Source of the DNA: a virus
Lineage: Duplodnaviria; Heunggongvirae; Uroviricota; Caudoviricetes
IMG/VR virus record: IMGVR_UViG_3300029858_000359
Length of the DNA: 46,624 nt
Strand: one strand, 5' to 3'
Part shown: positions 1 to 46,624 of the stretch, one piece after another
How the letters are laid out: every line of letters starts with the position of its first letter
How positions within the stretch are numbered: the stretch's first letter is position 1
Notes under the pieces: generated by a model
The model's input: the letters and a program-made list of their open reading frames with translations, nothing else
The model's database searches: none
What the model was told of the DNA's origin: nothing
Translations under genes and position numbers: made by a program

Positions 1-483
1 ATGACGAAGAAAAAAGCACATAAACCTGGTTCAGCGACCATCGCGCTTAACAAGCGCGCCCGTCACGAATACTTTATCGAAGAAGAGTTCGAAGCGGGAC
101 TTGCCCTGCAAGGCTGGGAGGTTAAATCCCTGCGCGCAGGAAAAGCCAATATCAGCGACAGCTACGTCCTTCTGCGTGACGGAGAGGCATTTCTGTTTGG
201 CGCTAACATCACGCCAATGGCCGTGGCCTCCACGCATGTGGTGTGCGATCCTACCCGTACCCGCAAGTTACTTCTCAACCAGCGCGAACTGGACTCATTG
301 TACGGTCGCGTCAATCGAGAAGGCTATACCGTAGTGGCGCTCTCCCTGTACTGGAAAAATGCCTGGTGCAAAGTGAAAATCGGCGTCGCCAAAGGTAAAA
401 AACAGCACGATAAACGTTCAGATATCAAAGAACGCGAATGGCAGGTGGATAAAGCACGTATCATGAAAAACGCCCACCGTTAA
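1..483 (+). CDS. smpB: SsrA-binding protein SmpB
   Basis: 160-aa ORF recognised as enterobacterial SmpB along its whole length; sits directly upstream of the tmRNA gene as in E. coli. Confidence 0.95.
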
Positions 484-697
484 ACCTGCACTCCAATTAT
501 TGACCAGTTCCTCACCGCGCCTCCCTCTCCGGCGGCGCGAATGAACATCTTATTGGCTATCACATCCGACACAAATGTTGCCATCCCATTGCTTAATCGA
601 ATAAAAATCAGGCTACATGGGTGCTAAATCTTTAACGATAACGCCATTGAGGCTGGTCATGGCGCTCATAAATCTGGTATACTTACCTTTACACATT

Positions 698-1060
698 GGG
701 GCTGATTCTGGATTCGACGGGATTTGCGAAACCCAAGGTGCATGCCGAGGGGCGGTTGGCCTCGTAAAAAGCCGCAAAAAATAGTCGCAAACGACGAAAA
801 CTACGCTTTAGCAGCTTAATAACCTGCTTAGAGCCCTCTCTCCCTAGCCTCCGCTCTTAGGACGGGGATCAAGAGAGGTCAAACCCAAAAGAGATCGCGT
901 GGAAGCCCTGCCTGGGGTTGAAGCGTTAAAACTTAATCAGGCTAGTTTGTTAGTGGCGTGTCCGTCCGCAGCTGGCAAGCGAATGTAAAGACTGACTAAG
1001 CATGTAGTACCGAGGATGTAGGAATTTCGGACGCGGGTTCAACTCCCGCCAGCTCCACCA
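698..1060 (+). ncRNA. ssrA: tmRNA (SsrA), about 363 nt
   Basis: Starts GGGGCTGATTCTGGATTCGACGGG, contains the tag-encoding stretch GCAAACGACGAAAACTACGCTTTAGCAGCTTAA, ends with tRNA-like arm GGGTTCAACTCCCGCCAGCTCCACCA. Confidence 0.95.
1028..1060. repeat. attL: ssrA 3'-end copy of the 33-bp direct repeat (partner at 41202-41234)
   Basis: CGGACGCGGGTTCAACTCCCGCCAGCTCCACCA recurs at 41202-41234 with one mismatch. Confidence 0.85.
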
Positions 1061-1190
1061 ATCATGATTGGACGGTGTAAGGACAACACCAACAAAAACA
1101 GGAAGTTAGCAGTCTCAGCAGGACACCGACCAGACGGTGAGGAGACAAAAAAGGATACGCAAAGGAGCCGCGGCTCTCAAGTGTGAAAGA

Positions 1191-1216
1191 AGCCCGCAAA
1201 TTGCGGGCTTTTTTAT
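1191..1216 (+). terminator. Rho-independent terminator
   Basis: AGCCCGCAAATTGCGGGCT hairpin followed by TTTTTT. Confidence 0.6.
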
Positions 1217-1269
1217 TGATCAGTCAACAATAAACAGTAACCGAATGAGAATTTAATAAGGATATTCAT

Positions 1270-2301
1270 ATGGAAGCTACTGTGGATTCGATTGATTTTC
1301 TGATCCGTAGTGAAGATGATTTTCTAAACTTTCTGGAAGAAATGAAAGCCCGAGAGGGGCTTGATTCTAAAGAGTTTATTTTCCCTAACGTAAAGTTTGC
1401 AGGCTGGCCATCCTTAGACATAAATGTTAAAGGAGAGCGGTATCATTCATCAATTACATCAGCAATGTTGTTTGGTATGTCAATGCTCAACGAGGAGATA
1501 CAGCGGGCGTTTGCAACCATACGATACGGATCGCAGAATCTTCAACGCTTGACTAATGAAGACAAGCAACGACTTGATATAAATTTTAAAATTAGCGAAG
1601 GTTCTAGTGATGCGGAAGGCACCACTGACAAGATCATCAACGCAGTAACTGATTTTTTGCGAGATACTATGTCTGGACTGAACGGCTGGCAGAAAATGCT
1701 TGTTATAATCACAATGGTTGGCGCGGCCAGCACATGTGGTTATCACTACATTTCAGAAAATGCCGTAACAGAAAGACATGCAACTGATCGGCAGGTTGAA
1801 ATTGCGAAAACCACATCCGATGGCATAAACAAAGCCATAGAAGCAACATTAGATTATAAAATCTATGGGAAATCAGCGATTAGCGATAAAGTTACTAGTC
1901 ACGGACAAGCAGGTAAAAGTGCTTTAGTGAAGCAATTAGCTGCTGATCCTACTGTCGAAACCGTGACTTTAGGAAATGAGAAACTAACACGACAAGACCT
2001 AAATACCTACAACAGCCGACAATCTGTAGATAGAGAACGTAAAGAACGAACTGATATATTTTCCATCAAAGGTGTAACCAGAACAGGGCCAACAAATCAG
2101 GATATTAATATTAACGTTGTTAGGGTCTCTAATGACGAATGCTTCACAATCAAAGCTTCAGCTGATGTTATCACCCAAGATGAGTTGACAGCTATTGTTG
2201 ACGCTTTGTCAAACAACTCTCATATTAAAATCAGTTACTTAGAGGTAATTGAAAAGGGTGCTGTTTCTATAGGTCAGTTCAACACTATTGTTTCAGAATA
2301 A
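1270..2301 (+). CDS. Hypothetical protein, 343 aa, one central hydrophobic helix (prophage-end cargo)
   Basis: Long ORF in AT-rich DNA with upstream TAAGGA ribosome-binding site; hydrophobic stretch WQKMLVIITMVGAASTCGYHYI; no family recognised. Confidence 0.6.
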   Translation: MEATVDSIDFLIRSEDDFLNFLEEMKAREGLDSKEFIFPNVKFAGWPSLDINVKGERYHSSITSAMLFGMSMLNEEIQRAFATIRYGSQNLQRLTNEDKQRLDINFKISEGSSDAEGTTDKIINAVTDFLRDTMSGLNGWQKMLVIITMVGAASTCGYHYISENAVTERHATDRQVEIAKTTSDGINKAIEATLDYKIYGKSAISDKVTSHGQAGKSALVKQLAADPTVETVTLGNEKLTRQDLNTYNSRQSVDRERKERTDIFSIKGVTRTGPTNQDININVVRVSNDECFTIKASADVITQDELTAIVDALSNNSHIKISYLEVIEKGAVSIGQFNTIVSE

Positions 2302-2352
2302 TCACTTAACCCCATTTATGTAGGTTGAGGTTATAAGTCACGGAGACCAGAT

Positions 2353-2697
2353 ATGTCCTTAAAGTATGCACATGAAAAATTTCATACTGCAGTACTTACT
2401 CTTGCGGGCCATGGAAGTATTCAAGAACGCTTGATTAATTCGTATGTTTTTAGCCTTGGGCATCTTAAAACAGCCGATGATATTCCAAATGCCTTACAAA
2501 GCAGGTTCGATGAATTATGTAAGGAACTGACTAAGTTTGATGCCACTGGCGATGAGGGGCGAGTTCAAGCAACAGTATCAAAACTTAACGATTTCGAGAT
2601 CAATAAACTGATCGAAGATATTGTCAGTCTTAACGATGATATTTGCATGAAATTGGCTCTGACGGATGAGACTTACCAAGACATACACCAAAGTTAA
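2353..2697 (+). CDS. Hypothetical protein, 114 aa
   Basis: ORF with GGAG ribosome-binding site 8 nt upstream; follows 1270-2301 after a 51-nt gap and ends at a terminator. Confidence 0.55.
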   Translation: MSLKYAHEKFHTAVLTLAGHGSIQERLINSYVFSLGHLKTADDIPNALQSRFDELCKELTKFDATGDEGRVQATVSKLNDFEINKLIEDIVSLNDDICMKLALTDETYQDIHQS

Positions 2698-2724
2698 TTG
2701 ATTAAATTCAAAAAGTTAACGTTC

Positions 2725-2750
2725 AACCAGCCAGTTTTTGGCTGGTTTAT
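2725..2750. terminator. Bidirectional rho-independent terminator between convergent genes
   Basis: AACCAGCCAGTTTTTGGCTGGTT hairpin with flanking T and A runs. Confidence 0.6.
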
Positions 2751-2781
2751 TGTCTTATAATATTCTTGCTCGAATGATGCA

Positions 2782-2994
2782 CTATTTATGATGTAATCCG
2801 GACATCAGTTCATGGACAAGATTATCTCTTTCATTGTGTTGCAACCGTAAATGCATAGCAAAAAGGTGAGCACTATCCTCATTCCTCTTCAAGCCATGCT
2901 GTTCAAGATACCCGAAAAAACGGCTTCTCTTATCCGCTATTTCCTGAGTCTGACGTGCAACATTTACCAAATTTTCTAGCGTTTTTCTTGGCAT
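2782..2994 (-). CDS. Hypothetical small protein, 70 aa
   Basis: ORF preceded by a strong AGGAGG ribosome-binding site (reverse complement of 2998-3003); no family recognised. Confidence 0.55.
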   Translation of the reverse strand: MPRKTLENLVNVARQTQEIADKRSRFFGYLEQHGLKRNEDSAHLFAMHLRLQHNERDNLVHELMSGLHHK

Positions 2995-3192
2995 ACTATT
3001 TCCTCCTGAAATTGTTGTAATTCACTAGGATATTCATTTTAATTTGTATCATTTAGTACCAAAACCGCTATCAATTAACAAAGCCATCGTTGTGGTTTAC
3101 CTTGCAGCCGTTTTTTGTCATTGACTCTATGTGAAAATAATGAATCATCATGAGATTGGCTCACACGTTCTTGAATTCGACGAGCTGTGTCT

Positions 3193-3747
3193 TTATTTAT
3201 CTCCTGCCGGAAACCTCTGATACAAAGTCGATACGCCAACATCATAGATAATCGCAACTTTCTGGCGCGGAACTCCTGATGCAATTAATCGTCCGGCTTG
3301 TGCCCATTGTTCTGGTGTAAGTTTGGGACGACGTCCACCAATTCGTCCCTGTGCGCGAGCAGCTTCCAGTCCAGCTTTTGTTCGTTCAACAATCAGTTCT
3401 CGTTCCATTTCAGCCAGGGCCCCCATCACATGAAAGAAAAAGCGCCCCATTGGGGTACTGGTATCAATTGAATCCGTCAGACTACGAAAGTTGATGCCTC
3501 GTTCGCGCAACTCCTCCACCAGCACGACAAGATGCCGCATACTGCGCCCCAGTCGGTCCAGTTTCCAGACCACCAGCGTATCACCTGCCGATAATGTCCT
3601 GAGCAGTTTTTTCAGTCCCGGCCTTTCGGACTTTGTACCGCTTATCTTGTCTTCAAAAATCAGCTCGCATCCTGCACAGTTCAGCGCATTACGTTGTAGA
3701 TCTGTGTTCTGGTCATTTGTTGACACACGTACATAGCCAATAAGCAT
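3193..3747 (-). CDS. Site-specific DNA invertase, serine recombinase of the Pin/Gin/Hin/Cin family
   Basis: N-terminus MLIGYVRVSTNDQNTDLQ with catalytic serine motif, C-terminal helix-turn-helix; start set at the second ATG, which has a GGGAGA ribosome-binding site; adjacent to the invertible tail-fibre segment. Confidence 0.9.
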   Translation of the reverse strand: MLIGYVRVSTNDQNTDLQRNALNCAGCELIFEDKISGTKSERPGLKKLLRTLSAGDTLVVWKLDRLGRSMRHLVVLVEELRERGINFRSLTDSIDTSTPMGRFFFHVMGALAEMERELIVERTKAGLEAARAQGRIGGRRPKLTPEQWAQAGRLIASGVPRQKVAIIYDVGVSTLYQRFPAGDK

Positions 3748-3773
3748 GGTAGATCTCCCTGACAAAAGCAGGA

Positions 3774-4307
3774 ATGATGCCATTTGCTCGTTATTTCTGC
3801 ATTTTCATAAACCTTGGTTTGGGAGAAGGCTCAGCATTACCCGGTGGTGTGCCTGTTCCGTGGCCTTCAGCCACTCCGCCAACAGGCTGGCTGAAATGCA
3901 ACGGAGCAGCTTTTTCTGCTGAAGAATACCCGGAACTGGCAAAGGCTTATCCGACAAATAAATTACCTGATTTACGCGGTGAGTTTATTCGTGGCTGGGA
4001 TGACGGACGTGGAGTGGATAACGGAAGGGGATTATTAACGCTTCAGGACGGTGCGATTGTCAGTCATAACCACTATTGGGGAATCTGGACTTCACGAACT
4101 AACGACCAGACTCTGGGAAGTTTTACAGGCACCACGATTTTAAAACAAATCACGCCCCTGTCTCCGGCCATTGACTTCGATAATTACCCAATTCCCAACC
4201 CGGCTATTACAGAGGGTGGTGTTGTTGCGGCAACGACTAAACCTGCAGGTGCGAATGAAACACGCCCACGAAATGTCGCTTTTAACTATATTGTGAGGGC
4301 TGCATAA
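3774..4307 (+). CDS. Alternative tail-fibre C-terminal variable segment, currently not joined to the constant N-terminus (functional part begins at the crossover site near 3813)
   Basis: Contains the conserved tail-fibre motif PWPSATPPTGWLKCNGAAFSAEEYPELAKAYP; reading frame passes through the crossover site (encodes NLGLGE). Confidence 0.75.
   Translation: MMPFARYFCIFINLGLGEGSALPGGVPVPWPSATPPTGWLKCNGAAFSAEEYPELAKAYPTNKLPDLRGEFIRGWDDGRGVDNGRGLLTLQDGAIVSHNHYWGIWTSRTNDQTLGSFTGTTILKQITPLSPAIDFDNYPIPNPAITEGGVVAATTKPAGANETRPRNVAFNYIVRAA
3802..3827. repeat. Invertase crossover site, left end of invertible segment
   Basis: TTTTCATAAACCTTGGTTTGGGAGAA; inverted partner at 5660-5685 shares a 19-bp core AAACCTTGGTTTGGGAGAA; resembles gix/hix sites. 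Confidence 0.8.
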
Positions 4308-4909
4308 TGAATAACGCAGAATTAAACAGTGAATTAATTGCCACTATGGCAGGAGAAATTACTGTTTATAACTTTGACGTCATGAGTCGGGAGTATATTT
4401 CAGCTTCAACTGAATATCTTGCTGTTGGTGTCGGCATTCCGGCATATTCCTGTTTAGATGCTCCAGGCACCTACAAAGCTGGTTATGCAATCTGCCGCTC
4501 TGCAGATTTTAACTCATGGGAATATGTACCAGACCATCGCGGTGAAATCGTCTATAACACCGAAACGGGAGACGCCAAAGAAATCACAACTCCGGGTGAT
4601 TACCCCGAAAAAACAACCACTATCGCCCCGTTAACGCCATACGATAAATGGGATGGTGAGAAATGGGTGACGGATACTGAGACACAGCATAGCGCCGCAG
4701 TAGACGCGGCAGAAGCACAACGTCAGTCACTGATTGATACTGCAATGGCTTCCATTAGTCTGATTCAACTGAAATTGCAGGCCGGGCGGAAGCTGATGCA
4801 GGCAGAGACCACCCGACTTAACACTGTGCTGGATTACATTGACGCGGTGACGGCAACAGATACCAGTACCGCGCCGGATGTCATCTGGCCTGAACTGCCG
4901 GAGGAGTAG
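4307..4909 (+). CDS. Tail fibre assembly protein (partner of the alternative fibre segment)
   Basis: 200-aa ORF directly after the fibre segment; C-terminus LDYIDAVTATDTSTAPDVIWPELPE typical of Tfa proteins. Confidence 0.8.
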   Translation: MNNAELNSELIATMAGEITVYNFDVMSREYISASTEYLAVGVGIPAYSCLDAPGTYKAGYAICRSADFNSWEYVPDHRGEIVYNTETGDAKEITTPGDYPEKTTTIAPLTPYDKWDGEKWVTDTETQHSAAVDAAEAQRQSLIDTAMASISLIQLKLQAGRKLMQAETTRLNTVLDYIDAVTATDTSTAPDVIWPELPEE

Positions 4910-5312
4910 GCCATTCAATATCTGGCGCACTGGAAGTATCGACCAGTTCCAGTGCGTCCAGATAATCCAGCCACAAATTATATTGCGCCAGTTCCTCACC
5001 TTTCAGACGACCAATCGCCGCTTTACCAGGCCATTGTTTACTGTTCATGTATTCGTTGGCCTGATTAACTAATCGCTGTTTATTTGATTCAGCGATTGAG
5101 ATTAATTCTTCGCTGGTAAGTGGTGGCGCATCCTGCCATGCTGGAAAACCATTTTTATCTGAACCAAGTATTTTACCATCAGGCCATGCAACTCCTGCGA
5201 ACTCAGAATAAATAGTAAAGTTTATTTTCGTAGCGTTCTCAGGAATGGTTTGGCTATCTGGTGAAATATAAAATCCCGAATCAGAGGGATTAAAATAATA
5301 TGTCTTTTCCAT
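4881..5312 (-). CDS. Tail fibre assembly protein (partner of the currently expressed fibre)
   Basis: 143-aa ORF; C-terminus LWLDYLDALELVDTSSAPDIEWPTPP, Tfa-like. Confidence 0.8.
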   Translation of the reverse strand: MEKTYYFNPSDSGFYISPDSQTIPENATKINFTIYSEFAGVAWPDGKILGSDKNGFPAWQDAPPLTSEELISIAESNKQRLVNQANEYMNSKQWPGKAAIGRLKGEELAQYNLWLDYLDALELVDTSSAPDIEWPTPPAVQAR

Positions 5313-5314
5313 AG

Positions 5315-5962
5315 TTAATACCCCACAGCCATCCAGTAAATTGAATTTGTTGTAGCAGAAGTGTAAGTAAATCTGATTTTAGTTCTGTTGGTACTTCCAA
5401 TATCAAAGCCCACAGAACGGGCAGAAGGATCATTAGTTGAAATAAGAGCGTTTACCGAACGACAAGCAGCAGGGAAAGCTACAGGTAATGTTATATCAAC
5501 TGTTCCAACACTTCCTCCGGTTGGTGAGACAGAAAAACTCCCCCATTGAATAATCATCCCCCCAGGTAATTTCTGGTATCCATTGGCGGTCAATGAGTTA
5601 CCAAAGCTGTTCATATCCGGTACCTGATTTTCTCCTGTCCCCACATTCCTCTTTGCCGCTTCTCCCAAACCAAGGTTTTCGAGAGCTGTTTTCACCGTGC
5701 CATCCGATTTGATATCGCCAAACGGATTCTTGCGGCTTAACAGCAGCGCACGAAGCGCGGTAAGCAGCTGGTCATGCCGCCCCTTCTCCAGGCTGGCACC
5801 GGATGCCTCCACAACGCTGCAAAGCTCCTCCTGCAACATGTCAAAGTAGTCATCATCCAGATCGGTGGCAGGCGTGCCGGTCTGGGGGTTACCACGGGTA
5901 AAACCGTTCTTACCCGCGCCGAACTTATCCTTCTGCGCGGTTTTCGTGTCTATACGATGCAT
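5315..5962 (-). CDS. Tail fibre protein: constant N-terminus (about 5686-5962) fused to the currently oriented variable C-terminus
   Basis: 215-aa ORF crossing the right crossover site, which encodes ALENLGLGE. Confidence 0.75.
5660..5685. repeat. Invertase crossover site, right end of invertible segment
   Basis: TTCTCCCAAACCAAGGTTTTCGAGAG, inverted repeat of the site at 3802-3827. Confidence 0.8.
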
Positions 5963-5965
5963 GGA

Positions 5966-6550
5966 TTACTCCGGATATTTAAAAATCACATAGGTATGCG
6001 ACGGGCAGAGTTTGTTAAGAACACACTCGACAACGGTGTCCCCCCAGAAGCGCAGCGCGGAATCACAGGGATCGCCACATGTCATCCAGGTGGTGTTGGT
6101 GGCGGCTGGCATGTTGACCTGCCAGTAATACCGCCATTCAGGCGCATTCACCGCGTCAGTACAGGCCGATGAGCAGGTGAACGTGCTTTTGTCGTATCGC
6201 GTGATGTTGGCATCCGGTCTGCCCAGGGCAGCAAGCTGTGCAAGATAAAAATTCTCGTTGATGCCGCCCGCCAGGTTAACCTTCGCATCCAGCCGTTGCT
6301 GACGCTGGCGAAGGGTCTGTGTCCCTGTAGGAATACATTCATCCGGCAGGCCGCACAGACGCTCCCAGCGATTTATCAGTTCGGTGGTGGTGCGCGGATC
6401 CAGCTCCCGCATCAGGGCATCCGCACGCTGATGAACGCGGGTTAATGACGGTGCCGCACCGGCAATCGCCGGATCGCTGGCTGACCACGCCGGACCGGGC
6501 GGCAACAGTGCTGACAACAGACGGATGTAATCATCGTTTGTCACGTCCAT
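5966..6550 (-). CDS. Phage tail protein, DUF2313 / Mu gp48-like
   Basis: 194-aa ORF between baseplate J and tail fibre; sequence reminiscent of YmfQ/gp48 family. Confidence 0.6.
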
Positions 6551-7599
6551 GAAATCGCCCCCAGAACCGCCAGTTCATTTTTCGCAATGGTGATATTGTC
6601 CGCCGGTGCAAGCAACTGATGGCTGTATTCCCCGTTCGCACCGGAAATCGCTTCACTGATACGTGACACCTTCAGTTCTCCCTGCGGATAACCATCACGC
6701 AGCAGGAACGAACGCAACTCCGCGGTGATGGCAGCCCGTATTTCCGGTGTGTCCGGCGTCACACGGATATGAAAATCCACCGTATGTGCCACCGGCCTGA
6801 ACACATACAAATCAGAGCCTGCCACCGGGGCCAGTGGCCCGATATGTTGTCTTGCCGCCGTTTCCGTTGATTCTTCCGGAATGGGATTAATCAGGTCACT
6901 GCTGGCAATCATCACACCGACAGTCCCCGTTCCCATCCAGTGTCGGTATGTCCATGCGCGGGTAATGCCAGGCACTTCTTTAGCCCAGACGACATAGTCC
7001 CCGTCAGCCCCGCCCTGCGGCGTCCAGTAATACCGCTCAATGACGCGGGCGCGCCACGTTTCCAGCTCTTCAGTATCAAATCCGCCTGTCAGGGTGTCAG
7101 CCACACCGGAAGACGGCAGACCATTCACCGGCGTGACCAGGATTAATGCCGTACCGTCGTCAGCGTTACCGACCGCACCTGCACTTGAGCAGGCGATCGG
7201 CACGCGCAGGACACCACCGGAGCTGATTGCATCGTCAGTTGTCGTGTACTGCACCAGGTCATCGCGCTGAATAACACTCCCGGCAGTCACCTTCAGGCCA
7301 TCGCTGACACCTTCCCAGCGCATATACCCGCTGGCAACCGTGGCTCCCTTGCGCGGGCACCGTTTCATCGCAGCATGTCGCCCCAGCCAGGACTCATCGC
7401 ACAGGTCAGGCAGCATGTTCATTGCCAGATAATCGATGTATCCGTAAACCGTATGCAGCGCCGCCGCATACACCTTTGCCCGCACGTCTTCATCCATGCG
7501 CCGGAGCGTGTCGCTGACGTCCAGCCTGGCGAATAAATCGTTACGGAGCATACTGATATTTTCTGCCAGCGTCGGGCGCTGAAATTCACTGTCCGCCAT
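6541..7599 (-). CDS. Baseplate J-like protein (Mu gp47-like)
   Basis: 352-aa ORF in conserved baseplate gene order. Confidence 0.7.
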
Positions 7600-8014
7600 G
7601 CGTTATCGCACTCCACAGATCATCAAAAGAAATCATTACCGGTCCGTCACGACGCCAGAGGGTGATACTGTTACCCAGTTCATTAATCCCGGGGCGGCGG
7701 ATATCCAGATCAATACGGGACACCACGCCGTCATCAATCATCCATTGCAGGCATTCGCGGATATACCCCCTTACCGTCTGCACCAGCTGATTGGTCAGTT
7801 TGCAGCGCTGAAGCAGCCACAGTCGGGAGCCGTAACGGTCATTCTGTACCGCAGGCCAGGTATCCCCCCACCATCCCATCGGGACGTCGGCGTTGTCATC
7901 AGGCTCCGCCCGCCGCCAGGTAAACAGGGAAATCACCACGGCGCGGGTCAGCGGATCCAGCGGTGCGCTGGCACAGGTGCGTTTACCGTTCACCGTCAGC
8001 CACAGTTCCATCAT
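7586..8014 (-). CDS. Baseplate protein, Mu gp46-like
   Basis: 142-aa ORF, position and size. Confidence 0.55.
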   Translation of the reverse strand: MMELWLTVNGKRTCASAPLDPLTRAVVISLFTWRRAEPDDNADVPMGWWGDTWPAVQNDRYGSRLWLLQRCKLTNQLVQTVRGYIRECLQWMIDDGVVSRIDLDIRRPGINELGNSITLWRRDGPVMISFDDLWSAITHGGQ

Positions 8015-8559
8015 GCCTCCATCGCTTTATCAGGTTTGTCGGTGTTACTGCCCTGACCGTTCTCTCTGTGACGATGCCCGTTATAGGCAAGCCGCATCGC
8101 TGACATGGTGGTGCCGCCGGAGTCGCACAGGTCTTTCACCTGTCCTGTCACTTCCAGGTCCATTTCAAAACGTGCTTCAGGTGCATTGCGAAACGTGATC
8201 GTTTTACCTGCACCGTCCACCACGATCCCCTCCCGGGTCAGCGTCACGGACTGCCCCTGATCGTCATAGACAGCCACCTCACCCGTCTGCAGCCCTTTCA
8301 GGCGGTAACGCCGGTCCGACACCGTAACAACCACCGCATGAGAACGGTCACCATCCGGAAACAACACCACCGCTTCCGCACCGCTGTTTGCCCTTGCGGT
8401 AAAACCGTAGGGTTCAAGATGTTCAACCCCGGCTTTGGGTTCACCGGCAATCAGGGACACATCCACGGTCTGACATTTCGTGGCGGCACTGATGCTTTTC
8501 ACCACCGCCCGCCCAATCAGGCCGAGGAGTTGTCGCTGTATGGTTTCAATCGCCTTCAT
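8011..8559 (-). CDS. Baseplate assembly protein V (spike), Mu gp45-like
   Basis: 182-aa ORF; position in module. Confidence 0.6.
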   Translation of the reverse strand: MKAIETIQRQLLGLIGRAVVKSISAATKCQTVDVSLIAGEPKAGVEHLEPYGFTARANSGAEAVVLFPDGDRSHAVVVTVSDRRYRLKGLQTGEVAVYDDQGQSVTLTREGIVVDGAGKTITFRNAPEARFEMDLEVTGQVKDLCDSGGTTMSAMRLAYNGHRHRENGQGSNTDKPDKAMEA

Positions 8560-9638
8560 CAGAACGGGTCCTCCTGTACTCTGGCTTTTTTCTTTTTCCG
8601 CGCGCCGGGGGCTTCGGGTTCAGGCAGATAAGCATCAGGTGGGCCGACACGGATTTCCGTCAGGGTGCCATTCTGGTCCTGAGTAAACGTGACTTCCGAG
8701 ACAAGCAGTTCGGTATTGTCGAAACCACAGACCGGATCGAAGACAATCACCCGCTGGTTGGGCTGCCACAGCGTACCGTTACCCTGTCGCCAGCCCTGCA
8801 CCACATAGGTGGTTTCATCCGTCCGCGCCGCCCGTTGTCGGGCTTCAAAGTCAGCACGCGCAATACAGCCTGCCCCCGTAGCCTGCCCTGTCTGCCTGAT
8901 ATACATCGGACGATAACGGGCAATAAATGCATCCTCTGTGCGGGCCCGCAGCGCGGTGGTGGTGGCCTCACCGAAATCATCGTCGTTTCCGGCACGCTGC
9001 CCCGCCACCTGGTAAACTGAAAACCGCTCCCGGATACTCTTCTCCGTATCACAGGAAAGGATGTTTTCCCCAAGTACCAGCGCGGTATGTGCCCGCGTTG
9101 AGCCAATACCACCAATCACCAGCCTGCCGTGCGGGTCGTCATAAGCCAGCGCCTGCTGCTGACCGAGTATTTTGTTGATCACCTCGATCACCGTTTCACC
9201 GTGATCAGGCTGGACATCCGGAATAACACCCGACGGCGCATTGCTGTTCACCACCTCAATGCCGAAAGGCGCAGCAAGCGCCTGCGCAATCTGTACCAGC
9301 GATCGTCCGTTAAACTGTGTCGGTTCGGCTGCACAGTCAATCAGGTCAGCAGTCAGACTACGTCCGGCAATACCGGTGCTGACCGAACGGGCATCGTAAC
9401 GAACGGGGGTCGCCTCCACCCAGCCGGTGATCACCAGCTCATCACCAATCAGCACTTCCACTTTTGAACCATTTTTAATGCGCGGCTGAAGCGTGGTGAT
9501 ACCCTCATCACCCGGCCACTGGCGGGTGATCTCCACGCTGAAATCCCGCGCCAGCCGTTCAATACCGGCACCGATGCGCACCGATGTCCAGCCATTCCAC
9601 TCCCGGCCATTTACCCGTAGCGTGACATTGTCGTTCAT
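8559..9638 (-). CDS. Tail or baseplate hub protein, Mu P (gp44)-like
   Basis: 359-aa ORF following the DNA circulation protein gene. Confidence 0.55.
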   Translation of the reverse strand: MNDNVTLRVNGREWNGWTSVRIGAGIERLARDFSVEITRQWPGDEGITTLQPRIKNGSKVEVLIGDELVITGWVEATPVRYDARSVSTGIAGRSLTADLIDCAAEPTQFNGRSLVQIAQALAAPFGIEVVNSNAPSGVIPDVQPDHGETVIEVINKILGQQQALAYDDPHGRLVIGGIGSTRAHTALVLGENILSCDTEKSIRERFSVYQVAGQRAGNDDDFGEATTTALRARTEDAFIARYRPMYIRQTGQATGAGCIARADFEARQRAARTDETTYVVQGWRQGNGTLWQPNQRVIVFDPVCGFDNTELLVSEVTFTQDQNGTLTEIRVGPPDAYLPEPEAPGARKKKKARVQEDPF

Positions 9639-10963
9639 TGCACTGGCACCTTCAGAGGGATCACCGGCACAAAGCCGGGATGCGTAATGGCATTACGCCG
9701 GATAATGTCCGCGTCACGCGCCGCGTTATCAAACCAGGTCGCCGCCAGCACCAGCGCGGGTAAAACCTCATCCGGTGTGCGCTGAATGATCCGTGCAGAC
9801 TGTTCAAGGCGCGTGTTGATATCCGCATTCAGATCTGCTTTCACCCGGCGCAGCGCCAGAAACAGCGCATCGCTGGTTGTACGGGACAACTCCTTATCAA
9901 TTGCCGTATTCAGTGTGTCGCGAATGTCAGTCAGTTCTTCCCACGTCGGCAGGTCAACCGTGTTTTTCACCGCCGGTGCATTGTTCAGTGCCGGATGCGT
10001 GACGGAAGGCCAGCCAGTGCTCTGCGCGGGTGTTGTTGCCTGCCCCACTGCGGAATTCTGCATCACCGCGGAAGTTGTTGGCGCAGGCAATCGGGTGACG
10101 GCATACGCCGCTTCGCTGATTGCGGTCGTACGAAGGGTGCTGGCAACCACGTTACGCTGCTGCGTCGCCGTGGCGGTGGTTTTACTGTCCGTTTTCCAGA
10201 CGCCGCGCGGTTGCAGATCGCTGCCGAGGCTGACACCGGAAAGCGTTTTGATCATGGTGACCAGGTCGCTGGCGTTACCATAAAGGCGTTTCCCGGTACG
10301 CCACATTTTCTGCACCTGCTCAACGAAATTTTTGCCTGACGATGGCGGCGGCAGAAGTACCGAGATATCCCCCTGCAACAGCCTGGCGGCATCCGATACG
10401 GCAGAATCCACCACTTTCATCGCATCAGAAACATACCCCAGCATTATGCTGGCATTACCGATAACGTCGTTCTGCACGAAATCCGCCACACCATCGATAC
10501 TGAAACCGCTGAAGCTGTCACTGATGCAGTCATCCAGTGCAGAACAGGATGACATCAGCGTCTGCGCCGTCGCCGCACCTGATGTGGGGTAAGAGAGTTC
10601 TCCTGCTTCGACAAACTTCAGGTCAAAGCGGACAATACGCCCTTCACTTTTCGATGTGCTGACCCGAACTTCCCCGTCAACACAGACTTTCAGCTCACCG
10701 TATGTCGGATGGACAAGCGTGCCGGGACCGGGTTTATTCAGCGCGTCAATCAGGCGATCGCGCTGGTCAAAGCAGTCATCTCCCACCACATAAGCCGTGA
10801 TGGACGGGCGGAAAGTGACTTTTCCCAGATCTTCGGTATAGGGTTTGTCGCGGTTCGGGTATTCGTGCGTTTCCACACGGCGACCTGTTCCCGCACTTTC
10901 TTCTTCGACCTTAAACGGCACGCCGCGAAATGACGCGTCCTGAAGCCTGTCTTTCCACGTCAT
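9635..10963 (-). CDS. DNA circulation protein, Mu N (gp43)-like
   Basis: N-terminus MTWKDRLQDASFRGVPFKVEEESAGTGRRVETHEYPNRDKPYTEDLG typical of the DNA-circulation N-terminal family. Confidence 0.7.
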   Translation of the reverse strand: MTWKDRLQDASFRGVPFKVEEESAGTGRRVETHEYPNRDKPYTEDLGKVTFRPSITAYVVGDDCFDQRDRLIDALNKPGPGTLVHPTYGELKVCVDGEVRVSTSKSEGRIVRFDLKFVEAGELSYPTSGAATAQTLMSSCSALDDCISDSFSGFSIDGVADFVQNDVIGNASIMLGYVSDAMKVVDSAVSDAARLLQGDISVLLPPPSSGKNFVEQVQKMWRTGKRLYGNASDLVTMIKTLSGVSLGSDLQPRGVWKTDSKTTATATQQRNVVASTLRTTAISEAAYAVTRLPAPTTSAVMQNSAVGQATTPAQSTGWPSVTHPALNNAPAVKNTVDLPTWEELTDIRDTLNTAIDKELSRTTSDALFLALRRVKADLNADINTRLEQSARIIQRTPDEVLPALVLAATWFDNAARDADIIRRNAITHPGFVPVIPLKVPVQ

Positions 10964-10980
10964 ATATACTCCGAAAATTA

Positions 10981-11008
10981 AAAAGCCACCTATTAGAAGG
11001 TGGCCTTG
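10981..11008 (-). terminator. Rho-independent terminator of the tail-embedded moron
   Basis: On the minus strand GCCACC-TTCTAATA-GGTGGC hairpin followed by TTTTTAATTTT. Confidence 0.6.
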
Positions 11009-11024
11009 TAATGAATTTTATTAA

Positions 11025-11555
11025 TTAGCGAGTCAGAAACAACGAATCTTTATACTTTTGCTGTTGTTCATTTAAATACTTAGCTGTTTCATCGCTGGCA
11101 AATGGAAATATTACCGTATTTTTAGGCATGGTAATTTCTTTTTTGTCCAGCGTCAGAGTAAACATAGGAACATACTGAGCAGAGTAACGCACCGCAGAAA
11201 CGAGCTCTAGTTTAGACTCTTCAATAACACTTAAATTATCCAGGCTAACTTTCTCTTCATCTTTTTTCTTTGACGCATTTAAAGTTTTTATTACTTTATT
11301 TAATTTCTCCTGAAAATCCTCCTTAAAGTTTTCAGGATTGCCGTCGACAACAAGAATCTGTTCACCCTGATTATCTGGAAAAATAATCTTTGCACTTATC
11401 AATTTATTTTCTTTATAAACATCACCAAGTTTTATGGCTCCTCCAGATAACTGAATAATATGTTCATCTTTAAAGGAGATGTTGCCAGAGATTATGAGAG
11501 ATGAAAAAATAGCCGCTGCTCCAAGAATTACACTTGCTGTGATATAGCCTTTCAT
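11025..11555 (-). CDS. Moron: hypothetical exported or membrane-anchored protein, 176 aa
   Basis: AT-rich insert between tape-measure and DNA-circulation genes, with its own promoter and terminator; N-terminal signal or anchor MKGYITASVILGAAAIFSSLIISG. Confidence 0.65.
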   Translation of the reverse strand: MKGYITASVILGAAAIFSSLIISGNISFKDEHIIQLSGGAIKLGDVYKENKLISAKIIFPDNQGEQILVVDGNPENFKEDFQEKLNKVIKTLNASKKKDEEKVSLDNLSVIEESKLELVSAVRYSAQYVPMFTLTLDKKEITMPKNTVIFPFASDETAKYLNEQQQKYKDSLFLTR

Positions 11556-11590
11556 TTTTCGCCTATTAACATTTTTCTAAATGTGCATTA

Positions 11591-11618
11591 ATTCTATCAC
11601 TCTATTTATGACTTACAA
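11591..11618 (-). promoter_or_regulatory. Putative sigma70 promoter of the moron
   Basis: On the minus strand TTGTAA, 16-nt spacer, TAGAAT. Confidence 0.45.
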
Positions 11619-11646
11619 CCAGCAATACCTGTGAGGGGAATCCTGG

Positions 11647-13479
11647 CTACCAAAATCGGGTATAGCCAACATCGTGATTTATATCAATGCCACTGGAGCG
11701 TGTTTCCGTAACCCGCATATCTGGTGGCATATTTATAAATGATACCTTGATCTCACCATCAACTTTTGGCGCGGTAGCTTTATTAATCATGAAGGGATTC
11801 GAGCCTGTGGCATCGGAGGCGTTGTTTGACTGAGCCGGATCTACCGCCTGATAAGGTGTGTATCCCCGCGCCAGTATTCCCGTCCCATAAGCATCATAAG
11901 CACCCGCGCCCCACTGCGCAGAGTTAATGGCATCGACCGTGTCACCGGAACTGTCGGTAAACCACTCAATAATTGGCTTCAGCTTGTCCCACATATCCTG
12001 AAACCACTTAACAACCGGTCCCCAGTTATTGATTACCATCCCCAGCGGCGACCAGGCAAAAACCTTCTTCAGAAGTTCCCAGCCAGCCTCAAAATAAGGA
12101 CCAATGGTTTCCCAGAGCTTCTTGAAATAAGGTCGGACAACATCCCAGTTAGTGATAATTAATCCCGCAGCCAGGGCTATCGCCGTCGCAATCATTCCAA
12201 TCGGCGTCATCGACATGATCCTGCTGACAATACTGATGGCACCGCCAACGCCCATCAATCCCAGTTTCAGAATCGCAAGACCGGCAGCAAGCCCGACGAC
12301 GCTGCGAATAACCCGGGGATTTTCATCCGCAAACTTCGTGAATTTTTCCCCTAACTCCCCCAGCCATTGCGTGATATTTTTGGCGTCACCAGAAAATGCG
12401 CCACCAATAGCCGCAAGGCCGTTAGTTGCGGTCCCCGTCATTGCCTCCCACAGGTTGGACAGCGTACCAAGCTGGGCCTGAACACGTTTATTCAGGCTGG
12501 CCTGTTTATTCATCTTCTGCTGGATCTGATCGTAGCCATCCTTTCCTTTATCGATTAGTGCATTGACCACCTGAAGGGTTTCGGCATCATCACCAAATAT
12601 TGCCTTAAGTACACCTGTTCGCTTAACGTCGGTCAGTTTTCGCAGCTTTGCCAGTTGCCTGAACATGTTATCAAGACCGCCAAAACTTCCTTTGCCGTCA
12701 GTAAAATCGAGCTGTACCCCGAGTTTCTGGCGGGCCATGACTTTATTGACGTCCCTGATTTTCTTAACGCTTAATCCGGACTGGATAACTTTTCGCAGGG
12801 CATTACCTGCCGACTCCCCGTTCATCCCCATCTGATCCATCATGACGCTGATAGGGGCAAGGCTCTGTGCAGCCTGAAGTCCGTCCTTATTCACCATCTT
12901 CAGAACAGAACTGGTTTTAGTGAAGAAGGACAACATGTTGGTATCGTCAACGCCCAGATAAAACGCCTTCTGGATAGTGTCGAACAGCCCCATCATGTCT
13001 TCTGACGCCGTTCCGGTAGCATCCTGCATCTTTGCAGCAAACTCAGCAGCCGCTTCCGGTGTTTTTTTCAGTTGTACCGCAAGATAAGCTGTCGCTTTAC
13101 CCACACCACCAAGAATGTTTTCTGCCGGGATCCCCTGACGCACCAGCATCTGCATCATGTTCTGGAAATCAGCCGTTGTACCGGGTAGCTGGTTACCCAG
13201 GCCAATAGCCAGTTTATTGATGTCCTGAAAGCTCTTTCCAACCTCGCCGTTCGCATCCATCATGGCGACTTTCAGCCCGGTGGCGGCGTTTTCCTGATCG
13301 GCATAAGATTTCAGGGAAAGCGTCAGACCCGCTGCCAGTCCGCCACCAAGCGCCAGCCCACCCTGTGACGCTTCTTCCGCCTGGCGTTTAAATCCCCGGA
13401 TTTTCTTTTGCATTTTCGACAGCGCGGGAGAAAGCCTGTCGACACCGGTGATCAACGCCTTAAGCTCAAATTCCGCCAT
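11647..13479 (-). CDS. Tail tape measure protein
   Basis: 610-aa ORF, Ala/Gly/Leu-rich with hydrophobic C-terminal region, downstream of the frameshifted chaperone pair. Confidence 0.8.
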   Translation of the reverse strand: MAEFELKALITGVDRLSPALSKMQKKIRGFKRQAEEASQGGLALGGGLAAGLTLSLKSYADQENAATGLKVAMMDANGEVGKSFQDINKLAIGLGNQLPGTTADFQNMMQMLVRQGIPAENILGGVGKATAYLAVQLKKTPEAAAEFAAKMQDATGTASEDMMGLFDTIQKAFYLGVDDTNMLSFFTKTSSVLKMVNKDGLQAAQSLAPISVMMDQMGMNGESAGNALRKVIQSGLSVKKIRDVNKVMARQKLGVQLDFTDGKGSFGGLDNMFRQLAKLRKLTDVKRTGVLKAIFGDDAETLQVVNALIDKGKDGYDQIQQKMNKQASLNKRVQAQLGTLSNLWEAMTGTATNGLAAIGGAFSGDAKNITQWLGELGEKFTKFADENPRVIRSVVGLAAGLAILKLGLMGVGGAISIVSRIMSMTPIGMIATAIALAAGLIITNWDVVRPYFKKLWETIGPYFEAGWELLKKVFAWSPLGMVINNWGPVVKWFQDMWDKLKPIIEWFTDSSGDTVDAINSAQWGAGAYDAYGTGILARGYTPYQAVDPAQSNNASDATGSNPFMINKATAPKVDGEIKVSFINMPPDMRVTETRSSGIDINHDVGYTRFW

Positions 13480-13890
13480 GTGTGCGTTTCTCCTGCTCTA
13501 TCCTGTTTGCCTGACTGACCAGCAAGGGAATTTCACTGATCGGCATATTCAGCAATTCGAAAGGATTAATGCGCCAGTAGCTGGCGCAGTCAAAGAAGCG
13601 ATCAGTGAGGTATTCAGCCGTCAGGCCTGGAGGAAAAAACCAGCCACAAGCCACGCCGCTGCATTCAGGTCTGCCGGAGACATCTGGTCGACAGAGCTTT
13701 GCGGCACTTTCGCCAGCCGCACAATGTATTTCGACACCACATGCGCCAGAAGTCTGACTGACTCATCCTGATTCATCTGGTAGGGATACCCCAGCTCGCG
13801 GACATCCTTCCCGGTGGGTTCATCAAACTCCAGTACGGAGAGTGTCTCGCCATGAGCAGTAATCGGTTTCTTTAACTCAAGCTCTTTCAT
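13466..13890 (-). CDS. Tail assembly chaperone pair with -1 programmed frameshift (short product 13621-13890; frameshift extension to 13466)
   Basis: Two overlapping ORFs in 0 and -1 frames directly upstream of the tape measure gene; slippery heptamer T TTT TTC in the overlap. Confidence 0.7.
13632..13638 (-). promoter_or_regulatory. Slippery heptamer for -1 ribosomal frameshifting
   Basis: TTTTTTC on the minus strand within GCT GGT TTT TTC CTC, 5 codons before the 0-frame stop. Confidence 0.6.
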
Positions 13891-14246
13891 TACTGGTAAT
13901 CCCCTTCTTCACCGTGGAACTCAAGATCAACCGTGCCTTCTTCGGCATTATGGTTCGCTTCGCCGTGCAGCCAGGCAGACGACAGTACATAGACCTGACC
14001 GTTCGCCAGCTCGGCAGTGATGGTCATCTCATCAGACGAGGTGATTTTGCTTACCGGAAAATTCTTCGGCACCTTGAAGGTCCCTTTGACATAAGGCGCA
14101 CGGTGAGTTTCCTTGCGGTCCACTGAACCGTCCAGGCCGATGATGTCATCGTTAACCGTTTTGTTCATGGGCACCTCAATGCCGCCGGTCAGCGATAGCT
14201 GCTGACCGTCAATTTTGAAATAACAGGTTCCCCCGATACGGGCCAT
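13890..14246 (-). CDS. Tail tube protein
   Basis: 118-aa ORF directly after the sheath gene. Confidence 0.7.
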   Translation of the reverse strand: MARIGGTCYFKIDGQQLSLTGGIEVPMNKTVNDDIIGLDGSVDRKETHRAPYVKGTFKVPKNFPVSKITSSDEMTITAELANGQVYVLSSAWLHGEANHNAEEGTVDLEFHGEEGDYQ

Positions 14247-15742
14247 TATGCAGACTCCTCTGAATACTGAAGACGGAACTGATTAACCACGGCAAAGACA
14301 CGCAGCTGGTTAACATAGTCAGGCGGGAACAGCGTGTTCAGGCGGTTCGGATCGCTGGCATCACGCTCCACAACCAGGTACTGCTTGAACAGTTCGTAGT
14401 TTTCCACGATCCCCGCACGCTCAAGCTGACGGTAGGTTGCCAGCAGTTCCCCTTTGATCACCGCCGGGGTGACAATCGCCTGACCGGGACCAAAGCGGGT
14501 ACCGTCGCTGGCAAGCTTGTGACGCCCGTACTTACTGGTAATGACGGATTTCAGTTTGCGCAGTACATACGCACTGGTATGCAGCGTCTCGCTGTCGAGG
14601 TAGCTGTTATCCGCAACCCCGTAAGCGTTTTTCCTGTACGTGGTGACATCACGCTGAATGCGCAGTACCCCGCTTTCGACATACGCCGTTGCCACGCCAT
14701 GAGACAGCAGGGTCTGTTGTTCGGCCATCGTGAACCGTTTCCCCTTCGGCGCAGGCAGCATACCCACCAGCTCACCGGTCTGCGTGGGACGTGCCGGATC
14801 GTTGCGGATAAACACCGCTGCGCGGGCGGTACGGCTTGCCGCCAGCTCGTCGGCAGGCGTCTGGGTGTCTTTTTCGTACCCCGCCAGGGTAATGTGCTGC
14901 TGGTTAAACTGGTCACCTGCGGTCACCAGTTCTGACAGCGTGCCGATCTTTGCCGTATACACATGACCATACAGCTGACGCGCATAGCTCCAGCGACCGC
15001 TGGTATCGTTCATCTCGGTCACCAGCGTGTTAACGGAGGCCGTGTCGTTGAACGGCAGGCCGATATAATCAAACGGCTCATCCGCCATTGCAGCCACCGC
15101 GCCGGTGAGAACAGGAGCGCCTGTTCCGGCGGTACCCGTCGCCACGGCAATCTGTACGCCCGCTGGCAGCACTTCGCCCCCACCAAAGCCGTAGTAATTG
15201 AGGCTGACAGGAATTTCATTCCCGCAAAGCCCCTTATGACGCGCGGTCAGTGTAACCACGCCAGCCGAAGATGAGGCCGTAAACGGCAGGGCCGGAACGG
15301 CATTGATGGCATCCTGGATACTGCTGGCAATCGTCGCGACGTTATCGCCGTTGGTCACCGGTGCCTGCACGCGGGTACGTCCCACATAAACATTCACCGT
15401 GCCGGTTTCGGTTGCCGCGCCGGTCACCGTCAGCGTAACTGTTGCCGCCGCGCCCGTGGATTCAGGAACGGCAATCACATACAGTTCACCAAACGGGTCG
15501 GTCTGGCGATAAGCCTCGACCATACGCGCCAGCTGACTTCCCGCACCACAAATCTGGCGTGCATAGTCTGCCGATGGCATCAGCACCAGACTGTTGGCAA
15601 CAATCTCTGCACCGTTACTGGCATGACCAATCAGCAGCGATGCCCCGCTGTCCTGTGCAGTATTCGCCGCCTGGTTATCCATTTCCGCATAAAACAGCGG
15701 AACCAGCGTATTCGACGGAATGGTGTTAAAGCTTATCGTCAT
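14246..15742 (-). CDS. Contractile tail sheath protein
   Basis: 498-aa ORF, position upstream of tube gene. Confidence 0.8.
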   Translation of the reverse strand: MTISFNTIPSNTLVPLFYAEMDNQAANTAQDSGASLLIGHASNGAEIVANSLVLMPSADYARQICGAGSQLARMVEAYRQTDPFGELYVIAVPESTGAAATVTLTVTGAATETGTVNVYVGRTRVQAPVTNGDNVATIASSIQDAINAVPALPFTASSSAGVVTLTARHKGLCGNEIPVSLNYYGFGGGEVLPAGVQIAVATGTAGTGAPVLTGAVAAMADEPFDYIGLPFNDTASVNTLVTEMNDTSGRWSYARQLYGHVYTAKIGTLSELVTAGDQFNQQHITLAGYEKDTQTPADELAASRTARAAVFIRNDPARPTQTGELVGMLPAPKGKRFTMAEQQTLLSHGVATAYVESGVLRIQRDVTTYRKNAYGVADNSYLDSETLHTSAYVLRKLKSVITSKYGRHKLASDGTRFGPGQAIVTPAVIKGELLATYRQLERAGIVENYELFKQYLVVERDASDPNRLNTLFPPDYVNQLRVFAVVNQFRLQYSEESA

Positions 15743-15896
15743 CGGTGTTCACCTTTTTATTCACGCGCCGGATATCACCCGCTGCTTCGCGGCGCAGCCA
15801 GTAGTTGTTCTCATCAACATTTCGCCCCTCGGCGGGCAAAAGGTCGCCGCGGGCAGGGTCAGGCACTGACCGCCCTTTAACAGGTTTCACAAACAT
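15726..15896 (-). CDS. Small hypothetical phage protein, about 56 aa (not in the ORF track)
   Basis: Minus-strand ORF MFVKPVKGRSVPDPARGDLLPAEGRNVDENNYWLRREAAGDIRRVNKKVNTDDDKL with GAGGA ribosome-binding site, overlapping the sheath start. Confidence 0.4.
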   Translation of the reverse strand: MFVKPVKGRSVPDPARGDLLPAEGRNVDENNYWLRREAAGDIRRVNKKVNTDDDKL

Positions 15897-15904
15897 GAGG
15901 ATCC

Positions 15905-16465
15905 TCAGGAAGGAAGGGTTATTTCGGTGTGATGTTCGATATCGCCGTCAGGCCCGTTACCGGGCTCGAGATAATCAACATCAATCGCCAGCGTTTGCAG
16001 TTCATCCAGACTGTTCAGATCATCCTGCTGGCGGGTATCGTCTTCAGTCAGCTCGCTGATGACCGAAAAATCGAACTGATAAATCAGCTCATGACGATTC
16101 AGATCCAGCAGCGTGCCGCCGTCATAGGTAATCGGGTTACCGCACGCTTCCGGGTTCCAGCCCAGCAGGGCCTTAAAGAGCATCTGCCGGACATCGTCCA
16201 CCACATCATACGAAGCAAACTGACCGCGCTCATCACGCCCGTTACTCAGTATGACAACCACGGAGAAGCCCTCTTTCAGCTCCTGCCAGTAGTCGGTCTG
16301 GCTTTTGTTTTCTCCCGGAGAGTCATCACCCGGTACCACATACGCCGCCGGGAGTCTCAGCTTTCCGACCTCCGGCAGATTTTTGAACTGTGCCGCGCCT
16401 GCCACCCGGTTTTCAAAATACGGGCAGCGGGCACGCAGCGCAGCAATAACAGGCGTCAGTTTCAT
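15905..16465 (-). CDS. Putative tail terminator or completion protein
   Basis: 186-aa ORF immediately upstream of the sheath gene. Confidence 0.45.
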   Translation of the reverse strand: MKLTPVIAALRARCPYFENRVAGAAQFKNLPEVGKLRLPAAYVVPGDDSPGENKSQTDYWQELKEGFSVVVILSNGRDERGQFASYDVVDDVRQMLFKALLGWNPEACGNPITYDGGTLLDLNRHELIYQFDFSVISELTEDDTRQQDDLNSLDELQTLAIDVDYLEPGNGPDGDIEHHTEITLPS

Positions 16466-16968
16466 CTGCGTCGTCGCTCCGGCTTCAGTGATTTACGTAA
16501 TTCCCGCGCCAGAAAATAGCGTGTCCAGCTGCGGTTCTTTTCAAGCGTTTCCACCATAAAGTTATTACGTGGAGCCAGCCGCCAGCCGCTGCCACCGGAT
16601 GCACCACGATGATGACTACGACGACGTTTTGCTCCTCCCCGGACACCAAAAAACAGAAACGCCGGATAGAAGTCACCAGAGATCATCCGGTTCCCCTTCC
16701 CGTTGCGCTGGTTAGGGGCAATGCGTGTCATAAAACCGGCTCGCTTTTTACTGGCTCCCGGCACCATGTAACCAATCGAACGAGCCAGGCGTCCGCTCTG
16801 ATAACCGGGGTTTTCACCCGGTGCCGACCGCGCACGGCGCATCACCAGCCGACGGGCATCACGCATATGACGCTGCCCAATCGTGACAAACGCCCGCCGG
16901 ACACGGGCGCGGTTAAAGCGCATCTCCGCGGGCTGCTGAACATCAACGTGAAAAAAGGGAGTCGCCAT
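16462..16968 (-). CDS. Putative virion morphogenesis or head-tail joining protein
   Basis: 168-aa arginine-rich ORF between connector and tail genes. Confidence 0.4.
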   Translation of the reverse strand: MATPFFHVDVQQPAEMRFNRARVRRAFVTIGQRHMRDARRLVMRRARSAPGENPGYQSGRLARSIGYMVPGASKKRAGFMTRIAPNQRNGKGNRMISGDFYPAFLFFGVRGGAKRRRSHHRGASGGSGWRLAPRNNFMVETLEKNRSWTRYFLARELRKSLKPERRRR

Positions 16969-17353
16969 TGCTGCCTCCGTGACTCTGCGTAAATTCGCCC
17001 AGTTCCGTACACTCCAGCAGCAGAAAGCGCCGCGCCCCGTTCAGATCGCGCTGACGTTTCACCCGGTACACACTGTCATCACAGACCACCTCATAATCAG
17101 CAGTGATCCCCCGGCGGTAGCGAATGGTGATGTAATGGGTGATGGCATCTCCGGTCTGCGCGGTTTCCTGCCAGGTGGTGGCACTTGTCTGGATAACCTT
17201 CGCCCATGCCCGGAACGCAACCGGGTATTGAGGCTCCACGCCAAAGTTATCCGCGGGCATATCCACCCGCTGGCGGATCAGGACGCGTTTATTCAGTTCG
17301 CCGGGGTCCGGCAGAATGTAGGTTGCGCTGGTCTGCGCCTGACGAATTTTCAT
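16943..17353 (-). CDS. Putative head closure or head-tail adaptor protein
   Basis: 136-aa ORF in head-tail joining cluster. Confidence 0.45.
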   Translation of the reverse strand: MKIRQAQTSATYILPDPGELNKRVLIRQRVDMPADNFGVEPQYPVAFRAWAKVIQTSATTWQETAQTGDAITHYITIRYRRGITADYEVVCDDSVYRVKRQRDLNGARRFLLLECTELGEFTQSHGGSNGDSLFSR

Positions 17354-17673
17354 TGCGGAAAGTACCTGTACGGGCCGACAAGCCAGCCAAAACTCTGCGG
17401 CATGTCGAGTTTCTCCACTTCCGTAACCGACGAGCGGTTTTCGTAAAAATGGCTGATAAGCATCAACATCCCCAGACGAATATCATCCGGCAGGTGCAGC
17501 CCGTCCGGATCGCTGTCCGGAATGGATTCATCCGGTGCATAGAGCTTCCGGTTCAGATACGTTTCCGTCCGCTTTTGCGCCGCACAGGCAAGCAGTTGCA
17601 GATGGCGGTCATCAGCATCGAAATCCTCATCCAGCCGGAGTTGGGCTTTAATCTCTTCCATTGTCAGAAGCAT
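17350..17673 (-). CDS. Head-tail connector protein (gp6-like)
   Basis: 107-aa acidic ORF downstream of the capsid gene. Confidence 0.5.
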   Translation of the reverse strand: MLLTMEEIKAQLRLDEDFDADDRHLQLLACAAQKRTETYLNRKLYAPDESIPDSDPDGLHLPDDIRLGMLMLISHFYENRSSVTEVEKLDMPQSFGWLVGPYRYFPQ

Positions 17674-17675
17674 AC

Positions 17676-17876
17676 TCAGCTCTCTTTACTGGTCGTGGCT
17701 TTTTTCTCTTTTGCCGCTTTACTGCTTTTTGCACTGGTTCCGCGCTCAGCTAACCCGGCCTGAAGTGCAATCTCCTGCACCCGGGCAGGAAGCGCCCCGT
17801 CGTCATACTCACCGGCCCGAATGACCTCAACACGCATACCGTCCGGTGACCATTTCAGATCTTGTTTCAGGATCAT
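17676..17876 (-). CDS. Hypothetical small protein, 66 aa
   Basis: ORF between capsid and connector genes; lysine-rich C-terminus. Confidence 0.35.
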   Translation of the reverse strand: MILKQDLKWSPDGMRVEVIRAGEYDDGALPARVQEIALQAGLAERGTSAKSSKAAKEKKATTSKES

Positions 17877-17925
17877 GATTCTTCACCCGTCAGAACAGGG
17901 GGCGCGGTTCCGCGCCCCTGAATGA

Positions 17926-19131
17926 TTACGCCGCTGCAATCTTCAGCAGTTTGATGGCCTGCGAATCGACCAGCATCCCGCCGGTGCGCTTGGTGGTATA
18001 AAAACCGACAAACGGTTTATTGGTGTACGGATCACGCAGAATGCGGGTGCCGATACGGTCAACGATGGTGTAACCCCGTTTGAAGTTACCAAATGCAATG
18101 GCTTTCGCATCAGCGGCGATATCCGGCATCTGTTCGTTTTCAGCGATACCGTAACCCGCCAGAGAGGACGGCTGCCCCAGTTCCAGCCCCGGACGCCACA
18201 GATAGTTACCCTCGCTGTCTTTAAGTAGACGGATGGCAAACAGGCTGTTGTTGTTCATCATGAACTTCGCGCCAGTGCGGTGTGCCTTACGCAGCGTGTA
18301 AATCAGTTTGATAATGGCGTCTGCGGTCACCGCCGTCGCTTCGCCGGATACAATATGCTGAAGTTTGCCGAACGCCCGGACCTTATCGGTTTCATCAGTG
18401 GATTCATACGCCAGGAACCCTTTCGGCTTCTTGGTACCATCGCCGGTGGTAAAGGCAATTTCTTCCTGTTCGGCAAATTCGGTTGCCAGCTCGCTGTTGA
18501 TCCATGCTTCCACGTTGAAAAAGGCATCATCCAGCATTTTCTGGGTGGCCTGCGGGTTACCGTAGATTTCCCCCATGAAAGGTTCAATCAGTCCCAGTTT
18601 TGAGGTGGCAGTCTGGGAGCGCGCGTCAGTCTCGCCAACCCATCCGGAAGCCGTGCCGCCCAGATTCACCAGTTTTTTATAGTCGGAACCGCCAACGGTG
18701 ATCACCGTGGCTTCCTGGCGCATCACCACTTCATCTTTCAGCAGGGTGAGAATGTTGCGATCCAGTGCTTCCGGCACGGCATAGCCACCGTCTTCATCGG
18801 TGCCCACCTGTAATGCCTTGCGCTCCAGATCGCGCAGACCGTCTTCACGGCCTTTACGCAGGAAGCCCACAAACGCTTCTTTATGCTCGGTGGCCAGTTT
18901 ATTTTGCGCACCACCTGCCGGACGTTTCAGCTCAAGCAGCTCTTTTTCAAGGTCGCTTTTGAGATTTTCCAGCTCGCTGAGTTTCCCGTTCAGGGTTTCC
19001 ACCTGCCCGGCAAGCTTGCCTTTTTCCTGCTCAATCGCCTCAACGCGCTTGTCGTTCTTTGCTTTGAAGTCGTCAAACTTCTGCTGCAGCTCCTGCGCGA
19101 CCTGTTCGACATCTTTAATATCTACCGCCAT
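17926..19131 (-). CDS. Major capsid protein, HK97 fold
   Basis: 401-aa ORF with N-terminal coiled-coil delta domain, downstream of the prohead protease. Confidence 0.85.
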   Translation of the reverse strand: MAVDIKDVEQVAQELQQKFDDFKAKNDKRVEAIEQEKGKLAGQVETLNGKLSELENLKSDLEKELLELKRPAGGAQNKLATEHKEAFVGFLRKGREDGLRDLERKALQVGTDEDGGYAVPEALDRNILTLLKDEVVMRQEATVITVGGSDYKKLVNLGGTASGWVGETDARSQTATSKLGLIEPFMGEIYGNPQATQKMLDDAFFNVEAWINSELATEFAEQEEIAFTTGDGTKKPKGFLAYESTDETDKVRAFGKLQHIVSGEATAVTADAIIKLIYTLRKAHRTGAKFMMNNNSLFAIRLLKDSEGNYLWRPGLELGQPSSLAGYGIAENEQMPDIAADAKAIAFGNFKRGYTIVDRIGTRILRDPYTNKPFVGFYTTKRTGGMLVDSQAIKLLKIAAA

Positions 19132-19145
19132 CGTATTTCTCCTGA

Positions 19146-19832
19146 TTAGAAGTTCAGATTTTTCAGTGCATTCAGTGCAGAGCCCACATCCTCAGCGTCG
19201 CGCAGGGACAGTGCGCCATAGCCCCCGGCCATGAATGCTTTGGCCTGAGTACGGGAGAGTCCGACATCACGCAGGACTCTTTCGATTTTTTTCTGTTCGG
19301 GGATTTCCCCGCGGGCCAGTGCGTTCTTGACGTCGCTGATCCGCGCCTCGTCGTTAGACGGGAACGTCACCAGACTGACTTCCCAGAGGTCGATTTCTTT
19401 CAACAGAAAGGCTTCTTTGCTCCGGTCGTATTCCCAGTCTTTCAGGACGTACCCAATAGAAAGGCCGGTTAACGAACCGGCCTTCATGTGTGCATGTGCG
19501 CGTTTTGCGAGGGGATCATCATCAATGAGCAACCGTCCCCTGACGTAAAGCCCGACATCGTCTTCCTTCATTTCGGTGTAAACACCGATGGGTTCATCCA
19601 TGCGGTGCTGCCAGAGCAGCGCAGGTAACGCTTTTCTGTCACTCCACGCCCGCAGGGAAGCAGCAAATGCCCCGGACATCACCACATCATCGTGGCTGTC
19701 CTTTACACCAAAGACGGAGCCATACCCTTCAAACTCACCGGAGTCACTGACAGATTTCAGACTCAGCGGTACATCAAGACGTTGTTTCGTCTGCATTGGC
19801 GTTATCCTTCTGCTTACCGGCTTTACTGCCAT
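19146..19832 (-). CDS. Prohead serine protease, HK97 family
   Basis: 228-aa ORF between portal and capsid genes. Confidence 0.8.
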   Translation of the reverse strand: MAVKPVSRRITPMQTKQRLDVPLSLKSVSDSGEFEGYGSVFGVKDSHDDVVMSGAFAASLRAWSDRKALPALLWQHRMDEPIGVYTEMKEDDVGLYVRGRLLIDDDPLAKRAHAHMKAGSLTGLSIGYVLKDWEYDRSKEAFLLKEIDLWEVSLVTFPSNDEARISDVKNALARGEIPEQKKIERVLRDVGLSRTQAKAFMAGGYGALSLRDAEDVGSALNALKNLNF

Positions 19833-21015
19833 CGGAGGGTTTCGTGGTCATGTTCATCGGTGTGAGATAGACATCACCACCGGGACGCGGATTCATATCT
19901 TCCAGGTCGCGGCAGTCATTGGGAGAGTAAATTCCCCAGTTGATCCCGGTGGCGTAGGCTTCAAAACGGGACTTCATATCCCCGCGCAGTAACGCCCCAG
20001 CGTTAAATTTGGCGTAATAAACGCCCTGCTTACTTTTTCGTACCAGTCCGGTGTTGATCCGCTGTTCGATGCGGGTCAGATACGGCACCAGTGAATAGTT
20101 GATAAATCCCAGCCCCAGCTCTTCGATATTGTTGAAGGTGGCGCGATCGGTGTTCTGCACCATGTGCAACGGCACCCGGAACAGACGACAGATTTCTTCA
20201 AGCTGAAACTTGCGGGTTTCCAGGAACTGGCTGTCCTCGGCGTTCAGCGCCATCGACTTCCAGTCCAGCCCCATCTCAAGGATCATCGGGCGGTGAGCAT
20301 TGCCAAGCCCGGTGTGACGCTCCTCAAAATCTTTCTTCAGGCGCTCATAAGCCTGATCTGACAGCGTCTGCTCTGTACGCAACACACCCGACGTCACCGC
20401 GCCATTGCTGAACAGTCTGGCCCCGTGCTCTTCGGTCGCTGCCGCCAGCGATATTGCCTCGCGGGCATAGGCGATGGGATTCAGCCCCACCAGTCCGTCC
20501 AGCGTCAGCGTGCGCACATGCCAGATATCCTCCTGGCTCAGTACATCCGTGGAGCCATCCGGGAATGTGACCTGATAGACCGGCACCCAGCTACTGTTAA
20601 GCTTCGGTACCACACAGCCGGGATCGACGGGCAGCAGTTCAGCCACTTCGCCAAATGCTTTCACTTTGTAGGCGTAAAAGTTTCCCCGCAGGCACAGACA
20701 GGTGACCACCAGCTCCCAGAACTCCTGCGGCGTCATATAGCCATTGGGATGCGTGGAGATCAGCTTATGCAGACGTTCGCCGGTGGCTCTCTGCTTCAGG
20801 CTGCCGTTCAGGTGATACAGGTTGCAGGGCAACATCCCGACCGACTCTGCCAGCACCCTGACACAGGAAAAAACCGCCGTCAGTCGCATGGCCCGCTGGC
20901 TGCTGATCTGCTTTCCGGTATAGGTGTCGTAGGACAACCCGATAGCATCCGCCAGCTCTGCTGGCGTGGTCACCGGTGCGTCACTTTTTCGTTGAAATAA
21001 TCCCGAAAAGAACAC
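19774..21015 (-). CDS. Portal protein, HK97 family
   Basis: 413-aa ORF directly downstream of the large terminase. Confidence 0.8.
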   Translation of the reverse strand: MFFSGLFQRKSDAPVTTPAELADAIGLSYDTYTGKQISSQRAMRLTAVFSCVRVLAESVGMLPCNLYHLNGSLKQRATGERLHKLISTHPNGYMTPQEFWELVVTCLCLRGNFYAYKVKAFGEVAELLPVDPGCVVPKLNSSWVPVYQVTFPDGSTDVLSQEDIWHVRTLTLDGLVGLNPIAYAREAISLAAATEEHGARLFSNGAVTSGVLRTEQTLSDQAYERLKKDFEERHTGLGNAHRPMILEMGLDWKSMALNAEDSQFLETRKFQLEEICRLFRVPLHMVQNTDRATFNNIEELGLGFINYSLVPYLTRIEQRINTGLVRKSKQGVYYAKFNAGALLRGDMKSRFEAYATGINWGIYSPNDCRDLEDMNPRPGGDVYLTPMNMTTKPSDGSKAGKQKDNANADETTS

Positions 21016-21197
21016 TATTTACCTCCGCCGACAGACGACTGTGTACGGTCGAGATATCGCGCCACCAGCCACGACCAGAACAGGCACAACGCCCCGGCAA
21101 CAACAAACCCCGCCGGGGGATAAATCAGCCAGGCACCATACGCCAGCAAAAGCGCCCCCAGCACGCCCACCAGAGGCGCGAGAATCAGCATGATCAT
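21015..21197 (-). CDS. Small hydrophobic protein, 60 aa
   Basis: ORF between terminase and portal genes; two predicted transmembrane helices. Confidence 0.4.
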
Positions 21198-21208
21198 AAT
21201 TACCTCAG

Positions 21209-22942
21209 TTAAAGCGAGCGGATCCCATAGGACTCAATGTGGTCAGACAGCGTGTCTTCTTTCTCGTACAGCATGGCTCTGCCAACCGCCATAATCAGCG
21301 CAACTGCACCATCGATTTTGTTTTCCGCCTGCTCTTTGACGGGCTTCACCACATCATCGTTACCCGGAATGGTTTTGCCGACCACGTTGCCGATACACCA
21401 GGTCATGATGGGATTGCCATCATGATGAAAGCGCCCCGATTCAATTGCCGCTTCCAGCTCTTTCATCGGGTCGGACATGTTGGTGTAGTTCTGAATGATA
21501 GTGATGGGGTTCAGGTCTTCATCAGCAAGGTCATGTGACAACCCGGTCGCCCCGAAGGGGTCGATGGGTGACTCACTGACCGGGCTGATTTTGTTCGCCG
21601 CTTTGGCCTCCTCGAGGATGTAGCGATAATCCACCTCCGCACCATCGGTAACGGTCAGAACGCCCATTTCCACCCATTTCTGAAAGCGTTCGGCTGTCCG
21701 GCGATCTTCATTTTTCTCGACGCTGTACACCGTGTCATACGGTACCCAGAAACGCGGGGCCACACTGTAGTAATGCGTTTTACCGTCAATCTCGCGGGTA
21801 TAAAGTCGCGCCATGCTGTTCATATCCAGCTTACGCGCCAGGTCAAAGGCCAGAATGCACGGCTGCCCCTCGAACTGCTCAAGGGTCAGTGATTTATCCT
21901 CGCAGCTCTGCCAGCTCACCAGGTTGAAATACGCCGAACGCGCCGACACCCAGATATTGAGGTGTTTTGTTTTAAAGACGTTTGCCAGACGGGCGTTATT
22001 TTTCGCACGCTGCTGCTGACTTAACAAAAATTCGCGATAAACCGACACGCCAATATTTGGATTGGCTTTTTCCAGCACCTGCGGGTCGGTCCAGTCGTCA
22101 CCTTCATCAACGGTATAGATGATCCCGAACAGTTCATCGTTGGGTACCGAACCGTTGAGCATCTCGATAACTTCCCGCCGCTTGTCGTAGCACGGCCCCT
22201 CAATGTTGTACCCGGCGGTGGTGATGGCCCACATCAGTGGCTGACGTCGCGCCCCCATCCCGGTAAGCATCGTGGTATAAAGCGCATCGGTGGCGTGCTC
22301 GTGATATTCATCCACCACCGCACAGTGGGGTGATGAACCATCACCAGGGTTACCGATCAGCGGTTCAAACCGCGCGCCATCCTCCGGACGGTTCATGTTT
22401 GAGGCGTTAACCTCAATCCCGAACGCTTCCGTCAGCATGGGTGTGCGTTTACACATCAGTCGCGCCGGGCGAAAGACTTCCCACGCCTGTTTCTCTGTCG
22501 TGGCACCGGAATACACTTCCGCGCCAAACTCGTTATCACAGGCAAAACAATACAGGGCAACACCGGCAGAGATTGCTGATTTGCCGTTCTTACGGGGGAT
22601 TTCGGTATACACCTCACGGAAGCGGCGCAGCCGGGAGCCTTTATTGACCCAGCCAAACGCGCAGCAGATCACAAAGAGCTGCCACGGCTCCAGCGTGATG
22701 GGCATCCTCTTAAATGCCCACTCACCCTTGGTGTGCGGCAACAGCTGAATAAATTTCGCGGCCCGTTCAGCCAGGTCCTTGTCGAAGCGGTAACGAAACG
22801 ACTTACTTTTTTCCTCCATCAGGTCATCAAGATGGCGCTGGCAGGCCTGAATCACAAACTGGCAGGCCACAATCTTTTCGCGCACGACATCACGGGCATA
22901 CTGATTGGCAGCATTTACGTTGGGGTAAGATTTCCGGCTCAT
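21209..22942 (-). CDS. Terminase large subunit
   Basis: 577-aa ORF with ATPase and nuclease regions, overlapping the small-subunit stop. Confidence 0.9.
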
Positions 22943-23442
22943 GATTCGATGATTTTCAGAAACGGGTTAGTGGCTTTCTTCTGCCCCGCCAGGCCAATCA
23001 GACGCTGGCGGCTGCTGGGGTCGAGTCCGAGCATTGCCCCCGTACTGCTCATCTCGGACTCCTGTTCTTTTTTGGCGGTCAGCTCCGGATTTTTGACCAT
23101 ACCGCCCATTGCACCGGTGATGGTGTTGCCCTGTCTGGCAATATTTTTCACGGCACGTCGCCAGAACTCGTAGGCCACGCACCACCGCTCAAGCACCGCG
23201 AGGTCAGTCACGCACAGCAGGCCCTGACCGCAGAGTTCTTTAGTTGTCAGTTGCCACATGATCGTAGCGAGAGGGAGATCTTCTTCAGCGAACCACTCCG
23301 GTGGCTCAACACCTTTGATGGGCGTAAAAACAGGTTCATCTTTATTCAGGGCTCGCTTGCCGGGGTTTCCGGCCAGCGCCTTGCGCGCCGTTGGCTTGGG
23401 GCGACGCCCGGAACGCCCCGCCGTTCCAGCCATATGCGGCAC
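22939..23442 (-). CDS. Terminase small subunit (P27-like)
   Basis: 167-aa ORF upstream of and overlapping the large terminase. Confidence 0.75.
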
Positions 23443-23483
23443 TCCTGGTTAAATTTCATTTTTCGCGGGTATAAAAAAACGAT

Positions 23484-23532
23484 GGGGCGGGCAGTCCGGA
23501 AGACGTCAGGTCACAGAGATTTGACCCGCCCC
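23484..23532. repeat. GC-rich inverted repeat between HNH and terminase genes, possible cos or packaging-site region
   Basis: GGGGCGGG ... CCCGCCCC separated by about 33 nt. Confidence 0.3.
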
Positions 23533-23558
23533 TCCCCTCAGACAGTTGAGAATTATTA

Positions 23559-23909
23559 TCACTTTAGCCGTTCACGGGCCGTCTTCGCCTTATGGCACGG
23601 CCAGCACAGGCTCTGCAGATTACTGTCTGCATCGGTGCCGCCATGCGCTTTAGGGATGATGTGGTCAACGGTTTTCGCCTCACGCACCACACCAGCACGC
23701 AGACATAACTGACACAGGCCTTTGTCACGCTTCAATATGCGCGCGCGGATACTGTCCCACTTCGAACCGTAGCCGCGCTGATGACGGGATTGCCCCGGCT
23801 TGTATTGTTTCCAGCCTTCGTTTTTGTGGCTTTCGCAGTAGCCTGACGAGTCAGTGGTGGTATGGGGGCAGCCGCGAACGCGGCAGGCTTTTGGGGTTCG
23901 TGGTGGCAT
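23559..23909 (-). CDS. HNH endonuclease (terminase-associated)
   Basis: Cysteine and histidine motifs CRVRGCPHTT, CQLCLRAG, VDHIIPKAHGG, CWPCHKAK; start set at the internal Met with AGAGGA ribosome-binding site. Confidence 0.85.
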   Translation of the reverse strand: MPPRTPKACRVRGCPHTTTDSSGYCESHKNEGWKQYKPGQSRHQRGYGSKWDSIRARILKRDKGLCQLCLRAGVVREAKTVDHIIPKAHGGTDADSNLQSLCWPCHKAKTARERLK

Positions 23910-24059
23910 TGCATAATCCTCTTGGATGGTTCGCGTGCGATACGTGGCATCCTTCTCAGAATCGAATCGCACTCCACTCCGGTTTTGCCATAAACGATCT
24001 TTTATGCTTCGCTGGATGTAGTTGATAGTTGTTGAAACTCAATGAACAGGAGTTCACAA

Positions 24060-24395
24060 ATGAATAGTTATGAATGGGAATGGCTTTTAAACAAAGATGA
24101 CACCCTATGCTTTTTCCCCGTAGGCCATTCTGTAGAAGGTAATTACAAAATTCACTTTGAGTTGAGCGGTAGTTGTAACCTTAGAGTCTCAGATGCTGAA
24201 TGGCATGGTAAACCTGTACTGCTGTTCGAATACTTCGATGAAGATGATGACCGCCCTGCAATAATCGAAATATTAGAAACAACCACTACAACTGTGGAGG
24301 CGATGATCGCACATCTGAATAGTATCGATAGTATTTACCATGAACCGATTTACAAAGCGGTTTACGAGTGGGCCGTAAAGTTTTTCTATCGATGA
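24060..24395 (+). CDS. Moron gene 1: hypothetical acidic protein, about 111 aa
   Basis: AT-rich ORF opposite in orientation to flanking late genes; AGGAG ribosome-binding site 7 nt upstream of ATG at 24060; no family recognised. Confidence 0.55.
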   Translation: MNSYEWEWLLNKDDTLCFFPVGHSVEGNYKIHFELSGSCNLRVSDAEWHGKPVLLFEYFDEDDDRPAIIEILETTTTTVEAMIAHLNSIDSIYHEPIYKAVYEWAVKFFYR

Positions 24396-24495
24396 TACTT
24401 CGTTATCTTGCTGGCATTCACAATACCTTTACATACTAATGACATGCCAGCACAATACTGTCACTTACAACCGTTCGGATTACCTAGAGAAAAGT

Positions 24496-25065
24496 ATGAT
24501 TCAGGATTTACTGATCGAAGCAATTAGTCACGATAGGATGCATAAAAAGTTAAATGAACTGAATTGCTACTTCTACAATCGCAAACATGAAACTCAAATA
24601 CGTGATGAGTTAGTTGTTATTCTCAATCAAATCAGCACACTAACTGCTTTAAGTGAGCATCCAAAACTCGGTATCGGCGCTGTTGACATATCACTTTATA
24701 ACCAGTCGATATTAACGTCTGAACATAATGGCAATGTTGCAACCATCGAGATCAAACACCATTACCCAAAGGATTTACTTTATCGGCAAGTTCAAGAAGA
24801 CATCATTTCCGATATTTCAAGAGTAATAGTTTCACCAACTACACATTTTATCCATATAATCCAGCAAAGAACTAGGATTAATACTCCTTCTTTTGGCCAA
24901 GTGAAATTCCTTGAACGTGATGCAAGTGATATCAGCACTTATGTGCAATGCCTTGAAGAGCTAAGTTCCTTCCCCAGTATCTTTCATAAAAAAAGTATAT
25001 GTATTGAGGTACTTGGTGAAATTATGTCGACATATACCTTTAACGTATATTCATTTGACAACTGA
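24496..25065 (+). CDS. Moron gene 2: hypothetical protein, about 189 aa (ORF track start 24439)
   Basis: AT-rich ORF directly after moron gene 1; no recognisable motifs. Confidence 0.5.
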   Translation: MIQDLLIEAISHDRMHKKLNELNCYFYNRKHETQIRDELVVILNQISTLTALSEHPKLGIGAVDISLYNQSILTSEHNGNVATIEIKHHYPKDLLYRQVQEDIISDISRVIVSPTTHFIHIIQQRTRINTPSFGQVKFLERDASDISTYVQCLEELSSFPSIFHKKSICIEVLGEIMSTYTFNVYSFDN

Positions 25066-25086
25066 TTAATTTGACAATTTTATTGC

Positions 25087-25344
25087 TTAATGGTTAGTTC
25101 TCTCTGCATCTATTTTACGAATATCAGCTTTATCCCGATTGCAGTTAGCCAGTGCAGACAACAGACTCACATTCAGCTCCAGGCTGGCACCATAAGTCAG
25201 AGGATTTGGTATGAACGGTACAGGTGTTTCAGAAGTCAGACTAGTCGGTAATGTTGTAGCCGGAGTGCTCACGTAAACTGTCCGCGTACTTCCGCAACCG
25301 CTCAGCAGCGGCAGCAGGCACAAGGCGTGCAGCACAACCATCAT
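25087..25344 (-). CDS. o-spanin (Rz1-like outer-membrane lipoprotein)
   Basis: MMVVLHALCLLPLLSGC lipobox followed by Pro-rich region; overlaps the 3' end of the Rz-like gene in another frame. Confidence 0.65.
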   Translation of the reverse strand: MMVVLHALCLLPLLSGCGSTRTVYVSTPATTLPTSLTSETPVPFIPNPLTYGASLELNVSLLSALANCNRDKADIRKIDAERTNH

Positions 25345-25621
25345 CCGCAACAGCCACTTTGATATCTTTCTGGGTTCTCTGTGACTCCAGTGCGATCTGC
25401 TGTTTTGCATGCTGGTTAATCTCTATAACTGTATTGACGATTTGCAGTGATTGCAGGACGTTACGGGTAATGGCTGTTGCAGATTCAGCATTTTGTACAG
25501 CCTCATCAGCACGTTTCTTTTCGTGCTGATATTTGCTGTAGTAGTGGTTGGCAGACCAGATGAAAGAACCGATGACAGTAAAGAAGAATGCAGCGATAAC
25601 CAGCTTATAGCTCAACTTCAT
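25241..25621 (-). CDS. i-spanin (Rz-like)
   Basis: N-terminal transmembrane helix then coiled-coil periplasmic domain; immediately downstream of endolysin. Confidence 0.7.
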   Translation of the reverse strand: MKLSYKLVIAAFFFTVIGSFIWSANHYYSKYQHEKKRADEAVQNAESATAITRNVLQSLQIVNTVIEINQHAKQQIALESQRTQKDIKVAVADDGCAARLVPAAAAERLRKYADSLREHSGYNITD

Positions 25622-26081
25622 TTACCACCCCACCAGCCTCTTTAAATCGGGCAATCAGGTCACCGATTTTATGTTCATACTGACCGTAACCAGCGCCCGG
25701 CAGTGAAGCCCAGATATTGCTGCAACGATCGATAGCCTGACGAATATCGCCGCGATCAATCATCGGTAAAGCGCCACGCTCTTTAATCTGCTGCAATGCC
25801 ACAGCATCCTGGCTTTTTGGAGAGAAGTCTTTCAGCCCAAGCTGCTTGCGGTAAGCATCCCACCAGCGTGAAAGAAGTTGATAACGGCCTGCAGCTGTTG
25901 ATTTGAGTTTCGGGTTTAGCGTGACAAGTTTGCGAGGGTGATCGGAGTAATCAGTGAAGAGTTCTCCACCGACAATAACGTCATAACCATGATTACGTGT
26001 CGGTTGTAGCCCATTATCCGTTCCTTCTGACCAGGCCACCATATCGAGGAAAGCTTTACGCTGAGGATTAAGATTTTGCAT
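25605..26081 (-). CDS. R: Endolysin, lambda R-type lytic transglycosylase
   Basis: 158-aa protein recognised as near-identical to lambda R (QRKAFLDMVAWSEGTDNG...NHGYDVIVGGELFTDYSDHPRKLVTLNPKLKS). Confidence 0.9.
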   Translation of the reverse strand: MQNLNPQRKAFLDMVAWSEGTDNGLQPTRNHGYDVIVGGELFTDYSDHPRKLVTLNPKLKSTAAGRYQLLSRWWDAYRKQLGLKDFSPKSQDAVALQQIKERGALPMIDRGDIRQAIDRCSNIWASLPGAGYGQYEHKIGDLIARFKEAGGVVNEVEL

Positions 26082-26373
26082 TTTTCACCCCTGTCAGCCG
26101 TTCCCAGAAGTACGTCAGTGCAACCGAACCCATCGCACCACTAATCCCCGCAGTTGCGAGAATCATGTAAATACTGAATCCACTTTCGATACTGATTAGG
26201 CCACCAATAACACCGGTGAATCCTGATACAACTATCTGAGCGAGGGCATTTATCCAGCTCCACGTTGCTTTACTCTGCTTCACATCAATCAGGTAACGGA
26301 CAAGCCCCCCCCAACCTGCGATGATCAGCAAAACAAGCCAGAACGCTCCAGCAAGATTCTCTTTTTCGTGCAT
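26068..26373 (-). CDS. Holin, three transmembrane helices (ORF track extends to 26472; start uncertain)
   Basis: Three hydrophobic helices and charged C-terminus ERLTGVKNAKS; directly upstream of and overlapping the endolysin. Confidence 0.65.
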   Translation of the reverse strand: MHEKENLAGAFWLVLLIIAGWGGLVRYLIDVKQSKATWSWINALAQIVVSGFTGVIGGLISIESGFSIYMILATAGISGAMGSVALTYFWERLTGVKNAKS

Positions 26374-26493
26374 ATGAATAGCCGCAGTTTCGCCTCCGAC
26401 AGAAAATCGGAGCGTGAAATGATATGTTGATTTATTATTAATTCGAAAATTACATTCTAATTCATCAGGCATTGATGATTTTATAATAATAAA

Positions 26494-26519
26494 GGCCGTT
26501 CGTTACGGCCTTTATTATT
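26494..26519. terminator. Bidirectional hairpin terminator
   Basis: AAAGGCCGTTCGTTACGGCCTTT palindrome flanked by AT runs. Confidence 0.55.
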
Positions 26520-26524
26520 GATAT

Positions 26525-26860
26525 TTATTTTACATCCCAAGGTAGTTCCTCAAGAGAGAAGACTAATTCATTATCAATAATTTCGTATTCTGCATAACCT
26601 TCAACCTCTCCTGAGAAGTTATTGTCAACGCATCCTTCATAATAGCTATATGGTGCTATAAAGTGAAACCCATATTCATCTATCTCTGTGATTTCAAAAT
26701 TGTAGTAATCGTAAGAATATCGAATATCATCATCAGAAATAGAACTAAGTACATAGTTATTAAATTTATCGGAATGCTTAACGATAAGCTCTGACAACGC
26801 GTCAAGATTCTCTGGAGAGATATTTCCTAACGGTAATCTGTACTCAACGGCATTAATCAT
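26525..26860 (-). CDS. Hypothetical small acidic protein, 111 aa, in the Q-to-holin slot
   Basis: AT-rich ORF between the late terminator and the holin; no family recognised. Confidence 0.5.
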   Translation of the reverse strand: MINAVEYRLPLGNISPENLDALSELIVKHSDKFNNYVLSSISDDDIRYSYDYYNFEITEIDEYGFHFIAPYSYYEGCVDNNFSGEVEGYAEYEIIDNELVFSLEELPWDVK

Positions 26861-26911
26861 ACAACCTCCTTTTTAACTGATATGAGGTTATATAATGTGT
26901 TTCAGTACAAG

Positions 26912-26940
26912 TAAATAAAAACCCGCTCAACAGCGGGTTC
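26912..26940 (-). terminator. Putative late-operon terminator (tR'-like, target of Q antitermination)
   Basis: Minus-strand hairpin AACCCGCTGTTGAGCGGGTT followed by TTTTATTTAC. Confidence 0.55.
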
Positions 26941-26985
26941 GTGAAAATTATCAACGGCAGACATACAAAGCCCATCGTTGAGAAA

Positions 26986-27014
26986 ATCTTATCCATATTT
27001 TTTGAAAAATGCAA
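26986..27014 (-). promoter_or_regulatory. Putative late promoter PR'
   Basis: Minus-strand TTGCAT, 17-nt spacer, TAAGAT, between Q stop and the terminator. Confidence 0.45.
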
Positions 27015-27045
27015 GCTTCATGTCGCCATCTTCGGCGAAAATCAC

Positions 27046-27798
27046 TTATCTCGTCACCTTTCTCAATTGTGTTTCAGCATATGCTTCTTCCTGCCAGCAC
27101 TTTGTTACTAGTTTATCAATTACGTCTGCATATCCTTTGTACCACTGATAATCAGTCAGGTCTGGAACCAGCTTCTGGACATGACGTCGTGCCAGTGTAG
27201 TTGGTAAACGGCTAAACCGGTTTCCATTGCAACGCCCACAAATCTTATAAACAGGCGTGCCATGAAGCCGGGTCCTTTTTTCATCCAGGACAATACCTTT
27301 ACCCTTACACCCTCTGCACGCTGTGCTGACTTCTCCCTTACCATGACAATGCTGACATAGTTCCTTCACCCACTCTTCCTTGATAACAGATTCCCCGCTT
27401 CTGGAGTGTTTCACCACCTCGCGCAATACATTATGAAATCCAGTACCAGCACAATGCTCACAGCGAGCCTTACTTGCCGCAGACCTGGAATAATCAGCAA
27501 AGGCAAAATTCACAAGGTAAGGAATGATCTGTAGCCGGGTTTCTTCACTCAATTTATTCAATGTCGGGTTATCCAGTGCCATCGCGTAATTGAGCAGACC
27601 TTCAATCGCAAACTGAGGATCCTGAACACCAACTTTTGCCAGGAATAAGGCAAACCCAAGCGGTGCTTTCGACTGCACCATCCCCTGCGCAGCCATCACA
27701 TCCGTAATCGTTAAACCACCTGAGCCTGTCGCCGGTGCGTCATCGCTCAATTTTGGAGATTTTGGGGAGTAATATTTTGGTAAGGCTTCAAGGTTCAT
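27046..27798 (-). CDS. Putative antitermination protein Q with zinc-finger repeats
   Basis: Four CxxC(x)G motifs (CEHCAGTG, CQHCHGKG, CRGCKGKG, CGRCNG); position immediately upstream of PR'/tR' and the lysis cassette; start at the Met with GGAG ribosome-binding site. Confidence 0.6.
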   Translation of the reverse strand: MNLEALPKYYSPKSPKLSDDAPATGSGGLTITDVMAAQGMVQSKAPLGFALFLAKVGVQDPQFAIEGLLNYAMALDNPTLNKLSEETRLQIIPYLVNFAFADYSRSAASKARCEHCAGTGFHNVLREVVKHSRSGESVIKEEWVKELCQHCHGKGEVSTACRGCKGKGIVLDEKRTRLHGTPVYKICGRCNGNRFSRLPTTLARRHVQKLVPDLTDYQWYKGYADVIDKLVTKCWQEEAYAETQLRKVTR

Positions 27799-27811
27799 GC
27801 TCGTTCTCCAC

Positions 27812-28807
27812 TTACGCCAGTACGCCAATTGCCAGCGCACGATCGATAAAACGAAATATCAGCTCCAGTTGGGAGCCATACTTCTCTTCAAATGCCACGG
27901 TATCCGCATGCAGTTCGTCGTGATGCTTTCTGCACAAAGGCAACACAAAGAGGTCATGCGCTTTTGTACCCATTCCCCCCTGACCGTGGCCTATCAGGTG
28001 GTGGGGATCATCAGCAGGCTTTCCACAACATGCACACGGCTGTGTCTTAACCCAGCGCGTGTACTTTTCATTAACCCAGCGGCGACGTTTGGGGCGTAAC
28101 ATAAAAGACTCCGGCGACTCCGGCTCCACTTTCAGCGCCAGCACCTTTTTCGCCTTATCCTGGATGATGCTGGTGGCAGGAACCGAAGGCACAAGGTCAC
28201 TTTCCCGGGTGACAGACGGCGCAACAGGCTTCGGTAATCTCAGTGCCTTACGGGCTGCACTTTCCGGTAAAGCATCCGCCAGGTCATTACGAATCAGCCA
28301 CCAGCACAGTTCCGGCATTGTCACAACGTGACTGTCATCAAAACCGAGATCCCGACGCACAACAGACAACACCCAGCGGGCACAGTTATCCGTTGCCATT
28401 GATTCCAGCCGTTCCGTGAACTGATCGCGCAGCTGGTTATCGCAGTGCCAGCACAGACGGATTGCGCCCGGAGCGTGTCGCATTGTGGTCATGTTCTCGC
28501 TGTGCCAGTCGGAATGAGGCCACTGGCAGCCTTTTTCACGAAGTAACCAGCTTTCAAGACATTCCACTCCACCAGCACGACGAATCACTGCCTCATTGCG
28601 GAACACGGCCCGAACGGCAGGATCATCCGCCAGCGGTTGTGATGCCGCCGGAACGGCACCACTGGCGAAAGATGAATAACGTTCCGGCTCAGGCTCCAGC
28701 AGGACACGCCCCTGCATAAACAAGGGCATCAGCTCTGAACCTGGTCTGAACAATACGATCCCCATACGCGGGGCAATTTCAGGGGTCAGTAGTGCTCTCA
28801 CGGTCAC
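27812..28807 (-). CDS. DUF968-like phage protein
   Basis: C-terminal motif CACCGKPADDPHHLIGHGQGGMGTKAHDLFVLPLCRKHHDELH. Confidence 0.55.
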   Translation of the reverse strand: MTVRALLTPEIAPRMGIVLFRPGSELMPLFMQGRVLLEPEPERYSSFASGAVPAASQPLADDPAVRAVFRNEAVIRRAGGVECLESWLLREKGCQWPHSDWHSENMTTMRHAPGAIRLCWHCDNQLRDQFTERLESMATDNCARWVLSVVRRDLGFDDSHVVTMPELCWWLIRNDLADALPESAARKALRLPKPVAPSVTRESDLVPSVPATSIIQDKAKKVLALKVEPESPESFMLRPKRRRWVNEKYTRWVKTQPCACCGKPADDPHHLIGHGQGGMGTKAHDLFVLPLCRKHHDELHADTVAFEEKYGSQLELIFRFIDRALAIGVLA

Positions 28808-28808
28808 C

Positions 28809-29618
28809 TCAATGAACGGTAGCGAGCAGCTTTAATAGCTCAGGGAATCGGGATTCGAAAAAGTGCGGCTGCGTCTCGCGCGGATTTGCGGGACTGGTGA
28901 TGTTCTTGCCGAACATGCAGCCTTTCGCTGTTAGCGACCAGAATTTTTTGATGTTGTTAATCGCGGTACGGCTGTATCGTTCGCGCTGTTCGACGATCCC
29001 CAGCTTCACCATCTGGTGATATGCCTGATTAGCCGTAAGGCGGATACCATACTGCTTCAGCAGTGCACTCAATGATAGCGTAGGGCGGCTTGAGCCATCG
29101 AGTGCATCAGCAGGAGCATCAATGGCATAGCGCGGTGCCAGATTCGGTAAGCCAACAGCCTCCTGGAGTTTCTGACAGGCCCCAAGCACAGATGAGTTAG
29201 ACAGGTTTAACTCCCGACGCATAAAGTCCAGCAGAATCACTCCAGCCTGCATCTTGTCAGCAGCCTGTCCGGATAATTTTTCCGGTGCGCTGGTTACCAT
29301 GTCGAAAGTACGGATCACCTTCAGATGGAATGACGGGCTGATCCACATTGCATAGGCATACACCAGTTCCTTACAGACATACGTTCCCCGTTCATTTCCC
29401 CCATGAATCACACTCACCGGGTCAACACCCAAATTCTGGGTGTTGGTCAATTCATGAACAAGCTCAACAGTTTGTTGGCTGGAAAGAAACTTTCCTGGCT
29501 CCTTGGTTCTGGCATTTGCACCAGATGCTACTGCTGCGCGATGCAGATCGTTCAGGCTGTAACGCCCATAAGCATCACGACGAACTTCAATACCATCAAT
29601 GACCATCAGATTATTCAT
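28809..29618 (-). CDS. KilA-N domain or antirepressor-like protein
   Basis: 269-aa ORF; N-terminal region resembles the KilA-N fold. Confidence 0.45.
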   Translation of the reverse strand: MNNLMVIDGIEVRRDAYGRYSLNDLHRAAVASGANARTKEPGKFLSSQQTVELVHELTNTQNLGVDPVSVIHGGNERGTYVCKELVYAYAMWISPSFHLKVIRTFDMVTSAPEKLSGQAADKMQAGVILLDFMRRELNLSNSSVLGACQKLQEAVGLPNLAPRYAIDAPADALDGSSRPTLSLSALLKQYGIRLTANQAYHQMVKLGIVEQRERYSRTAINNIKKFWSLTAKGCMFGKNITSPANPRETQPHFFESRFPELLKLLATVH

Positions 29619-29637
29619 ACTTCGTTTCTCCTCTTAA

Positions 29638-30027
29638 TCAGGCAGCTGCACCCGCCGTTTTCTCGTACTTACTGATAGTGATCTCGACCTTCGCTTCCGG
29701 GATAACCGGTCCCCACTCCACCAGCATTCTTTTCACCTGACTGTCGTCTTCCCACACCCCCGCGTGGGTCAGGGCGTCAAACAGCGCCTTGTTATAGTTG
29801 TCCAGATCGCGGATCCTGTTATCCGGAGGAAACAACACGATCTCCACTGAAGCAGGTGCCGACGTTGGTTTCGGCAGACGACGTAACTGCTCAACTATTG
29901 CTGCGCACGCCGCGCTCTGGAATTTTCGCCCCGCCGCGCTTATCAGGCTCTTACCAGCAAACGCCCCTTTGTTGGGGTGTCGCCAGTACGTGTTCACGCT
30001 GGGCGGAAAAGGCAGGATCAGCTTCAT
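29638..30027 (-). CDS. rusA: Holliday junction resolvase RusA
   Basis: 129 aa; MKLILPFPPSVNTYWRH and DLDNYNKALFDALTHAGVWEDDSQV motifs. Confidence 0.85.
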   Translation of the reverse strand: MKLILPFPPSVNTYWRHPNKGAFAGKSLISAAGRKFQSAACAAIVEQLRRLPKPTSAPASVEIVLFPPDNRIRDLDNYNKALFDALTHAGVWEDDSQVKRMLVEWGPVIPEAKVEITISKYEKTAGAAA

Positions 30028-30350
30028 ACTTTCAGGCCCCTCTCATGTAACCAGTGGGTTGCACGCAGCCTTGCGTTTTCCTCACCGGCAAGCAGTGAGC
30101 GGATAATCCCGACCGCCTCGCTGTCGTCGTCCTTCACCGCGGTATGAAGCGTGATGCCCCGGGCCACGCCACGCTTTATCGTGATGACGCCTTTTTTCTC
30201 CAGTGCGCGAAGATGCTCCACCGCTGCATTCACTGAACGGTATCCCAGCATGGTTGCCACCTCCTGATTGGTTGGCGGGAAGCCACGTTCTTTCTGATAA
30301 GAAATCAGCATATCCAGCACCTGCTGCTGGCATTGAGTTAACGTCGTCAT
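30024..30350 (-). CDS. LexA N-terminal DNA-binding domain protein lacking the S24 peptidase domain
   Basis: QQQVLDMLISYQKERGFPPTNQEVATMLGYRSVNAAVEHLRALEKKGVI closely parallels the LexA winged-helix region; only 108 aa. Confidence 0.7.
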   Translation of the reverse strand: MTTLTQCQQQVLDMLISYQKERGFPPTNQEVATMLGYRSVNAAVEHLRALEKKGVITIKRGVARGITLHTAVKDDDSEAVGIIRSLLAGEENARLRATHWLHERGLKV

Positions 30351-31033
30351 GCCGCCATCTCCCTGACCAGTTTTTCTGCCTGCTGGCGAACCTGCGCCAG
30401 AAAGGCCTCACCACATGCCTCAAGTTCATCGCGCCCGATGTAGCTGATTGCCGGTCCCTTCCAGGTCTTGTCGAAAACAGCAATAGCACCAGCGAAGAAA
30501 GCGCCTGTCGGCACCTGCTTCTCATCCTTCGGGATAAACCAGGCAGGCAGTTCAAAACCAATACGCCCGCGAATAAAAGCAATATGATCTGCATCTTCCG
30601 GCCACCACACTTCGCTGGTGGCAGCTTTGATCAGGAAAACATAGCGCCCGCCTTTATCACGCATGGCACTGGCATGCTTCATGATGTAACGCATGCCGGT
30701 GATGTATTGCCCCTCATGCTGACTGGCGCGGCTGTATGGGGGATTACCAAAGGCAGCACCTTTAAGCTCCGCAAGGCGTTCTGACCAGTCATGCGCCAGC
30801 GCGTTGTCTTCCGCCGTGTAATACGCAGCACATTTGGCGTTATCACCGTCAGTAAACAGATCCAGAACAAACGGGCCAAACAGAGTGTTAATTCCCCAGA
30901 AAATGTTGTCCGGCGTGCGCCACTGATCGCCCACTTCCTTCAGTTCATGGGCTGGTTTGTTCCGCAGTTCCGCCAGCGCCTGGCAATATTTATTACTCAT
31001 TAAGCCCCCACGTAATTCCCTGAGAGATACCAC
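30347..31033 (-). CDS. Phage N6-adenine DNA methyltransferase
   Basis: Catalytic motif FGNPPYS; 228 aa; early-region position. Confidence 0.75.
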   Translation of the reverse strand: MVSLRELRGGLMSNKYCQALAELRNKPAHELKEVGDQWRTPDNIFWGINTLFGPFVLDLFTDGDNAKCAAYYTAEDNALAHDWSERLAELKGAAFGNPPYSRASQHEGQYITGMRYIMKHASAMRDKGGRYVFLIKAATSEVWWPEDADHIAFIRGRIGFELPAWFIPKDEKQVPTGAFFAGAIAVFDKTWKGPAISYIGRDELEACGEAFLAQVRQQAEKLVREMAA

Positions 31034-31494
31034 TCTTCACCTGATGCAGCCCGCTTACTGCTTTTCCGTAAACACCGTTCACGACGCGCCAGAAAATTGT
31101 TTCGTTCTGGCTGGGAGTGGCTTTCACGGAATGCCGCCATCCACACCGTTGCAGCACGACGGTATAAGCCCCTGGACTCCAGTTCTTCCGCCTGGCGGGT
31201 CAGGCACAAAATCACCCGCGGGTCGTTAGTGCCGACATAGAAATTGCGCACAGGTCTGGTTTCACGAACTGGTTGTGGTTCCGGATCCTGCGCTCTCTCA
31301 GTCAGGCGCGGGAAATGTCTGTGTGTATCTCCTTCACAACGGTGAGCCACACGCCCACTCTGACGTAACTTGCTTGCTGACTGCAGAACGCGCTGCCGTG
31401 AGTAACCTGCAAAAGCATCCGCAATGTCTCCGGAAGTACAGCCCGGATGGGCTTCAATGAATTTCTGAACGTCATTTAACAGACTCATGATCAC
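31000..31494 (-). CDS. Hypothetical phage early protein, 164 aa
   Basis: ORF downstream of the initiator gene; arginine-rich; no family recognised. Confidence 0.4.
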   Translation of the reverse strand: MIMSLLNDVQKFIEAHPGCTSGDIADAFAGYSRQRVLQSASKLRQSGRVAHRCEGDTHRHFPRLTERAQDPEPQPVRETRPVRNFYVGTNDPRVILCLTRQAEELESRGLYRRAATVWMAAFRESHSQPERNNFLARRERCLRKSSKRAASGEEWYLSGNYVGA

Positions 31495-32432
31495 CCCCTG
31501 AATCCTGCCGGGATCTGGCTGTAGTCCACATTGTCGTAACTGGCTTTGAAGTACGGGTCTTCGCGTTTTTCTGTGTACGTGCTGACGGACGGCGATAAGC
31601 GCAGGGAAAGCTCATCCCATTTTTCCCGCAGCTTCGACGGGCTGAGCACGTTACGGCACCAGAACGGATCGCGGCTGACGCGGCTGTACATCTCGCAGAT
31701 TTGTTTGTGAGTACGACCATCCTGCACACACATCAGGCGAATTTCGTTTGCCCAGGCTGTCCAGTTAGGTTCTTTGGGACGAACCACCTCGCCGTCACAT
31801 TCGGCGGCCTGCTCGTACAGGGCGATGATTTTTTTCCAAAGCCACTGTGCGCAGGTCAAATCATCCTGCGTCCCCCACTGGCGCTTTTTAGGGCTGAATA
31901 CAACCGCATCAGGATGGAGAGTTAAAAAATCCTGTCCATCCGTCTGCGTGTCCGGTTGCGAAGCGTCCGGACGAGAAGGTTTTTTATCTGACGGATCATG
32001 TTTTGATTTTACTGACGGATCCCCGCCAGATTCTGACGGGTGAAAACCCGCTTTTTTGCCAGATTTCGACGCATCAAATTTTGACGGGTCAGATTTTGAT
32101 GCGTCAGATTTTGACGGGTCAGAATCTGACAGTTGAGAAAATGCCGCTGCCTGAAGCTTCGCAACGTTAAGCTGATAAACATTCGACGCATTACGGTTAC
32201 CCTGGCGACGCGCCTTACGCGTTAACCAGCCTTCTGCTTCCAGCCGTGCGATAGCCGTTCTGACGGTACTCATCCCCGCGCCAATCTGGCGGGCAATGGT
32301 TTCAATTGATGGCCAGCACACACCTTCGTCATTACTGAAATCAGCCAGGCGGGCCATAATTGCCACGCTGGATAACTTCATGCCTGACGCAGCGCAACCA
32401 TCCCATACATAGCCGGTTAATTTAGTGCTCAT
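31491..32432 (-). CDS. Replication initiator, lambda O-like, with internal origin iterons
   Basis: N-terminal helix-turn-helix region; coding sequence contains about 8 tandem 15-bp repeats encoding a repetitive SDPSKSDASKSD linker. Confidence 0.7.
   Translation of the reverse strand: MSTKLTGYVWDGCAASGMKLSSVAIMARLADFSNDEGVCWPSIETIARQIGAGMSTVRTAIARLEAEGWLTRKARRQGNRNASNVYQLNVAKLQAAAFSQLSDSDPSKSDASKSDPSKFDASKSGKKAGFHPSESGGDPSVKSKHDPSDKKPSRPDASQPDTQTDGQDFLTLHPDAVVFSPKKRQWGTQDDLTCAQWLWKKIIALYEQAAECDGEVVRPKEPNWTAWANEIRLMCVQDGRTHKQICEMYSRVSRDPFWCRNVLSPSKLREKWDELSLRLSPSVSTYTEKREDPYFKASYDNVDYSQIPAGFRG
31985..32140. repeat. Origin-like iterons (about 15-bp tandem repeats, consensus near AGATTTTGACGGGTC)
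   Basis: TCTGACGGATC, AGATTCTGACGGGTG, AGATTTCGACGCATC, AAATTTTGACGGGTC, AGATTTTGATGCGTC, AGATTTTGACGGGTC, AGAATCTGACAGTTG in tandem. Confidence 0.7.
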
Positions 32433-32441
32433 GACCGACCT

Positions 32442-32780
32442 CTATTTCCCTGAATTTACGACGAAACTGTTCGAGCGGACTGAAGCATTCATGCTCATAG
32501 CCTTCGCGGAGATAGATAACCCGTTGTGTTTCCGGTTCCCAACGAATGACTCTGACGGGCACTCCGTAGTGATCTTTGAACCAGCGGTTAACTTGTCGCA
32601 AAGGACTGTCTCCTTCTGCCGGTTGAAATCACCCACAGCCCACTCTGCAAAGCTGTGGGTTACAATTTCCCTGTCACCTGGTACATTTACTGCATAGCAA
32701 TACTCCACCTTCGCTTTTCCACCCGGTACAGGAAGCGCAATCAGTTGCGAGCGACGGTAGTGTGTTGTTAAACTGTTCAT
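32442..32780 (-). CDS. Hypothetical protein, 112 aa
   Basis: ATGA start-stop overlap with the upstream gene; fills the gap before the initiator gene. Confidence 0.4.
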
Positions 32781-33340
32781 GCGTTAGTTTCTCCACAGTC
32801 ACGACACGCCACGGCGCCCGGAGCTGCACACTCGCGGGCGTCATTACTTTCTGAAATGCAAAAGATTTTGTAGACCAGTGCTGCATGCTCCTGCAGCTTC
32901 GAAATTGAGAGATACAGCTCGTCGTTAATTGCTGTCTTCTCATGCGGTTCCACTACACCGTCTTCGATTGCTGAACGAATCTGTTTTGAATAACTGCCGA
33001 TCTGTTCAATGACTTCCAGCAGACGCTGGTTAATATCGGCGTTGTCCACATCCTCGACGTCAGGAAGAGACACAAATACGCCATTTGCAGACTGCGCCAC
33101 AGCATCAGCAATGAAGTGAGTGCCACCAGCACGCTGTAAAACCATTGCCCATCCCAGCGGAAAAATCTGATCGCCATCTGCACGAAGGCGGTTGAATAAA
33201 GCGTTCTCTGTTACATCCAGCCAGTCAGCCGCTTCAGCGTAACCACCCGGCAACGCCGCGATAGTTTTTCTGACAGCTTTCACGTACCACTCAGGCTGTT
33301 TTTCTATTTTCCAGTGATGCTTACCCACGATTAGCCTCAT
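32777..33340 (-). CDS. Putative CII-like regulatory protein
   Basis: 187-aa ORF immediately downstream of the cro-like gene; family assignment by position and vague recall only. Confidence 0.35.
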
Positions 33341-33371
33341 CGTTCTGTGGTTAAAAATTGAAAGTGTTCTG

Positions 33372-33572
33372 CTAATCTTTCGGATAGATATCCGGTCTTA
33401 AGTCAGATTTCGTAATTGCACCTGACGTGCATTGTTCAAGTTTTTTAGCCAGCACAAAACTGGCTTTTTTATAGCCATTGAAAACCAGCCGTAAGTAGCC
33501 AGGTGTTGAGCCAACTTTTCCGGCCAACTCGTCCTGCTGTTCTTTGGTTAAAGAGTCCCAATACGCTTTCAT
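33372..33572 (-). CDS. Cro-like repressor (helix-turn-helix), 66 aa
   Basis: MKAYWDSLTKEQQDELAGKVGSTPGYLRLVFNGYKKASFVLAKKLEQCTSG; divergent from cI across the operator region; GGAGG ribosome-binding site. Confidence 0.7.
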   Translation of the reverse strand: MKAYWDSLTKEQQDELAGKVGSTPGYLRLVFNGYKKASFVLAKKLEQCTSGAITKSDLRPDIYPKD

Positions 33573-33575
33573 ACA

Positions 33576-33647
33576 ATATGTACCTCCGGTGTACATATTA
33601 CATGATTGAAATGAACCTTCAAGATACTTGTACCTTAACGGTACAAG
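33576..33647. promoter_or_regulatory. Right operator and promoter region between cro and cI, two palindromic operators
   Basis: ATATGTAC-CTCCGGT-GTACATAT at 33576-33598 and CTTGTACC-TTAAC-GGTACAAG at 33627-33647, sharing a TGTAC/GTACA core. Confidence 0.55.
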
Positions 33648-33662
33648 GGTTTTAATTTCGTT

Positions 33663-34337
33663 ATGAAAACAATCCATGACATCCGGCGGTCTAACGCCAG
33701 AAAACTGAGAGATGGTGTTGGCGGGAATTCTTCCTTTGCCACTATGATTGATCGCGAGCCAACCCAGACCAGCAGGTTTATGGGAGATGGTGCTACTAAA
33801 AATATCGGTGACAGCATGGCACGACACATCGAAAAATGTTTCGACCTGCCTGTCGGATGGCTCGATCAAGAACACCAGACAACGAACATCACAAAAAAAC
33901 CTGATGTTTCAATCACTAATAAACAAATCACATTAGTCCCTGTCATATCATGGGTACAGGCCGGAGCATGGAAAGAAGTTGGATATTCTGAGGTTGATTT
34001 GAGCACAGCAGAAACGTATCCCTGCCCTGTACCCTGTGGGGAAATGACTTATATCTTGCGGGTGATAGGTGATTCAATGATTGATGATTACCGCCCGGGA
34101 GACATGATTTTTGTCGATCCTGAAGTACCTGCCTGCCACGGTGACGACGTTATTGCATTGATGCACGATACAGGTGAAACCACCTTCAAAAGGTTGATAG
34201 AAGATGGGACACAGCGTTATCTCAAAGCGTTAAACCCAAACTGGCCTGAGCCTTACATTAAGATCAACGGTAATTGCTCTATAATTGGTACAGTGATTTT
34301 CTCAGGAAAACCAAGAAGATACAAAATCAAAGCCTAA
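33663..34337 (+). CDS. CI-type prophage repressor with LexA-like S24 autopeptidase domain
   Basis: C-terminal domain with GDSM catalytic-serine motif and downstream Lys; N-terminal helix-turn-helix-like region. Confidence 0.85.
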   Translation: MKTIHDIRRSNARKLRDGVGGNSSFATMIDREPTQTSRFMGDGATKNIGDSMARHIEKCFDLPVGWLDQEHQTTNITKKPDVSITNKQITLVPVISWVQAGAWKEVGYSEVDLSTAETYPCPVPCGEMTYILRVIGDSMIDDYRPGDMIFVDPEVPACHGDDVIALMHDTGETTFKRLIEDGTQRYLKALNPNWPEPYIKINGNCSIIGTVIFSGKPRRYKIKA

Positions 34338-34350
34338 TCAATGTTTATGA

Positions 34351-34373
34351 ACCTGCTTCGGCAGGTTTTTTTA
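34351..34373 (+). terminator. Rho-independent terminator after cI
   Basis: ACCTGCTTCGGCAGGT hairpin followed by TTTTTTT. Confidence 0.7.
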
Positions 34374-34376
34374 TAC

Positions 34377-34404
34377 TTGACAATGTACCCTTGAGATACA
34401 TAAT
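34377..34404 (+). promoter_or_regulatory. Putative PL-like early promoter with flanking operator half-sites
   Basis: TTGACA, 16-nt spacer, CATAAT; ATGTACCC repeats within and after it match the OR half-site core. Confidence 0.5.
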
Positions 34405-34493
34405 GTACCCAAGAGAAACAACTAACAGGTAGGACGCCCACGAAGTAGCCGCCTGGGGCATATGAAGTCCAGGATGATTCGTTAGCAACAAAA

Positions 34494-34526
34494 AAGCGCC
34501 CTATAGGACGCTTCGCTCTTTAACAA
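34494..34526 (+). promoter_or_regulatory. Putative antitermination element: hairpin followed by consensus boxA
   Basis: AAGCGCCCTATAGGACGCTT hairpin then CGCTCTTTAACAA, matching the rrn/nut boxA core GCTCTTTAACAA. Confidence 0.45.
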
Positions 34527-34744
34527 TCTGGAGATCCCCAAAACTTAACGGGATTTTGGCTTCGGTTCTGGCGGTGAAGGACGAGGTTTTAAGGGTATAT
34601 GATCCTCTTTCCATGTATATATAAATGCATTCATTTGGTCATCTCAATATAGAATCCATTATTAATTCATACTCATAAAGCCTGTGTGACTTTGGTGATG
34701 GTGGTCTGGGCTTTGGAGGTACATGGTTAGGGATTATGGGAATT

Positions 34745-35224
34745 CTATTTGTCATTATTACACCTTTTTGACCGAGGCAAATCTCCAGCAAACCATGCGA
34801 TAACGCTATGCATGAATGATATTTCTGACTCATCAACACGTCCCAGCGCAATACAGGTCCGTTTGAACGCAGCATCTTGTAAAGATCTCCATGGATTACT
34901 ATCAGCGTCTTGAACCTTTAAAAACCGAGTGCGTAGTTCGTCATCAGAAAGGGAGGAAAACTCAACAATCAACCTTTTATACTGTCGCATCTGTTCCTTT
35001 GATAAGCCAGCTTCCTGCCCAAATTGGTATACCAATTGAAGCACCGACAAAATAGCTACAGATGCGCCAAAAATAAACATATTGCTATATGGCGCAAAAA
35101 CAGAAAAGCCCAAGACAATGAGAACAAGAGTTATGCTCTTGTCTATCCGATTTAAAAGGGTGTAATTCATTTTCTCAAGAAAGAAAGAATAATGAATATC
35201 GAATGCTAGATCGTCTCGAGTCAT
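34745..35224 (-). CDS. Hypothetical inner-membrane protein, 159 aa, about two transmembrane helices
   Basis: AT-rich ORF convergent to cI with AAGGGA ribosome-binding site; hydrophobic helices ITLVLIVLGFSVFAPY and FIFGASVAILSVLQLVY. Confidence 0.55.
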   Translation of the reverse strand: MTRDDLAFDIHYSFFLEKMNYTLLNRIDKSITLVLIVLGFSVFAPYSNMFIFGASVAILSVLQLVYQFGQEAGLSKEQMRQYKRLIVEFSSLSDDELRTRFLKVQDADSNPWRSLQDAAFKRTCIALGRVDESEISFMHSVIAWFAGDLPRSKRCNNDK

Positions 35225-35863
35225 CTCTATTCCCTTACATTTCAGGTTTCGGCTCAGGGATCGGTGCTGGTCTCTGATTTACCGGAACATGAAATTTTTC
35301 ATTGCTATCTACGTACATATTTCCTTCCTACCTGTTGTTGGGATATCCAGATTATACCGAATCCTTGTTGTTGGGGAATAACCAGGTCCACCTCGCCTGA
35401 TGTGGCTAAAAGCAGGCACATAACAGCTAAGTATTTTCAACCAGAGAGAATCCTTAGCGTTGTGGTGAATGCGGCTCAGCGCACGCGGGTTAAGGTTAAG
35501 GCTGACAGTCGACCTTCTGTGGATACCCACCCGTCTGGTGTACAACCTTCGCCAGGCACCGGGAGGCACCCGGCACCACAACTTTATGCTGTGTGTTGTC
35601 TTGGCGGTACCAGCTTGTACCCTTGCTTCCGGCTGGTACCGTCCTTTTTACAAAACAGAGAAGAGCATCATCGGACGACGGGCTCATAACCCAATCCATC
35701 CGGGCGGCTGCCACCGCAGGTGTTCTTCTCTGTTTTGTGGAGAAACTAACCGCCCCTACGGGGGCATTTATGGAAATGTAATTGACTCAATAATCGCCGG
35801 ACGGTGAGGGCTTCCTTTTACCCGAATTCAGCGCGGTGCAGCGCATATAACGTGGAGAACAAA

Positions 35864-36400
35864 ATGTCATTTATTAAAACTTTTTCCGGGAAGCATTTTT
35901 ATTATGACAGGATAAATAAAGACAACATCGATATTAACGATATCGCGGTTTCCCTTTCAAATATCTGTCGCTTTGCCGGCCATCTTTCACACTTCTACAG
36001 CGTCGCCCAACATGCGGTGCTTTGCAGCCAGCTGGTACCGCAGGAATTTGCTTTTGAAGCGTTAATGCATGATGCGACAGAAGCGTATTGCCAGGACATC
36101 CCCGCGCCACTGAAACGCCTTCTTCCCGACTATAAACGGATGGAAGAAAAAATAGACGCCGTAATCCGTGAGAAATACGGGTTACCCACGGTTATGAGCA
36201 CGCCTGTGAAATATGCCGATCTCATCATGCTGGCAACCGAACGCCGCGATCTCGGGCTTGATGATGGCTCTTTCTGGCCTGTACTGGAAGGTATCCCGGC
36301 AACAGAGATGTTCAACGTGATTCCACTGGCACCGAGCCATGCCTACGGGATGTTTATTGAGCGCTTCAACGAGTTATCGGAGTTACGCAAATGCGCATGA
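35864..36400 (+). CDS. HD-domain phosphohydrolase (YfbR-like 5'-deoxynucleotidase fold)
   Basis: HD motifs AGHLSHFYSVAQHAV and ALMHDATEAY; start at the Met with GGAG ribosome-binding site 7 nt upstream. Confidence 0.7.
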   Translation: MSFIKTFSGKHFYYDRINKDNIDINDIAVSLSNICRFAGHLSHFYSVAQHAVLCSQLVPQEFAFEALMHDATEAYCQDIPAPLKRLLPDYKRMEEKIDAVIREKYGLPTVMSTPVKYADLIMLATERRDLGLDDGSFWPVLEGIPATEMFNVIPLAPSHAYGMFIERFNELSELRKCA

Positions 36401-36753
36401 ATGTTTTCGAAATGGAAGGGTTTCTTCGCGGGAAATGTGTACCGCGAGATCTGAAAGTGAATGAAACGGATGCTGAATACCTGATACGTAAATTCGATGC
36501 GCTTGAAGCTAAATGTGCAGCACTGGAAAACAAAGTAATACCAGTGTCAGCTGAACTGCCGCCAGCACATGAAAGTGTTCTGTTATTTGATGCTAATGGA
36601 GAAGGCTGGCTGATTGGCTGGCGTTCTCTCTGGTACACATGGGGGCAAAAAGAAACCGGAGAATGGCAGTGGACATTTCAGGTCGGGGACCTTGAAAAGG
36701 TCAATATTACCCACTGGGCAGTAATGCCGAAAGCACCGGAGAATAAAAAATGA
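36397..36753 (+). CDS. DUF551-like phage protein
   Basis: Trp-rich C-terminus WLIGWRSLWYTWGQKETGEWQW...THWAVMP; ATGA overlap with the upstream stop. Confidence 0.45.
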   Translation: MNVFEMEGFLRGKCVPRDLKVNETDAEYLIRKFDALEAKCAALENKVIPVSAELPPAHESVLLFDANGEGWLIGWRSLWYTWGQKETGEWQWTFQVGDLEKVNITHWAVMPKAPENKK

Positions 36754-36965
36754 GCGTGATAAAAACTCATACAGGAATTGTTATCACCCGAGACGGTGAA
36801 AAGCGGATGAAATTACATTCCACTGAAACCTCCTGGGTTGTCGGACGTTGTGAATCCTACGACAAAAAGACTGGTTACCGTTGGGGCGCGCCAAACATGC
36901 GCCGCCGTCTGCTCCTGGACAGCATCAGGCCAATAAAACAAGTAGCAACCAGAGAACAAAATTAA
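36750..36965 (+). CDS. Hypothetical small protein, 71 aa
   Basis: ATGA overlap with the upstream gene. Confidence 0.4.
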   Translation: MSVIKTHTGIVITRDGEKRMKLHSTETSWVVGRCESYDKKTGYRWGAPNMRRRLLLDSIRPIKQVATREQN

Positions 36966-37012
36966 TTATCAGGACTGGAATTTAATATTACTGCCCATGT
37001 GCAGCGGGCTAA

Positions 37013-37231
37013 GTGGAGAAACATATGCTGAACCTCGATTGTGTTCCTATCTCAACTTATTGCAAAGAAACTGGCGAAACTCCTGAAGCAATAAACAAAC
37101 GTGTACAGCGCGGTGTTTGGCGTGAAGGTGTTCAGGTTTTAAAGGTTGAAGGCGTTAAGGAGAGGTGGATTGATCTTAGTGAGGTTGCAAAATGGGCCAG
37201 ACAAAACTGCTCAAACTACCGCGCGGCGTAA
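37013..37231 (+). CDS. Excisionase (Xis-like)
   Basis: 72-aa basic protein with GGAG ribosome-binding site, overlapping the start of the integrase gene. Confidence 0.65.
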   Translation: MEKHMLNLDCVPISTYCKETGETPEAINKRVQRGVWREGVQVLKVEGVKERWIDLSEVAKWARQNCSNYRAA

Positions 37232-38358
37232 CAATCAGGAAACACCGCCAGGGCGAAACGATCAATATAACTTTCACCTACAAAGGCGTTAAATGTCGTG
37301 AGCCTCTTTCCAATCTGGAAGTAACACCAAAGAACATTAAATACGCCGAGCGCACACTCGGCGAAATTCATAATAAGATCGAAAGGGGAACATTCATTTA
37401 TGCGGAATATTTTCCCCGTTCTGCTCGTTTGAAAATTTTTGGTAATGCTGCTGCAGGCAAAACGGTAAAAATGTACCTGGACGAATACCTTGAAATCTGC
37501 GAAACGAGAAAACTTTCACCATCTACGATTGGTGGTTATAAAAAATGCCGTAGTGCGTTAGCCTCACTCCACATTTGCCCTGCAAGTGAATTAACACCAG
37601 CAATCCTGAAAGCGTGGATTCAAAGCCAGAAAACGACCTTAAAAACAATTCGCAACCAGTTATCTTTCCTGCGGTCAGCACTTGATGAAGCCGTAACCGA
37701 TGGGGTACTTCAAATTAACCCCGTATCGTTGGTAACTGCTTCGCGCTACCAAAGTGATAAGTCAGAAGCAGAAAGCAGCTATGTGGTTGATCCGCTATCA
37801 CCAGCAGAAGTTGATGCATTACTAGCAGCAGCCGGAAACAAACAATGGGAAAATCTGTTCCGGTTCGCCATACATACAGGCCTGCGTAGTTCTGAATTAT
37901 GTGCCCTACGATGGCATGATATCGACTTTGTTGGAAAAACAGCCCATGTTCAGAGCGCAAGTGTTGTCGGAGTTATCAAAGGAACAAAGACAAAAGCCGG
38001 TACCCGTAAAGTTGAACTGACTGAAGAAGCAATGTTGGCGTTGATAAACCAGAAGCCATTTACATTCATGAAGGATGCTACTGTCTTTGAAGATCCAAAG
38101 ACCAATAAACCCTGGGCAAGTGCTGATGCAATTAGGAAAAAAGCATGGGTGCCAACATTGCGAAAAGCAGGTATTCGTTACAGAAACCCATATCAAACCA
38201 GGCATACATTCGCCACCAGACATATCAGCCGGGGAGCAAACCTGTTTTGGCTTGCAGCTCAAATGGGGCATAAAGGGCCTGAGATGCTTTTCAGGCACTA
38301 TGGCTCATATCTGAAGGAATATGATGGACAAACAAGCTTGAAGAAGATAACAATATAA
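37192..38358 (+). CDS. Tyrosine integrase of the prophage
   Basis: 388 aa; C-terminal catalytic region RHTFATRHISRGANLFWLAAQMGHKGPEMLFRHYGSY. Confidence 0.9.
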   Translation: MGQTKLLKLPRGVTIRKHRQGETINITFTYKGVKCREPLSNLEVTPKNIKYAERTLGEIHNKIERGTFIYAEYFPRSARLKIFGNAAAGKTVKMYLDEYLEICETRKLSPSTIGGYKKCRSALASLHICPASELTPAILKAWIQSQKTTLKTIRNQLSFLRSALDEAVTDGVLQINPVSLVTASRYQSDKSEAESSYVVDPLSPAEVDALLAAAGNKQWENLFRFAIHTGLRSSELCALRWHDIDFVGKTAHVQSASVVGVIKGTKTKAGTRKVELTEEAMLALINQKPFTFMKDATVFEDPKTNKPWASADAIRKKAWVPTLRKAGIRYRNPYQTRHTFATRHISRGANLFWLAAQMGHKGPEMLFRHYGSYLKEYDGQTSLKKITI

Positions 38359-38375
38359 TCCAAGCATGAAACTAT

Positions 38376-38400
38376 TGGCCACAATTTGTGGCCATTTTAC
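38376..38400 (+). terminator. Perfect 19-bp palindrome followed by T-run between int and the OLD-like gene (terminator or operator)
   Basis: TGGCCACAATTTGTGGCCA followed by TTTTAC. Confidence 0.45.
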
Positions 38401-38416
38401 GGAGCAAGATAGAAAC

Positions 38417-40150
38417 ATGGCAAATCAAATTACCAAACTAAAAAATATAAATGTTGTGAAGTTTCGCGGACTGAAAAATATAAACATCGAGTTTGGTTCT
38501 CGCCTAACTGTTATTTGTGGTAAAAATGGCACATCTAAATCCACAATTCTTGGCATTATCGCCCAAATATTTAGCTTTACAAAGGACTTTACCAAAAACC
38601 CTGAGACTGATTTAACACAATATAAAACATTAACAAATGGCAGCTTCAAGTCAGCTTTCAGCGAACATTTTAGGCTTTCAGAACAATTTGATGTTCCTGG
38701 TTCAATGGACGTCAAAATTAGTGTCTATGATGGTGCATCGAACAAACATCTTGAAAAACTAACATTAGGTTTATACAGCTACAGTGACAGAGATAAATCA
38801 AGGCCTGTAGTCAGGGGAAATGATTCAATACCGGAAAAAAACCAAAGTAGAAACGTTACTCATCCTGTTATTTTTTTAAGCTTAGCACGACTTCTTCCTA
38901 TTACATTAAGGACTGATTACTCAACACGGGATGTTCAGTACATCAATGAAAATTCTGATGAAATCAGAATGATGAGTAACCAACTCTTACTAAAAAACAA
39001 TGGAAGCTCAGTAACAGCAACAAAAGGTACTATCGATTCAATGGTTGTCCATGGTGACAATTATGATCACCAATCAGTATCTGTTGGTGAAGATAATGTT
39101 GGACAATTAATCCAAGCAATTTTTTCATTTAAAAGATTGAAGGAAACTTATTCTGATTATCATGGCGGAATATTGTTAATTGATGAAGCCGATGCAGGTC
39201 TTTTCCCTGCTGCACAGTTAGAGCTAATTAATATTCTAACTAAAGCAGCAAAACAATACGATCTGCAAATAATCATGACCTCGCACTCTCCATTAATAAT
39301 AGAGGATATCTATAATCGTTCAAAACAAGATAGTGATAGCTTTAAAACAATATATCTTACAGACACATATGGAGATATTAAAACAAAGAATAATCTTTCA
39401 TGGACAGATATCCACGCTGATTTACATGTTGAAACTGTAAAAATTAATGATGACATTTGTCTTCCAAAGGCAAATGTATATTTTGAAGACAAAGAAGGTT
39501 TCGACTTTTTCAAACAATTGATAACAGATCGAAAAATAAATAAAATATTAAATCCATTAGGGAATATAAATATTAGCTGCTCTGCCATGCTTGACTTAAT
39601 GGCAAGAAAAATACCAGAATTTACAGCTAAAAGCTTGATCGTCTTAGACGGTGATGTTGTTCACGACAATAGTGCTAATGCAAAAAAAGCCAAAAAAGAA
39701 AAAAACTTATGTTTGCTTCCAAGCACCTTACCTCCAGACCAAATGATTTTTGAGTTTTTATATAATTTACCACCTGATGATGCATATTGGGAAAATAAAA
39801 ATAAATTTACAAAAGCTGTTTTTATGAAAACAGCTAAAGACATAATTGCAACGCTAAAGATTGGTAACGCTCCGATTGATTTAAAAATCCTTATAGATAA
39901 TTATAAAAAAGTTAACAAAAACCATGGCGGGATAGTTAGAAAACTGTTTAAAGATTTTGCACATACGACTCAATTTCAGGCCCAAGTAAAAGGGCGAGTT
40001 AAAGATAACCCATATCGATATTGGGTCGAGAAAAATCCTGTGCAATCGGATAGCTTCAAGAATGAACTAATAAAGAGTCTTAAAGTTATTATGACAAGTG
40101 GACATGGTGTCGATTCTGCTACCATCTCATCATATCTGTCAGATAACTAA
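38417..40150 (+). CDS. OLD-family nuclease-like protein: N-terminal ABC/AAA-type ATPase plus C-terminal TOPRIM-like domain
   Basis: Walker A GKNGTSKST, Walker B ILLIDEADAG, TSHSP signature, C-terminal FEDKEG and LIVLDGDVVHD (Glu and DxD TOPRIM-like); start at MANQITK (ORF track start 38366 lacks a ribosome-binding site). Confidence 0.7.
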   Translation: MANQITKLKNINVVKFRGLKNINIEFGSRLTVICGKNGTSKSTILGIIAQIFSFTKDFTKNPETDLTQYKTLTNGSFKSAFSEHFRLSEQFDVPGSMDVKISVYDGASNKHLEKLTLGLYSYSDRDKSRPVVRGNDSIPEKNQSRNVTHPVIFLSLARLLPITLRTDYSTRDVQYINENSDEIRMMSNQLLLKNNGSSVTATKGTIDSMVVHGDNYDHQSVSVGEDNVGQLIQAIFSFKRLKETYSDYHGGILLIDEADAGLFPAAQLELINILTKAAKQYDLQIIMTSHSPLIIEDIYNRSKQDSDSFKTIYLTDTYGDIKTKNNLSWTDIHADLHVETVKINDDICLPKANVYFEDKEGFDFFKQLITDRKINKILNPLGNINISCSAMLDLMARKIPEFTAKSLIVLDGDVVHDNSANAKKAKKEKNLCLLPSTLPPDQMIFEFLYNLPPDDAYWENKNKFTKAVFMKTAKDIIATLKIGNAPIDLKILIDNYKKVNKNHGGIVRKLFKDFAHTTQFQAQVKGRVKDNPYRYWVEKNPVQSDSFKNELIKSLKVIMTSGHGVDSATISSYLSDN

Positions 40151-40157
40151 TTGATTA

Positions 40158-40196
40158 AAAAGGGCTTTATGTGATGGCCACAAAGCCCTTTTTTTG
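40158..40196 (+). terminator. Rho-independent terminator after the OLD-like gene
   Basis: AAAGGGCTTT-loop-AAAGCCCTTT followed by TTTTTT. Confidence 0.65.
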
Positions 40197-40229
40197 ATAT
40201 ACTTTAGATCTGACATTTAGAGGTATCAT

Positions 40230-41129
40230 ATGCGTTTTAACACCCCACTTCGCTATCCTGGCGGTAAAGGCAAGCTTGCAAATTTCATGCTTCGGCTTAT
40301 TGAAGAAAATAATCTTTCGCCTATACATTATGCCGAACCATATGCTGGGGGTGCTGGTTTAGCATTGAAACTGTTACATCTAAATGCAGCTGAAAAAATC
40401 ATCCTTAATGATATTAATATTTCTGTTTATGCTTTTTGGCACAGTGTATTAAATCATGCAGATCAATTATGTTCTTTAATTGAAAGAACTGAAGTTACAA
40501 TGGATGAATGGTTTAGGCAGAAAGATATAATTAATAATCCTAAAGACCATGATCTTTTAACAATTGGTTTCTCAACCTTTTTTCTCAATAGAACAAATCG
40601 TTCTGGAATATTAAAAGGTGGAGTAATTGGCGGTAAAAATCAAGAAGGGAAATGGAAGCTTGACGCTCGCTATAATAAGAGTGATTTGATTTCTCGAATC
40701 CATAAAATATCAGAAAATCGTCACAGAATAGATTTATATAACATGGATGCAATTGATTTCATTAAAAAAATAGTTATTCAATTGCCACAAAACTCATTAA
40801 CATATTTGGATCCACCTTATTACATAAAAGGTAAAGGTTTATATATCAACCATTATAATCATGATGATCATGTTAGGGTTGCAAAAGTCGTACAGAATAA
40901 TATTAAAACACCTTGGATTGTTTCTTACGATAACACTCCTGAGATCCAAGCTATGTATAAGACATCATCATTAGTATATGGAATAAACTACAGTGCTCAA
41001 GATCGGTACAAAGGATCTGAGGTAATGTTCTTCAGTGAACGATTGAAAATCTTTAAAACAGATGATCCAACTAAGGTAAAAGCGCCTGTATTTAAAAGAG
41101 GATGTGTTGACGACCACATCCAGACATAA
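40230..41129 (+). CDS. Dam-family (alpha-class) N6-adenine DNA methyltransferase
   Basis: Motifs RYPGGKGKL, EPYAGGAG (AdoMet binding) and DPPY (catalytic), order as in Dam; AGAGG ribosome-binding site. Confidence 0.8.
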   Translation: MRFNTPLRYPGGKGKLANFMLRLIEENNLSPIHYAEPYAGGAGLALKLLHLNAAEKIILNDINISVYAFWHSVLNHADQLCSLIERTEVTMDEWFRQKDIINNPKDHDLLTIGFSTFFLNRTNRSGILKGGVIGGKNQEGKWKLDARYNKSDLISRIHKISENRHRIDLYNMDAIDFIKKIVIQLPQNSLTYLDPPYYIKGKGLYINHYNHDDHVRVAKVVQNNIKTPWIVSYDNTPEIQAMYKTSSLVYGINYSAQDRYKGSEVMFFSERLKIFKTDDPTKVKAPVFKRGCVDDHIQT

Positions 41130-41201
41130 AAGGAGCCGCAAAAGATCCGCAGAATAAAATGGTTAGTATTAATCGTTTTATTTCAGCTAATTATAAAAAT
41201 A

Positions 41202-41234
41202 CGGACTCGGGTTCAACTCCCGCCAGCTCCACCA
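41202..41234. repeat. attR of the prophage and attL of the following P4-type island: copy of the ssrA 3' end
   Basis: CGGACTCGGGTTCAACTCCCGCCAGCTCCACCA, 32 of 33 identical to 1028-1060. Confidence 0.85.
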
Positions 41235-41399
41235 CTTTTTAGTTGTTTGAAGTTCAATGAAGTCTACTAAGCCCACACAGCACAAGCTCTGCGGGCTTTT
41301 TTACGTCTATTGTCGTCCAGTGAGAATTGCTGAGAACTACGAGTTATGGCACCCTGAATGGGACCCACTAAGAAGGGTCCAAAAACCGAGGGTCCCAAA

Positions 41400-42629
41400 A
41401 TGGCAAAAATCGCTAAGAAGCTCACTGACACTGAAATCAAAAGCACCAAGCCAGCCGATAAAGAAATCAACTTGTTTGACGGTGATGGTCTGATTCTACG
41501 AATCGCTCCTTTGGCGAAAGGAGGCAAGAAAAATTGGTATTTCAGGTATGCAGTACCAGTGAGCAAGAAAAGAACCAAAATGAGCCTTGGGACATATCCT
41601 CACCTTACCCTTGCAAGAGCCAGAGCCTTACGTGATGAATATCTCTCCTTTCTGGCAAATGGTGTTGATCCCCAAATCCATAACAACGATAAGGCGAAGG
41701 CATTAAAGAGTGCTACTGAGCACACTCTCCAAGCCGTAGCGCGGAAATGGTTAGATGAGAAGGTAAAGACATCAGGTATCTCACAAGACCATGCAGCAGA
41801 CATCTGGCGCAGCTTAGAGAGAAATGTCTTTCCCGGTCTGGGTAATGTCCCTATCAATGAGATCCGACCTAAGCTCTTAAAACAACACCTTGATCCTATT
41901 GAGCAACGAGGCGTATTGGAAACTCTACGCCGTATCATTTCACGTCTGAATGAAATCTTCCGGTGGGCAGCTACTGAAGAACTTATTGAGTTCAACCCGG
42001 CTGACAACCTTGGTCAAAGATTCAGTAAACCAAAAAAGCAAAATATGCCTGCCCTTCCCCCAAGCGAATTGCCAAGGTTTATGGAATCTTTGACGAATGC
42101 GTCAATCCGGTTGGAAACACGTATGCTAATTGAATGGCAATTGTTGACATGGGTTCGTCCGGGTGAAGCCGTTCGCGCAAGGTGGTCTGATATTGATACA
42201 ACCAACAGCATTTGGAACATTCCTGCTGATTTCATGAAAATGAAAAAGCTTCACAAAGTTCCTTTGAGTAAAGAAGCTTTGCGCATCCTTGAATTAATGA
42301 AATCAATAAGTGGGCATAGAGAATGGGTTTTCCCCAGCATAAAAGCGCCTCTTAATCATATGCATGAACAAACAGCCAACGCAGCTATCATCCGAATGGG
42401 GTTCGGAGGCGAGCTTGTAGCTCACGGTATGCGTTCTATTGCACGAACAGCGGCAGAGGAGTCTGGTAAATTCAGAGCTGAAGTTCTTGAGGCAGCGCTT
42501 GCCCACTCGAAAAAAGATGAAATTATCGCAGCATACAATCGTGCAGAATATCTGATAGAGCGACAGAGTTTGATGCAATGGTGGAGTGATTACGTTCAAG
42601 CTCAAAGATCAAATGCTCTGGTAGCCTAA
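41400..42629 (+). CDS. P4-type tyrosine integrase
   Basis: N-terminal arm-binding region LFDGDGLILRIAPLAKGGKKNWYFRY typical of P4/CP4-57 integrases; C-terminal catalytic region AHGMRSIARTAAEE...AALAHS; start taken at MAKIAKK. Confidence 0.85.
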   Translation: MAKIAKKLTDTEIKSTKPADKEINLFDGDGLILRIAPLAKGGKKNWYFRYAVPVSKKRTKMSLGTYPHLTLARARALRDEYLSFLANGVDPQIHNNDKAKALKSATEHTLQAVARKWLDEKVKTSGISQDHAADIWRSLERNVFPGLGNVPINEIRPKLLKQHLDPIEQRGVLETLRRIISRLNEIFRWAATEELIEFNPADNLGQRFSKPKKQNMPALPPSELPRFMESLTNASIRLETRMLIEWQLLTWVRPGEAVRARWSDIDTTNSIWNIPADFMKMKKLHKVPLSKEALRILELMKSISGHREWVFPSIKAPLNHMHEQTANAAIIRMGFGGELVAHGMRSIARTAAEESGKFRAEVLEAALAHSKKDEIIAAYNRAEYLIERQSLMQWWSDYVQAQRSNALVA

Positions 42630-42667
42630 GTATCATAATAGCTAATATAATCCTGAAGGTAAAGAAA

Positions 42668-43084
42668 ATGGAAACCCTATTCAAAGTTTTTGAAAAATTT
42701 AGTTCCAGACCACTTTTTTTTATTTTTTTCGGACTCTCACTTTGTGAATTTTTTCAGAAACAATCTGTTCTGATGAATCCATCAGCAGATAACATCGCGA
42801 AATTATTCGCAGCCATGATATTAGTTGTTTTTTTTACTTGGGGATTTGAATGGCTAATCTTCAAGTTCAATGTAAACCTTGAACCTCATGATCAAGGCGA
42901 TATTGGACCAACAATTGGAACGGCTACTTTAGCTGTATACTTAGTTTATGCCTTTCACTTTCTCAGTGAAAATCCTGAAGCATTAAATTTAAAGTTATTA
43001 ACTAACTCTGGCTTTATATACAGCACAACTCTATTATTATTCTCATTAGAATGCATGAAGCTTAGAAGACTTAAACAAAAATAA
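42668..43084 (+). CDS. Hypothetical polytopic membrane protein, 138 aa
   Basis: AT-rich ORF with GAAGG ribosome-binding site; several hydrophobic helices. Confidence 0.5.
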   Translation: METLFKVFEKFSSRPLFFIFFGLSLCEFFQKQSVLMNPSADNIAKLFAAMILVVFFTWGFEWLIFKFNVNLEPHDQGDIGPTIGTATLAVYLVYAFHFLSENPEALNLKLLTNSGFIYSTTLLLFSLECMKLRRLKQK

Positions 43085-43155
43085 ACAACATCATTGTGAT
43101 GATAAATATAAAATAGGCATGGCGAAAAAAAATCACCACGCCTAAAATATAATAA

Positions 43156-44922
43156 TTATGGTAGCATCATTGATACATAATCCACACCAATCCTTGAGCT
43201 ATACTGAGACGCTATAGCCTGATATCTTTCTGCATAACCAGTTCTCAGTTGAGATTTAAGTTTGAGTCGGACAGGAACATTTTGCACGTTGCCATCCATA
43301 TTACTTAAAAACACGGCAGAAATAATATTTTTTTCTTCGCCATCAACTGTTGTTCCATGATTCAACACCACCATATAATCAACAACAGGAAGCGTTTTAT
43401 CCCCTTCGAAAATAGAGAGATATTTTCTTTGATTTTTATGCATTACATATATATATTTCGAATGTTCAGCAAATGGCAATGCTTTACTCTGACTGGCGTT
43501 AAAAAGCTCCAGAACTTTAATGAGCCTGTGCGGACTTAATCTTACATGGTGAGGGTCGTTACCCTGAGTAGGAACCAAATCACATGCCGCAGATACACAT
43601 AAATACCATTTGTTCGACTCTGTATCAAAGAAAATAGTGCCAGTAGAAATATGACCATCTTCAAAATTCTTTGAAGACAAATTCATATTTAAAGCATGAT
43701 ACATTTCGTGATAAGTATCATTATTTGATGGCAGATCCATTTTTGAAGAGCAATATTGGAGCAATGCAGCAACTCCGCTGTTAGCGTATTCATTTGAATA
43801 GCTATCAAAAACACTTTTGATAAATTCATCCAGCGTATTATTATTTTTAAGTCTTTGATAAAGCTCTTCTGATAAATTACCAAATACAAAGTCAATATTT
43901 CTACATCTAATATCAGGCGAGTCTGATTTTAATATCTCATTTAACCACGCAGCTTGACCGTAATGATCGTTAGCCAAATGATTTACAAAAGATAAAGCCT
44001 CAGCTTCGATTGCATTCTGAATTTCAGATTTTATTAACTGATAATAAGATGGTTTCCATTCAATGAGAGAATCATTGAGAGTTTGCCAAATCCTATCTCC
44101 ATCGTTTTCATGATCATCTTGAACCTTATGAAATAGGGAGACAAAGATATTACCACATTGAATCCATTTTACTCCGCTTTCATCACCCCGAATGACATTG
44201 CCAGATGTGTTGCTAGAAATAATTGCATTTCTAGACACAGCATATTCTGCAATCATTTTTGCAATGAAGTTTTTATCCTTTTGATCCTCCAACACAGCAT
44301 CATCATGTATTAATCTTTTAATTCTTCTACAAGGCTTACTGTCTTTAATATAGGCTATTGTTTCATCTCTTGTGAGAGCTTTATTACCATTATCATTTAA
44401 GTTCGGTAATACAACGTCTTCCCAATAACTTTGGACATCTTCATTATCGTAGTCAATGATCAAGCTGTTGATATCCAGAGCACCTTTGAGAGTCGATGAT
44501 ATCTGCATCCAAACCGTTTCTAAATTCTCTCTAGTATATATTACAATCATATTTAAATGATCGGAGTCTTTCAAATCTTGTAATAGTTTAAGTGTTTTAT
44601 CAGGTGCATTATTATCAAGATGATAATCTACAATAATAAGATCTGATTTTCTAATCCGATCCACATCGAAATTAACAGAACCATTGTCAACATCACAAAT
44701 CATATTTTTAGATTGAAAAAAGCTCTCAAGAGTAGCGGCTCGTTTAGATGAGTCAATTTTGTTGTAGTCTAAATCAACTTCGTTATTCAACGCCCTGATT
44801 GATTCAGAATACGTCAGAAAATCGTCATCAATCATGACAACGGAACGAATTGCATTTTCGCAGAAAGTTTTCTGGACAAGAGAATTATAAATTGCCACTG
44901 TCATATTAGAACTCCACTCCAT
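43156..44922 (-). CDS. Receiver (REC)-like domain protein with about 430-aa C-terminal domain of unknown function
   Basis: N-terminal region VVMIDDD ... SDLIIVDYHLDNNAPDKTLKLLQDL ... NMIVIYT follows response-regulator receiver topology; no DNA-binding output recognised; start overlaps the stop of the upstream kinase-like gene. Confidence 0.6.
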   Translation of the reverse strand: MEWSSNMTVAIYNSLVQKTFCENAIRSVVMIDDDFLTYSESIRALNNEVDLDYNKIDSSKRAATLESFFQSKNMICDVDNGSVNFDVDRIRKSDLIIVDYHLDNNAPDKTLKLLQDLKDSDHLNMIVIYTRENLETVWMQISSTLKGALDINSLIIDYDNEDVQSYWEDVVLPNLNDNGNKALTRDETIAYIKDSKPCRRIKRLIHDDAVLEDQKDKNFIAKMIAEYAVSRNAIISSNTSGNVIRGDESGVKWIQCGNIFVSLFHKVQDDHENDGDRIWQTLNDSLIEWKPSYYQLIKSEIQNAIEAEALSFVNHLANDHYGQAAWLNEILKSDSPDIRCRNIDFVFGNLSEELYQRLKNNNTLDEFIKSVFDSYSNEYANSGVAALLQYCSSKMDLPSNNDTYHEMYHALNMNLSSKNFEDGHISTGTIFFDTESNKWYLCVSAACDLVPTQGNDPHHVRLSPHRLIKVLELFNASQSKALPFAEHSKYIYVMHKNQRKYLSIFEGDKTLPVVDYMVVLNHGTTVDGEEKNIISAVFLSNMDGNVQNVPVRLKLKSQLRTGYAERYQAIASQYSSRIGVDYVSMMLP

Positions 44923-46624
44923 TGAACTGGATCACAAAATTAGCGCCATCTTTTATTAAATAGTTATCGCCTTCATCAGGTTCTGAATACCATATTTTAT
45001 GATGTGCAACAGCAAGGTTTTCTCGACATAGATACAGACCTACCCCATGTCCATTTGCTCTTTTGCTATAAAATAGTTCAAATAGTCACGGGATATCATC
45101 GGTATCAATTGCCGGACCAGAATTTGCTATGATAACCAAAGAATTCACAAAACCAATCTTTATGAGCCTATTATTTGACAGACTGACCCAATACATTGCA
45201 TTGTTGATAATATTAGTAAAAACAGGATAGATCCTTGATGGTATATCTGTTATTGCGATTTGCTTAAACTCTTCACTAAATTCAATAGTTATTCGTTGCC
45301 GTTCGAAACGCTCCCCAAAGAACTTCAGGACATAATCCATGATATTTTTTCCAGTTATTCTCTGCCTGGATTGATAACCTGATATTTTCAAAGGTGATAA
45401 GAAACGTATTTGTTGAGTAAGCGATCTGTGAGCATTTAACGCCAATGAAAAACCAGGGTGTTCTTTTACAGAAGTAGGAAGAGAGTTTAGTCCTCTGGTT
45501 ACCATAGAATCCATTTCTTCAAGTTCATGAGATATTATCTCAACACTAATACCTAACTGTGCAAGCGCGTTTAAACTTTTAGCTTTTTCTTCAAAATATG
45601 AGCGTTCTTCTTCAGATAATGAGAATGCTGAATCTAAGTTTATACCTTCAAATAATCTATCGAGACCTTTTATTATTGATTGATATTTGAAAGTTAGGGT
45701 ATCAACTGACTCAACATATAAACTATCGAGCAAATTAAACACATTTTCAATTTGTGAATCATTATCTATTGAATCAACAACTGATATAGTTTTAGCATAA
45801 TAATCACTTCGATCAACCTTTATTTCATCGGCCCATTTTTTTAAAAGAGAATGTATCTTCTCCTCTATCGTGTTATTAAACTTAGTTAGTTTAGAATTAA
45901 TAATACCTTGATTTTTTTCAAGGTGATTTTTCGCTGACAATGAAGGCTCAAGTTTATTTAATTCAGAATCAAGTTTATTAATTGCTAACTTCATTTGTAG
46001 AATATACGCAGAGAACTCATTAAATTTATCTCTGTAGTCTCTATATTTCTCTTCATACATTCCAAGTTTTGGAGGTTTGATAGGCGTTTTAATTTCACTG
46101 CGCAACGCATCTAAGTTTGTAAGATCACTGTCTATAATTTTAAGATAGTTTAAATCTAACGAACCATCAGTTTTATCAAGCTTAGTTTTCAGCCTTTTAA
46201 CAGCCTCCAAGGAAGCATCAAGAACTGGTGTCTGATTCTTCAAAGCTTCTGAAAAACTTTTTTGTGTTGATTTTCGAGCTTGTTGTTGAGCAGATTTTCT
46301 TAACTCTTTTTCACGCTTAACTTGTTCTAAAAGCTCTTTACGGTCATCAGAACGTGAACCAAAAAATCTATCAGCAAGTTCAGTTAACAAATTAGATATA
46401 ATAGTTTTCAGTTCTCTTGCAGCCTGGTTTCTTATGAATCCCTCTCTCCCCGACTTATCTTTCAGCTCTTTATTACTGGATTGAGTAATTCCAATATAAC
46501 CAAAAATCCTTCTATTAGACCAATAATATCGCCCTGCATTCCATGAACGTCTTTCTTCTATCTGGAAGAAATCATTATCTACTCGACCATAAGGTAATAC
46601 TCTCAAGCTATCCCTAAAAATCAT
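44906..46624 (-). pseudogene. Histidine-kinase-like gene interrupted by an in-frame TGA (45086-45088); N-terminus beyond the window
   Basis: H-box-like SHELEEMDSM, N-box NIINNAMYW, G1 IANSGPAI, then in-frame TGA, then same-frame LFELFYSKRANGHGVGLYLCRENLAVAHH (G2 box) ending at the TAA at 44906. Confidence 0.55.

Follow-up and report, generated by a model that had tools for sequence, protein, structure and literature searches.

The DNA that follows ssrA in the window (the whole stretch of 46,624 nt that was analyzed) raises the question of whether one composite element or a tandem array of two elements occupies the tmRNA gene and, if there are two, which of them came first. A first-pass annotation had proposed two elements sharing a central att repeat. 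A full-length tmRNA gene of Escherichia coli, the intact target that Islander looks for, lies at one end of the array (698–1060; ARAGORN and Rfam agree). As had been noticed, its final 33 nt (1028–1060) recur at 41202–41234 with a single mismatch (G1033 versus T41207; 32 out of 33 nt). The exact block is 27 nt long (1034–1060 and 41208–41234) and spans the tmRNA T-stem, T-loop and the 3' strand of the acceptor through CCA. A 26-mer from the repeat has two exact copies in the window and was recovered in 0 out of 100 shuffles; none is expected by chance.

Each array member carries its own integrase gene, as Islander looks for in tandem arrays. Pfam identified a tyrosine integrase (37192–38358) within the 40.1-kb prophage that lies between the repeats (~40 kb had been estimated), and a P4-type integrase (41400–42629; PF13356, PF22022, and PF00589) directly 3' of the second copy of the ssrA end. 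The reported spacing of 166 nt between this gene and the end of the second repeat (41234) was reproduced when counted to the annotated ATG at 41400, with a longer ORF starting at 41358. The features of the locus are collected in table 1.

Table 1. Features of the ssrA locus in the window (coordinates in nt).
Feature	Position	Strand	Basis or remark
smpB (SsrA-binding protein), host gene upstream of ssrA	1–483	+	Pfam SmpB, E=1.5e-57
ssrA (tmRNA gene), intact, tag ANDENYALAA	698–1060	+	ARAGORN; Rfam RF00023, 295.8 bits
attL, first 33-nt repeat copy	1028–1060	+	CGGACGCGGGTTCAACTCCCGCCAGCTCCACCA
Phage-borne P' arm, copy of enterobacterial ssrA 3' trailer	1061–1218	+	Contiguous with tmRNA fragment in LLS attP
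Two low-GC cargo ORFs (343 aa, 114 aa), attL to tail-fibre module	1270–2697	+	phrog_6191 (unknown function); GC 0.38–0.43
Pin-type serine invertase	3193–3783	-	Resolvase + HTH_7
Invertible tail-fibre segment with invertase	3193–5678		20-nt perfect inverted repeats at 3809–3828 and 5659–5678
Late operon: tail fibre, Mu-like baseplate, tape measure, tube and sheath, HK97-type head, portal, terminase, HNH	5315–23972	-	ORFs; PGAP annotation of L003
Two opposite-strand low-GC ORFs (117 aa, 208 aa), packaging/lysis interval	24042–25065	+	phrog_14397, phrog_12494 (unknown function); GC 0.38
Lysis cassette: Rz1-like, DUF2570, lysozyme, small upstream ORFs	25087–26860	-	ORFs; homologous part of L003
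Right early operon: Cro-like HTH, CII-like, HTH_36 replication protein, PerC, Dam, LexA-DNA-binding protein, RusA, KilA-N, DUF968, Q antiterminator	27046–33875	-	Pfam
Prophage repressor, S24 peptidase, LexA/CI-like	33663–34337	+	Peptidase_S24, E=2.7e-26; ymfK in relatives
Excisionase	37013–37231	+	phrog_2917 excisionase, E=1.6e-45
Prophage tyrosine integrase, reads towards attR	37192–38358	+	Arm-DNA-bind_2 + SAM_5 + Phage_integrase
Cargo, int to attR: ABC-type (AAA_15/AAA_21) ATPase (38366–40150), Dam-family methyltransferase (40230–41129)	38366–41129	+	Pfam
Phage P arm (left attP arm)	41130–41201	+	Alignable with left attP arm of phage LLS
Prophage attR, second ssrA-end copy; also left island junction	41202–41234	+	T41207 marks phage-derived side
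Island-supplied ssrA trailer; terminator-like hairpin (41284–41298) and T run	41235–41305	+	100% after ssrA in island-only genomes
P4-type integrase, 409 aa from ATG 41400; ORF open from 41358	41400–42629	+	Arm-DNA-bind_3 + Phage_int_M + Phage_integrase
Island cargo, 138-aa ORF	42668–43084	+	
Island cargo, Response_reg_2 (receiver-domain) protein	43156–44922	-	Pfam
Island cargo, HEF_HK-domain ATP-binding protein, cut by window end	45086–46624	-	Pfam

The comparison with genomes that carry only one of the two elements, which had been suggested as a check, was conducted with two constructed queries. Removal of the prophage in silico (760–1060 joined to 41235–41535) gave a sequence that was matched contiguously in 962 out of 5,426 complete Escherichia coli genomes, many at 100%, and the unoccupied junction of ssrA with the left end of the island is therefore present in the population. 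An in-silico attP (40935–41234 joined to 1061–1360) was crossed by the free phage LLS with 88% identity over 221 nt. In LLS the left arm, tmRNA fragment and right arm of attP are contiguous, and a tmRNA pseudogene is annotated at that spot. The phage end and att copy are followed by other DNA, without the island, in strain KCJ3K291, and strain 24AR0142 carries a prophage–prophage array with the phage but without the island. Furthermore, the same island remnant is preceded in other genomes by prophages that share this Int family but are not the same phage and carry other cargo.

Homology breakpoints in other genomes fall at 1025–1033 and 41202–41241, that is, at the edges of the repeat. In other arrays with the same prophage in second position, the matches start at 1025–1033; in island-only genomes the match begins at 41202 or 41203 and runs onward; and in genome H145, which shares the phage end and has different downstream DNA, it is confined to 41140–41241. 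Approximately 1,254 genomes carry the island left junction, which places the number of tandem arrays at ~290 (1,254 – 962), an estimate because the two counts come from different queries. Overall, the island-only junctions, the LLS attP and the breakpoints at the repeat edges support the proposal that the prophage and the P4-type island integrated as separate elements and lie one behind the other at ssrA, with the middle att copy common to both.

The relatives examined for the distal side of the island were strain M10 (attR junction 100%), strain S6aCHROMc (same attR junction) and one island-only genome, which are 99.3–100% identical across the junction. In these closest genomes the island is a stump of ~5 kb (integrase, 138-aa ORF, receiver-domain protein, and HEF_HK ATPase) whose far end has been joined by a deletion to a truncated ygaQ-like gene. 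IS3 lies at this junction in 485 genomes but not in all. The island gene order is the same at loci L001, L002, and L004, and the integrase is annotated as 409 aa in M10 too and is frameshifted in S6aCHROMc. PADLOC returned nothing of note for the receiver-domain and HEF_HK genes.

The window ends inside the island, and the third repeat that the first-pass annotation expected further downstream was searched for in the relatives. Beyond the end of the stump, neither a third ssrA 3' fragment nor an ssrA trailer is present within ~25 kb downstream in the three genomes, and in these relatives the island thus lacks the displaced ssrA fragment of its own that Islander looks for in each array member. 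The K-12 copy after psaA served as positive control and was recovered by the search for the trailer. The 33-nt query missed psaA itself (two 1-nt gaps), which was located only via the trailer, and a very degenerate third repeat could therefore escape this query; the lack of a trailer weighs more heavily against a third repeat. The downstream sequence of the relatives does not support a third repeat beyond the island, and the comparison shows the island as what appears to be an immobile remnant, carried by about one in four complete E. coli genomes.

The analogy with CP4-57 of E. coli K-12 that had been drawn for the site holds at the family level, as both elements have a P4-type integrase immediately 3' of ssrA and bring their own short trailer and terminator. 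It does not extend to the element itself, and CP4-57 was rejected as the identity of the island because the island integrase is only 49% identical to K-12 IntA. No cargo is held in common (alpA, abpAB, rnlAB and others in CP4-57; the receiver-domain protein and HEF_HK ATPase here). CP4-57 also still has, at its distal end, a degenerate ssrA fragment (psaA) with the native trailer behind it, whereas the relatives of the stump lack both.

All modules of the prophage were found (repressor, Cro/CII-like, replication, Q, lysis, packaging, head, tail, Xis, and Int) and it looks like a complete temperate e14/SfV-like myovirus. PGAP gives homologues of this prophage the e14 names ymfK, ymfL, ymfT, ymfQ, ymfR, and pinE. 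The e14 element of K-12 differs in its site, which is icd and not ssrA, and is a defective remnant whereas the prophage here looks complete. Like the prophage here, e14 retains defence cargo (lit) between int and its att. Window positions 1029–25000, including the late operon, are 100.0% identical to a prophage (L003) that lies second in a different ssrA array of an unrelated strain, which indicates recent mobility; pinE and a tail fibre are annotated at the corresponding place in L003. The prophage is a mosaic, with the left 24 kb 100% identical to one strain and the right end 99.3–99.9% identical to others, which shows that these arrays recombine often. This exact mosaic was not found from end to end in any of the complete genomes searched.

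The closest described phages in the Int/attP region, to which the likeness applies, are Escherichia phage LLS (PQ299149; Int 86% identical) and Citrobacter phage phiNP (Int 93% identical), both ssrA-integrating temperate phages with a DUF3596-type integrase. They share the order xis, int, cargo gene(s), tmRNA fragment, trailer, and in LLS the annotated attP lies at the tmRNA pseudogene. Between int and attP, LLS carries a single 271-aa ORF and the prophage here an ATPase with a methyltransferase, and the slot is filled differently in other genomes. The methyltransferase matches PD-Lambda-5_B of PADLOC over its full length (E=5e-124). The best 25 PADLOC matches of the ATPase are PtuA, GajA, AriA and similar proteins, with PD-Lambda-5_A not among these 25. 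The PD-lambda-5 defence system, reportedly described by Vassallo and colleagues in 2022, is said to consist of components A and B. The 343-aa and 114-aa ORFs near attL had no match in Pfam or PADLOC.

The 158 nt after ssrA (1061–1218) copy a trailer that is found after ssrA across the Enterobacteriaceae and lies directly 3' of an intact ssrA in 13 other species. The segment is missing from island-only relatives, indicating that it arrived with the phage. It folds into four covarying hairpins (compensatory changes in 8 out of 33 pairs), of which the fourth forms an intrinsic terminator (GCCCGC..GCGGGC ahead of a T run); this hairpin (~1190–1215) was flagged by RNAalifold and not by a simple terminator scan. 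Rfam holds no family for the trailer and returned only sub-threshold, terminator-driven matches. The 13 species include Escherichia whittamii and Escherichia sp. E1V33, in which, at apparently empty sites, ssrA is followed by the trailer and then by glaH. The K-12 segment after psaA was at first read as a relic of this prophage family from the nearby pinH gene, which shares 68% identity over 57 aa with the invertase in the window. Because the same segment follows ssrA at the apparently empty ssrA-trailer-glaH sites of other Escherichia, a prophage relic was dropped as its sole reading. The genome of FDAARGOS_1287, examined for two trailer copies around one prophage, has a rearranged locus in which int is inverted and a P2-like segment is present. 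Tentatively, the covariation and distribution of the trailer could point to a functional structured RNA (a conserved 3' trailer, 3'-ETS-like, of enterobacterial ssrA) that ssrA-targeting phages have copied into attP so that lysogeny keeps the trailer. In the circular phage it may act as a candidate sib-like terminator or retroregulator downstream of int.

Judged from the sequence comparisons, the array is very probably a live prophage next to a dead island stump, built in three steps. First, an island encoding a P4-type integrase would have entered the ssrA 3' end, bringing its own gene end, trailer, and terminator. A deletion, of which the relatives show the outcome, would then have taken the distal island, the displaced ssrA fragment, the native trailer, and host DNA to the middle of the ygaQ-like gene, leaving a ~5-kb stump that is presumably unable to excise and has IS3 at the junction in many strains. 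Finally, as the observed boundaries and attP suggest, the 40.1-kb e14/SfV-like temperate myovirus would have integrated by Campbell-type recombination within the 27-nt block 1034–1060. Its attP carries an ssrA-end mimic of ~33–39 nt and a trailer/terminator copy of ~158 nt, and ssrA therefore stays intact and terminated after integration. The resulting order is ssrA-attL-prophage-attR-stump, and if Int and Xis of the phage excised the prophage, they would recreate exactly the island-only junction that is found in hundreds of genomes. The order of events is drawn from population frequency and decay state.

The alternative of a single composite element, named by the first-pass annotation, assigns the P4-type integrase and its neighbours to the prophage and treats the second repeat as an internal relic. 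In its favour, only ~165 nt separate the two parts and no third repeat was found in ~25 kb of the relatives. However, the island occurs without the prophage in 962 genomes, the phage occurs without the island in LLS, KCJ3K291, and 24AR0142, and homology breaks off at the repeat. The occurrence of each element without the other already refutes this reading, and its probability is negligible.

With two elements, the order of integration had been given in both directions, and entry of the prophage into an island-occupied site is the most likely. For the reverse order, in which the P4-type island came later into the attR copy of a resident prophage, it can be said that this copy retains the 27-nt core and 32 out of 33 nt and could in principle act as a secondary attB, and that CP4-57 in K-12 is a precedent for a P4-type element adjoining ssrA. 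The G/T mismatch has no power to separate the orders because both yield the same middle junction. Later entry of the island is nevertheless very unlikely: the island-only state is common and has the identical junction, the island is decayed (distal deletion, often IS3, and the frameshifted integrase of S6aCHROMc) whereas the prophage is intact, mosaic, and sporadic, and the same stump is preceded by several kinds of prophage that belong to one Int family and vary in cargo. Import of the whole array by homologous recombination (e.g., generalized transduction), with homology supplied by ssrA/smpB at the left end and by the stump at the right end, is unlikely to a lesser degree, as the mosaic prophage shows that such arrays recombine frequently. 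Import would alter only the place of integration and not the nature of the structure, since the att-bounded architecture still needs an Int-mediated event in some stump-carrying ancestor. Integration of the prophage next to a pre-existing stump thus remains the preferred history.

A prophage next to a P4-type remnant at ssrA is an already well-known and ordinary arrangement. Traffic of elements at the tmRNA gene was reportedly the subject of an article by Williams in 2003, 'Traffic at the tmRNA gene'. Islander lists 125 tandem arrays among 3,919 islands, with the tmRNA gene as the most enriched target. As in the known tmRNA-gene arrays, several integrase elements are stacked at the ssrA 3' end, each restores the end of the gene, and the borders are recognizable by the fragments that were displaced. 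The array differs in that, to judge from the relatives, only the proximal member retains both att sites, the distal member being without the fragment of its own that Islander looks for.

The locus is a routine case of a tmRNA gene collecting mobile elements. It fixes exactly where an apparently intact prophage that targets ssrA begins and ends, which gives correct prophage boundaries for annotation, and it identifies the interval between int and attR as a variable cargo slot in which defence-type genes swap in and out. The stump will be overlooked by island-finding rules that depend on a tDNA fragment at the distal end. Of the items here, only the conserved structured trailer behind ssrA could lead to something new.

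The last 33 nt of ssrA (1028-1060, attL) are repeated at 41202-41234 (attR) with a single mismatch (G1033 versus T41207), and the exact block of 27 nt starts at base 2 of the T-stem and runs through the CCA end. A 26-mer of the repeat is present as two exact copies in the window and in 0 of 100 shuffles. One integrase gene lies between the copies and the P4-type integrase gene follows the second copy (annotated ATG at 41400, 166 nt past 41234), as the first-pass annotation had described. The same annotation placed two elements in tandem at ssrA, a reading that is supported by three independent lines of evidence: an island-only joint, the attP of a free phage, and homology breakpoints that fall on the repeat. 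Removal of 1061-41234 in silico produced a 602-nt ssrA/island-flank joint, which was contiguous in 962 out of 5,426 complete Escherichia coli genomes; many of these match at 100% and have ssrA annotated next to an integrase. The predicted attP, made by joining the right end of the prophage to its left end in silico, is spanned by the free Escherichia phage LLS (221 nt, 88% identity); the LLS Int is 86% identical to the prophage Int, a "tmRNA pseudogene" and attP are annotated at the LLS joint, and LLS has xis, int, one cargo gene, the tmRNA fragment, and the arm in that order. Matches to the same prophage in the second position of other arrays begin at 1025-1033, matches to island-only genomes begin at 41202/41203, and the match to one genome that carries the phage end of the window beside a different neighbor stops at 41241. 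Furthermore, strain 24AR0142 carries a tandem of two prophages of this Int family at ssrA.

Features of the ssrA locus, the prophage and the trailer copies
Feature	Coordinates	Location or remark
smpB	1-483	left end of window
tmRNA gene ssrA, intact	698-1060	
Non-coding arm, 158 nt	1061-1218	terminator at end
Two ORFs, low GC (0.38-0.43), PHROG matches without assigned function	1270-2697	attL end
Pin-type serine invertase and tail-fibre invertible segment	3193-5678	
Mu-like baseplate, sheath, tape-measure module; HK97-type head, portal, terminase module		annotation transferred from L003
ORF, low GC (0.38-0.43), PHROG matches without assigned function	11025-11555	inside tail module
ORFs, low GC (0.38-0.43), PHROG matches without assigned function	24042-25065	between packaging and lysis genes, opposite strand
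Lysis genes		right of head/packaging module
Q antiterminator, DUF968, KilA-N, RusA, Dam, PerC, HTH_36 replication protein, CII-like, Cro-like		right of lysis genes
S24 repressor, then excisionase, then integrase		right part of prophage
Prophage tyrosine integrase	37192-38358	inside repeats
AAA_15/AAA_21 ATPase and Dam-family methyltransferase	38366-41129	between int and second repeat
Trailer copies	window 1061-1218; L005 3565-3720; L006 (K-12) 22687-22845	also L007-L021

The repeats enclose the complete genome of a temperate phage, ~40.1 kb long. Window positions 1029-25000 are 100.0% identical to L003, the locus of an unrelated strain that carries the same prophage in the second position of another ssrA array. 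The invertible segment (1.83 kb, 20-nt perfect inverted repeats at 3809-3828 and 5659-5678) contains alternative tail-fibre C-termini and assembly genes and, together with the Pin invertase, probably forms a host-range switch. The low-GC ORFs look like morons, and PGAP applies the e14 names ymfK, ymfL, ymfT, ymfQ, ymfR, and pinE to homologues of the prophage genes in related genomes. The slot between int and attR has the look of a hotspot for variable cargo or defence genes. Its methyltransferase matches PD-Lambda-5_B (5e-124, PADLOC) and its ATPase is PtuA/GajA/AriA-like (PADLOC), with PD-Lambda-5_A not found among the best 25 PADLOC matches of the ATPase; the two genes may form a variant "compacted RM+Abi" system (Vassallo et al. 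2022). Related prophages carry in this slot a DarT1-associated NADAR antitoxin gene, a ParA-family protein and two hypotheticals, a SecB-like chaperone and two hypotheticals, or four to six hypotheticals, and LLS carries a single 271-aa ORF.

The region downstream of the island was examined in M10 (100% identity across the attR junction), S6aCHROMc, and the island-only genome NZ_CP026085.1. In all three, the island contains only int, a 138-aa ORF, a Response_reg_2 protein, and a HEF_HK-domain ATP-binding protein, followed by IS3, a ygaQ-like alpha-amylase pseudogene without its N-terminus, and glaH-lhgO-gabDTP. The IS3 junction occurs in 485 genomes, and in at least one genome without IS3 the ATPase gene abuts the truncated amylase gene. 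A third repeat had been predicted downstream, but the closest relatives showed neither an ssrA fragment nor the trailer (the 158-nt segment 3' of the ssrA CCA end) in the ~25 kb past the island: a search at word size 7 using the 3'-terminal 33-61 nt of ssrA returned nothing above chance, and the trailer was not found by a search that recovered the K-12 copy as a positive control. The distal end of CP4-57 in K-12 carries a degenerate ssrA fragment (psaA) and then the trailer, and the relatives of the stump carry neither, which argues that the stump's distal att and native trailer were lost through a deletion that accounts for the missing repeat. Having no distal att, the stump cannot excise. 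The island left junction is found in ~1,254 genomes and any trailer copy is missing in ~1,256, two counts compatible with stump and deletion belonging to a single lineage. CP4-57 itself was rejected as the identity of the island, whose Int belongs to the P4 family yet is only 49% identical to IntA. NZ_CP026085.1 (4.83 Mb) is labelled DH5alpha and carries the stump, not CP4-57, at ssrA; the locus does not look K-12-like. The stump cargo at 43156-46624 is a two-gene module of the Response_reg_2 protein (588 aa) and the ATP-binding protein that is kept in ~1,250 E. coli genomes; it gave no convincing PADLOC match, and a role in conflict or defence is speculative.

The stump is frequent, its junction is identical among genomes, and it is decayed (int is frameshifted in S6aCHROMc). 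Prophages located before the stump are intact and mosaic and vary, also in their cargo. The most likely order is that the island would have entered ssrA, then suffered the deletion, and the phage would have integrated last into the regenerated ssrA end. The reverse order, with the prophage arriving before the island, is very improbable; T41207, found in the phage-derived part of the middle copy, does not discriminate, because both orders predict it there.

The trailer is present in the LLS attP, is single-copy in 4,170 of the 5,426 E. coli genomes (mostly 87-91% identity), and lies directly 3' of an intact ssrA in 13 further species of Enterobacteriaceae (83-92% identity among these post-ssrA copies and phage attP). 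Escherichia whittamii and Escherichia sp. E1V33 have glaH-lhgO-gabDTP within ~0.5 kb after the trailer and no island, an arrangement that looks like an empty site; in other species the trailer is followed by phage tail genes. An alignment of 16 copies, a small sample of related sequences (mean identity 90%), folds into four hairpins, the last being the terminator. Compensatory changes affect 8 of 33 pairs (2.8 ± 0.9 in shuffles; 0 of 500 reach 8), and 98% of the cells are paired versus 41-50% with partners slid. Rfam holds no family covering the trailer. On the proposed reading, the phage attP carries a copy of the native ssrA trailer, which would be under constraint at the RNA level; given this sample, the reading is a lead, not a result. 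Alternatively, phage traffic itself might homogenise the trailer across hosts. A functional, structured ssrA 3' trailer or 3'-ETS RNA is a tentative reading, somewhat less probable than an even chance. In K-12, ypjA and the invertase pseudogene pinH follow the psaA-linked trailer (L006 22660-28005); pinH is 68% identical to the window Pin over 57 aa, and the segment may be what remains of an older ssrA prophage from the family of the window prophage.

A 3' end and a terminator for ssrA come with each of the elements, namely CP4-57 in K-12, the stump (a hairpin at 41284-41298, then a T run), and the phage (1061-1218). The effect of CP4-57 excision on ribosome rescue reportedly acts through the altered ssrA end. 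Excision of the window prophage by Int and Xis is predicted to yield the exact island-only junction, and because that junction is recreated exactly, ssrA function should be unaffected, in contrast to K-12, where one report describes a switch of the ribosome-rescue pathway upon CP4-57 excision (PMC10107115).

Tandem arrays form a documented class at both tRNA and tmRNA genes: Islander lists 125 tandems among 3,919 islands, with the tmRNA gene as the most enriched target (PMC4383910). RefSeq genomes already contain arrays near-identical to that of the window. Overall, the finding is real, the core interpretation of the first-pass annotation is right, and the biology is ordinary; only the trailer, if the reading is true, could lead beyond it.

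What the first reader, a model, noticed from the sequence alone, without database searches (positions are those of the whole stretch)
1217..3010. AT-rich three-gene cargo at the prophage end next to attL, at the position where e14 carries mcrA
Seen in sequence: between the ssrA-side att site and the tail-fibre invertase lie a 343-aa protein with a single central hydrophobic helix, a 114-aa protein co-oriented 51 nt downstream and ending at a terminator, and a convergent 70-aa gene with a strong AGGAGG ribosome-binding site. None has motifs I recognise. Established knowledge: the slot distal to the invertase in e14 holds the restriction gene mcrA, and prophage termini are hotspots for defence and anti-defence cargo. 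Inference: candidate uncharacterised defence, exclusion or toxin-antitoxin module.
Basis: partly seen in the sequence, partly recalled or inferred. Interest (0 to 1): 0.65.

Follow-up and report, generated by a model that had tools for sequence, protein, structure and literature searches.

The report
Uncharacterised membrane-protein cargo at prophage end
The three genes are real, but only the 343-aa one belongs to a wider family: an uncharacterised, probably membrane-anchored prophage protein that in many related phages sits right behind the repressor gene, where lambda keeps its rexAB exclusion genes, so it is a good untested candidate for a new anti-phage protein.

Summary
Between ssrA and the pin invertase of an e14-like prophage lie three AT-rich ORFs: A (343 aa), B (114 aa) and C (70 aa). 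This is the slot where e14 carries mcrA.

The "three-gene module" reading does not hold. B and C accompany A only inside one ≥94%-identical E. coli DNA block (17 loci). None of 69 loci with diverged A homologues (25-82% identity) has either gene.

A is an autonomous gene of a large unnamed family: phrog_6191, 845 clusters across Gammaproteobacteria, no Pfam, PADLOC or PDB match. It is under strong purifying selection.

Predicted layout: an N-terminal domain with no fold match, one central hydrophobic helix, a helical stalk, and a C-terminal OB-fold.

In 25 of 69 loci, including phages phi458 and PhiR12, it lies directly downstream of the cI repressor and before N. That is lambda's rexAB slot and BTP1's bstA slot. 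Elsewhere it fills the pin-att and int-att slots, which hold mcrA and lit in e14.

Best reading, from position and architecture only: a lysogen-expressed envelope protein that excludes other phages. B and C are unexplained ORFans. No function was tested.

The parts
1023..1060 (+). att core: the 3' end of ssrA. It is repeated at 41197-41234 and marks the left junction of the prophage.
   Evidence: Direct repeat D3, 38 nt, 92% identity; tmRNA at 698-1060.
1061..1215 (+). Conserved att-adjacent block ending in a hairpin (stem 1191-1198 / 1202-1209) and a T-run. It lies immediately upstream of A. No convincing sigma-70 promoter for A lies between it and the ATG.
   Evidence: Conserved ahead of all four sampled ~80-82% A homologues, including Cronobacter. 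The hairpin was read from the sequence and was not listed by the scan. The scan found no + strand promoter upstream of A.
1270..2301 (+). Gene A, 343 aa. Member of phrog_6191, an uncharacterised family. Predicted bitopic membrane protein: N-terminal alpha/beta domain (about 1-135), hydrophobic helix (about 141-163), two long helices (172-224), C-terminal OB-fold (255-340).
   Evidence: dN is 0.11 with saturated dS against the 81% homologues.
2353..2697 (+). Gene B, 114 aa, acidic (pI 4.9). ORFan, co-oriented 51 nt after A, with a GGAGA ribosome-binding site.
   Evidence: The 84-86% 'homologues' are frameshifted copies of the same DNA.
2725..2747 (+). Terminator-like hairpin (10 pairs) 28 nt after B's stop, between the convergent genes B and C.
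2782..2994 (-). Gene C, 70 aa, basic (pI 9.4), 7 His, no Cys. ORFan, with AGGAGG (reverse complement of 3002-3007) 7 nt before the ATG.
3193..3747 (-). pin-type serine invertase of the tail-fibre switch. It is the inner boundary of the cargo slot.
   Evidence: Annotated pinE, 184 aa, in identical DNA; Resolvase + HTH_7.

Best explanation
The region is the int-distal cargo slot of an e14-like prophage integrated at ssrA. It holds one autonomous accessory gene (A) and two lineage-restricted ORFans (B, C) that are not part of a conserved system with it.

A encodes a bitopic inner-membrane protein. The predicted parts are a conserved cytoplasmic N-terminal domain of unknown fold, one transmembrane helix, and a more variable periplasmic helical stalk carrying an OB-fold head.

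I propose that A is made in the lysogen and protects it from other phages at the cell envelope. The most likely form is superinfection exclusion: the periplasmic head intercepts the incoming tail-tip or ejection machinery, or an inner-membrane entry factor, and blocks genome entry.

Shown: gene reality, family size, purifying selection, positional pattern, and lack of conserved partners.
Predicted: membrane topology and folds.
Inferred only: expression in the lysogen, anti-phage function, and the entry-block mechanism.
For: 1. A is a real, constrained gene.
- An ORF of at least 343 aa arose in 0 of 1000 shuffles.
- There are 76 close homologues and 845 clusters at E<=1e-3 in a 1.84-billion-protein library, nearly all 320-350 aa.
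- Against the 81% homologues, dN is 0.11 with dS saturated, giving omega of about 0.03-0.05 wherever dS could be computed.

2. It is autonomous. In 69 loci with A at 25-82% identity, none has B or C in the flanks held (up to 4-8 kb per side where the contig allowed).

3. It sits in known defence slots.
- In 25 of 69 loci it is directly downstream of, and co-oriented with, an S24-type cI repressor and upstream of N. The gaps can be as short as 25 nt.
- Of 16 distinct upstream repressors that were scanned, 13 carry Peptidase_S24 and 14 carry HTH_3.
- This includes the isolated phages phi458 and PhiR12_1, whose loci were read; PhiR12_2, 2_star, 4 and 5 carry the same homologue.
- This is the lambda cI-rexA-rexB-N slot and the BTP1 bstA slot, described as a mosaic hotspot probably sharing the repressor promoter (PMC8585504).
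- It also occupies the pin-att slot, which holds mcrA in e14: this window, Mangrovibacter and Citrobacter.
- It also occupies the int-att slot, which holds lit in e14: loci L064-L066, L068 and L086, the last at icd.
- The other end of this same prophage carries an ATPase plus a methyltransferase that matches PD-Lambda-5_B at E 5e-124.

4. The architecture suits an envelope role.
- The family has a single central hydrophobic segment and no N-terminal signal-like segment.
- Mean net charge of the flanks is +0.67 on the N side and -0.74 on the C side, with N>C in 135 members against 49.
- With a 135-aa N-domain and no signal peptide, this favours N-in/C-out. That step rests on established membrane-insertion rules.
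- Conservation is highest in residues 41-120 and lower in the C-terminal half. That pattern fits a variable target-facing periplasmic part.

5. Weak association in other genomes. A Pseudomonas member lies next to an HNH/type-IV-restriction-like gene. A Pseudoalteromonas member lies near a PDC-S49 candidate defence gene.
Against: - There is no functional evidence, and no paper mentions the accessions searched: the RefSeq ids of A, B and C, the phi458 and PhiR12_1 homologues, and phrog_6191.
- No PADLOC model matches A or its phage homologues.
- Position is only guilt by association. Such slots also hold non-defence morons.
- In this window A has no repressor upstream and no predicted sigma-70 promoter, so its expression here is unknown.
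- The hydrophobic segment of this copy is only moderately hydrophobic (1.41), and 47 of 201 members fall below 1.6.
- The full-length model has mean pLDDT 73 and is below 50 across residues 156-183.
- Known exclusion proteins do not need a conserved 135-aa cytoplasmic domain (my recollection, not tested here). That domain fits a sensor-effector (abortive infection) design at least as well.
- A distant Aeromonas member sits between core genes.
Confidence: 0.45

Rival explanations
1. A is an abortive-infection protein. The variable periplasmic OB-fold part, or the cytoplasmic domain, senses infection. The conserved N-domain plus transmembrane helix then oligomerises or acts on a host target, collapsing membrane function and killing the infected cell. 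This would be a single-protein functional analogue of RexAB.
For: - It shares the slot of the abortive systems rexAB and bstA and of lit in e14.
- The most conserved part is the cytoplasmic N-domain, residues 41-120. Within the Enterobacterales set, the invariant or nearly invariant columns include G45-W46-P47, N52-V53-K54-G55, D103 and E110-G111-S112. A conserved effector with a variable sensor would look like this.
Against: - There is no homology to RexA or RexB (hhalign probability below 1%) or to any Abi model in PADLOC.
- Across the wide family, the conserved residues are mostly hydrophobic or glycine.
Confidence: 0.2
2. A is a lysogenic-conversion or fitness factor unrelated to phage defence. 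It might be an envelope protein affecting stress tolerance, host interaction or prophage physiology, comparable in role to the lambda morons bor and lom.
For: - Predicted envelope location.
- It occurs as a moron in several different prophage positions, including inside a tail-gene block in Klebsiella oxytoca and as a solitary chromosomal gene in Aeromonas.
- No known defence model matches it.
Against: - The dominant position is directly behind the repressor and in att-proximal slots. The characterised occupants cited here are defence genes.
- The family is spread across many immunity types, with 16 distinct repressors. That fits a function useful to any lysogen against competitors.
Confidence: 0.2
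3. A, B and C form one three-gene defence or toxin-antitoxin system, with B and/or C as a partner or immunity factor of A.
For: - In E. coli and Salmonella the pin-C-B-A block travels as a unit on several prophage backbones.
- A and B are co-oriented 51 nt apart and share one terminator.
Against: - B and C are absent from all 69 loci with diverged A. This includes the same ssrA-A-pin arrangement at 81% identity.
- B and C have no divergent homologues at all, so there is no co-evolution to read.
- B and C are convergent, and no toxin or antitoxin family matched.
Confidence: 0.07

Closest known systems
phrog_6191 (PHROGs v4, unknown function)
   Same: Full-length profile match: E 6.8e-38, residues 7-340 against profile positions 5-331 of 338. 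A is a member.
   Different: The family carries no annotation, so membership names the gene but explains nothing.
Lambda RexA/RexB exclusion system
   Same: - Same genomic slot in many homologues: directly after cI, before N, co-oriented with cI.
- Both involve the inner membrane.
- RexAB is the classical lysogen-expressed exclusion function (PMC8585504).
   Different: - A is one gene, not two.
- No sequence relationship (hhalign probability 0.6% to RexA and 0.4% to RexB).
- A has one predicted transmembrane helix with two folded soluble domains. RexB is described as an ion channel and RexA as an intracellular sensor (PMC8585504).
BstA of Salmonella prophage BTP1
   Same: A single prophage gene directly downstream of the repressor, highly expressed in lysogeny, in a slot called a mosaic hotspot (PMC8585504).
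   Different: No PADLOC model matches A. From my own knowledge, BstA is a soluble DNA-associated protein with a KilA-N-type domain. A is predicted to be membrane-anchored with an OB-fold.
e14 cargo genes mcrA (pin-att slot) and lit (int-att slot)
   Same: A-family genes occupy both equivalent slots in e14-like prophages: this window, Mangrovibacter and Citrobacter for pin-att; Scandinavium at icd and L064-L068 for int-att.
   Different: No sequence or domain relationship was found to McrA (HNH type IV restriction enzyme) or Lit (peptidase). Pfam and PADLOC returned no such family for A.
Inner-membrane superinfection-exclusion proteins (P22 SieA, HK97 gp15, T4 Imm/Sp)
   Same: This is the proposed way of working: a prophage-made membrane protein that stops incoming phage genomes at the envelope. 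P22 SieA is reported as necessary and sufficient for exclusion (abstract of PMC10883804, listed).
   Different: A is larger, with a conserved cytoplasmic domain and a periplasmic OB-fold. No annotated exclusion family in PHROGs matched. Direct sequence comparison with these proteins was not done.

Membership tests
phrog_6191 | Significant full-length match to the family profile | tested here: met
   E 6.8e-38, 131.6 bits, residues 7-340 against profile positions 5-331 of 338.
Prophage accessory cargo (moron) in an att-proximal slot | Lies inside the prophage limits but outside the core modules, with atypical composition and its own terminator. The slot content varies between related prophages. 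| tested here: met
   - att repeats at 1023-1060 and 41197-41234.
- GC 39-40% against 48% for the window.
- Terminator-like hairpin at 2725-2747.
- The same slot holds mcrA in e14 and A alone in Mangrovibacter and Citrobacter.
Lambda RexAB-type exclusion system | Homology to RexA and RexB, as a two-gene operon | tested here: not met
   hhalign probability 0.6% and 0.4%. No PADLOC hit at E<=1. A occurs as a single gene in the slot.
Known or candidate defence systems in PADLOC-DB v2.0 | Match to any of the 5027 models | tested here: not met
   No hit for A, B or C at E<=1. No hit for the phi458 and PhiR12 homologues at E<=0.01.
Type II toxin-antitoxin module | Two adjacent co-transcribed small genes that are conserved together, at least one in a toxin or antitoxin family | tested here: not met
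   - B and C are convergent.
- A-B pairing is absent from all 69 diverged loci.
- No toxin or antitoxin family in Pfam, NCBIfam or PADLOC.
Conserved three-gene system (A+B+C) | Co-occurrence of the three genes across diverged homologues | tested here: not met
   B and C occur only in the 17 loci where A is at least 94% identical. They occur in 0 of 69 loci otherwise.
OB-fold domain (C-terminal 255-340) | Five-stranded beta-barrel with a helix between strands 3 and 4, and significant structural matches | tested here: met
Bitopic inner-membrane protein, N-in/C-out | One transmembrane helix, cytoplasmic N-terminus, periplasmic C-terminus | tested here: inconclusive
   There is a single central hydrophobic peak, above the usual 1.6 cut-off in 153 of 201 members, and no signal-like N-terminus. 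The flank charge bias favours N-in, 135 members against 49. This copy's peak is only 1.41. Confirmation needs PhoA/GFP fusions.
Superinfection-exclusion protein (functional class) | Expressed in the lysogen, and blocks genome entry of superinfecting phage without killing the cell | not testable with these tools
   Only positional evidence (co-orientation behind cI, gaps as short as 25 nt) and predicted architecture are available.

The most novel reading that the evidence does not exclude
The A family (phrog_6191; at least 845 sequence clusters in Gammaproteobacteria and their temperate phages) may be a new single-protein transmembrane anti-phage device. A variable periplasmic OB-fold head would detect an incoming phage at the envelope and signal through one helix to a conserved cytoplasmic domain of novel fold. 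That would be an outside-in sensor-effector unlike the known exclusion or abortive-infection proteins compared here. It would also be a common alternative occupant of the rexAB slot of lambdoid phages.
Probability: 0.2. Interest if true: 0.75.

Novelty: new variant of a known kind. Interest (0 to 1): 0.5.

Why it matters
Defence-gene discovery has relied heavily on variable slots in prophages. Here, one unnamed family recurs in four such positions. Three are the cI-N slot, the pin-att slot and the int-att slot, which hold rexAB, bstA, mcrA and lit in model phages. The fourth is the tail-fibre end of the prophage.

The family occurs in isolated, culturable coliphages (phi458, the PhiR12 series), so the hypothesis can be tested directly. 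A positive result would add a widespread single-gene, envelope-level defence and give a function to a conserved domain of unknown fold.

The analysis also shows that physical adjacency at a prophage end does not make a system. B and C are ORFans riding in the same cassette.

Tried and rejected
- Family scans. Pfam, NCBIfam, PADLOC and PHROGs on A, B and C gave only phrog_6191 for A. All other hits had E>=0.016, below any cut-off.
- Pfam on 55 diverse family members gave only scattered single-member hits.
- PDB sequence searches with the A-family profile and with B and C found nothing credible.
- BFVD gave only two uncharacterised phage proteins at E<=1e-3, with poor TM-scores.
- The afdb50 library was not available.
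- B and C against the phage collection by tblastn at E<=1: no match.
- The apparent 84-86% B homologues proved to be frameshifted copies of the same DNA, so no dN/dS was possible for B or C.
- I looked for a conserved small partner. The 68-aa convergent genes next to cI-slot homologues are unrelated to B or C. A 20-residue B-like motif in a Klebsiella neighbour (E 0.012 in a tiny database) was judged to be chance.
- RexA/RexB homology was rejected.
- Rfam found only tmRNA in the window.
- The promoter scan found nothing usable upstream of A.
- The literature search found no paper that names the accessions searched (RefSeq ids of A, B and C; the phi458 and PhiR12_1 homologues; phrog_6191). The phi458 paper does not mention Orf11, superinfection or immunity, and no paper on the PhiR12 coliphages was found.
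- The GenBank label 'T2SS GspM containing protein' on the PhiR12 homologue is not backed by any Pfam match.
Full report
**1. What is in the window**

The window starts with smpB (1-483) and ssrA (tmRNA, 698-1060). The last 38 nt of ssrA (1023-1060) recur at 41197-41234 with 92% identity. An integrated element therefore spans about 1061-41196.

Identical or near-identical DNA in annotated E. coli genomes shows a lambdoid prophage with an e14-type backbone. It has ymfK/ymfT/ymfL-type immunity genes, Mu-like baseplate genes, ymfQ, invertible stf/tfa genes and pin. Its integrase lies at 37192-38358. A second integrase (41358-42629) follows the right-hand repeat and starts another island.

**2. Check of the observation**

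- A: 1270-2301 (+), 343 aa.
- B: 2353-2697 (+), 114 aa, 51 nt after A, with a GGAGA ribosome-binding site.
- A terminator-like hairpin at 2725-2747.
- C: 2782-2994 (-), 70 aa, with AGGAGG 7 nt before its ATG.
- pin at 3193-3747 (-).

GC is 39-40% in the three genes, against 48% for the window and 58% for a baseplate gene.

In 1000 dinucleotide shuffles of 1217-3010:
- No ORF reached 343 aa.
- An ORF of at least 114 aa arose in 6.8% of shuffles.
- ORFs of at least 70 aa are expected 1.28 times per shuffle, but one with a Shine-Dalgarno match arose in only 0.9%.

A is therefore certainly a gene. B is probable. C rests on its ribosome-binding site.

The e14 comparison is correct. In K-12 the order is stfE-pinE-mcrA-attR, and lit lies in the int-att slot at the other end.

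**3. Distribution of the block**

The 1794-bp region is at least 99% identical in 46 of 5426 complete E. coli genomes. It is absent from the isolated-phage collection at the DNA level.

Protein C, with exactly this sequence, is listed in 4933 index blocks of the assembly collection. In the ten places that were read, it always appears as pin-C-B-A. Most of these are at ssrA. The backbones differ: a lambda-type tail fibre with truncated pin, a P4-like element next to A, and a different integrase nearby. A is sometimes disrupted (L019, L042).

**4. B and C are ORFans and not partners of A**

A search of 5.8 billion proteins returned only 6 hits for B and 3 for C. The 84-86% B 'homologues' are frameshifted reads of DNA that is 99.2% identical. 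tblastn against phages and PDB sequence searches found nothing.

Ninety loci were fetched and 86 carry an A homologue. B and C are present only in the 17 loci where A is at least 94% identical. None of the 69 loci with A at 25-82% identity has either gene.

The clearest case is Mangrovibacter yixingensis, with smpB-ssrA-A(81%)-pin-tail fibre and no B or C. A Citrobacter prophage has DinI-A(47%)-pin.

The three genes are neighbours in one cassette, not a conserved system. B and C are convergent, so they cannot be a toxin-antitoxin operon.

**5. The A family**

- A matches phrog_6191 (unknown function) over its full length, at E 6.8e-38.
- It has 76 close homologues in Enterobacterales, all labelled 'hypothetical'.
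- A profile search of 1.84 billion representative proteins found 845 clusters at E<=1e-3 and 501 at E<=1e-10. Nearly all are 320-350 aa long.
- Named members come from Marinobacter, Pseudoalteromonas and Aeromonas. A Moraxella phage matches part of the protein.
- None of 55 diverse members has a consistent Pfam domain. The family profile hits nothing credible in the PDB.
- Against the 81% homologues, dN is 0.11 and dS is saturated (omega of about 0.03-0.05 wherever dS could be computed), which shows strong purifying selection.

**6. Predicted structure of A**

The AlphaFold2 model was built on a 35-sequence alignment, with mean pLDDT 73. It gives:
- an alpha/beta N-domain (about 9-133);
- a helix over the hydrophobic segment;
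- a low-confidence linker (156-183);
- two long helices (172-224);
- a beta-rich C-terminal part whose last 85 residues (pLDDT of about 90) form an OB-fold.

Across 201 members there is one central hydrophobic peak, starting at residue 135 +/- 14. No member has a signal-like N-terminus. Flank charges favour a cytoplasmic N-side, +0.67 against -0.74, with N>C in 135 members against 49. Translocating a 135-aa N-domain without a signal peptide is unlikely, so I infer an N-in/C-out topology with a periplasmic OB-fold.

This is a prediction. The hydrophobic peak of this copy is only 1.41.

Family-wide conservation is highest in residues 41-120 and lower in the C-terminal half.

**7. Genomic position of the homologues (the main evidence on function)**

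- cI-N slot. The 65-72% homologues, the 47% Yersinia ones, the isolated coliphages phi458 and PhiR12_1, and many IMG/VR prophages carry the gene directly downstream of, and co-oriented with, the cI repressor and upstream of N. PhiR12_2, 2_star, 4 and 5 carry the same homologue.
  - This makes 25 of 69 loci. Several more have an HTH-only repressor, or cI one gene further away.
  - The 16 distinct upstream proteins share only 14-22% identity with the first in most cases. Thirteen have Peptidase_S24 and 14 have HTH_3. The gene has therefore been combined with many immunity types.
  - Gaps to cI are as short as 25 nt.
  - Lambda has cI-rexA-rexB-OL/PL-N at this place.
  - The BstA paper describes the same slot as a mosaic hotspot that probably shares the repressor promoter (PMC8585504).
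- int-att slot. L064-L066 and L068, plus L086 at icd, which is e14's own site.
- pin-att slot. This window, Mangrovibacter and Citrobacter.
- Prophage end beyond the tail fibre. Enterobacter and Serratia.
- A moron position inside a tail-gene block. Klebsiella oxytoca.
- Next to other ssrA-integrating elements. Cronobacter. The same conserved 150-nt att-adjacent block precedes the gene there.
- Next to recombinases, an HNH/type-IV-restriction-like gene or a PDC-S49 candidate. Pseudoalteromonas and Pseudomonas.
- One distant Aeromonas member is a solitary gene between lptFG/RDD and degQ/degS.

**8. Interpretation**

A is an autonomous prophage accessory gene. It recurs in the slots that hold rexAB, bstA, lit and mcrA in the best-studied phages. 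It is probably co-transcribed with the repressor in many phages.

Taken with the predicted envelope architecture, the best-supported explanation is a lysogen-expressed protein that protects against other phages at the envelope. I commit to an entry block (superinfection exclusion) by the periplasmic head, at about 0.45.

The rivals are:
- an abortive-infection design using the conserved cytoplasmic domain (0.2);
- a non-defence envelope or fitness factor (0.2);
- the three-gene or toxin-antitoxin reading (0.07).

There is no homology to RexA or RexB or to any PADLOC model. No function, expression or localisation was tested. In this window, no promoter was predicted for A.

**9. Novelty and score**

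Cargo of unknown function at a prophage end is ordinary. It is more interesting that a large, unnamed family with a novel-fold domain fills the rexAB slot in many lambdoid phages, some of them culturable, and no paper in the library searched names it.

I rate it a new variant of a known kind (prophage-encoded exclusion or defence), with interest 0.5. The claim rests on position and prediction only.

Noticed in passing
window 38366-41129 (+): The other cargo slot of the same prophage lies between the integrase and the right-hand ssrA repeat. It holds a 594-aa AAA_15/AAA_21 ATPase and a 299-aa D12-class adenine methyltransferase, both at 33% GC. The methyltransferase matches PADLOC PD-Lambda-5_B at E 5e-124. 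The ATPase's best PADLOC hits are PtuA/AriA/GajA-type models. This is probably a PD-lambda-5-like defence pair in the position where e14 has lit.
   Followed up: partly
window 41197-46624: A second island is integrated in tandem at ssrA. After the ssrA 3' repeat comes a P4/CP4-57-type integrase (41358-42629). Then follow a 138-aa ORF, a Response_reg_2-domain protein (43156-44922, -) and an 'ATP-binding protein' that runs off the window end.
   Followed up: partly
window 1061-1215: A conserved stretch of about 150 nt lies directly after the att core and ends in a hairpin (1191-1209) plus a T-run. It precedes all four sampled ~80-82% A homologues. This includes Cronobacter, where other mobile elements lie upstream. 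It may be an attP arm together with the replacement ssrA terminator. The terminator scan did not list the hairpin.
   Followed up: partly
L014 7072-7278, L015 7190-7396, L050 6181-6387, L062 1807-2013, L058 2513-2839 (all - strand): In cI-N-slot loci, a small acidic gene of about 68 aa (MD[SN]E..FFEQ...) lies convergent just downstream of the A homologue, between it and N. It is unrelated to B or C. Its role is unknown.
   Followed up: partly
L019 5694-6724; L042 1270-2300: In some E. coli genomes, gene A of the otherwise identical block is split into 165-aa and 124-aa ORFs. This points to occasional decay of the gene.
   Followed up: no
L077 3899-4924 (Escherichia phage PhiR12_1, PV340549.1): The 26%-identical family member between cI and N is annotated 'T2SS GspM containing protein' in GenBank. 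No Pfam family matches it at E<=0.1, so the label looks unsupported.
   Followed up: yes
L002 10157-11188 (Cronobacter): About 1.1 kb downstream of the Cronobacter A homologue lies another 343-aa protein with several hydrophobic segments. It is unrelated to A and has a weak PADLOC LeoBC hit (E 1e-4).
   Followed up: no

Follow-up and report, generated by a model that had tools for sequence, protein, structure and literature searches.

The 46.6-kb window (the whole stretch of viral DNA analysed, 46,624 nucleotides) carries, very probably, a site-specific inversion switch of the Pin type (Hin/Gin/Cin/Pin family) belonging to a temperate myovirus, by which a constant fibre N-terminus would be joined to one or the other of two C-terminal tips. 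The system is one already known, the classical Pin/e14 fibre switch; sequence comparison supports assigning the locus to the e14 P-region itself (pinE, stfP, tfaP, tfaE, stfE) and indicates that the switch is real and probably active here. A preliminary description of this DNA had proposed the mechanism of the Mu G segment and the e14 P-region, and this proposal held, as all of its parts were found and the inverted allele occurs in other E. coli with breakpoints at the sites. The features of the locus are as follows:

3193..3747, minus strand: pinE, serine DNA invertase, 184 aa, outside the segment and transcribed away from it
3658..3729, 5' end of pinE: putative Fis-dependent recombinational enhancer, by homology to a stretch of cin
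3802..3827: pin-proximal crossover site, 26 bp in 12+2+12 layout, TTTTCATAAACC-TT-GGTTTGGGAGAA
3814..5673: invertible segment, 1,860 bp from core dinucleotide to core dinucleotide
3828..4307, plus strand: silent alternative C-terminus (collar domain, stfE-like), Pfam Collar 9.2e-16
4307..4909, plus strand: chaperone of the collar-type cassette, tfaE-like, 200 aa, Caudo_TAP 4.8e-30, phrog_105 1.3e-94
4881..5312, minus strand: chaperone of the expressed cassette, 143 aa, Pfam Caudo_TAP 4.7e-30, phrog_188 2.1e-52
5315..5659, minus strand: currently expressed variable C-terminus (Gp53-like_C), Pfam PF21882 3e-18
5315..5962, minus strand: expressed fibre, whole gene, 215 aa, with the Gp53-like_C tip
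5660..5685: pin-distal crossover site, 26 bp in 12+2+12 layout, TTCTCCCAAACC-AA-GGTTTTCGAGAG
5674..5962, minus strand: constant fibre N-terminus, 96 codons, baseplate-proximal module
5966..6550, minus strand: ymfQ / Mu gp48-like baseplate protein, Pfam Phage_Mu_Gp48 2.3e-26, directly upstream of the fibre and annotated ymfQ in relatives
6541..7599, minus strand: Baseplate J / Mu gp47-like protein, Baseplate_J 1.3e-51, in the late tail operon leading into the fibre

Two inverted crossover sites bound the segment

A perfect inverted repeat (arms 3809-3828 and 5659-5678, 20 nt each and 100% complementary) sits within two 26-bp crossover sites of the Hin/Gin type at 3802-3827 and 5660-5685, coordinates that had been proposed beforehand and that fit the expected layout, each site consisting of two 12-bp half-sites around a 2-bp core in an arrangement that aligns with Mu gix. 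The cores TT and AA are reverse complements of each other, hence matching cores in inverted orientation, and the pin-distal site falls inside the fibre gene, where it codes for ...ENLGLGE. The identical core originally put at 19 bp was recovered as the 19-mer TTCTCCCAAACCAAGGTTT, which occurs in exactly two copies on opposite strands of the window, even with three mismatches allowed (0 expected from 100 shuffles), the perfect repeat measuring 20 nt. No third copy of the site was found in the 46.6-kb window, and we therefore rejected a multiple-inversion system of the Min or shufflon type.

K-12 stfP carries a site identical to the pin-distal one. In the pin-proximal site, base 3813 is C where e14 and most relatives have G. 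Owing to this C the perfect repeat is 20 nt long instead of 15-16 nt, and the site is more symmetric, not less; this rare base might shift the rate or bias of inversion. An assembly artefact at 3813 was ruled out by the presence of the exact 60-mer in 21 other E. coli records, and a scan for the proximal site in genome contigs (one genome per species) returned three loci, all with the G allele.

An in-frame fibre in either orientation

On the minus strand the late tail operon continues into the fibre gene, the opening 96 codons of which (5962 to 5674) are fixed. Counted to the outer edge of the distal site the constant part has 93 codons, which agrees with the roughly 93 residues first given for it, and to the crossover dinucleotide it has 96. 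Fibre residues 1-101 match K-12 StfP (with one substitution) and the JE86-ST05 fibre, and directly past ENLGLGE the expressed tip drops to ~25% identity with both. The constant module is homologous to residues 42-113 of Mu S (32% identity over 72 aa, E 2e-08) and recurs at the N-termini of many PHROG phage fibre families. The preliminary description had called this part unusually short, a view that we do not share, as its length is usual in this lineage and its 96 aa are short only beside Mu (509 nt, 170 aa) and P1 (1361 nt, 453 aa).

Between the sites lie two convergent cassettes, each composed of a fibre C-terminus and a Caudo_TAP chaperone; Pfam finds both tips and two Caudo_TAP genes, as anticipated, and assigns the tips to different families (Gp53-like_C versus Collar). 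The label of phrog_105, the family matched by the tfaE-like chaperone, is tail fibre assembly, and the DNA of the silent-cassette region shares 93.5% identity with K-12 pinE and the beginning of stfE. When the segment was inverted in silico, an in-frame fibre of 260 aa replaced the present one of 215 aa, the frame being kept in both orientations, and this fusion matches PHROG tail collar fibre families at ~1e-78. The locus thus has the makeup of a tail-fibre switch, with a constant N-terminus outside the segment that runs in frame into either C-terminus and a chaperone following each.

In the proposed mechanism, PinE would bind the two 26-bp sites, cut the central AA/TT dinucleotide and exchange strands, thereby flipping the 1,860-bp segment. 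The present orientation would give the constant part with the Gp53-like C-terminus, followed by the 143-aa chaperone (215-aa fibre), and the inverted one the constant part with the collar-domain C-terminus, followed by the 200-aa chaperone (260-aa fibre). With two alternative fusions, a lysogen population would release virions carrying either tip, and its host range would hence be bet-hedged. Each tip may bind a different receptor; in Mu and P1 the two segment orientations give different host ranges, and by analogy the orientation would change host range here as well.

The silent C-terminus belongs to an ORF whose ATG, at 3774, is outside the segment and which would run across the pin-proximal site into whichever of the two cassettes is silent. 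It is unlikely that the switch serves also, or mainly, as an anti-phage device of the host, in which a free receptor-binding fragment would mask surface receptors, as has been reported for StfE2, the e14 chimera by which adsorption of T2 is blocked. The ORF (3774-4307) is indeed open and in frame across the pin-proximal site, the inverted twin of the locus carries a matching 399-nt 'gp53-like' ORF and, according to Kirigo et al. 2025, inversion of the e14 P segment makes StfE2, which blocks T2 (PMC12529663). The leader of the ORF, however, has just 14 codons, and no promoter for it, for pinE or for the silent cassette was predicted in a consensus promoter and terminator scan of 2900-6700, whose counts equalled the shuffled expectation and are hence uninformative. 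The upstream start is moreover not conserved in JE86 relatives, where the annotated starts differ, and where K-12 StfP has its variable part the sequence here is a different one (no DNA match, ~25% protein identity), so the T2 result is not transferable. The prophage also looks intact, and a role in the virion therefore suffices. An anti-phage role is compatible with a virion fibre switch; a dual purpose in an intact inducible e14/SfV-type prophage, with alternation of virion tips and a free fragment protecting the lysogen, strikes us as quite improbable.

An intact PinE invertase and a candidate enhancer

The Pin/Gin-type invertase said to adjoin the segment is an intact gene; its true CDS is the shorter frame of 184 aa at 3193-3747 and not the ORF of 196 aa, and RefSeq annotates a 555-nt pinE at the twin locus. 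Its product has the build of Hin, Gin, Cin and Pin, that of a small serine recombinase (~185-195 aa in this family) with an N-terminal catalytic domain containing the active-site Ser and a C-terminal HTH (Pfam Resolvase 1.8e-51 and HTH_7 4e-13), with Ser9 and all family-invariant residues present. Alignment to e14, P1 and Mu, which had been suggested as a check, gave protein identities of 98% with K-12 PinE, 82% with P1 Cin and 78% with Mu Gin, and the top PDB match is Gin (3uj3, 1.3e-93).

By analogy with Gin, Cin and Hin, inversion would require that host Fis occupy an enhancer near the start of the pinE gene. Positions 3658-3729 match +19 to +90 of cin, annotated in the P1 record as the C-segment inversion enhancer, with 55/72 nt identical, a conservation that is weak evidence because the stretch codes for the conserved N-terminus. 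A Fis-site pattern scan returned G-N13-C 15-mers at +22 and +71 of pinE, again in coding sequence; both are conserved in K-12 and Mu, and their 49-bp spacing is not decisive. The enhancer assignment, based on homology within coding sequence, is thus putative.

Both orientations occur among near-identical prophages

In a set of 5,426 complete E. coli genomes, the arrangement observed here is present in 13 and the inverted one in 20 (genomes colinear with the in-silico inverted allele). The prophage end of strain 24AR0142 is 99.9% identical to the one here, but its segment is reversed, with breakpoints exactly at the repeats, positions 3809-5678 of the window aligning in reverse, both flanks being colinear at 99.9-100% and the switch points lying inside the 20-nt repeat. 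In two pairs of sister isolates, JE86-ST05/ST02 and HCP5S3_I2/LCP30S3_I5, the flip is the sole difference: to either side of the segment, 10.6-12.3 kb of flank show 100% identity. A flank-specific base beside the core keeps to its flank, which puts the exchange in the 15 nt that both sites have in common, beginning at the core dinucleotide and running inward, as is expected for cleavage at the core. In K-12 cultures the e14 segment switches, as seen by WGS and PCR (PMC4272514); its inversion at TTGGTTTGGGAGAAGG is carried out by PinE and PinQ, and of 562 deposited genomes 33% carry the inverted segment (PMC12529663).

These observations also bear on whether the locus is a frozen relic, its sites and gene present and its segment no longer inverting in this lineage. 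We hold this to be very improbable: the single assembly shows only one orientation and base 3813 departs from the common allele, but the invertase is without lesion (4 of its 184 residues differ from functional K-12 PinE, none of them invariant), both sites are intact, the C at 3813, shared with 21 other records, renders its site more symmetric, and near-identical prophages and sister isolates are found in both orientations. Switching probably takes place in this particular strain as well.

Repeats of 15-20 nt are below the length that RecA uses efficiently. That the flips between genomes are due to RecA-mediated homologous recombination between short inverted repeats, and not to the invertase, is scarcely credible, for the perfect 15-20 nt inverted repeats that are present coincide exactly with the conserved Hin/Gin-type sites beside a matching invertase, and K-12 pinE and pinE pinQ mutants lock the segment (PMC12529663).

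Relation to e14, Mu, P1 and other phages

Gene order and strands are those of the e14 P-region of K-12 (pinE, stfP/ycfK, tfaP, tfaE, stfE), whose proximal site matches the one here at 25/26 positions, with G instead of C beside the core. The constant part together with the upstream ymfQ and jayE is 96.6% identical to e14 in DNA, and the stfE/tfaE-type (collar) cassette 86-93%. The stfP-type tip, in contrast, is replaced here by a divergent Gp53-like sequence, and the tip and the start of its chaperone have no DNA match to e14 across 5048-5652. The cassette pair is thus not that of K-12 e14, but cassette content varies among e14-type loci, and the pair is therefore not truly defining for the P-region.

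The Mu G segment (gin, S/U, S'/U') follows the same logic of a constant N-terminus and two convergent cassettes of C-terminus and chaperone; gin lies just outside the segment and reads away from it, as does pinE, and gix has the same 26-bp layout, with 18/26 positions identical to the distal site here. The Mu segment is larger (~3 kb versus 1.86 kb), its tips are unrelated and its constant part makes up 170 aa of a 504-aa fibre, compared to 96 aa of 215 or 260 here. Cassette logic is likewise shared with the P1 C segment (cin, cixL/cixR, Sc/Sv/Sv'), which spans 4.2 kb. There cixL overlaps the 3' end of cin, so that cin reads towards the segment, opposite to pinE.

In the P2-like Escherichia phage pro483, 91% DNA identity extends over the invertase, the collar-type tip with its chaperone and the end of the second chaperone, and Klebsiella Kp48xx phages have the cassette region in common (~90%). 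The virion backbones of these phages differ from that here, and the module is therefore a mobile mosaic block joined to another constant fibre part. The Shigella phages SfV, SfI, SfII and SfIV have a morphogenetic module ~97% identical over 17.5 kb, a stretch in which ymfQ, the constant N-terminus of the fibre and the sequence of the site are included. Neither the invertase nor the second cassette gave a match in SfV, SfI or SfII; since the match stops ~50 nt into the segment, their fibre appears to be fixed. SfI and SfV have already been linked with e14 (PMC3636060).

An apparently complete prophage carries the switch

Whereas e14 is a 15-kb deletion remnant at icd, the switch described here is located in a 40-kb, apparently complete SfV/e14-like prophage of E. 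coli at ssrA. The fibre likely belongs to a functional phage, because the virion module is ~97% identical to those of SfI, SfII and SfV, and at least SfI has been isolated and imaged as virions (PMC3636060). Records of vB_EcoM-689R6 and vB_EcoM-720R4 cover 80-89% of this module.

Apart from getting the annotation right, the result is of little consequence: we have here a clean and probably active classical Pin/e14 switch, in an apparently complete prophage rather than in the remnant found in K-12. With a prophage of this kind one could test two points that are out of reach with e14 itself, namely whether the two tips give different host ranges and whether the defence role recently reported for e14 inversion holds in a still-functional phage. 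Sister isolates in public databases that differ only by the flip should be treated as phase variation, not as misassembly.

The mcrA gene of e14 is replaced here by unknown cargo genes beside pinE (1270-2301, 2353-2697 and 2782-2994), none of which gave PADLOC or Pfam matches; the gene at 1270-2301 matches a PHROG of unknown function.

Two fibre tips and their chaperones share an invertible segment

The preliminary description proposed an invertase-driven switch between two tail-fibre C-termini, each with its own assembly chaperone, and the parts of such a switch are directly visible in the window: the segment at 3814-5673 (core dinucleotide to core dinucleotide) holds collar-domain and Gp53-like_C fibre tips together with two Caudo_TAP genes, and a Pin/Gin-type invertase gene (pinE) lies beside it.

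Features of the switch and its prophage
Start 3747, minus: invertase (pinE), 184 aa, Resolvase and HTH_7 domains
3802-3827: pin-proximal crossover site, 26-mer, TTTTCATAAACC-TT-GGTTTGGGAGAA
Inside segment, ends 4307, plus: collar-domain fibre C-terminus
4307-4909, plus: Caudo_TAP chaperone, 200 aa, inside segment, after the collar-domain C-terminus
4881-5312, minus: Caudo_TAP chaperone, 143 aa, inside segment, preceded by the variable fibre end
5315-5962, minus: fibre gene, 215 aa, Gp53-like_C tip
5660-5685: pin-distal crossover site, 26-mer, TTCTCCCAAACC-AA-GGTTTTCGAGAG
37192-38358: prophage integrase

The fibre gene comes after Mu gp48-like ymfQ and gp47-like baseplate J genes, and 96 codons separate its start from the crossover dinucleotide, leaving a constant N-terminus outside the segment as had been anticipated. 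Inverting 3814-5673 in silico kept the frame and gave a 260-aa fibre, the junction (11 preceding residues not shown) continuing with GSALPGG in place of the present ENLGLGE/AAKRN. This constant part had been called unusually short, which is true only by comparison with Mu (509 nt, 170 aa) and P1 (1361 nt, 453 aa), as its length is standard for e14/SfV-type fibres. The 96 residues correspond to an N-terminal module with which many phage fibre families begin; they are homologous to residues 42-113 of Mu S and presumably serve in baseplate attachment, so that a crossover at the module's end makes nearly all of the remaining fibre exchangeable.

The repeat finder returned 3809-3828 and 5659-5678 as the arms of a 20-nt, 100% complementary inverted repeat, in agreement with the inverted crossover sites described earlier. 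The 19-mer TTCTCCCAAACCAAGGTTT occurs only twice in the window, on opposite strands, with up to 3 mismatches allowed (shuffles expect 0), and a search of the window for further copies of the central palindrome AAACCWWGGTTT found none. Both 26-mers show the 12+2+12 layout of Hin/Gin-type sites, and the same pattern locates Mu gix (TTCCTGTAAACCGAGGTTTTGGATAA). For the invertase, the ORF lister takes an upstream ATG, giving 196 aa, but the start indicated by family alignment and the RefSeq twin is at 3747 (184 aa). The protein is intact: 4 of its 184 residues depart from those of K-12 PinE, none at an invariant position, and Ser9 is kept. Among solved structures, Gin comes closest to it.

The locus is related to the P-region of e14

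The locus is orthologous to the P-region (pinE, stfP, tfaP, tfaE, stfE) of the K-12 cryptic prophage e14, whose mechanism had been invoked for it: in DNA, pinE and the start of stfE are 93.5% identical to the window, tfaE 86%, and the constant stfP part with ymfQ and jayE 96.6%. Further pieces of e14 (ymfL/M, terminase, portal) have 97-98% matches elsewhere in the window. Fibre residues 1-101 match both K-12 StfP (one substitution) and the fibre of the JE86 E. coli relatives; beyond residue 101 identity is ~25% in either comparison. The system of e14 P-region and Pin invertase is already known: Goldberg et al. found by WGS and PCR that the e14 segment is the one clear inversion polymorphism of K-12 cultures (PMC4272514), and Kirigo et al. 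reported that PinE and PinQ invert this 1797-bp segment at TTGGTTTGGGAGAAGG and that 33% of 562 deposited genomes carry it inverted (PMC12529663). We found TTGGTTTGGGAGAAGG in the window as well, and dozens of complete E. coli genomes already carry the cassette combination in annotated form.

On the plus strand, an ORF at 3774-4307 starts outside the segment, crosses the pin-proximal site without a change of frame and continues into the silent cassette; its RefSeq label is 'phage tail protein' (flipped twins: 'gp53-like'). It corresponds to e14 stfE and to StfE2, the chimeric product proposed to block T2 adsorption (Kirigo et al., PMC12529663). A host-defence role for this ORF, of the anti-T2 kind claimed for StfE2, is conceivable but tentative, as the ORF has a 14-codon leader and a start that the JE86 relatives do not share, and the tip in question is not that of K-12.

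Both orientations occur among E. coli genomes

Evidence that the fibre switch operates in nature came from 5,426 complete E. coli genomes, which we queried with window 3000-6600 as is and inverted in silico, counting an arrangement when colinearity extended across 80% or more of the query. Thirteen genomes had the observed arrangement and 20 the inverted one, rather than a single orientation throughout. The top match overall was the inverted version against strain 24AR0142 (coverage 100%, identity 99.9%), relative to which the window is colinear over 1029-3828, reversed over 3809-5678 and colinear at 100% over 5659-10600; since these blocks overlap at the repeat, the switch points lie within its 20 nt. 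Moreover, in two pairs of sister isolates, JE86-ST05/ST02 (Japan) and HCP5S3_I2/LCP30S3_I5 (UK pigs), the members of each pair have 100% identical flanks (10.6 kb to one side of the segment, 10.9 or 12.3 kb to the other) and differ solely in segment orientation. Immediately outside the core, these relatives carry G at the proximal site and C at the equivalent distal position, and each base remains with its own flank whatever the orientation. Exchange must therefore take place within the core and inner half-site, a pattern that cleavage at the central dinucleotide predicts and general recombination does not. Such inversions in nature, whose breakpoints fall at the crossover sites, confirm the two-orientation switch and support its proposed mechanism. 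The sister isolates and the breakpoint positions contradict both a frozen relic and RecA-driven inversion, as does the locked phenotype of K-12 pin mutants (PMC12529663).

By analogy, inversion would depend on Fis and an enhancer; 3658-3729, a coding stretch, is identical to the annotated P1 enhancer at 55 of 72 nt. The two tips, which fall in different families, would recognise different receptors, and the segment probably switches in this very strain. A promoter scan of 2900-6700 returned nothing useful.

At window position 3813, which adjoins the core of the pin-proximal site, the base is C; its equivalent is G in K-12 e14, 24AR0142, HCP5S3_I2/LCP30S3_I5 and three other genome-contig loci, and yet another variant in the JE86 pair. 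The C lengthens the perfect inverted repeat from 15-16 to 20 nt and turns the central 12 bp of the site into a perfect palindrome. It is a real minority allele, because the exact 60-mer carrying it recurs in 21 of ~900 matching E. coli records.

The switch resides in an apparently complete prophage

The switch belongs to a prophage of 40.2 kb, delimited by the 3' end of ssrA (1023-1060) and a 92% copy of that end (41197-41234). Its virion module is ~97% identical to those of SfI, SfII, SfIV and SfV over 17.5 kb, and the vB_EcoM-689R6 and vB_EcoM-720R4 records cover 80-89% of it; SfI and SfV have already been grouped with e14 (PMC3636060). The window therefore holds an apparently complete relative of the phage that gave rise to e14. 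The switch module itself (3320-5092: invertase, collar cassette, chaperones) shares ~90% DNA identity with phages whose backbones are unrelated to that of the window, namely P2-like Escherichia phage pro483 (NC_028943.1) and the Klebsiella Kp48xx phages. The module is a mosaic block that passes from one phage type, and one genus, to another.

Between attL (ssrA) and pinE (1061-3190) lie three cargo ORFs of unknown function (1270-2301, plus; 2353-2697, plus; 2782-2994, minus) that gave no Pfam or PADLOC match, the 343-aa protein matching solely phrog_6191, also of unknown function. In e14 this slot is occupied by the restriction gene mcrA, and in the JE86 and HCP5S3 prophages by a GIY-YIG gene; here it may carry an uncharacterised defence or moron cassette. 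At the integrase end (38366-41129), a 594-aa AAA ATPase with PtuA/AriA/GajA-like matches is followed by a D12 methyltransferase matching PADLOC PD-Lambda-5_B at 5e-124; the two genes are probably prophage cargo, forming a defence pair of the PD-Lambda-5 type. Directly after attR come a second integrase (41358-42629) and Response_reg_2 and HEF_HK domain genes (41358-46624), and thus a second island in tandem at ssrA. Within the 313-aa ORF 31491-32432, overlapping 30-nt copies of CAGATTTTGACGGGT-like units in a 15-nt register (32060-32134) look like lambdoid origin iterons inside a replication-initiator gene. Finally, an imperfect 25-nt inverted repeat (35650-35738; 84% complementary, 39-nt spacer) in the early region, on the repressor/integrase side, may be an operator or terminator.

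What the first reader, a model, noticed from the sequence alone, without database searches (positions are those of the whole stretch)
10981..11640. Self-contained moron (promoter, gene, terminator) inserted in the tail operon, encoding an exported or membrane-anchored protein
Seen in sequence: an AT-rich block between the tape-measure and DNA-circulation genes carries its own promoter-like element (TTGTAA, 16 nt, TAGAAT), a 176-aa ORF with an N-terminal signal or anchor, and a hairpin plus T-run terminator. Established knowledge: morons inside tail operons often encode envelope proteins expressed from the prophage, such as superinfection exclusion or serum-resistance factors. Inference: candidate periplasmic exclusion or fitness factor.
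Basis: partly seen in the sequence, partly recalled or inferred. Interest (0 to 1): 0.5.

Follow-up and report, generated by a model that had tools for sequence, protein, structure and literature searches.

The report
Membrane-anchored cargo gene in tail operon
An AT-rich add-on gene between two tail genes of an E. coli prophage encodes a protein predicted to be anchored in the inner membrane and to face the periplasm; it is a fairly ordinary phage 'moron' of unknown function, most likely shielding the lysogen from other phages, in a slot where related prophages carry other envelope-protein genes or nothing.

Summary
Window 10982-11646 is an AT-rich block (GC ~0.33 against ~0.55) between the tape-measure gene and the Mu gp43-like DNA-circulation gene. 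On the minus strand it carries a sigma-70-like promoter, a 176-aa ORF and a strong hairpin plus T-run.

It is cargo, not a tail part. SfV, SfII, SfI and SfIV lack it. In E. coli the same junction is empty or holds unrelated genes, four of five kinds with export or anchor signals. Nucleotide diversity falls about eight-fold exactly at the cassette edges. A Lelliottia genome keeps only this gene and its hairpin after the prophage decayed.

The protein belongs to a small unnamed family (phrog_5485; no Pfam, NCBIfam, PADLOC or PDB match). Its conserved N-terminal helix is predicted to act as an N-in/C-out anchor, followed by a ~150-aa alpha/beta domain under purifying selection. Homologues down to 33% identity occupy the same slot.

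Two corrections: the promoter is no better than chance statistically, and a hairpin is present at every junction variant, including empty ones.

Function is inferred: superinfection exclusion at the inner membrane or periplasm, like HK97 gp15 (~0.4). This is a new member of a known kind and of moderate interest.

The parts
10982..11646 (-). Whole cargo cassette: the AT-rich block from just after the tape-measure stop codon to the hairpin before the DNA-circulation RBS
   Evidence: GC 0.32-0.36 against 0.51-0.62 in the flanks. Homology to SfV/SfII/SfI ends at these edges. The nucleotide-diversity valley has the same edges. There are no terminal repeats or target-site duplication.
11591..11618 (-). 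Sigma-70-like promoter candidate: -35 TTGTAA (11618-11613), 16-nt spacer, extended -10 TGaTAGAAT (-10 at 11596-11591)
   Evidence: 9 of 12 matches with TG, but the count equals the shuffle expectation. A -35-like TTGTAA/TTGCAA/TTGTCA is conserved in position in the Leclercia and Lelliottia homologues. It is not conserved in more distant ones. Its function is inferred.
11562..11564 (-). Weak Shine-Dalgarno (AGG), 6 nt before the ATG
   Evidence: Read directly from the sequence.
11025..11555 (-). 176-aa ORF; RefSeq WP_000679479.1 'hypothetical protein'; member of phrog_5485
   Evidence: ORF. (phrog_5485, E 3.8e-108, 1-176 of 176). (RefSeq accession). (pN 0.12 against pS 0.74 between the Leclercia and Lelliottia copies). 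(intact in 53 of 54 distinct E. coli sequences).
11484..11546 (-). Residues 4-24: predicted transmembrane signal-anchor helix (N-in, C-out)
   Evidence: Hydropathy is 2.1-2.6 in close homologues. Across 66 family members the mean is 2.19, the N-flank charge is +0.98 and the C-flank charge -0.68, and conservation equals that of the best parts of the soluble domain. In the N-terminally extended homologues P0090 and P0096 the segment is internal. There is no lipobox.
11028..11483 (-). Residues 25-176: predicted periplasmic alpha/beta domain (beta-hairpin, helix, beta-hairpin, helix) with motifs G39xVxLGxVYxE49, N93 and Y124xSExxPxFxL134
   Evidence: The AF2 model has mean pLDDT 64.7, with the core at 57-90. 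No informative fold or sequence match was found.
10972..11007 (-). Intrinsic-terminator-like hairpin (11007-10982) plus T-run (10981-10972)
   Evidence: -17 kcal/mol, z -6.3. An equivalent hairpin with a different stem sequence is present in the homologues and in every other junction variant, including the empty one.
11647..13479 (-). Upstream flank: tail tape-measure protein gene (backbone)
   Evidence: PF10145, E 9.8e-27; tape-measure PHROGs.
9635..10963 (-). Downstream flank: Mu gp43-like DNA-circulation / baseplate-hub gene (backbone)
   Evidence: PF07157, E 2.9e-34; phrog_184.
27046..27840 (-). Q-type antiterminator of the same prophage. It is inferred to let late transcription read through the cassette's hairpin during lytic growth.
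   Evidence: PF03589 Antiterm, E 5e-54. The role at this hairpin is an inference from the established behaviour of lambdoid Q proteins.

Best explanation
This is a moron: a horizontally exchanged cargo cassette in a variable slot between the tape-measure and DNA-circulation genes of an SfV-like temperate myophage with a Mu-like tail, integrated at ssrA.

Shown:
- The cassette is compositionally foreign and absent from close relatives.
- It has a much more recent common ancestor than its flanks.
- It encodes a real protein under purifying selection.
- The protein has one conserved N-terminal hydrophobic helix and a ~150-aa alpha/beta domain.

Predicted: the helix is an uncleaved N-in/C-out anchor, so the domain sits in the periplasm, tethered to the inner membrane.

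Inferred mechanism:
- In the lysogen, the repressor keeps Q and the late operon off. The cassette's own sigma-70 promoter makes a ~600-nt mRNA that stops at the hairpin.
- In lytic growth, Q-modified polymerase reads through the hairpin into the baseplate genes.
- The tethered periplasmic protein most likely blocks superinfection after adsorption. It would interfere at the inner membrane or periplasm with the tape-measure or tail-tip proteins that conduct DNA into the cell. This is the logic established for HK97 gp15 and P22 SieA.

My confidence is about 0.85 that it is a moron encoding an envelope protein, and about 0.4 that its function is exclusion.
For: Cargo status:
- GC contrast with the flanks.
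- SfV, SfII, SfI and SfIV match the flanks only.
- 1,094 of 5,426 E. coli genomes match part of the TMP-DNA_circ junction, but only 179 have the cassette.
- In a spread sample, 49 rows had both flanks. Of these, 26 were empty, 10 had this cassette, and 13 had other cargo.
- pi is 0.15-0.36% inside the cassette against 2-3.7% outside, across 54 distinct sequences (six-genome check).

Real gene under selection:
- pN 0.12 against pS 0.74.
- The ORF is intact in 53 of 54 sequences.
- 78 relatives, nearly all ~170-200 aa and matching over most or all of their length.

Envelope targeting.

Not a lytic-cycle part: the Lelliottia copy survives as an orphan beside icd, with only ~60 nt of the tape-measure 3' end, its upstream region and its hairpin.

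Link to this tail module: homologues at 53%, 41%, 38% and 33% identity all sit in the same slot.

Slot content: four of the five cargo kinds checked carry export or anchor signals, and one of them is antisense to the operon, so it needs its own promoter.

Read-through: a Q antiterminator, a CI-like repressor and an integrase are present in the window.

Precedents: HK97 gp15 (PMC3594210) and P22 SieA (PMC10883804).
Against: - There is no experimental or homology evidence for any function. Pfam, NCBIfam, PADLOC, PDB sequence search and fold searches all gave nothing informative.
- The promoter match is at chance level. It is not conserved in distant slot-resident homologues, one of which has only ~26 nt upstream. 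Some members may therefore be expressed only with the late operon.
- AT-rich foreign DNA in E. coli is often silenced by H-NS (established knowledge), so expression in the lysogen is not assured.
- The most distant relatives (~20% identity) are in non-phage contexts. The ancestral role of the family therefore need not concern phages.
- Topology was not checked with a dedicated predictor.
Confidence: 0.4

Rival explanations
1. It is a lysogenic-conversion factor unrelated to phage defence. The periplasm-facing, membrane-tethered protein would improve host fitness through envelope stress tolerance, colonisation or resistance to host factors, as lambda Bor and Lom do.
For: Envelope location. Retention as an orphan chromosomal gene under purifying selection in Lelliottia. 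Distant family members sit in ordinary chromosomal contexts next to TetR, dehydrogenase or HTH genes. Carriers come from many hosts and environments. Moron-encoded fitness factors are documented (PMC3594210).
Against: The family stays in the same slot beside the tape-measure gene over 33-100% identity in at least four genera. A function tied to this tail type explains that more easily. There is no similarity to any known virulence or stress family.
Confidence: 0.25
2. It is an accessory protein of the phage's own lytic cycle, expressed mainly by read-through with the late operon. It might condition the envelope for assembly or release, or stop progeny from injecting into already infected or lysing cells.
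For: It has the same orientation as the tail operon and lies inside it. One distant homologue has almost no upstream intergenic space. A Q antiterminator would carry late transcription across it. Slot linkage is conserved.
Against: It is dispensable. SfV, SfII, SfI and SfIV are isolated phages without it, and about half of the sampled E. coli junctions are empty. The orphan copy in Lelliottia is maintained with no phage around it. In strain 24AR0142 the gene is intact although IS3 elements have replaced the early region.
Confidence: 0.15
3. It is a membrane-tethered sensor or effector of an abortive-infection type defence, rather than a passive block to DNA entry. On sensing an incoming tail or DNA it would compromise the membrane.
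For: It is a single-pass membrane protein whose TM helix is unusually conserved, which suggests specific contacts within the membrane. Membrane-embedded defences acting at injection sites are known, for example SNIPE, which associates with tape-measure proteins (PMC13190303).
Against: There is no enzymatic or pore-forming domain and no partner gene in the cassette. There is no PADLOC match. The soluble domain is predicted to lie on the periplasmic side, away from phage DNA once it is in the cytoplasm.
Confidence: 0.1
4. The N-terminal segment is a cleaved Sec signal peptide, and the mature protein is soluble in the periplasm rather than membrane-anchored.
For: Small residues occur at possible -3/-1 positions (AAA|I after residue 15, IIS|G after 23). 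UniRef names one homologue 'Secreted protein'.
Against: The uncharged hydrophobic stretch is about 21 residues, which is long for a signal-peptide core. It is as conserved as the folded domain across 66 sequences. In P0090 and P0096 it is internal, preceded by 50-120 residues.
Confidence: 0.15

Closest known systems
HK97 gp15 moron (superinfection exclusion; Cumby et al. 2012, reviewed in PMC3594210)
   Same: Both are compositionally distinct cassettes inside a tail operon directly adjacent to the tape-measure gene, absent from relatives, and encoding a protein with an N-terminal membrane segment. For both, related proteins also exist outside prophages.
   Different: No sequence relationship was detected; no Pfam family matches at all. 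gp15 sits upstream of the tape-measure gene in a siphophage and is described as a small YebO-like protein. Here the gene is downstream, in a contractile-tail phage, and carries a ~150-aa folded periplasmic domain. Exclusion is demonstrated for gp15 and only inferred here.
P22 SieA (PMC10883804)
   Same: A prophage-expressed inner-membrane protein of similar size (162-164 aa) that blocks DNA delivery by relatives of its own phage. Its sequence types are highly diverged yet functionally equivalent.
   Different: SieA is predicted to have three transmembrane segments and no signal sequence (PMC10883804). This protein has one. There is no homology, and the genomic location and phage type differ.
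Outer-membrane lipoprotein exclusion and conversion proteins: Cor (phi80, N15, HK022), T5 Llp, lambda Bor
   Same: They are envelope-targeted products of cargo genes in or near tail-gene regions of temperate coliphages. One alternative cargo in this same slot is a predicted lipoprotein (L014, lipobox LLGGC).
   Different: This protein has no cysteine and hence no lipobox. It cannot be a lipoprotein, and it is predicted to stay in the inner membrane.
Tab (JBD26) and Tai systems: morons in late operons that target tail assembly (PMC10884400, PMC11364771)
   Same: They are prophage cargo genes within or next to late operons whose specificity is tied to the tape-measure or tail proteins of other phages.
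   Different: Tab is encoded between the terminase genes and blocks tail assembly of the invading phage. Tai genes lie mostly upstream of the packaging module. Neither paper mentions a transmembrane segment. This protein is predicted to be membrane-anchored with its domain in the periplasm, so it could not reach assembling tails.
phrog_5485 / RefSeq WP_000679479.1 (uncharacterised)
   Same: Direct membership: a full-length HMM match, E 3.8e-108, and the identical RefSeq protein in many E. coli genomes.
   Different: None in sequence. The family has no assigned function, no Pfam model and no paper that I could find.

Membership tests
Moron (Juhala/Hendrix definition, as summarised in PMC3594210) | Extra DNA between two genes that are adjacent in related phages | tested here: met
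   SfV, SfII and SfI align to both flanks at 93-95% and skip the insert. The SfII spacer is ~60 nt. 26 of 49 sampled E. coli junctions are empty.
Moron (Juhala/Hendrix definition, as summarised in PMC3594210) | Base composition different from the surrounding genes | tested here: met
   GC 0.34 (GC3 0.30) against 0.51-0.58 for the neighbours. The same contrast holds in Leclercia (0.35 against 0.51-0.60).
Moron (Juhala/Hendrix definition, as summarised in PMC3594210) | Own promoter | tested here: inconclusive
   A TTGTAA-16-TGnTAGAAT site is present, but the count equals the shuffle expectation. Only the -35-like hexamer is conserved in position, and only in close genera. Indirect support comes from the orphan copy being maintained behind the icd terminator, and from antisense cargo in the same slot.
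Moron (Juhala/Hendrix definition, as summarised in PMC3594210) | Own terminator | tested here: met
   The hairpin folds at -17 kcal/mol, z -6.3. Caveat: every junction variant, including the empty SfII site, has a hairpin at this position.
Moron (Juhala/Hendrix definition, as summarised in PMC3594210) | Expressed from the repressed prophage | not testable with these tools
   This needs lysogen RNA-seq, 5' RACE or a reporter fusion.
phrog_5485 | Significant full-length match to the family HMM | tested here: met
   E 3.8e-108, residues 1-176 on profile positions 1-176 of 176.
HK97 gp15 / YebO-type exclusion proteins | Sequence membership in the YebO-like family | tested here: not met
   No Pfam family matched at E <= 1. 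gp15 itself was not available for a direct comparison.
HK97 gp15 / YebO-type exclusion proteins | Blocks genome entry of superinfecting phage without masking the receptor | not testable with these tools
   This needs plating, adsorption and DNA-entry assays.
Lipoprotein exclusion and conversion factors (Cor, Llp, Bor) | Lipobox with an invariant cysteine after the signal sequence | tested here: not met
   The protein has no cysteine. A lipobox-like motif occurs in 1 of 66 family members.
P22 SieA type | Polytopic inner-membrane protein with three predicted TM segments (PMC10883804) | tested here: not met
   There is one hydrophobic peak only; the next-best 19-mer scores 0.9.
Known anti-phage defence systems (PADLOC-DB 2.0) | Match to any defence-protein HMM | tested here: not met
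   0 families at E <= 1.
Structural or assembly component of the Mu-like tail | Conserved presence in functional phages sharing the tail module | tested here: not met
   It is absent from SfV, SfII, SfI and SfIV, and there was no tblastn hit in 50,697 phage records. It occurs alone in Lelliottia.
Type II (N-in/C-out) signal-anchored membrane proteins | A single ~20-residue hydrophobic helix with a positive N-flank, not removed by signal peptidase | tested here: inconclusive
   Hydropathy, flank charges (+0.98 against -0.68), conservation and the internal position in N-extended homologues all fit. No dedicated predictor or experiment was available.

The most novel reading that the evidence does not exclude
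The junction between the tape-measure and gp43-like genes of SfV-like and Mu-like tails may be a dedicated exchange slot that circulates a repertoire of mostly envelope-targeted anti-phage proteins among prophages, by recombination in the conserved flanking genes. Under this reading, this family is a previously unrecognised class of single-pass inner-membrane exclusion proteins. It would recognise the injection machinery of contractile-tail phages through its conserved TM helix and periplasmic domain, and it would be useful enough to the host to be kept after the prophage is lost.
Probability: 0.2. Interest if true: 0.65.

Novelty: new member of a known kind. Interest (0 to 1): 0.4.

Why it matters
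Morons in tail operons that encode membrane proteins are an established category, so the finding does not overturn anything. It does deliver a concrete, well-bounded candidate:

- The family is uncharacterised and present in about 3% of complete E. coli genomes.
- It is tied to one slot of a common prophage tail module.
- It shows population-genetic signs of recent spread, and in one genus it has been retained as a host gene.

Injection-stage exclusion is well documented for siphophages (HK97 gp15) and podophages (P22 SieA); I found no equivalent described for this type of contractile-tail temperate phage. A positive phenotype would add a new protein class and a handle on how such phages cross the periplasm and inner membrane. 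The slot itself has at least six allelic states, most of them envelope proteins. It is a compact natural library for screening prophage-encoded envelope defences.

Tried and rejected
- Homology to known families: Pfam, NCBIfam and PADLOC gave nothing for the protein or for any of 66 family members.
- BFVD gave one significant but uninformative hit, a predicted 'lipoprotein' of Pseudomonas phage ventosus (E 1e-5, TM 0.44/0.52). The afdb50 library was unavailable.
- Sequenced phages: tblastn found no copy in 50,697 records.
- One genome per species: only one extra locus, in Edwardsiella.
- The pattern scan with the deep alignment failed for lack of conserved stretches.
- Is the SKA5 cargo a hidden homologue? 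No (BLASTP E 2.9, hhalign probability 0.3%).
- Transposon-like insertion: rejected, with no terminal inverted repeats or target duplication.
- RNA element: only sub-threshold Rfam hits on the hairpin (23-25 bits against a gathering score of 55).
- Literature: no paper mentions WP_000679479. The SfV-family genome papers do not describe this slot, and neither did two further searches.
- A mistake I corrected: I first assumed the whole window equals E. coli 24AR0142, whose prophage has lost its early region to IS3. A direct comparison showed the window matches it only over 1029-25747 and is otherwise a complete prophage at ssrA.
Full report
**1. What is in the sequence**

The features all lie on the minus strand. 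Between the stop codon of a 610-aa tape-measure protein gene (11647..13479; PF10145, E 9.8e-27) and the start of a 442-aa Mu gp43-like DNA-circulation / baseplate-hub gene (9635..10963; PF07157, E 2.9e-34; phrog_184) lies a 665-bp block. Its GC content is 0.32-0.36, against 0.51-0.62 on both sides.

The block holds one ORF, 11025..11555, of 176 aa. The ORF has GC 0.343 and GC3 0.299.

Upstream is TTGTAA, a 16-nt spacer, then TGaTAGAAT (11618->11591). A weak AGG Shine-Dalgarno sits 6 nt before the ATG. Downstream is a 10-pair hairpin (11007->10982) followed by TTTTTAATTTT.

The hairpin is far better than chance: -17 kcal/mol, z = -6.3, with 0 of 200 shuffles folding as well. The promoter match is not: 3 sites were found in the region against 3.0 +/- 1.6 expected.

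Rfam gives only sub-threshold leader-like hits on the hairpin. There are no terminal repeats or target-site duplications.

**2. The surrounding element**

The window is a prophage integrated at ssrA. smpB lies at 1-483 and the tmRNA gene at 698-1060. The backbone is that of the Shigella serotype-converting phages SfV, SfII and SfI, with an HK97-like head and a Mu-like contractile tail.

The window also contains:
- a Q-type antiterminator (27046..27840),
- CII,
- a CI-like S24 repressor,
- an integrase (37192..38358).

The prophage therefore looks complete. I initially mistook the window for the copy in E. coli 24AR0142, which has lost its early region to IS3. A direct comparison corrected this.

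**3. It is cargo, not a tail component**

Sequenced phages:
- SfV, SfII and SfI match both flanks at 93-95% identity and skip the insert.
- In SfII the two genes are ~60 nt apart, with only an annotated terminator between them.
- In SfIV the annotated tape-measure and DNA-circulation genes are 24 nt apart.
- tblastn finds the protein in none of 50,697 phage records.

E. coli genomes:
- 1,094 of 5,426 complete genomes match part of the junction.
- Only 179 contain the cassette.

A sample spread across the ranking gave 49 junctions with both flanks:

| State of the slot | Rows | Span (bp) |
|---|---|---|
| Empty | 26 | 881 |
| This cassette | 10 | 1501 |
| Membrane-anchored OB-fold gene (PF12869), on the opposite strand | 6 | 1406-1407, one 1264 |
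| Same span as phage SKA5, which has an unrelated 170-aa protein with a signal peptide (these rows not checked individually) | 4 | 1502 |
| Bacterial PH-domain gene (PF08000) | 2 | 1314 |
| 225-aa predicted lipoprotein (lipobox LLGGC) | 1 | 1579 |

Supporting calls for the cargo types are 13, 17, 47-52 and 63. All cargo is AT-rich (GC 0.31-0.42), and four of the five cargo kinds have export or anchor signals. The SKA5 cargo is not a hidden homologue of this family.

**4. Population signature**

I compared 54 distinct 4.5-kb sequences from IMG/VR plus the window. Nucleotide diversity is 0.15-0.36% inside the cassette and 2-3.7% immediately outside. The drop coincides with the tape-measure stop codon and the DNA-circulation start. 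Six RefSeq genomes gave the same picture: 0.27% against 2.0-3.0%.

The same protein accession, WP_000679479.1, sits next to different tape-measure and DNA-circulation alleles. The cassette therefore has a much younger common ancestor than the backbone around it. That is what is expected if it was acquired once and spread by recombination in the conserved flanks. The ORF is intact in 53 of 54 sequences.

**5. The hairpin belongs to the slot**

Every junction variant ends the same way: a GC-rich hairpin with a different, internally compensating stem, then TTTTT.AT...CGGAG...ATG of the DNA-circulation gene. This holds for the empty SfII site, the SKA5 cargo, the PH cargo, the lipoprotein cargo and the Leclercia homologue.

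So a terminator-like hairpin before the baseplate genes is a constant of this junction. The prophage encodes a Q antiterminator, and Q-modified polymerase ignores intrinsic terminators (established knowledge). The hairpin should therefore not block late expression of the baseplate genes. This step is inferred.

**6. The protein**

It matches phrog_5485 (unknown function) end to end, E 3.8e-108. It has no Pfam, NCBIfam or PADLOC match.

The word-indexed search found only E. coli copies, ~53-58% identical homologues in Leclercia and Lelliottia, and unnamed metagenome sequences. An exhaustive profile search of 1.84 billion representatives found 78 relatives. Nearly all are 166-203 aa and match over most or all of their length. 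None of 66 members scanned hits a Pfam family consistently.

All have one N-terminal hydrophobic segment, with mean hydropathy 2.19. Several lines argue for an uncleaved N-in/C-out anchor rather than a signal peptide:
- The N-flank has net charge +0.98 and the C-flank -0.68 (N above C in 53 of 66).
- The segment is as conserved (0.43) as the best parts of the soluble domain (0.44), and more conserved than the linkers (0.29-0.31).
- It carries a recurring small-residue face (S8, G12, S23).
- In the extended homologues P0090 and P0096 it is internal, preceded by 50-120 residues.

There is no cysteine, so it is not a lipoprotein.

The AlphaFold model (pLDDT 64.7 overall, 57-90 in the core) shows a beta-hairpin, helix, beta-hairpin, helix domain for residues ~45-172. 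Conserved motifs are G39xVxLGxVYxE49, N93 and Y124xSExxPxFxL134. No informative structural neighbour was found.

**7. Evolutionary behaviour**

Homologues at 53% (Leclercia), 41% (Edwardsiella), 38% and 33% identity (the last from a metagenome) all sit between a tape-measure gene and a DNA_circ_N gene.

Between the window and Leclercia the neighbours are 37% (tape measure), 63% (DNA circulation) and 82% (gp44) identical, against 53% for this protein. Replacement changes are far rarer than silent ones: pN 0.12 against pS 0.74 for Leclercia versus Lelliottia.

In Lelliottia amnigena the gene stands alone between icd and a glutamine amidotransferase gene. It keeps the last ~60 nt of the tape-measure gene, its upstream region and its hairpin, with no other phage gene nearby. 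So it outlived its prophage and is still under selection. That argues for a benefit to the host, and for expression that does not depend on the late operon. icd upstream ends in a strong terminator.

The most distant relatives (~20% identity) lie in non-phage contexts.

**8. Most likely mechanism**

*Shown.* It is a foreign, exchangeable cassette encoding a conserved single-pass protein.

*Predicted.* The protein is inner-membrane anchored, with its domain in the periplasm.

*Inferred.*
- The cassette is transcribed from its own promoter in the lysogen and terminated at the hairpin.
- It is read through under Q during lytic growth.
- The product acts on incoming phages after adsorption, at the stage where the tape-measure and tail-tip proteins open the path across the periplasm and inner membrane.

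This is what HK97 gp15 does from a moron on the other side of the tape-measure gene (PMC3594210), and what P22 SieA does to P22-like ejection proteins (PMC10883804). The persistent linkage to one tail module and the conserved TM helix fit that picture, but neither proves it.

I put exclusion at about 0.4. The rivals are:
- an unrelated host-fitness role, about 0.25;
- a lytic-cycle accessory role, about 0.15;
- an abortive-infection type membrane sensor, about 0.1.

**9. Comparison with known systems, and novelty**

It meets the compositional, positional and terminator criteria of a moron. The promoter criterion is inconclusive and expression is untested.

It is not a member of the following groups:
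- the YebO/gp15 family (no Pfam hit);
- the lipoprotein group that includes Cor, Llp and Bor (no lipobox);
- the SieA type (one TM segment, not three);
- any PADLOC family.

Tab and Tai act on tail assembly of invading phages and are encoded elsewhere in the genome (PMC10884400, PMC11364771).

I found no paper on this protein or on this slot.

The verdict is a new member of a known kind. It is a well-supported moron with an uncharacterised envelope protein, in a slot that behaves as a small cargo hotspot. Interest is moderate: unsurprising to a phage biologist, but a clean and readily testable candidate.

Noticed in passing
Window 10964-11646; loci L001, L002, L011-L015: The junction between the tape-measure and DNA-circulation genes is a multi-allelic cargo slot in E. 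coli prophages. Besides this cassette it can be empty or hold a TM-anchored OB-fold gene (PF12869, antisense), a bPH_1 gene (PF08000), a predicted lipoprotein, or the SKA5-type signal-peptide protein. None of these has a PADLOC hit.
   Followed up: partly
L008 7860-8565 (Lelliottia amnigena, GCA_053585915.1): An orphan copy of the gene lies beside icd. It keeps only ~60 nt of the tape-measure 3' end, the upstream region, the hairpin and a degenerate trace of the DNA-circulation start. It appears to be a domesticated remnant of a decayed prophage, still under purifying selection.
   Followed up: partly
Window 10972-11007 and the equivalent positions in L001, L002, L004, L011, L014: A hairpin plus T-run precedes the DNA-circulation RBS in all junction variants. 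The stems differ in sequence but keep their pairing, which suggests a conserved attenuator or terminator ahead of the baseplate genes. No formal covariation count was made.
   Followed up: partly
Window 3809-5678: This tail-fibre and tail-fibre-assembly segment next to a pinE-like invertase is inverted relative to the otherwise 99.9% identical prophage in E. coli 24AR0142. It is an invertible host-range segment caught in the two orientations.
   Followed up: no
Window 38366-42629: Immediately after the prophage integrase lie an AAA_15/AAA_21 ATPase (PtuA/AriA/GajA-like PADLOC hits) and a D12 methyltransferase that matches PD-Lambda-5_B at E 5e-124. A second integrase follows (41358-42629). This looks like a PD-Lambda-5-like defence pair on a second integrative element in tandem at ssrA.
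   Followed up: partly
Window 1270-2994: Three ORFs (343, 114 and 70 aa) between the ssrA attachment site and the invertase have no Pfam or PADLOC match. They occupy the position where SfV-type phages carry O-antigen modification genes (the gtr position is from my own knowledge of SfV).
   Followed up: no
L010 17195-22129 (E. coli 24AR0142) and L026 (CP088862.1): In 24AR0142 the same prophage has lost its early region to IS3 elements, yet the 176-aa gene is intact. A 35.4-kb circular record filed as a plasmid (CP088862.1) consists largely of phage head, tail and lysis genes, with IS26 in the lysis region. It also carries the intact gene.
   Followed up: no
P0090, P0096, P0081 (family members from metagenomes): A few distant relatives carry extra regions: 50-120 residues on the cytoplasmic side before the TM helix, or an Ala-rich C-terminal tail. 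They sit in non-phage contexts next to TetR, dehydrogenase or protein-kinase genes, which hints at a cellular origin of the family.
   Followed up: no

Follow-up and report, generated by a model that had tools for sequence, protein, structure and literature searches.

Stacked, independently mobile single-gene morons at the lysis/packaging junction of an E. coli prophage, one encoding a predicted minimal PD-(D/E)xK nuclease

The junction between the packaging and lysis modules of an SfV/e14-like (HK97-type) E. coli prophage carries two stacked, independently mobile single-gene morons, here called A and B. Gene B is predicted to encode a minimal PD-(D/E)xK nuclease with a restriction-endonuclease fold and an intact E...D...ExK set of residues. 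Gene A encodes an acidic protein that occurs apart from B outside one E. coli lineage. The prophage was analysed as IMG/VR virus record IMGVR_UViG_3300029858_000359, a stretch of 46,624 nucleotides referred to below as the window. In the explanation that we favour, and to which we give a probability of about 55% as a whole, the two genes are independent morons, B acts as a defence nuclease of the lysogen and A is a separate protein.

The late genes of this element lie on the minus strand in the order holin, endolysin, Rz/Rz1, HNH, small and large terminase, portal and further. Genes A and B are on the plus strand between Rz1, whose stop is at 25087, and HNH, and are thus antisense to the late operon. 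A preliminary description of the same DNA had placed two co-oriented plus-strand open reading frames of about 111 and 189 aa in an AT-rich stretch from 23973 to 25080. Both reading frames are present, and the skew in composition holds: GC is 0.40 for A and 0.36 for B compared with 0.58 for HNH and 0.54 for terL, and 0.38 for the insert as a whole compared with ~0.55-0.58 for its flanks. The boundaries had to be moved outwards to 23910 and 25117. The true start of HNH is the ATG at 23909, as annotated by PGAP in an identical prophage, and in pairwise blastn the homology with a phage that has an empty site stops at 23909 and restarts at 25118, 31 nt within the 3' end of Rz1. The segment and its flanks are as follows.

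23559-23909, minus strand: HNH endonuclease of the packaging module, left flank (116 aa; Pfam HNH, E = 3e-16; PGAP annotation of the identical prophage)
23910-25117, no strand: AT-rich insert at the HNH-Rz1 junction (1208 bp, GC 0.378; blastn breakpoints and composition)
25087-25350, minus strand: Rz1/LysC o-spanin, right flank, which ends the lysis cassette and is convergent with B (Pfam LysC, E = 2e-17; PGAP)

Synteny among related phages confirms that the segment is an insertion. When the region was compared by megablast with deposited phages, vB_EcoM-720R4, SfIV and SfV matched both flanks and lacked the middle, so that HNH directly adjoins Rz1; the interval is 72 bp in these close relatives, vB_EcoM-720R4 included, compared with 1208 bp here. 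In 689R6, SKA5 and 118970_sal3 the equivalent site is occupied by unrelated minus-strand reading frames. The segment is thus missing from close relatives and distinct in base composition, as a moron is, and represents an insertion at a variable site that was gained by recombination into the packaging/lysis junction. Direct repeats of the kind that a transposon-type insertion leaves at its flanks were searched for and not found, Rfam returned no RNA family over 23400-25700, and no clear flanking terminator was found; a weak terminator-like hairpin is present at 24357-24376. Within the insert, the following features were assigned.

24048-24052, plus strand: AGGAG ribosome-binding site of gene A (from sequence; 7 nt before the ATG)
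24060-24395, plus strand: gene A, 111-aa acidic protein, phrog_14397 (open reading frame, homologues, PHROG)
24428-24456, plus strand: sigma-70 promoter-like site TTTACA-17-CACAAT in the A-B spacer (consensus match alone)
24496-25065, plus strand: gene B, 189-aa predicted stand-alone PD-(D/E)xK nuclease, phrog_12494 (open reading frame, homologues, PHROG)

For both genes a longer reading frame was considered and rejected. An in-frame ATG at 24042 would extend A; it has no ribosome-binding site, and the homologues begin at the position of 24060. A 208-aa reading frame from 24439 would extend B; all homologues and phrog_12494, which has 189 positions, begin at MIQ, and the promoter-like site falls inside the extension. 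The two genes are real and under purifying selection. The dN/dS of B is 0.10 against E. coli strain GF60 and 0.12 against Yersinia, and that of A is 0.24 against a close variant. Across genera, A and B orthologues share 60-75% amino-acid identity with dN of ~0.2 and saturated synonymous sites. Together, the dN/dS values and the conservation between genera rule out chance reading frames. A literature search on WP_000613841 and WP_001089762 returned nothing.

The preliminary description had treated A and B as one two-gene module, with toxin-immunity among its possible functions. This does not survive a comparison across lineages. In IMG/VR, all 27 contigs with an E. coli-type B (≥96% identity) have A 100 nt upstream, and in 5426 complete E. 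coli genomes A is found in 79 and B in 80, annotated as hypothetical proteins only. Outside this lineage the genes part company. The 24 diverged B loci, which have 50-70% identity and are of the Yersinia, Enterobacter, Citrobacter, Klebsiella and Proteus types, all lack an A homologue within 4 kb, and B is likewise missing from every one of the 12 diverged A loci in IMG/VR. In Yersinia, B sits alone at the junction. It is preceded by an unrelated 77-aa reading frame in Enterobacter, by a 103-aa reading frame with a signal peptide in Proteus and, in E. coli GF60, where A is missing, by a 151-aa minus-strand reading frame. Conversely, A is found without B in Escherichia sp., Serratia, Pantoea and gut metagenome contigs. 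The co-occurrence and adjacency across lineages expected of a toxin-immunity pair are therefore not seen. The linkage of A and B is an arrangement of one E. coli lineage and not a functional module, and the two genes are stacked single-gene morons, each mobile in its own right.

Standard annotation is silent on B. Pfam, PADLOC and NCBIfam gave nothing at threshold, and PHROGs gave only the unannotated phrog_12494. The family is small: among 1.84 billion representative proteins, a profile search detects only 42 related clusters, and a profile search of genome contigs with alignment A4 reached 4 species only. The Gifsy GiPD474 protein is an ATPase and unrelated. Across 31 aligned family members, down to 19% identity, the sole invariant columns are K30, E32, D64, E85 and K87. 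The AF2 model of B (pLDDT 84.6, pTM 0.85) consists of a helix at 30-46, strands at 50-53, 65-68 and 80-89, a helix at 97-108 and a strand at 117-127, which is the alpha-beta-beta-beta-alpha-beta core of the PD-(D/E)xK superfamily. In enzymes of this superfamily, strand 2 bears a conserved acidic residue, strand 3 bears (D/E)xK and helix 1 often contributes a glutamate. In the model, E32 lies in the first core helix, D64 opens the strand at 65-68 and E85-x-K87 lies in the strand at 80-89, so that the conserved residues of B have the same layout: the acid on strand 2, ExK on strand 3 and the helix-1 Glu. The predicted catalytic residues are therefore E32, D64, E85 and K87 on the strength of the model. 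The earlier statement that neither protein has recognisable motifs was thus mistaken for B.

Weak database matches point in the same direction. The sub-threshold matches of the B family are to PD-(D/E)xK families exclusively, and all fall in the same region of the protein. The best documented is the match of a 47%-identical relative to HSDR_N (E = 1.4e-4; 22.2 bits, below the cut-off of 25.1); other relatives weakly match PDDEXK_9, DpnII-MboI, DUF234 and REase_II below threshold. A distant family member, P0052, matches PADLOC SduA with E = 1e-5 over model positions 169-237, the helix-D-ExK region. B itself has no match at the gathering score to the curated families of the PD-(D/E)xK clan, Foldseek of the model against PDB and BFVD gave nothing significant, and a B-family profile had 0 matches to all PDB sequences at E up to 10. 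Taken together, the model and the conserved residues indicate that B defines an undescribed family of small predicted PD-(D/E)xK nucleases.

No methyltransferase lies next to B, either in the window or at any related locus examined. The sole methyltransferase of the window, an N6-adenine enzyme at 30350-31000, is a usual lambdoid early-region gene 5 kb away. A 47%-identical relative occurs as a single gene in a chromosome, flanked by tusA/recJ on one side and by an acetyltransferase and UDG on the other. The missing adjacent methyltransferase and this solitary relative suggest that the family is tolerated without a dedicated protector. The AF2 model of the 189-aa protein has no extra or separate sensor domain.

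A is of a different kind. As the preliminary description had reported, it has an AGGAG ribosome-binding site and is acidic, with a pI of 4.56 and a net charge of -12; the stretch of threonines that it noted is a run of five and is not conserved among homologues. A profile search found the family in Enterobacterales prophages only, in 38 clusters, with near-invariant segments that comprise LYFYP, SD, a FEY-DEDDD-P loop and a C-terminal H...IY...EWA helix. None of these looks like a catalytic motif. Pfam, PADLOC and NCBIfam gave no annotated match for A and PHROGs only the unannotated phrog_14397; in Pfam, 4 of 27 family members weakly matched the C-terminal domain of the P22 antirepressor (best E = 0.007). 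Remote homology and structure prediction, which led to a nuclease fold for B, ended for A in an AF2 model whose pLDDT of 53 rules out a fold search. Comparison of A with the other acidic 111-aa reading frame, at 26525, and with the small genes that precede B in Enterobacter and Proteus revealed no similarity, and no convincing promoter was found upstream of A. A is an independently mobile, selected, prophage-borne accessory protein. Binding is a more likely mode of action than catalysis, and A probably acts by binding another protein; that it does so as an exclusion, defence or counter-defence factor is a guess. A defence role is plausible by analogy, because A occupies the same hotspot as taiEcA of phi80.

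The upstream region of B is conserved on its own. About 115 nt, including both promoter-like hexamers, are kept in GF60, where B occurs without A. In other strains IS3-family elements disrupt B at no fewer than 2 positions (≥2) and A is intact there, which may reflect a cost of B.

The position of the cassettes is more constant than their company. Marker proteins for packaging and lysis were used to score 38 diverged loci, of which 33 have as their left neighbour a packaging gene on the minus strand and 34 have as their right neighbour a lysis gene on that strand; the remainder were not identified, and 0 contradict the pattern. The packaging modules involved are of at least five types (P27 terS with HNH, three Terminase_2 groups, DUF2280 with a metallopeptidase, and ParB/Mom). 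Whichever is present, A or B alone occupies the packaging/lysis junction and is always antisense to the late operon. The distance to the terS ATG is usually 37 nt for a solitary B and 67-69 nt for A. At the present locus, the insert also holds a remnant of such a gene.

23956-23999, minus strand: 5'-end relic of a foreign Terminase_2-type terS (invariant block CCGGTTTTGCCATAAA)

The relic has a degenerate ribosome-binding site and an ATG at 23991-23989, from which MAKPEWSAIRF is followed by a stop; the 36 nt at 23956-23991 on the minus strand read ATGGCAAAACCGGAGTGG... and then the stop. The block CCGGTTTTGCCATAAA is the functional terS start in the A-only loci L011 and L014-L018. To judge from this sequence, the relic was imported along with gene A. 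Similar terS stubs precede B in Citrobacter, Enterobacter and Yersinia. It follows from such stubs that the cassettes are swapped through recombination within, or close to, the 5' end of terS, and that they stack.

The same niche is known from phi80, in which taiEcA belongs to the Tai tail-assembly-inhibition defence (He et al. 2024, PMC11364771). This 204-aa gene interrupts the Q-driven late operon, with the lysis cassette on one side and the packaging module on the other, and is encoded on the opposite strand. It is made in the lysogen, blocks other phages and is reduced by Q, and transposons inactivate it when it is costly and the counter-defence is missing (PMC11364771). The earlier proposal of a moron site interrupting the late region is thus borne out, the junction being both variable and a documented moron and defence hotspot (phi80 taiEcA, PMC11364771). 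A and B share the niche and the antisense orientation of taiEcA. Neither is a Tai homologue (hhalign probability <1% against TaiEcA for both), no Ati-like late-strand partner was identified at the A/B locus, and Tai blocks tail assembly whereas B has a predicted nuclease fold. In a Proteus phage, B is found together with a Tai homologue. In sister prophages, a second junction of this phage family, between holin and Q, holds a TIR and caspase pair, a KwaB-like pair or else a methyltransferase. The cargo at the holin-Q junction, the Proteus combination of Tai and B and the IS3 disruptions are consistent with defence-rich, sometimes costly cargo.

B resembles Shedu (SduA, DUF4263) in being encoded by a single gene, in lacking a methylase and in its PD-(D/E)xK core, and it is the nuclease part of SduA that P0052 matches. 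However, B is roughly half as large, has no N-terminal sensor domain and fails to match SduA/DUF4263 in PADLOC or Pfam, and is thus not a Shedu protein by these models. The EcoRV-like branch of Type II enzymes (R.SwaI, BglI, MspI, NlaIV, HincII and EcoRV) has no detectable sequence similarity with B and differs from it further in that B has no cognate methyltransferase and stands by itself in a prophage hotspot. Classical lambdoid morons such as lambda bor and HK97 gp15 encode membrane or lipoprotein cargo. Like them, the insert adds low-GC coding DNA between late genes, is absent from close relatives and, by analogy, would likely be expressed from the prophage; unlike them, it holds a predicted nuclease and an acidic ORFan in two stacked cassettes. 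The comparison rests on established knowledge and on reference 15 of PMC11364771. A and B are prophage accessory cassettes at a lysis/packaging hotspot, cargo of a known type.

How B might work can be argued by analogy with these systems and from its predicted nuclease fold, which is the footing for its expression in the lysogen, its nuclease activity, its role in defence and its silencing by antisense transcription alike. B would be expressed in the lysogen from its own promoter-like region and would attack incoming DNA, such as that of a superinfecting phage, with no requirement for a methylase. A nuclease of this kind without a methylase would have to be specific for a DNA modification, structure or end, as are Type IV enzymes or Shedu. 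Upon induction, antisense Q-dependent late transcription would damp B expression, as for taiEcA. On the model and the analogy, B probably protects the lysogen from incoming DNA. A role in repair or housekeeping would also be compatible with the ordinary chromosomal surroundings (recJ/UDG, copCD) in which mid-distance and distant relatives of B are found.

Other explanations account for parts of these observations. If A and B formed a toxin-immunity or nuclease-inhibitor pair, acidic A would neutralise B until infection frees B; this would suit their nearly constant association in E. coli, 100 nt apart, the repeated IS disruption of B and the charge of A, which with its invariant DEDDD loop is reminiscent of DNA-mimic inhibitors. 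The independence data contradict it, however: B is intact without A in GF60 and in Yersinia, Enterobacter, Citrobacter, Klebsiella and Proteus prophages (24/24 diverged loci), A is intact without B in 12/12, the genes upstream of B vary by locus and are unrelated to A, and the upstream region that belongs to B persists where A is absent. We consider such a pair improbable. Slightly better odds, still well on the unlikely side, go to B being a free-standing homing endonuclease that spreads by cutting B-less phages near the terS/lysis junction and has no part in defence. B is sporadically present or absent among near-identical phages, is always at one junction and needs no methylase, and the terS stubs that accompany the cassette resemble co-conversion. 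Yet the flanks are wholly different between backbones (P27 terS with HNH, three Terminase_2 types, ParB/Mom, and Metallopep with DUF2280), so that no common homing target site is evident, and distant relatives of B are chromosomal singletons. Moreover, A, which is not a nuclease, and taiEcA behave alike in position, and the hotspot itself therefore explains the pattern.

A function of B and/or A for the phage itself, in the lytic cycle or in counter-defence, could mean degradation of host DNA, recombination or the resolution of junctions, or, for A, mimicry of DNA against restriction. The acidity of A recalls mimics of the Ocr/ArdA type, and the weak P22 antirepressor C-terminal matches of four family members (best E = 0.007) would suit such a function. 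Against this, A and B both lie in antisense orientation to the late operon and are missing from the viable isolated phages 720R4, SfIV and SfV. A tblastn search with the A and B proteins against 50,697 deposited phage genomes gave no match, which argues that neither is a core phage function, and a lytic-cycle function is unlikely. That B is instead a Type II endonuclease, protected by unlinked Dam, Dcm or the prophage N6-adenine methyltransferase, is improbable. In structure, B is matched best by orthodox Type II enzymes from the EcoRV/SwaI branch; the close hosts of B are all Enterobacterales; and the window does encode an N6-adenine methyltransferase at 30350-31000. Nevertheless, 0 loci examined have the adjacent methyltransferase of a Type II system, the early-region enzyme is a common lambdoid gene that is present also without B, and relatives of B stand alone in unrelated chromosomes.

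An extension of the defence reading is possible, although we hold it to be doubtful rather than probable. The B family may be a previously unrecognised minimal class of anti-phage nuclease, of ~190 aa and with neither sensor nor methylase, and A may be a second, unrelated new exclusion or defence protein at the same docking site. The B cassette would then ride divergent from terS in many Enterobacterales prophages, and self-damage would be avoided partly by substrate specificity and partly by antiterminated antisense late transcription.

The adjacency of A and B in E. coli makes it tempting to annotate them as a system, a misassignment that is corrected here. If B protects lysogens, a very small and easily testable nuclease family, which PADLOC, Pfam and NCBIfam miss, would be added to the defence catalogue. 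More generally, our results suggest a general docking site between terS and the lysis genes, at which single-gene defence cassettes, each with a stub of the neighbouring terS, are swapped among otherwise unrelated lambdoid, P22-like and HK97-like prophages. This would provide a simple rule for mining such cassettes: genes on the opposite strand that lie 37-70 nt from the terS start.

Gene B, which encodes the predicted PD-(D/E)xK nuclease, is disrupted in three E. coli prophages:

L036, strain PS1Thumoskin9
L037, strain 24AR0142
L038, strain CD45

The IS3-family elements that break the gene sit at ~nt 111-115 or ~nt 320, depending on the E. coli strain. In CD45 a deletion extends as far as icd, the e14 attachment site. 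B is also truncated in 5 of the 27 viral contigs (IMG/VR loci L062, L075 and L089-L091). In every strain and contig with an interrupted or truncated B, gene A was undamaged. Disruption of B with A left intact suggests that B may be costly.

Two repeats were found around B in the window:

24404-24417 / 24444-24457, 14-nt inverted repeat in the A-B spacer, 86% complementary with a 26-nt loop
25049-25077, tandem near-repeat ATTCATTTGACAA / ATTAATTTGACAA, with TTGACA within each copy

The inverted repeat overlaps a -10-like hexamer ahead of B. It is probably not a conserved operator, because its left arm is not kept in GF60, an E. coli strain that has B without A. The near-repeat spans the B stop codon and is directed into the 3' end of Rz1.

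Distant members of the B family occur in other contexts:

L021 616-1164 and 1219-1767, two tandem 182-aa family genes on one metagenomic contig
L133 795-1487, a family member adjoining a PDDEXK_4 protein

Another distant member adjoins a GIY-YIG gene and copCD (L026-L028). A homologue of the phi80 defence protein TaiEcA was found in a Proteus sp. prophage:

L024 8388-9011, plus strand, 207-aa ORF, on the opposite strand upstream of the holin

Its product shares 28% identity with phi80 TaiEcA over 121 aa (pairwise E 8e-11). By this homology, this Proteus phage carries both a Tai-like gene and a B homologue, placed at two separate antisense sites.

The window contains additional AT-rich islands with a GC content of 0.29-0.35:

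~11001-11500
38500-41000 / 42500-46600

These islands may represent further accessory cargo. One lies within the tail region and adjoins the site of an IS5 insertion in strain EC21Z-014, an element that the window lacks; a large island is located past the early region.

A further AT-rich gene (GC 0.34) is flanked by the holin and a Q-like antiterminator:

26525-26860, minus strand, acidic-protein gene, phrog_13663

The 111-aa product is very acidic (pI 4.05), and comparison with the A protein found no relationship between the two. At the same holin/Q junction, EC21Z-014 carries a pair encoding TIR-domain and caspase-family proteins, GF60 a KwaB-like pair, and PS1Thumoskin9 and 720R4 a DNA methyltransferase. 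Since the cargo at this position differs among sister prophages, this phage family has a second hotspot for cargo genes at the holin/Q junction.

What the first reader, a model, noticed from the sequence alone, without database searches (positions are those of the whole stretch)
34377..34530. PL-like promoter followed by a hairpin and a consensus rrn-type boxA, but no recognisable N gene
Seen in sequence: TTGACA-16-CATAAT promoter embedded in ATGTACCC operator-like repeats just after cI, then a hairpin (34494-34513) and CGCTCTTTAACAA (34514-34526), which matches the boxA core. Established knowledge: boxA recruits NusB/NusE in nut and rrn antitermination. Inference: the early-left transcript may use N-independent, RNA-based or host-factor-only antitermination, or N has been lost; notably the hairpin precedes boxA as in rrn leaders rather than lambda nut.
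Basis: partly seen in the sequence, partly recalled or inferred. Interest (0 to 1): 0.45.

Follow-up and report, generated by a model that had tools for sequence, protein, structure and literature searches.

The report
N-less prophage PL leader with boxA
This is the early-left control region of an E. coli prophage that has no N antiterminator: its transcript starts with a widely conserved, apparently undescribed 68-nt structured RNA and, in a minority of relatives including this one, continues into a conserved ribosomal-type boxA, so it offers a testable case of protein-N-independent early antitermination.

Summary
A repressor-controlled PL promoter (34377-34404), a hairpin (34494-34513) and a perfect rrn-type boxA (34515-26) are present, and no N gene was found.

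The interpretation needs revising.
- The hairpin is built for the opposite strand. It looks like the intrinsic terminator of a reverse-oriented moron and is only a weak hairpin in the PL transcript.
- The boxA is conserved more strongly than both of its flanks in relatives with different immunity regions and cargo. The same 18-mer follows promoter A3 in phage T7. It probably loads NusB/NusE without N.
Positions 34419-34486 form a 68-nt RNA that starts about 9 nt after the predicted transcript start. Two helices show abundant compensatory changes and the 26-nt core is near-invariant.
- I found this RNA in hundreds of prophages across Enterobacterales (e14 of K-12, SfV, ST64B, Gifsy-like, ZF40). 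Only 1 of 202 non-redundant loci encodes an N-like protein by a crude λ/P22-type test.
- It matches no Rfam family and is unrelated to HK022/HK639 put RNA.

This RNA is the best candidate for RNA-based antitermination, but its function is unproven. No function here was tested; every functional statement is inference from sequence and context.

The parts
33663..34337 (+). cI-type repressor gene (YmfK / LexA-family, e14 immunity type)
   Evidence: ORF; annotated ymfK 'LexA family protein' in an identical E. coli prophage; cI in SfV/SfIV/PhiR29.
34349..34368 (+). intrinsic terminator of cI
   Evidence: 8-bp stem followed by a T run; annotated as a terminator in SfV.
34377..34404 (+). PL promoter (-35 TTGACA 34377-82, -10 CATAAT 34399-404); predicted start about 34411
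   Evidence: 11/12 match. The start site is inferred from spacing.
34383..34420 (.). OL operators: 19-bp palindrome 34383-34401 plus a tandem copy at 34402-34420
   Evidence: ATGTAC-N7-GTACAT is shared with OR at 33578-96 and 33628-46.
34419..34486 (+). 68-nt conserved structured leader RNA. P1 is 34420-25 / 34478-83 (one U.C mismatch here; the alternative register 34422-26 / 34481-85 is perfect). A small hairpin GGU-AGGAC-GCC lies at 34428-38. The conserved core is 34427-51. P2 is 34452-56 / 34469-73 with a 12-nt loop GGCAUAUGAAGU. It ends in AUGA at 34474-77.
   Evidence: Alignment A1 of 56 sequences: 94.5% of cells paired, 10 of 11 pairs with compensatory changes, covariation 0.73 against at most 0.15 for slid controls; RNAalifold finds the same helices. 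Model R1 gives one hit in the window, 82 bits, E 7e-26. No Rfam match.
34487..34514 (-). intrinsic terminator for leftward (minus-strand) transcripts: stem-loop 34494-34513 followed, on the minus strand, by a U run (A run 34490-95 on the + strand)
   Evidence: Scored as a minus-strand terminator, GAAGCGTCCTATAGGGCGCTTT + TTTGTTGC. The hairpin is -11.7 kcal/mol on the minus strand and -7.2 on the plus strand. The minus strand is more stable in 33 of 34 variants.
34515..34531 (+). boxA GCTCTTTAACAA (34515-26) with the recurrent 3' extension TCTGG
   Evidence: Exact and unique in the window. In 11 of 11 copies of the GCGCCC...GGACGC hairpin found in loci picked only by the leader core, the 9-mer GCTCTTTAA and the A two bases after it (GCTCTTTAA-N-A) are invariant, while the loop, linker and 3' flank vary. 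The 18-mer CGCTCTTTAACAATCTGG is identical in T7 at 812-829.
34541..34542 (.). mosaic junction: homology to SfIV, PhiR29 and Kati-type phages ends here and variable cargo begins
   Evidence: Matches cover query positions 1-212 only; alignment of downstream sequences.
34745..35224 (-). reverse-oriented moron ORF (159 aa, hydrophobic segments, PHROG 6315, unknown function) whose transcript would end at the 34494-34513 terminator
35429..35652 (+). STnc100-like RNA ending in a strong + strand terminator-like hairpin (about 35603-35643, then CUUUUU)
   Evidence: Rfam RF02076, 40.4 bits, below the gathering score of 47, E 1.6e-6. The same element is present in SfV, SfIV, PhiR29 and 689R6. Hairpin -22 kcal/mol, z -3.5.
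35864..38358 (+). first translated early-left genes: yfdR 35864-36400, 36391-36753, 36750-36965, xis 37013-37231, int 37192-38358
   Evidence: The predicted PL start is 1453 nt upstream of the first + strand gene.

Best explanation
The interval is the early-left (PL) promoter-operator region and composite 5' leader of an e14/SfV-type temperate prophage of E. coli that has a Q-type late antiterminator but no N.

Shown by sequence:
- A promoter overlapped by repressor operators starts transcription at about 34411.
- The transcript begins with a 68-nt RNA (34419-34486). It has two covarying helices and a near-invariant single-stranded core, and it occurs at this position in prophages across Enterobacterales.
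- Next comes a hairpin that is a strong intrinsic terminator only on the opposite strand.
- A perfect rrn-type boxA follows, at the last conserved bases before variable cargo.

Inferred:
- The hairpin stops convergent transcription from the reverse-oriented moron (34745-35224) before it reaches PL and cI, while letting PL transcription through.
- The boxA, once transcribed, binds NusB/NusE(S10). With NusA, NusG and SuhB it converts the RNA polymerase leaving PL into a Rho-resistant form. This is the mechanism described at rrn leaders and CRISPR-array leaders, and I presume it also applies to the T7 early leader, which carries the same 18-mer.
- That would allow the polymerase to cross 1.45 kb with no translated + strand ORF before yfdR-xis-int.
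- The 68-nt leader RNA is the best candidate for a cis-acting element, functionally like put, that modifies the same polymerase. It would help it pass intrinsic terminators such as the one at about 35603-35650, which Nus/boxA complexes handle poorly.

My step likelihoods: minus-strand terminator about 0.8; boxA is a functional Nus site about 0.6; the leader RNA is a genuine functional RNA about 0.9; it acts in antitermination or antipausing about 0.35.
For: Promoter and operators.

Leader RNA:
- 94.5% of cells paired, 10 of 11 pairs with compensatory changes, slid controls far lower. The top mutual-information column pairs are exactly P1 and P2 in 84 distinct sequences.
- One copy in the window.
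- Found just downstream of repressor genes of different immunity types in SfV, SfII, SfIV, ST64B/F1055, ZF40, YeP1, SPN3UB and in e14 of K-12. In mEp237 the genes immediately upstream are uncharacterised co-oriented ORFs, not an annotated repressor.
- The core 20-mer occurs in 95 stretches of species-representative genomes, almost all Enterobacterales.
- A promoter-like site (at least 9/12) lies within 70 nt upstream in 47 of 89 loci. In those, the median distance from the end of the -10 element to P1 is 11 nt.
- Only 1 of 202 non-redundant loci has a lambda/P22-type Arg-rich N-like ORF within 3 kb.

Hairpin. A minus-strand ORF comes first in 19 of 20 viral boxA+ loci against 26 of 84 boxA- loci.

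boxA:
- Exact rrn 12-mer and a perfect match to the consensus of PMC5725501.
- Conserved more than its flanks in 11 of 11 modules from loci chosen without reference to boxA.
- Occurs with different repressors and leaders, for example Kp4882-1.
- Recurs next to strong promoters in unrelated phages (20 of 66) and next to hairpins (18 of 66 against 3 of 66).
- The identical 18-mer is present in T7.

Precedent for boxA protecting untranslated RNA from Rho: PMC7665894.

Need for read-through: a strong + strand terminator-like hairpin lies upstream of yfdR, there is no + strand gene for 1453 nt, and C-rich/G-poor stretches occur at 34600-34680 and 34960-35040.
Against: - Nothing here is experimental.
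- A single boxA consensus match arises by chance in 13% of shuffles.
- About 80% of leader-bearing loci have no boxA within 1.5-2 kb, so boxA is accessory.
- In the less redundant species-representative set, the link between boxA and a reverse-oriented first gene is weak (10 of 14 against 22 of 51, Fisher p 0.076). The untranslated gap is not longer in boxA+ loci.
- In suhB, boxA acts negatively (PMC5725501).
- The hairpin stem shows almost no covariation, so its RNA role rests on asymmetry and context only.
- For the leader RNA there is no sequence or structure similarity to put.
- One relative (L303, Xenorhabdus) carries the leader together with boxA, a boxB-like hairpin and an N-like gene. 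The RNA is therefore not strictly an alternative to N.
- My crude terminator count did not show an excess of same-strand terminators downstream of the leader.
Confidence: 0.55

Rival explanations
1. The hairpin-boxA unit is only a polar or bidirectional terminator plus a conserved recombination boundary for moron exchange. On this view the boxA-like bases are the U-rich tail of the + strand side, or a relic of an ancestral nutL whose boxB and N were replaced, and they have no function in the PL transcript today.
For: - The unit sits exactly at the mosaic junction.
- The hairpin and boxA are almost always found together.
- The minus strand is the stronger terminator.
- A relative with leader + boxA + boxB + N exists and could represent the ancestral state.
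- A lone consensus match is not rare by chance.
Against: - The 9-mer GCTCTTTAA and the A two bases after it are invariant in 11 of 11 modules, while the loop, linker and 3' flank vary. AACAA is not needed for termination.
- The same extended motif lies near early promoters in unrelated phages, including T7, without any A-run terminator.
- The + strand 'U tract' (UCGCUCUUU) is poor and was not scored as a terminator.
Confidence: 0.2
2. The boxA acts negatively, as in suhB. The Nus complex bound at boxA would dampen the early-left operon by blocking ribosome access or promoting Rho termination, for example to limit xis/int or moron-antisense transcription.
For: BoxA-dependent repression is documented for suhB (PMC5725501). 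In SfIV/Kati-type relatives a 68-aa + strand ORF with a good Shine-Dalgarno sequence starts about 45 nt after boxA.
Against: In this window no + strand ORF or ribosome-binding site lies within 50 nt of boxA. The contexts resemble rrn and CRISPR leaders, that is, long untranslated RNA.
Confidence: 0.1
3. The 68-nt leader RNA is not an antiterminator. It could be a binding site for a conserved host RNA-binding protein (for example CsrA, since GGA sits in the loop of the small GGC-AGGAC-GCC hairpin and a second GGAUGA lies 40 nt away). It could be a 5'-end stabiliser against RNase E, or a ligand-sensing (riboswitch-like) aptamer that tunes early-left expression to host physiology.
For: - Conserved single-stranded core with covarying helices, typical of aptamers and protein sites.
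- GGA in the small hairpin loop is kept in divergent members, and the stem shows one compensatory change, GUC/GAC in L132.
- It coexists with N/nut in L303 and with boxA in about 18% of loci, so it is not redundant with Nus-based antitermination.
- There was no excess of same-strand terminators downstream in a crude scan.
Against: - The conserved core is much longer than a CsrA site, and the second GGA is not invariant.
- No conserved expression platform or ribosome-binding site follows P1; downstream sequences differ completely.
- Its position 4-10 nt from the transcript start in phages that lack N mirrors putL (PMC9378689).
Confidence: 0.35
4. An unrecognised phage-encoded protein, an N analogue encoded elsewhere (for instance in the PR operon), uses the leader RNA or the hairpin-boxA as its nut-like site.
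For: Several early genes are of unknown function. N proteins are small and diverge fast, so profile searches can miss them.
Against: The leader RNA is nearly identical in phages whose early genes, immunity regions and virion types differ (SfV-like myoviruses, Gifsy-like and lambda-like siphoviruses, ZF40). This points to a conserved host partner. No Arg-rich ORF lies in the PL operon, and no PHROG N family was hit.
Confidence: 0.1

Closest known systems
rrn operon leader antitermination site (boxB-boxA-boxC; NusA/B/E/G, SuhB, S4 complex)
   Same: Identical 12-nt boxA GCUCUUUAACAA. A hairpin lies immediately 5' of boxA. No phage N is involved. The RNA downstream is long and untranslated.
   Different: No GU-rich boxC follows. 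The hairpin here is optimised for the opposite strand, as a terminator. The operon is a phage mRNA operon under repressor control.
BoxA sites outside rRNA: CRISPR-array leaders (PMC7665894) and the suhB 5'UTR (PMC5725501)
   Same: A lone consensus boxA (GYTCTTTAANA) in a promoter-proximal leader with no boxB and no N. In CRISPR leaders it protects untranslated RNA from Rho.
   Different: Phage early-left operon. Coupled to a polar terminator at a moron junction. Preceded by a second conserved RNA element.
Lambda nutL / N system
   Same: Same place in the genome (first about 100 nt of the PL transcript) and presence of a boxA.
   Different: Lambda has boxA-spacer-boxB followed by N. Here there is no boxB, no N, and the hairpin is 5' of boxA. 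Lambda's PL leader shares only the 9-mer GCAGGACGC with the 68-nt RNA (not significant).
HK022 / HK639 put antiterminator RNAs
   Same: A structured RNA of about 70 nt at the very 5' end of the PL transcript of lambdoid phages that lack N. HK639, like this phage, has a single copy, and it is annotated 'putL-like antiterminator RNA'.
   Different: No sequence or structural similarity. put is two tandem stem-loops with its own conserved sequence (PMC9378689). This RNA is a closing helix P1 around a 26-nt conserved strand and one internal hairpin. Model R1 finds nothing in HK022 or HK639. Its function is untested.
Phage T7 early leader downstream of promoters A1-A3
   Same: The identical 18-mer CGCTCTTTAACAATCTGG, about 65 nt after A3 and before the first gene, in a phage without N. 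About 170 T7-like genomes share this leader region.
   Different: Lytic phage with no repressor or operators. No A-run terminator hairpin and no 68-nt leader RNA.

Membership tests
lambda-type nut site with N | boxA consensus on the transcribed strand | tested here: met
   GCTCTTTAACAA at 34515-26, exact.
lambda-type nut site with N | boxB: short GC stem with a GNRA-like pentaloop a few nt 3' of boxA, conserved among relatives | tested here: not met
   The only hairpin 3' of boxA (34531-57) has an 11-nt loop and z -0.9. It lies in window-specific cargo beyond the homology break at 34541.
lambda-type nut site with N | Arg-rich N protein gene downstream of PL | tested here: not met
   No + strand ORF between 34530 and 35864 hits an N family. 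No Arg-rich-motif ORF on the + strand of the operon.
N-independent BoxA / Nus-factor site (rrn, CRISPR leader, suhB type) | perfect match to GYTCTTTAANA in a promoter-proximal transcribed leader | tested here: met
   about 105 nt after the predicted PL start. The start site is inferred, not mapped.
N-independent BoxA / Nus-factor site (rrn, CRISPR leader, suhB type) | motif conserved beyond its flanks in related loci | tested here: met
   The 9-mer GCTCTTTAA and the A two bases after it are invariant in 11 of 11 modules from loci ascertained by the leader only; loop, linker and 3' flank vary.
N-independent BoxA / Nus-factor site (rrn, CRISPR leader, suhB type) | binds NusB/NusE and recruits SuhB; mutation changes Rho-dependent termination | not testable with these tools
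   Needs ChIP, gel shift or reporter assays.
rrn leader (full boxB-boxA-boxC) | GU-rich boxC 3' of boxA | tested here: not met
   34527-34560 reads TCTGGAGATCCCCAAAACTTAACGGGATTTTGGC; there is no UGUGUGGG-like element.
put antiterminator RNA (HK022/HK639) | location at the 5' end of the PL transcript of an N-less lambdoid phage | tested here: met
put antiterminator RNA (HK022/HK639) | put consensus sequence and two tandem stem-loops | tested here: not met
   Direct comparison with HK022 putL and the annotated HK639 putL. Model R1 has no hit in either phage. I did not build a put model.
put antiterminator RNA (HK022/HK639) | read-through depends on the RNA polymerase beta' zinc-binding domain and needs no protein factor | not testable with these tools
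   Requires rpoC mutants or in vitro transcription.
intrinsic (Rho-independent) terminator, minus strand | GC-rich stem-loop followed by a U tract, downstream of a co-oriented gene | tested here: met
   the ORF at 34745-35224 (-) lies upstream on that strand.
intrinsic (Rho-independent) terminator, minus strand | transcripts end there | not testable with these tools
   Needs Term-seq or a northern blot.
Rfam RF02076 STnc100 (35429-35652) | score at or above the family gathering threshold | tested here: not met
   40.4 bits against 47; 38-42 bits in relatives.

The most novel reading that the evidence does not exclude
The 68-nt leader RNA (34419-34486) is a new class of cis-acting RNA that reprograms the RNA polymerase that has just made it (processive antitermination or antipausing). 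It would be the functional substitute for N/nut in the large N-less group of enterobacterial temperate phages (e14, SfV/SfII/SfIV, ST64B, Gifsy-like, ZF40, mEp237). In some of them it would be supplemented by an N-independent boxA that adds Rho resistance.
Probability: 0.3. Interest if true: 0.85.

Novelty: new variant of a known kind. Interest (0 to 1): 0.6.

Why it matters
Early antitermination in temperate phages is textbook biology for lambda (N/nut) and for one exception (HK022 put). How the very common N-less prophages of E. coli, Shigella and Salmonella (e14, SfV-like, ST64B, Gifsy-like) get their early-left transcripts past terminators and Rho has not, to my knowledge, been worked out.

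This locus offers two concrete, mutable elements.
- A lone rrn-type boxA. If it works, it extends Nus-factor antitermination without N to prophage early operons. It would also link them to the same motif in T7.
- A strongly conserved, covarying RNA at the 5' end of PL. It has no Rfam family, and I found no description of it in the searchable literature.

A copy of the RNA is in E. coli K-12 itself (the ymfJ leader of e14), so the experiments are simple. If the RNA acts on RNA polymerase, it would be only the second natural RNA class of this kind in phages. Even if it does something else, it is a widespread phage regulatory RNA that is worth naming.

Tried and rejected
- Rfam at permissive E-values, on the window and on nine related loci: nothing covers the leader RNA or the boxA module. 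Only the STnc100-like element appeared, plus C4, isrK and isrB elsewhere in relatives.
- put membership: rejected by direct comparison and by the model search.
- Homology of the leader to the lambda PL leader: only the 9-mer GCAGGACGC is shared; E = 3 with filters off, so not significant.
- Extra pairings or a pseudoknot in the leader (for example columns 30-32 with the P2 loop): mutual information over 84 sequences supports only P1 and P2. The small GGC/GCC hairpin has one compensatory example.
- Excess of same-strand intrinsic terminators downstream of leaders: my predictor was too permissive (about 2.4 sites per kb on the opposite strand) and showed no enrichment. I treat it as uninformative.
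- 'boxA marks long untranslated stretches': supported in the redundant viral set but not convincingly in the species-representative set.
- STnc1310 of ST64B (PMC7067206): by its coordinates in the supplement it lies about 326 nt downstream of cI, so it is not the leader RNA.
- Literature: searches for the core sequence, for put-like RNAs and for Gifsy/ST64B nut sites found no description. The King et al. 2011 put paper is not held.
- Second boxA on the PR transcript: ACTCTTTAACC inside cro (33545-56, minus strand) fails the consensus at two positions and is in coding sequence. I judged it to be chance.
Full report
**1. What the window is**

The region lies in an E. coli prophage of the e14/SfV/SfIV/CPS-53 kind. 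The gene order around the finding is as follows.
- Minus strand: cro (YmfT/YdaS-type), a CII-like gene (PF06892), replication genes, and a Q-type late antiterminator at 27046-27840 (PF03589).
- Plus strand: cI (YmfK, LexA family, 33663-34337), then the finding, then yfdR-like genes, xis and int.

Parts of 34340-35300 match DNA in 1812 of 5426 complete E. coli genomes. Fifty-two of them carry at least 80% of it, nearly all at 99% identity or more.

**2. Checking the observation**

- Promoter: TTGACA-16-CATAAT at 34377-34404 scores 11/12.
- Operators: the 'ATGTACCC repeats' are halves of 19-bp palindromic operators, ATGTAC-N7-GTACAT. Copies lie at PL (34383-34401, with a tandem copy at 34402-20) and at OR (33578-96, 33628-46). 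This is a true PL/OL.
- Hairpin: 34494-34513 exists.
- boxA: GCTCTTTAACAA (34515-26) is exact and unique in the window. It fits the consensus GYTCTTTAANA of Baniulyte et al. (PMC5725501) perfectly.
- Chance: on its own, one consensus match appears in 13 of 100 shuffles. The motif's weight therefore comes from context and conservation.
- No N: there is no PHROG or Pfam N hit and no Arg-rich ORF on the + strand between PL and int.
- The first translated + strand gene (yfdR, 35864) is 1453 nt from the predicted start.

**3. The hairpin**

The scan scored it as a terminator on the minus strand: GAAGCGTCCTATAGGGCGCTTT followed by TTTGTTGC.
- As RNA, the minus strand forms 8 uninterrupted pairs including one G.U (-11.7 kcal/mol for the hairpin alone). 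UUUUUUGUUG follows.
- The PL strand has a C.A mismatch (-7.2 kcal/mol). UCGCUCUUU follows, and this was not scored as a terminator.
- Across 34 distinct variants of the module, the minus strand is the more stable in 33 (mean -11.3 against -7.0 kcal/mol). The loop sequence varies freely.
- In phages that carry the module, the longest ORF starting within 450 nt beyond boxA is on the minus strand in 19 of 20 viral loci, against 26 of 84 loci without it. The species-representative set gives a weaker result: 10 of 14 against 22 of 51, p 0.076.
- In this window that ORF is a 159-aa hydrophobic protein at 34745-35224.

I conclude that the hairpin is mainly a polar terminator. It ends moron transcripts before they run into PL and cI, and it lets PL transcription pass.

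Among 66 unrelated viral contexts of the motif, 18 have a hairpin ending within 3 nt of boxA, against 3 for a control window.

**4. The boxA**

- Homology to SfIV, PhiR29/49, Kati and 689R6 runs through the leader, hairpin and boxA and stops at 34541, where the cargo differs.
- Kati-type phages have a different repressor and operators but the same leader, hairpin and boxA.
- Klebsiella phage Kp4882-1 has yet another repressor and a different leader, but the same hairpin and boxA.
- In loci collected only by the leader core, and so unbiased for boxA, all 11 copies of this hairpin are followed by GCTCTTTAA(C/A)AAT. The loop, the linker base (A/C/T) and the sequence 3' of boxA vary. That is the signature of selection on boxA itself.
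- A scan of viral contigs for GCTCTTTAACAATCT found the motif in many unrelated phage leaders, 20 of 66 within 140 nt of a strong sigma-70-type promoter.
- These include Stx2a phages and T7-like phages. T7 itself has the identical 18-mer CGCTCTTTAACAATCTGG at 812-829, after promoter A3.

BoxA without N is known to recruit Nus factors at rrn, at CRISPR leaders where it prevents Rho termination of untranslated RNA (PMC7665894), and at suhB where it represses (PMC5725501). The likeliest role here is Rho resistance for a PL transcript that must cross 1.45 kb of untranslated sequence antisense to the moron. C-rich/G-poor stretches occur there. This role is inferred, not shown. The general correlation between boxA and untranslated distance did not hold up.

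**5.

Between the promoter and the hairpin lies a stretch (34417-34485) that blastn finds just downstream of the repressor gene in SfV, SfII, SfIV, ST64B/F1055, ZF40 (Pectobacterium), YeP1-3 (Yersinia) and SPN3UB (Gifsy-like). It also finds it in mEp237, where the genes immediately upstream are uncharacterised ORFs, and in AH07 (Pantoea), mEp460, phiNP (Citrobacter) and Klebsiella phages, whose contexts I did not inspect. Aeromonas phage pAEv1818 gave only a partial match at E 0.4, which I do not count.

- Alignment of 56 diverse copies gives a 68-nt element with three parts. A closing helix P1. A 26-nt strand, CAGGCAGGACGCCCACGAAGUAGCCG, that is almost invariant. A hairpin P2 with the loop GGCAUAYGAAnn, followed by AUGA.
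- P1 and P2 are paired in 94.5% of cells. Ten of 11 pairs show compensatory changes (180 cells), and the covariation score is 0.73 against at most 0.15 when partners are slid.
- In 84 distinct sequences, the top mutual-information column pairs are exactly these helices.
- A covariance model finds one copy in the window (34419-34486, 82 bits, E 7e-26) and a copy in the ymfJ leader of e14 in E. coli K-12 (72 bits).
- The core 20-mer occurs in 95 stretches of species-representative genomes, nearly all Enterobacterales, with several copies in some Xenorhabdus genomes.
- A promoter-like site (at least 9/12) lies within 70 nt upstream in 47 of 89 loci. In those, the median distance from the end of the -10 element to P1 is 11 nt, so the RNA forms the 5' end of the transcript.
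- No Rfam family matches, and no held paper contains the core sequence.
- It is not a put RNA. HK022 putL and the annotated HK639 putL share their own consensus and a two-stem-loop architecture, and the model finds nothing in either phage (PMC9378689).
- In this window P1 has one U.C mismatch. A register shifted by three nucleotides (34422-26 / 34481-85) pairs perfectly.

**6. What the leader RNA might do**

For an antitermination or antipausing role:
- It sits where putL sits.
- It occurs in phages that lack N: only 1 of 202 non-redundant loci has a lambda/P22-type Arg-rich ORF within 3 kb (a crude test).
- Its sequence is constant while repressors, cargo genes and virion types change, which points to a conserved host partner such as RNA polymerase.
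- The operon contains at least one strong + strand terminator-like hairpin before yfdR-xis-int (35603-35650, -22 kcal/mol).

Against, or for other roles:
- One Xenorhabdus prophage has the leader followed by boxA-GAUA-GCGCUGAAAAAGCGC (boxB-like) and, after an IS, an N-like gene.
- About 18% of loci add a boxA within 150 nt, in several different arrangements.
- GGA in the loop of a small GGC/GCC hairpin would suit CsrA.
- The architecture would also suit a small aptamer.

I therefore give antitermination about 0.35, and I list the alternatives as rival explanations.

**7. Verdict**

The finding is real, and more interesting than a lone boxA, but for partly different reasons than proposed. The region is a composite N-independent early-left leader made of:
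- a conserved 5' structured RNA;
- a polar terminator for a reversed moron;
- an rrn-type boxA at the moron junction.

The boxA part is a new variant of a known kind, namely Nus sites outside rRNA. The leader RNA appears to be an undescribed family of unknown mechanism.

Noticed in passing
window 35429-35652 (+): STnc100-like structured RNA (Rfam RF02076, 40.4 bits, below the gathering score of 47). It is conserved at the same place in SfV, SfIV, PhiR29 and 689R6, between the moron region and the yfdP/yfdR genes. It ends in a strong + strand terminator-like hairpin. PGAP annotates a 'frameshifted hypothetical protein' over it.
   Followed up: partly
window 38366-41129 (+): Directly after int lie a 594-aa AAA ATPase (generic PtuA/AriA/GajA-type ATPase hits) and a 299-aa methyltransferase that matches PADLOC PD-Lambda-5_B (E 5e-124). 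This is probably a defence cassette at the prophage end.
   Followed up: partly
window 33545-33556 (-), inside cro: The PR transcript contains ACUCUUUAACC, a near-boxA with two departures from the consensus, within the cro coding sequence. I judged it to be chance, but its conservation was not examined.
   Followed up: no
L240 (phage lambda) 671-679 (-), i.e. +5 to +13 of the lambda PL transcript: Lambda's PL leader shares the 9-mer GCAGGACGC with the core of the 68-nt RNA at about the same distance from the start. It then has a small hairpin with an AUGAA loop before boxA. The match is not significant by the covariance model (E = 3). It could be a vestige or a coincidence.
   Followed up: partly
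L010 2565-2640, L011 2560-2640, L012 2960-3000 and many Gifsy-like loci: A second conserved leader element, ..UUAACGCGCAGCAGGU..AACGUUCCGC(N)GGCC(N)GCG.., follows the 68-nt RNA in Gifsy-like and mEp237-like phages. Its small hairpin appears to covary. In Klebsiella phage Kp4882-1 it occurs without the 68-nt RNA.
   Followed up: no
L303 (Xenorhabdus bakwenae) 4238-5881: This prophage has, in order: the 68-nt leader, a canonical-looking nutL (boxA GCUCUUUAACA, spacer GAUA, boxB-like GCGCUGAAAAAGCGC), an IS630-like insertion, and an N-like ORF (MHNFHGYDNARKRRHERRKELQ...). It is the only leader locus of 202 with a lambda/P22-type Arg-rich motif.
   Followed up: partly
L336 (phage T7) 413-430 = T7 812-829: T7 carries CGCTCTTTAACAATCTGG between promoter A3 and gene 0.3, identical to window 34514-34531. 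About 170 T7-like genomes share the surrounding leader.
   Followed up: partly
L001 (SfV) 1403-1591 and L006 (F1055) 794-982, minus strand: C4 antisense RNA and isrK (both above the Rfam thresholds) lie in the PR-side 'immunity region' of SfV and F1055. This suggests a P1-like c4/ant-type secondary immunity module. I did not look for it in this window.
   Followed up: no
L239 (Stx2a phage P13374) 1801-1915: In Stx2a phages the same boxA motif (GCTCTTTAACAATCTGGAG) lies between restriction-modification genes and a regulatory/antB/antiterminator gene block, preceded about 45 nt upstream by a boxB-like GCCCUUACACAGGGC hairpin. The Kluyvera locus L286 joins the 68-nt leader to this same boxA cassette.
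   Followed up: no
window 30024-30350 (-) and 28809-29618 (-): The PR operon contains a small protein with only a LexA DNA-binding domain (PF01726, 108 aa) and a KilA-N protein. These are possible extra regulators of induction.
   Followed up: no
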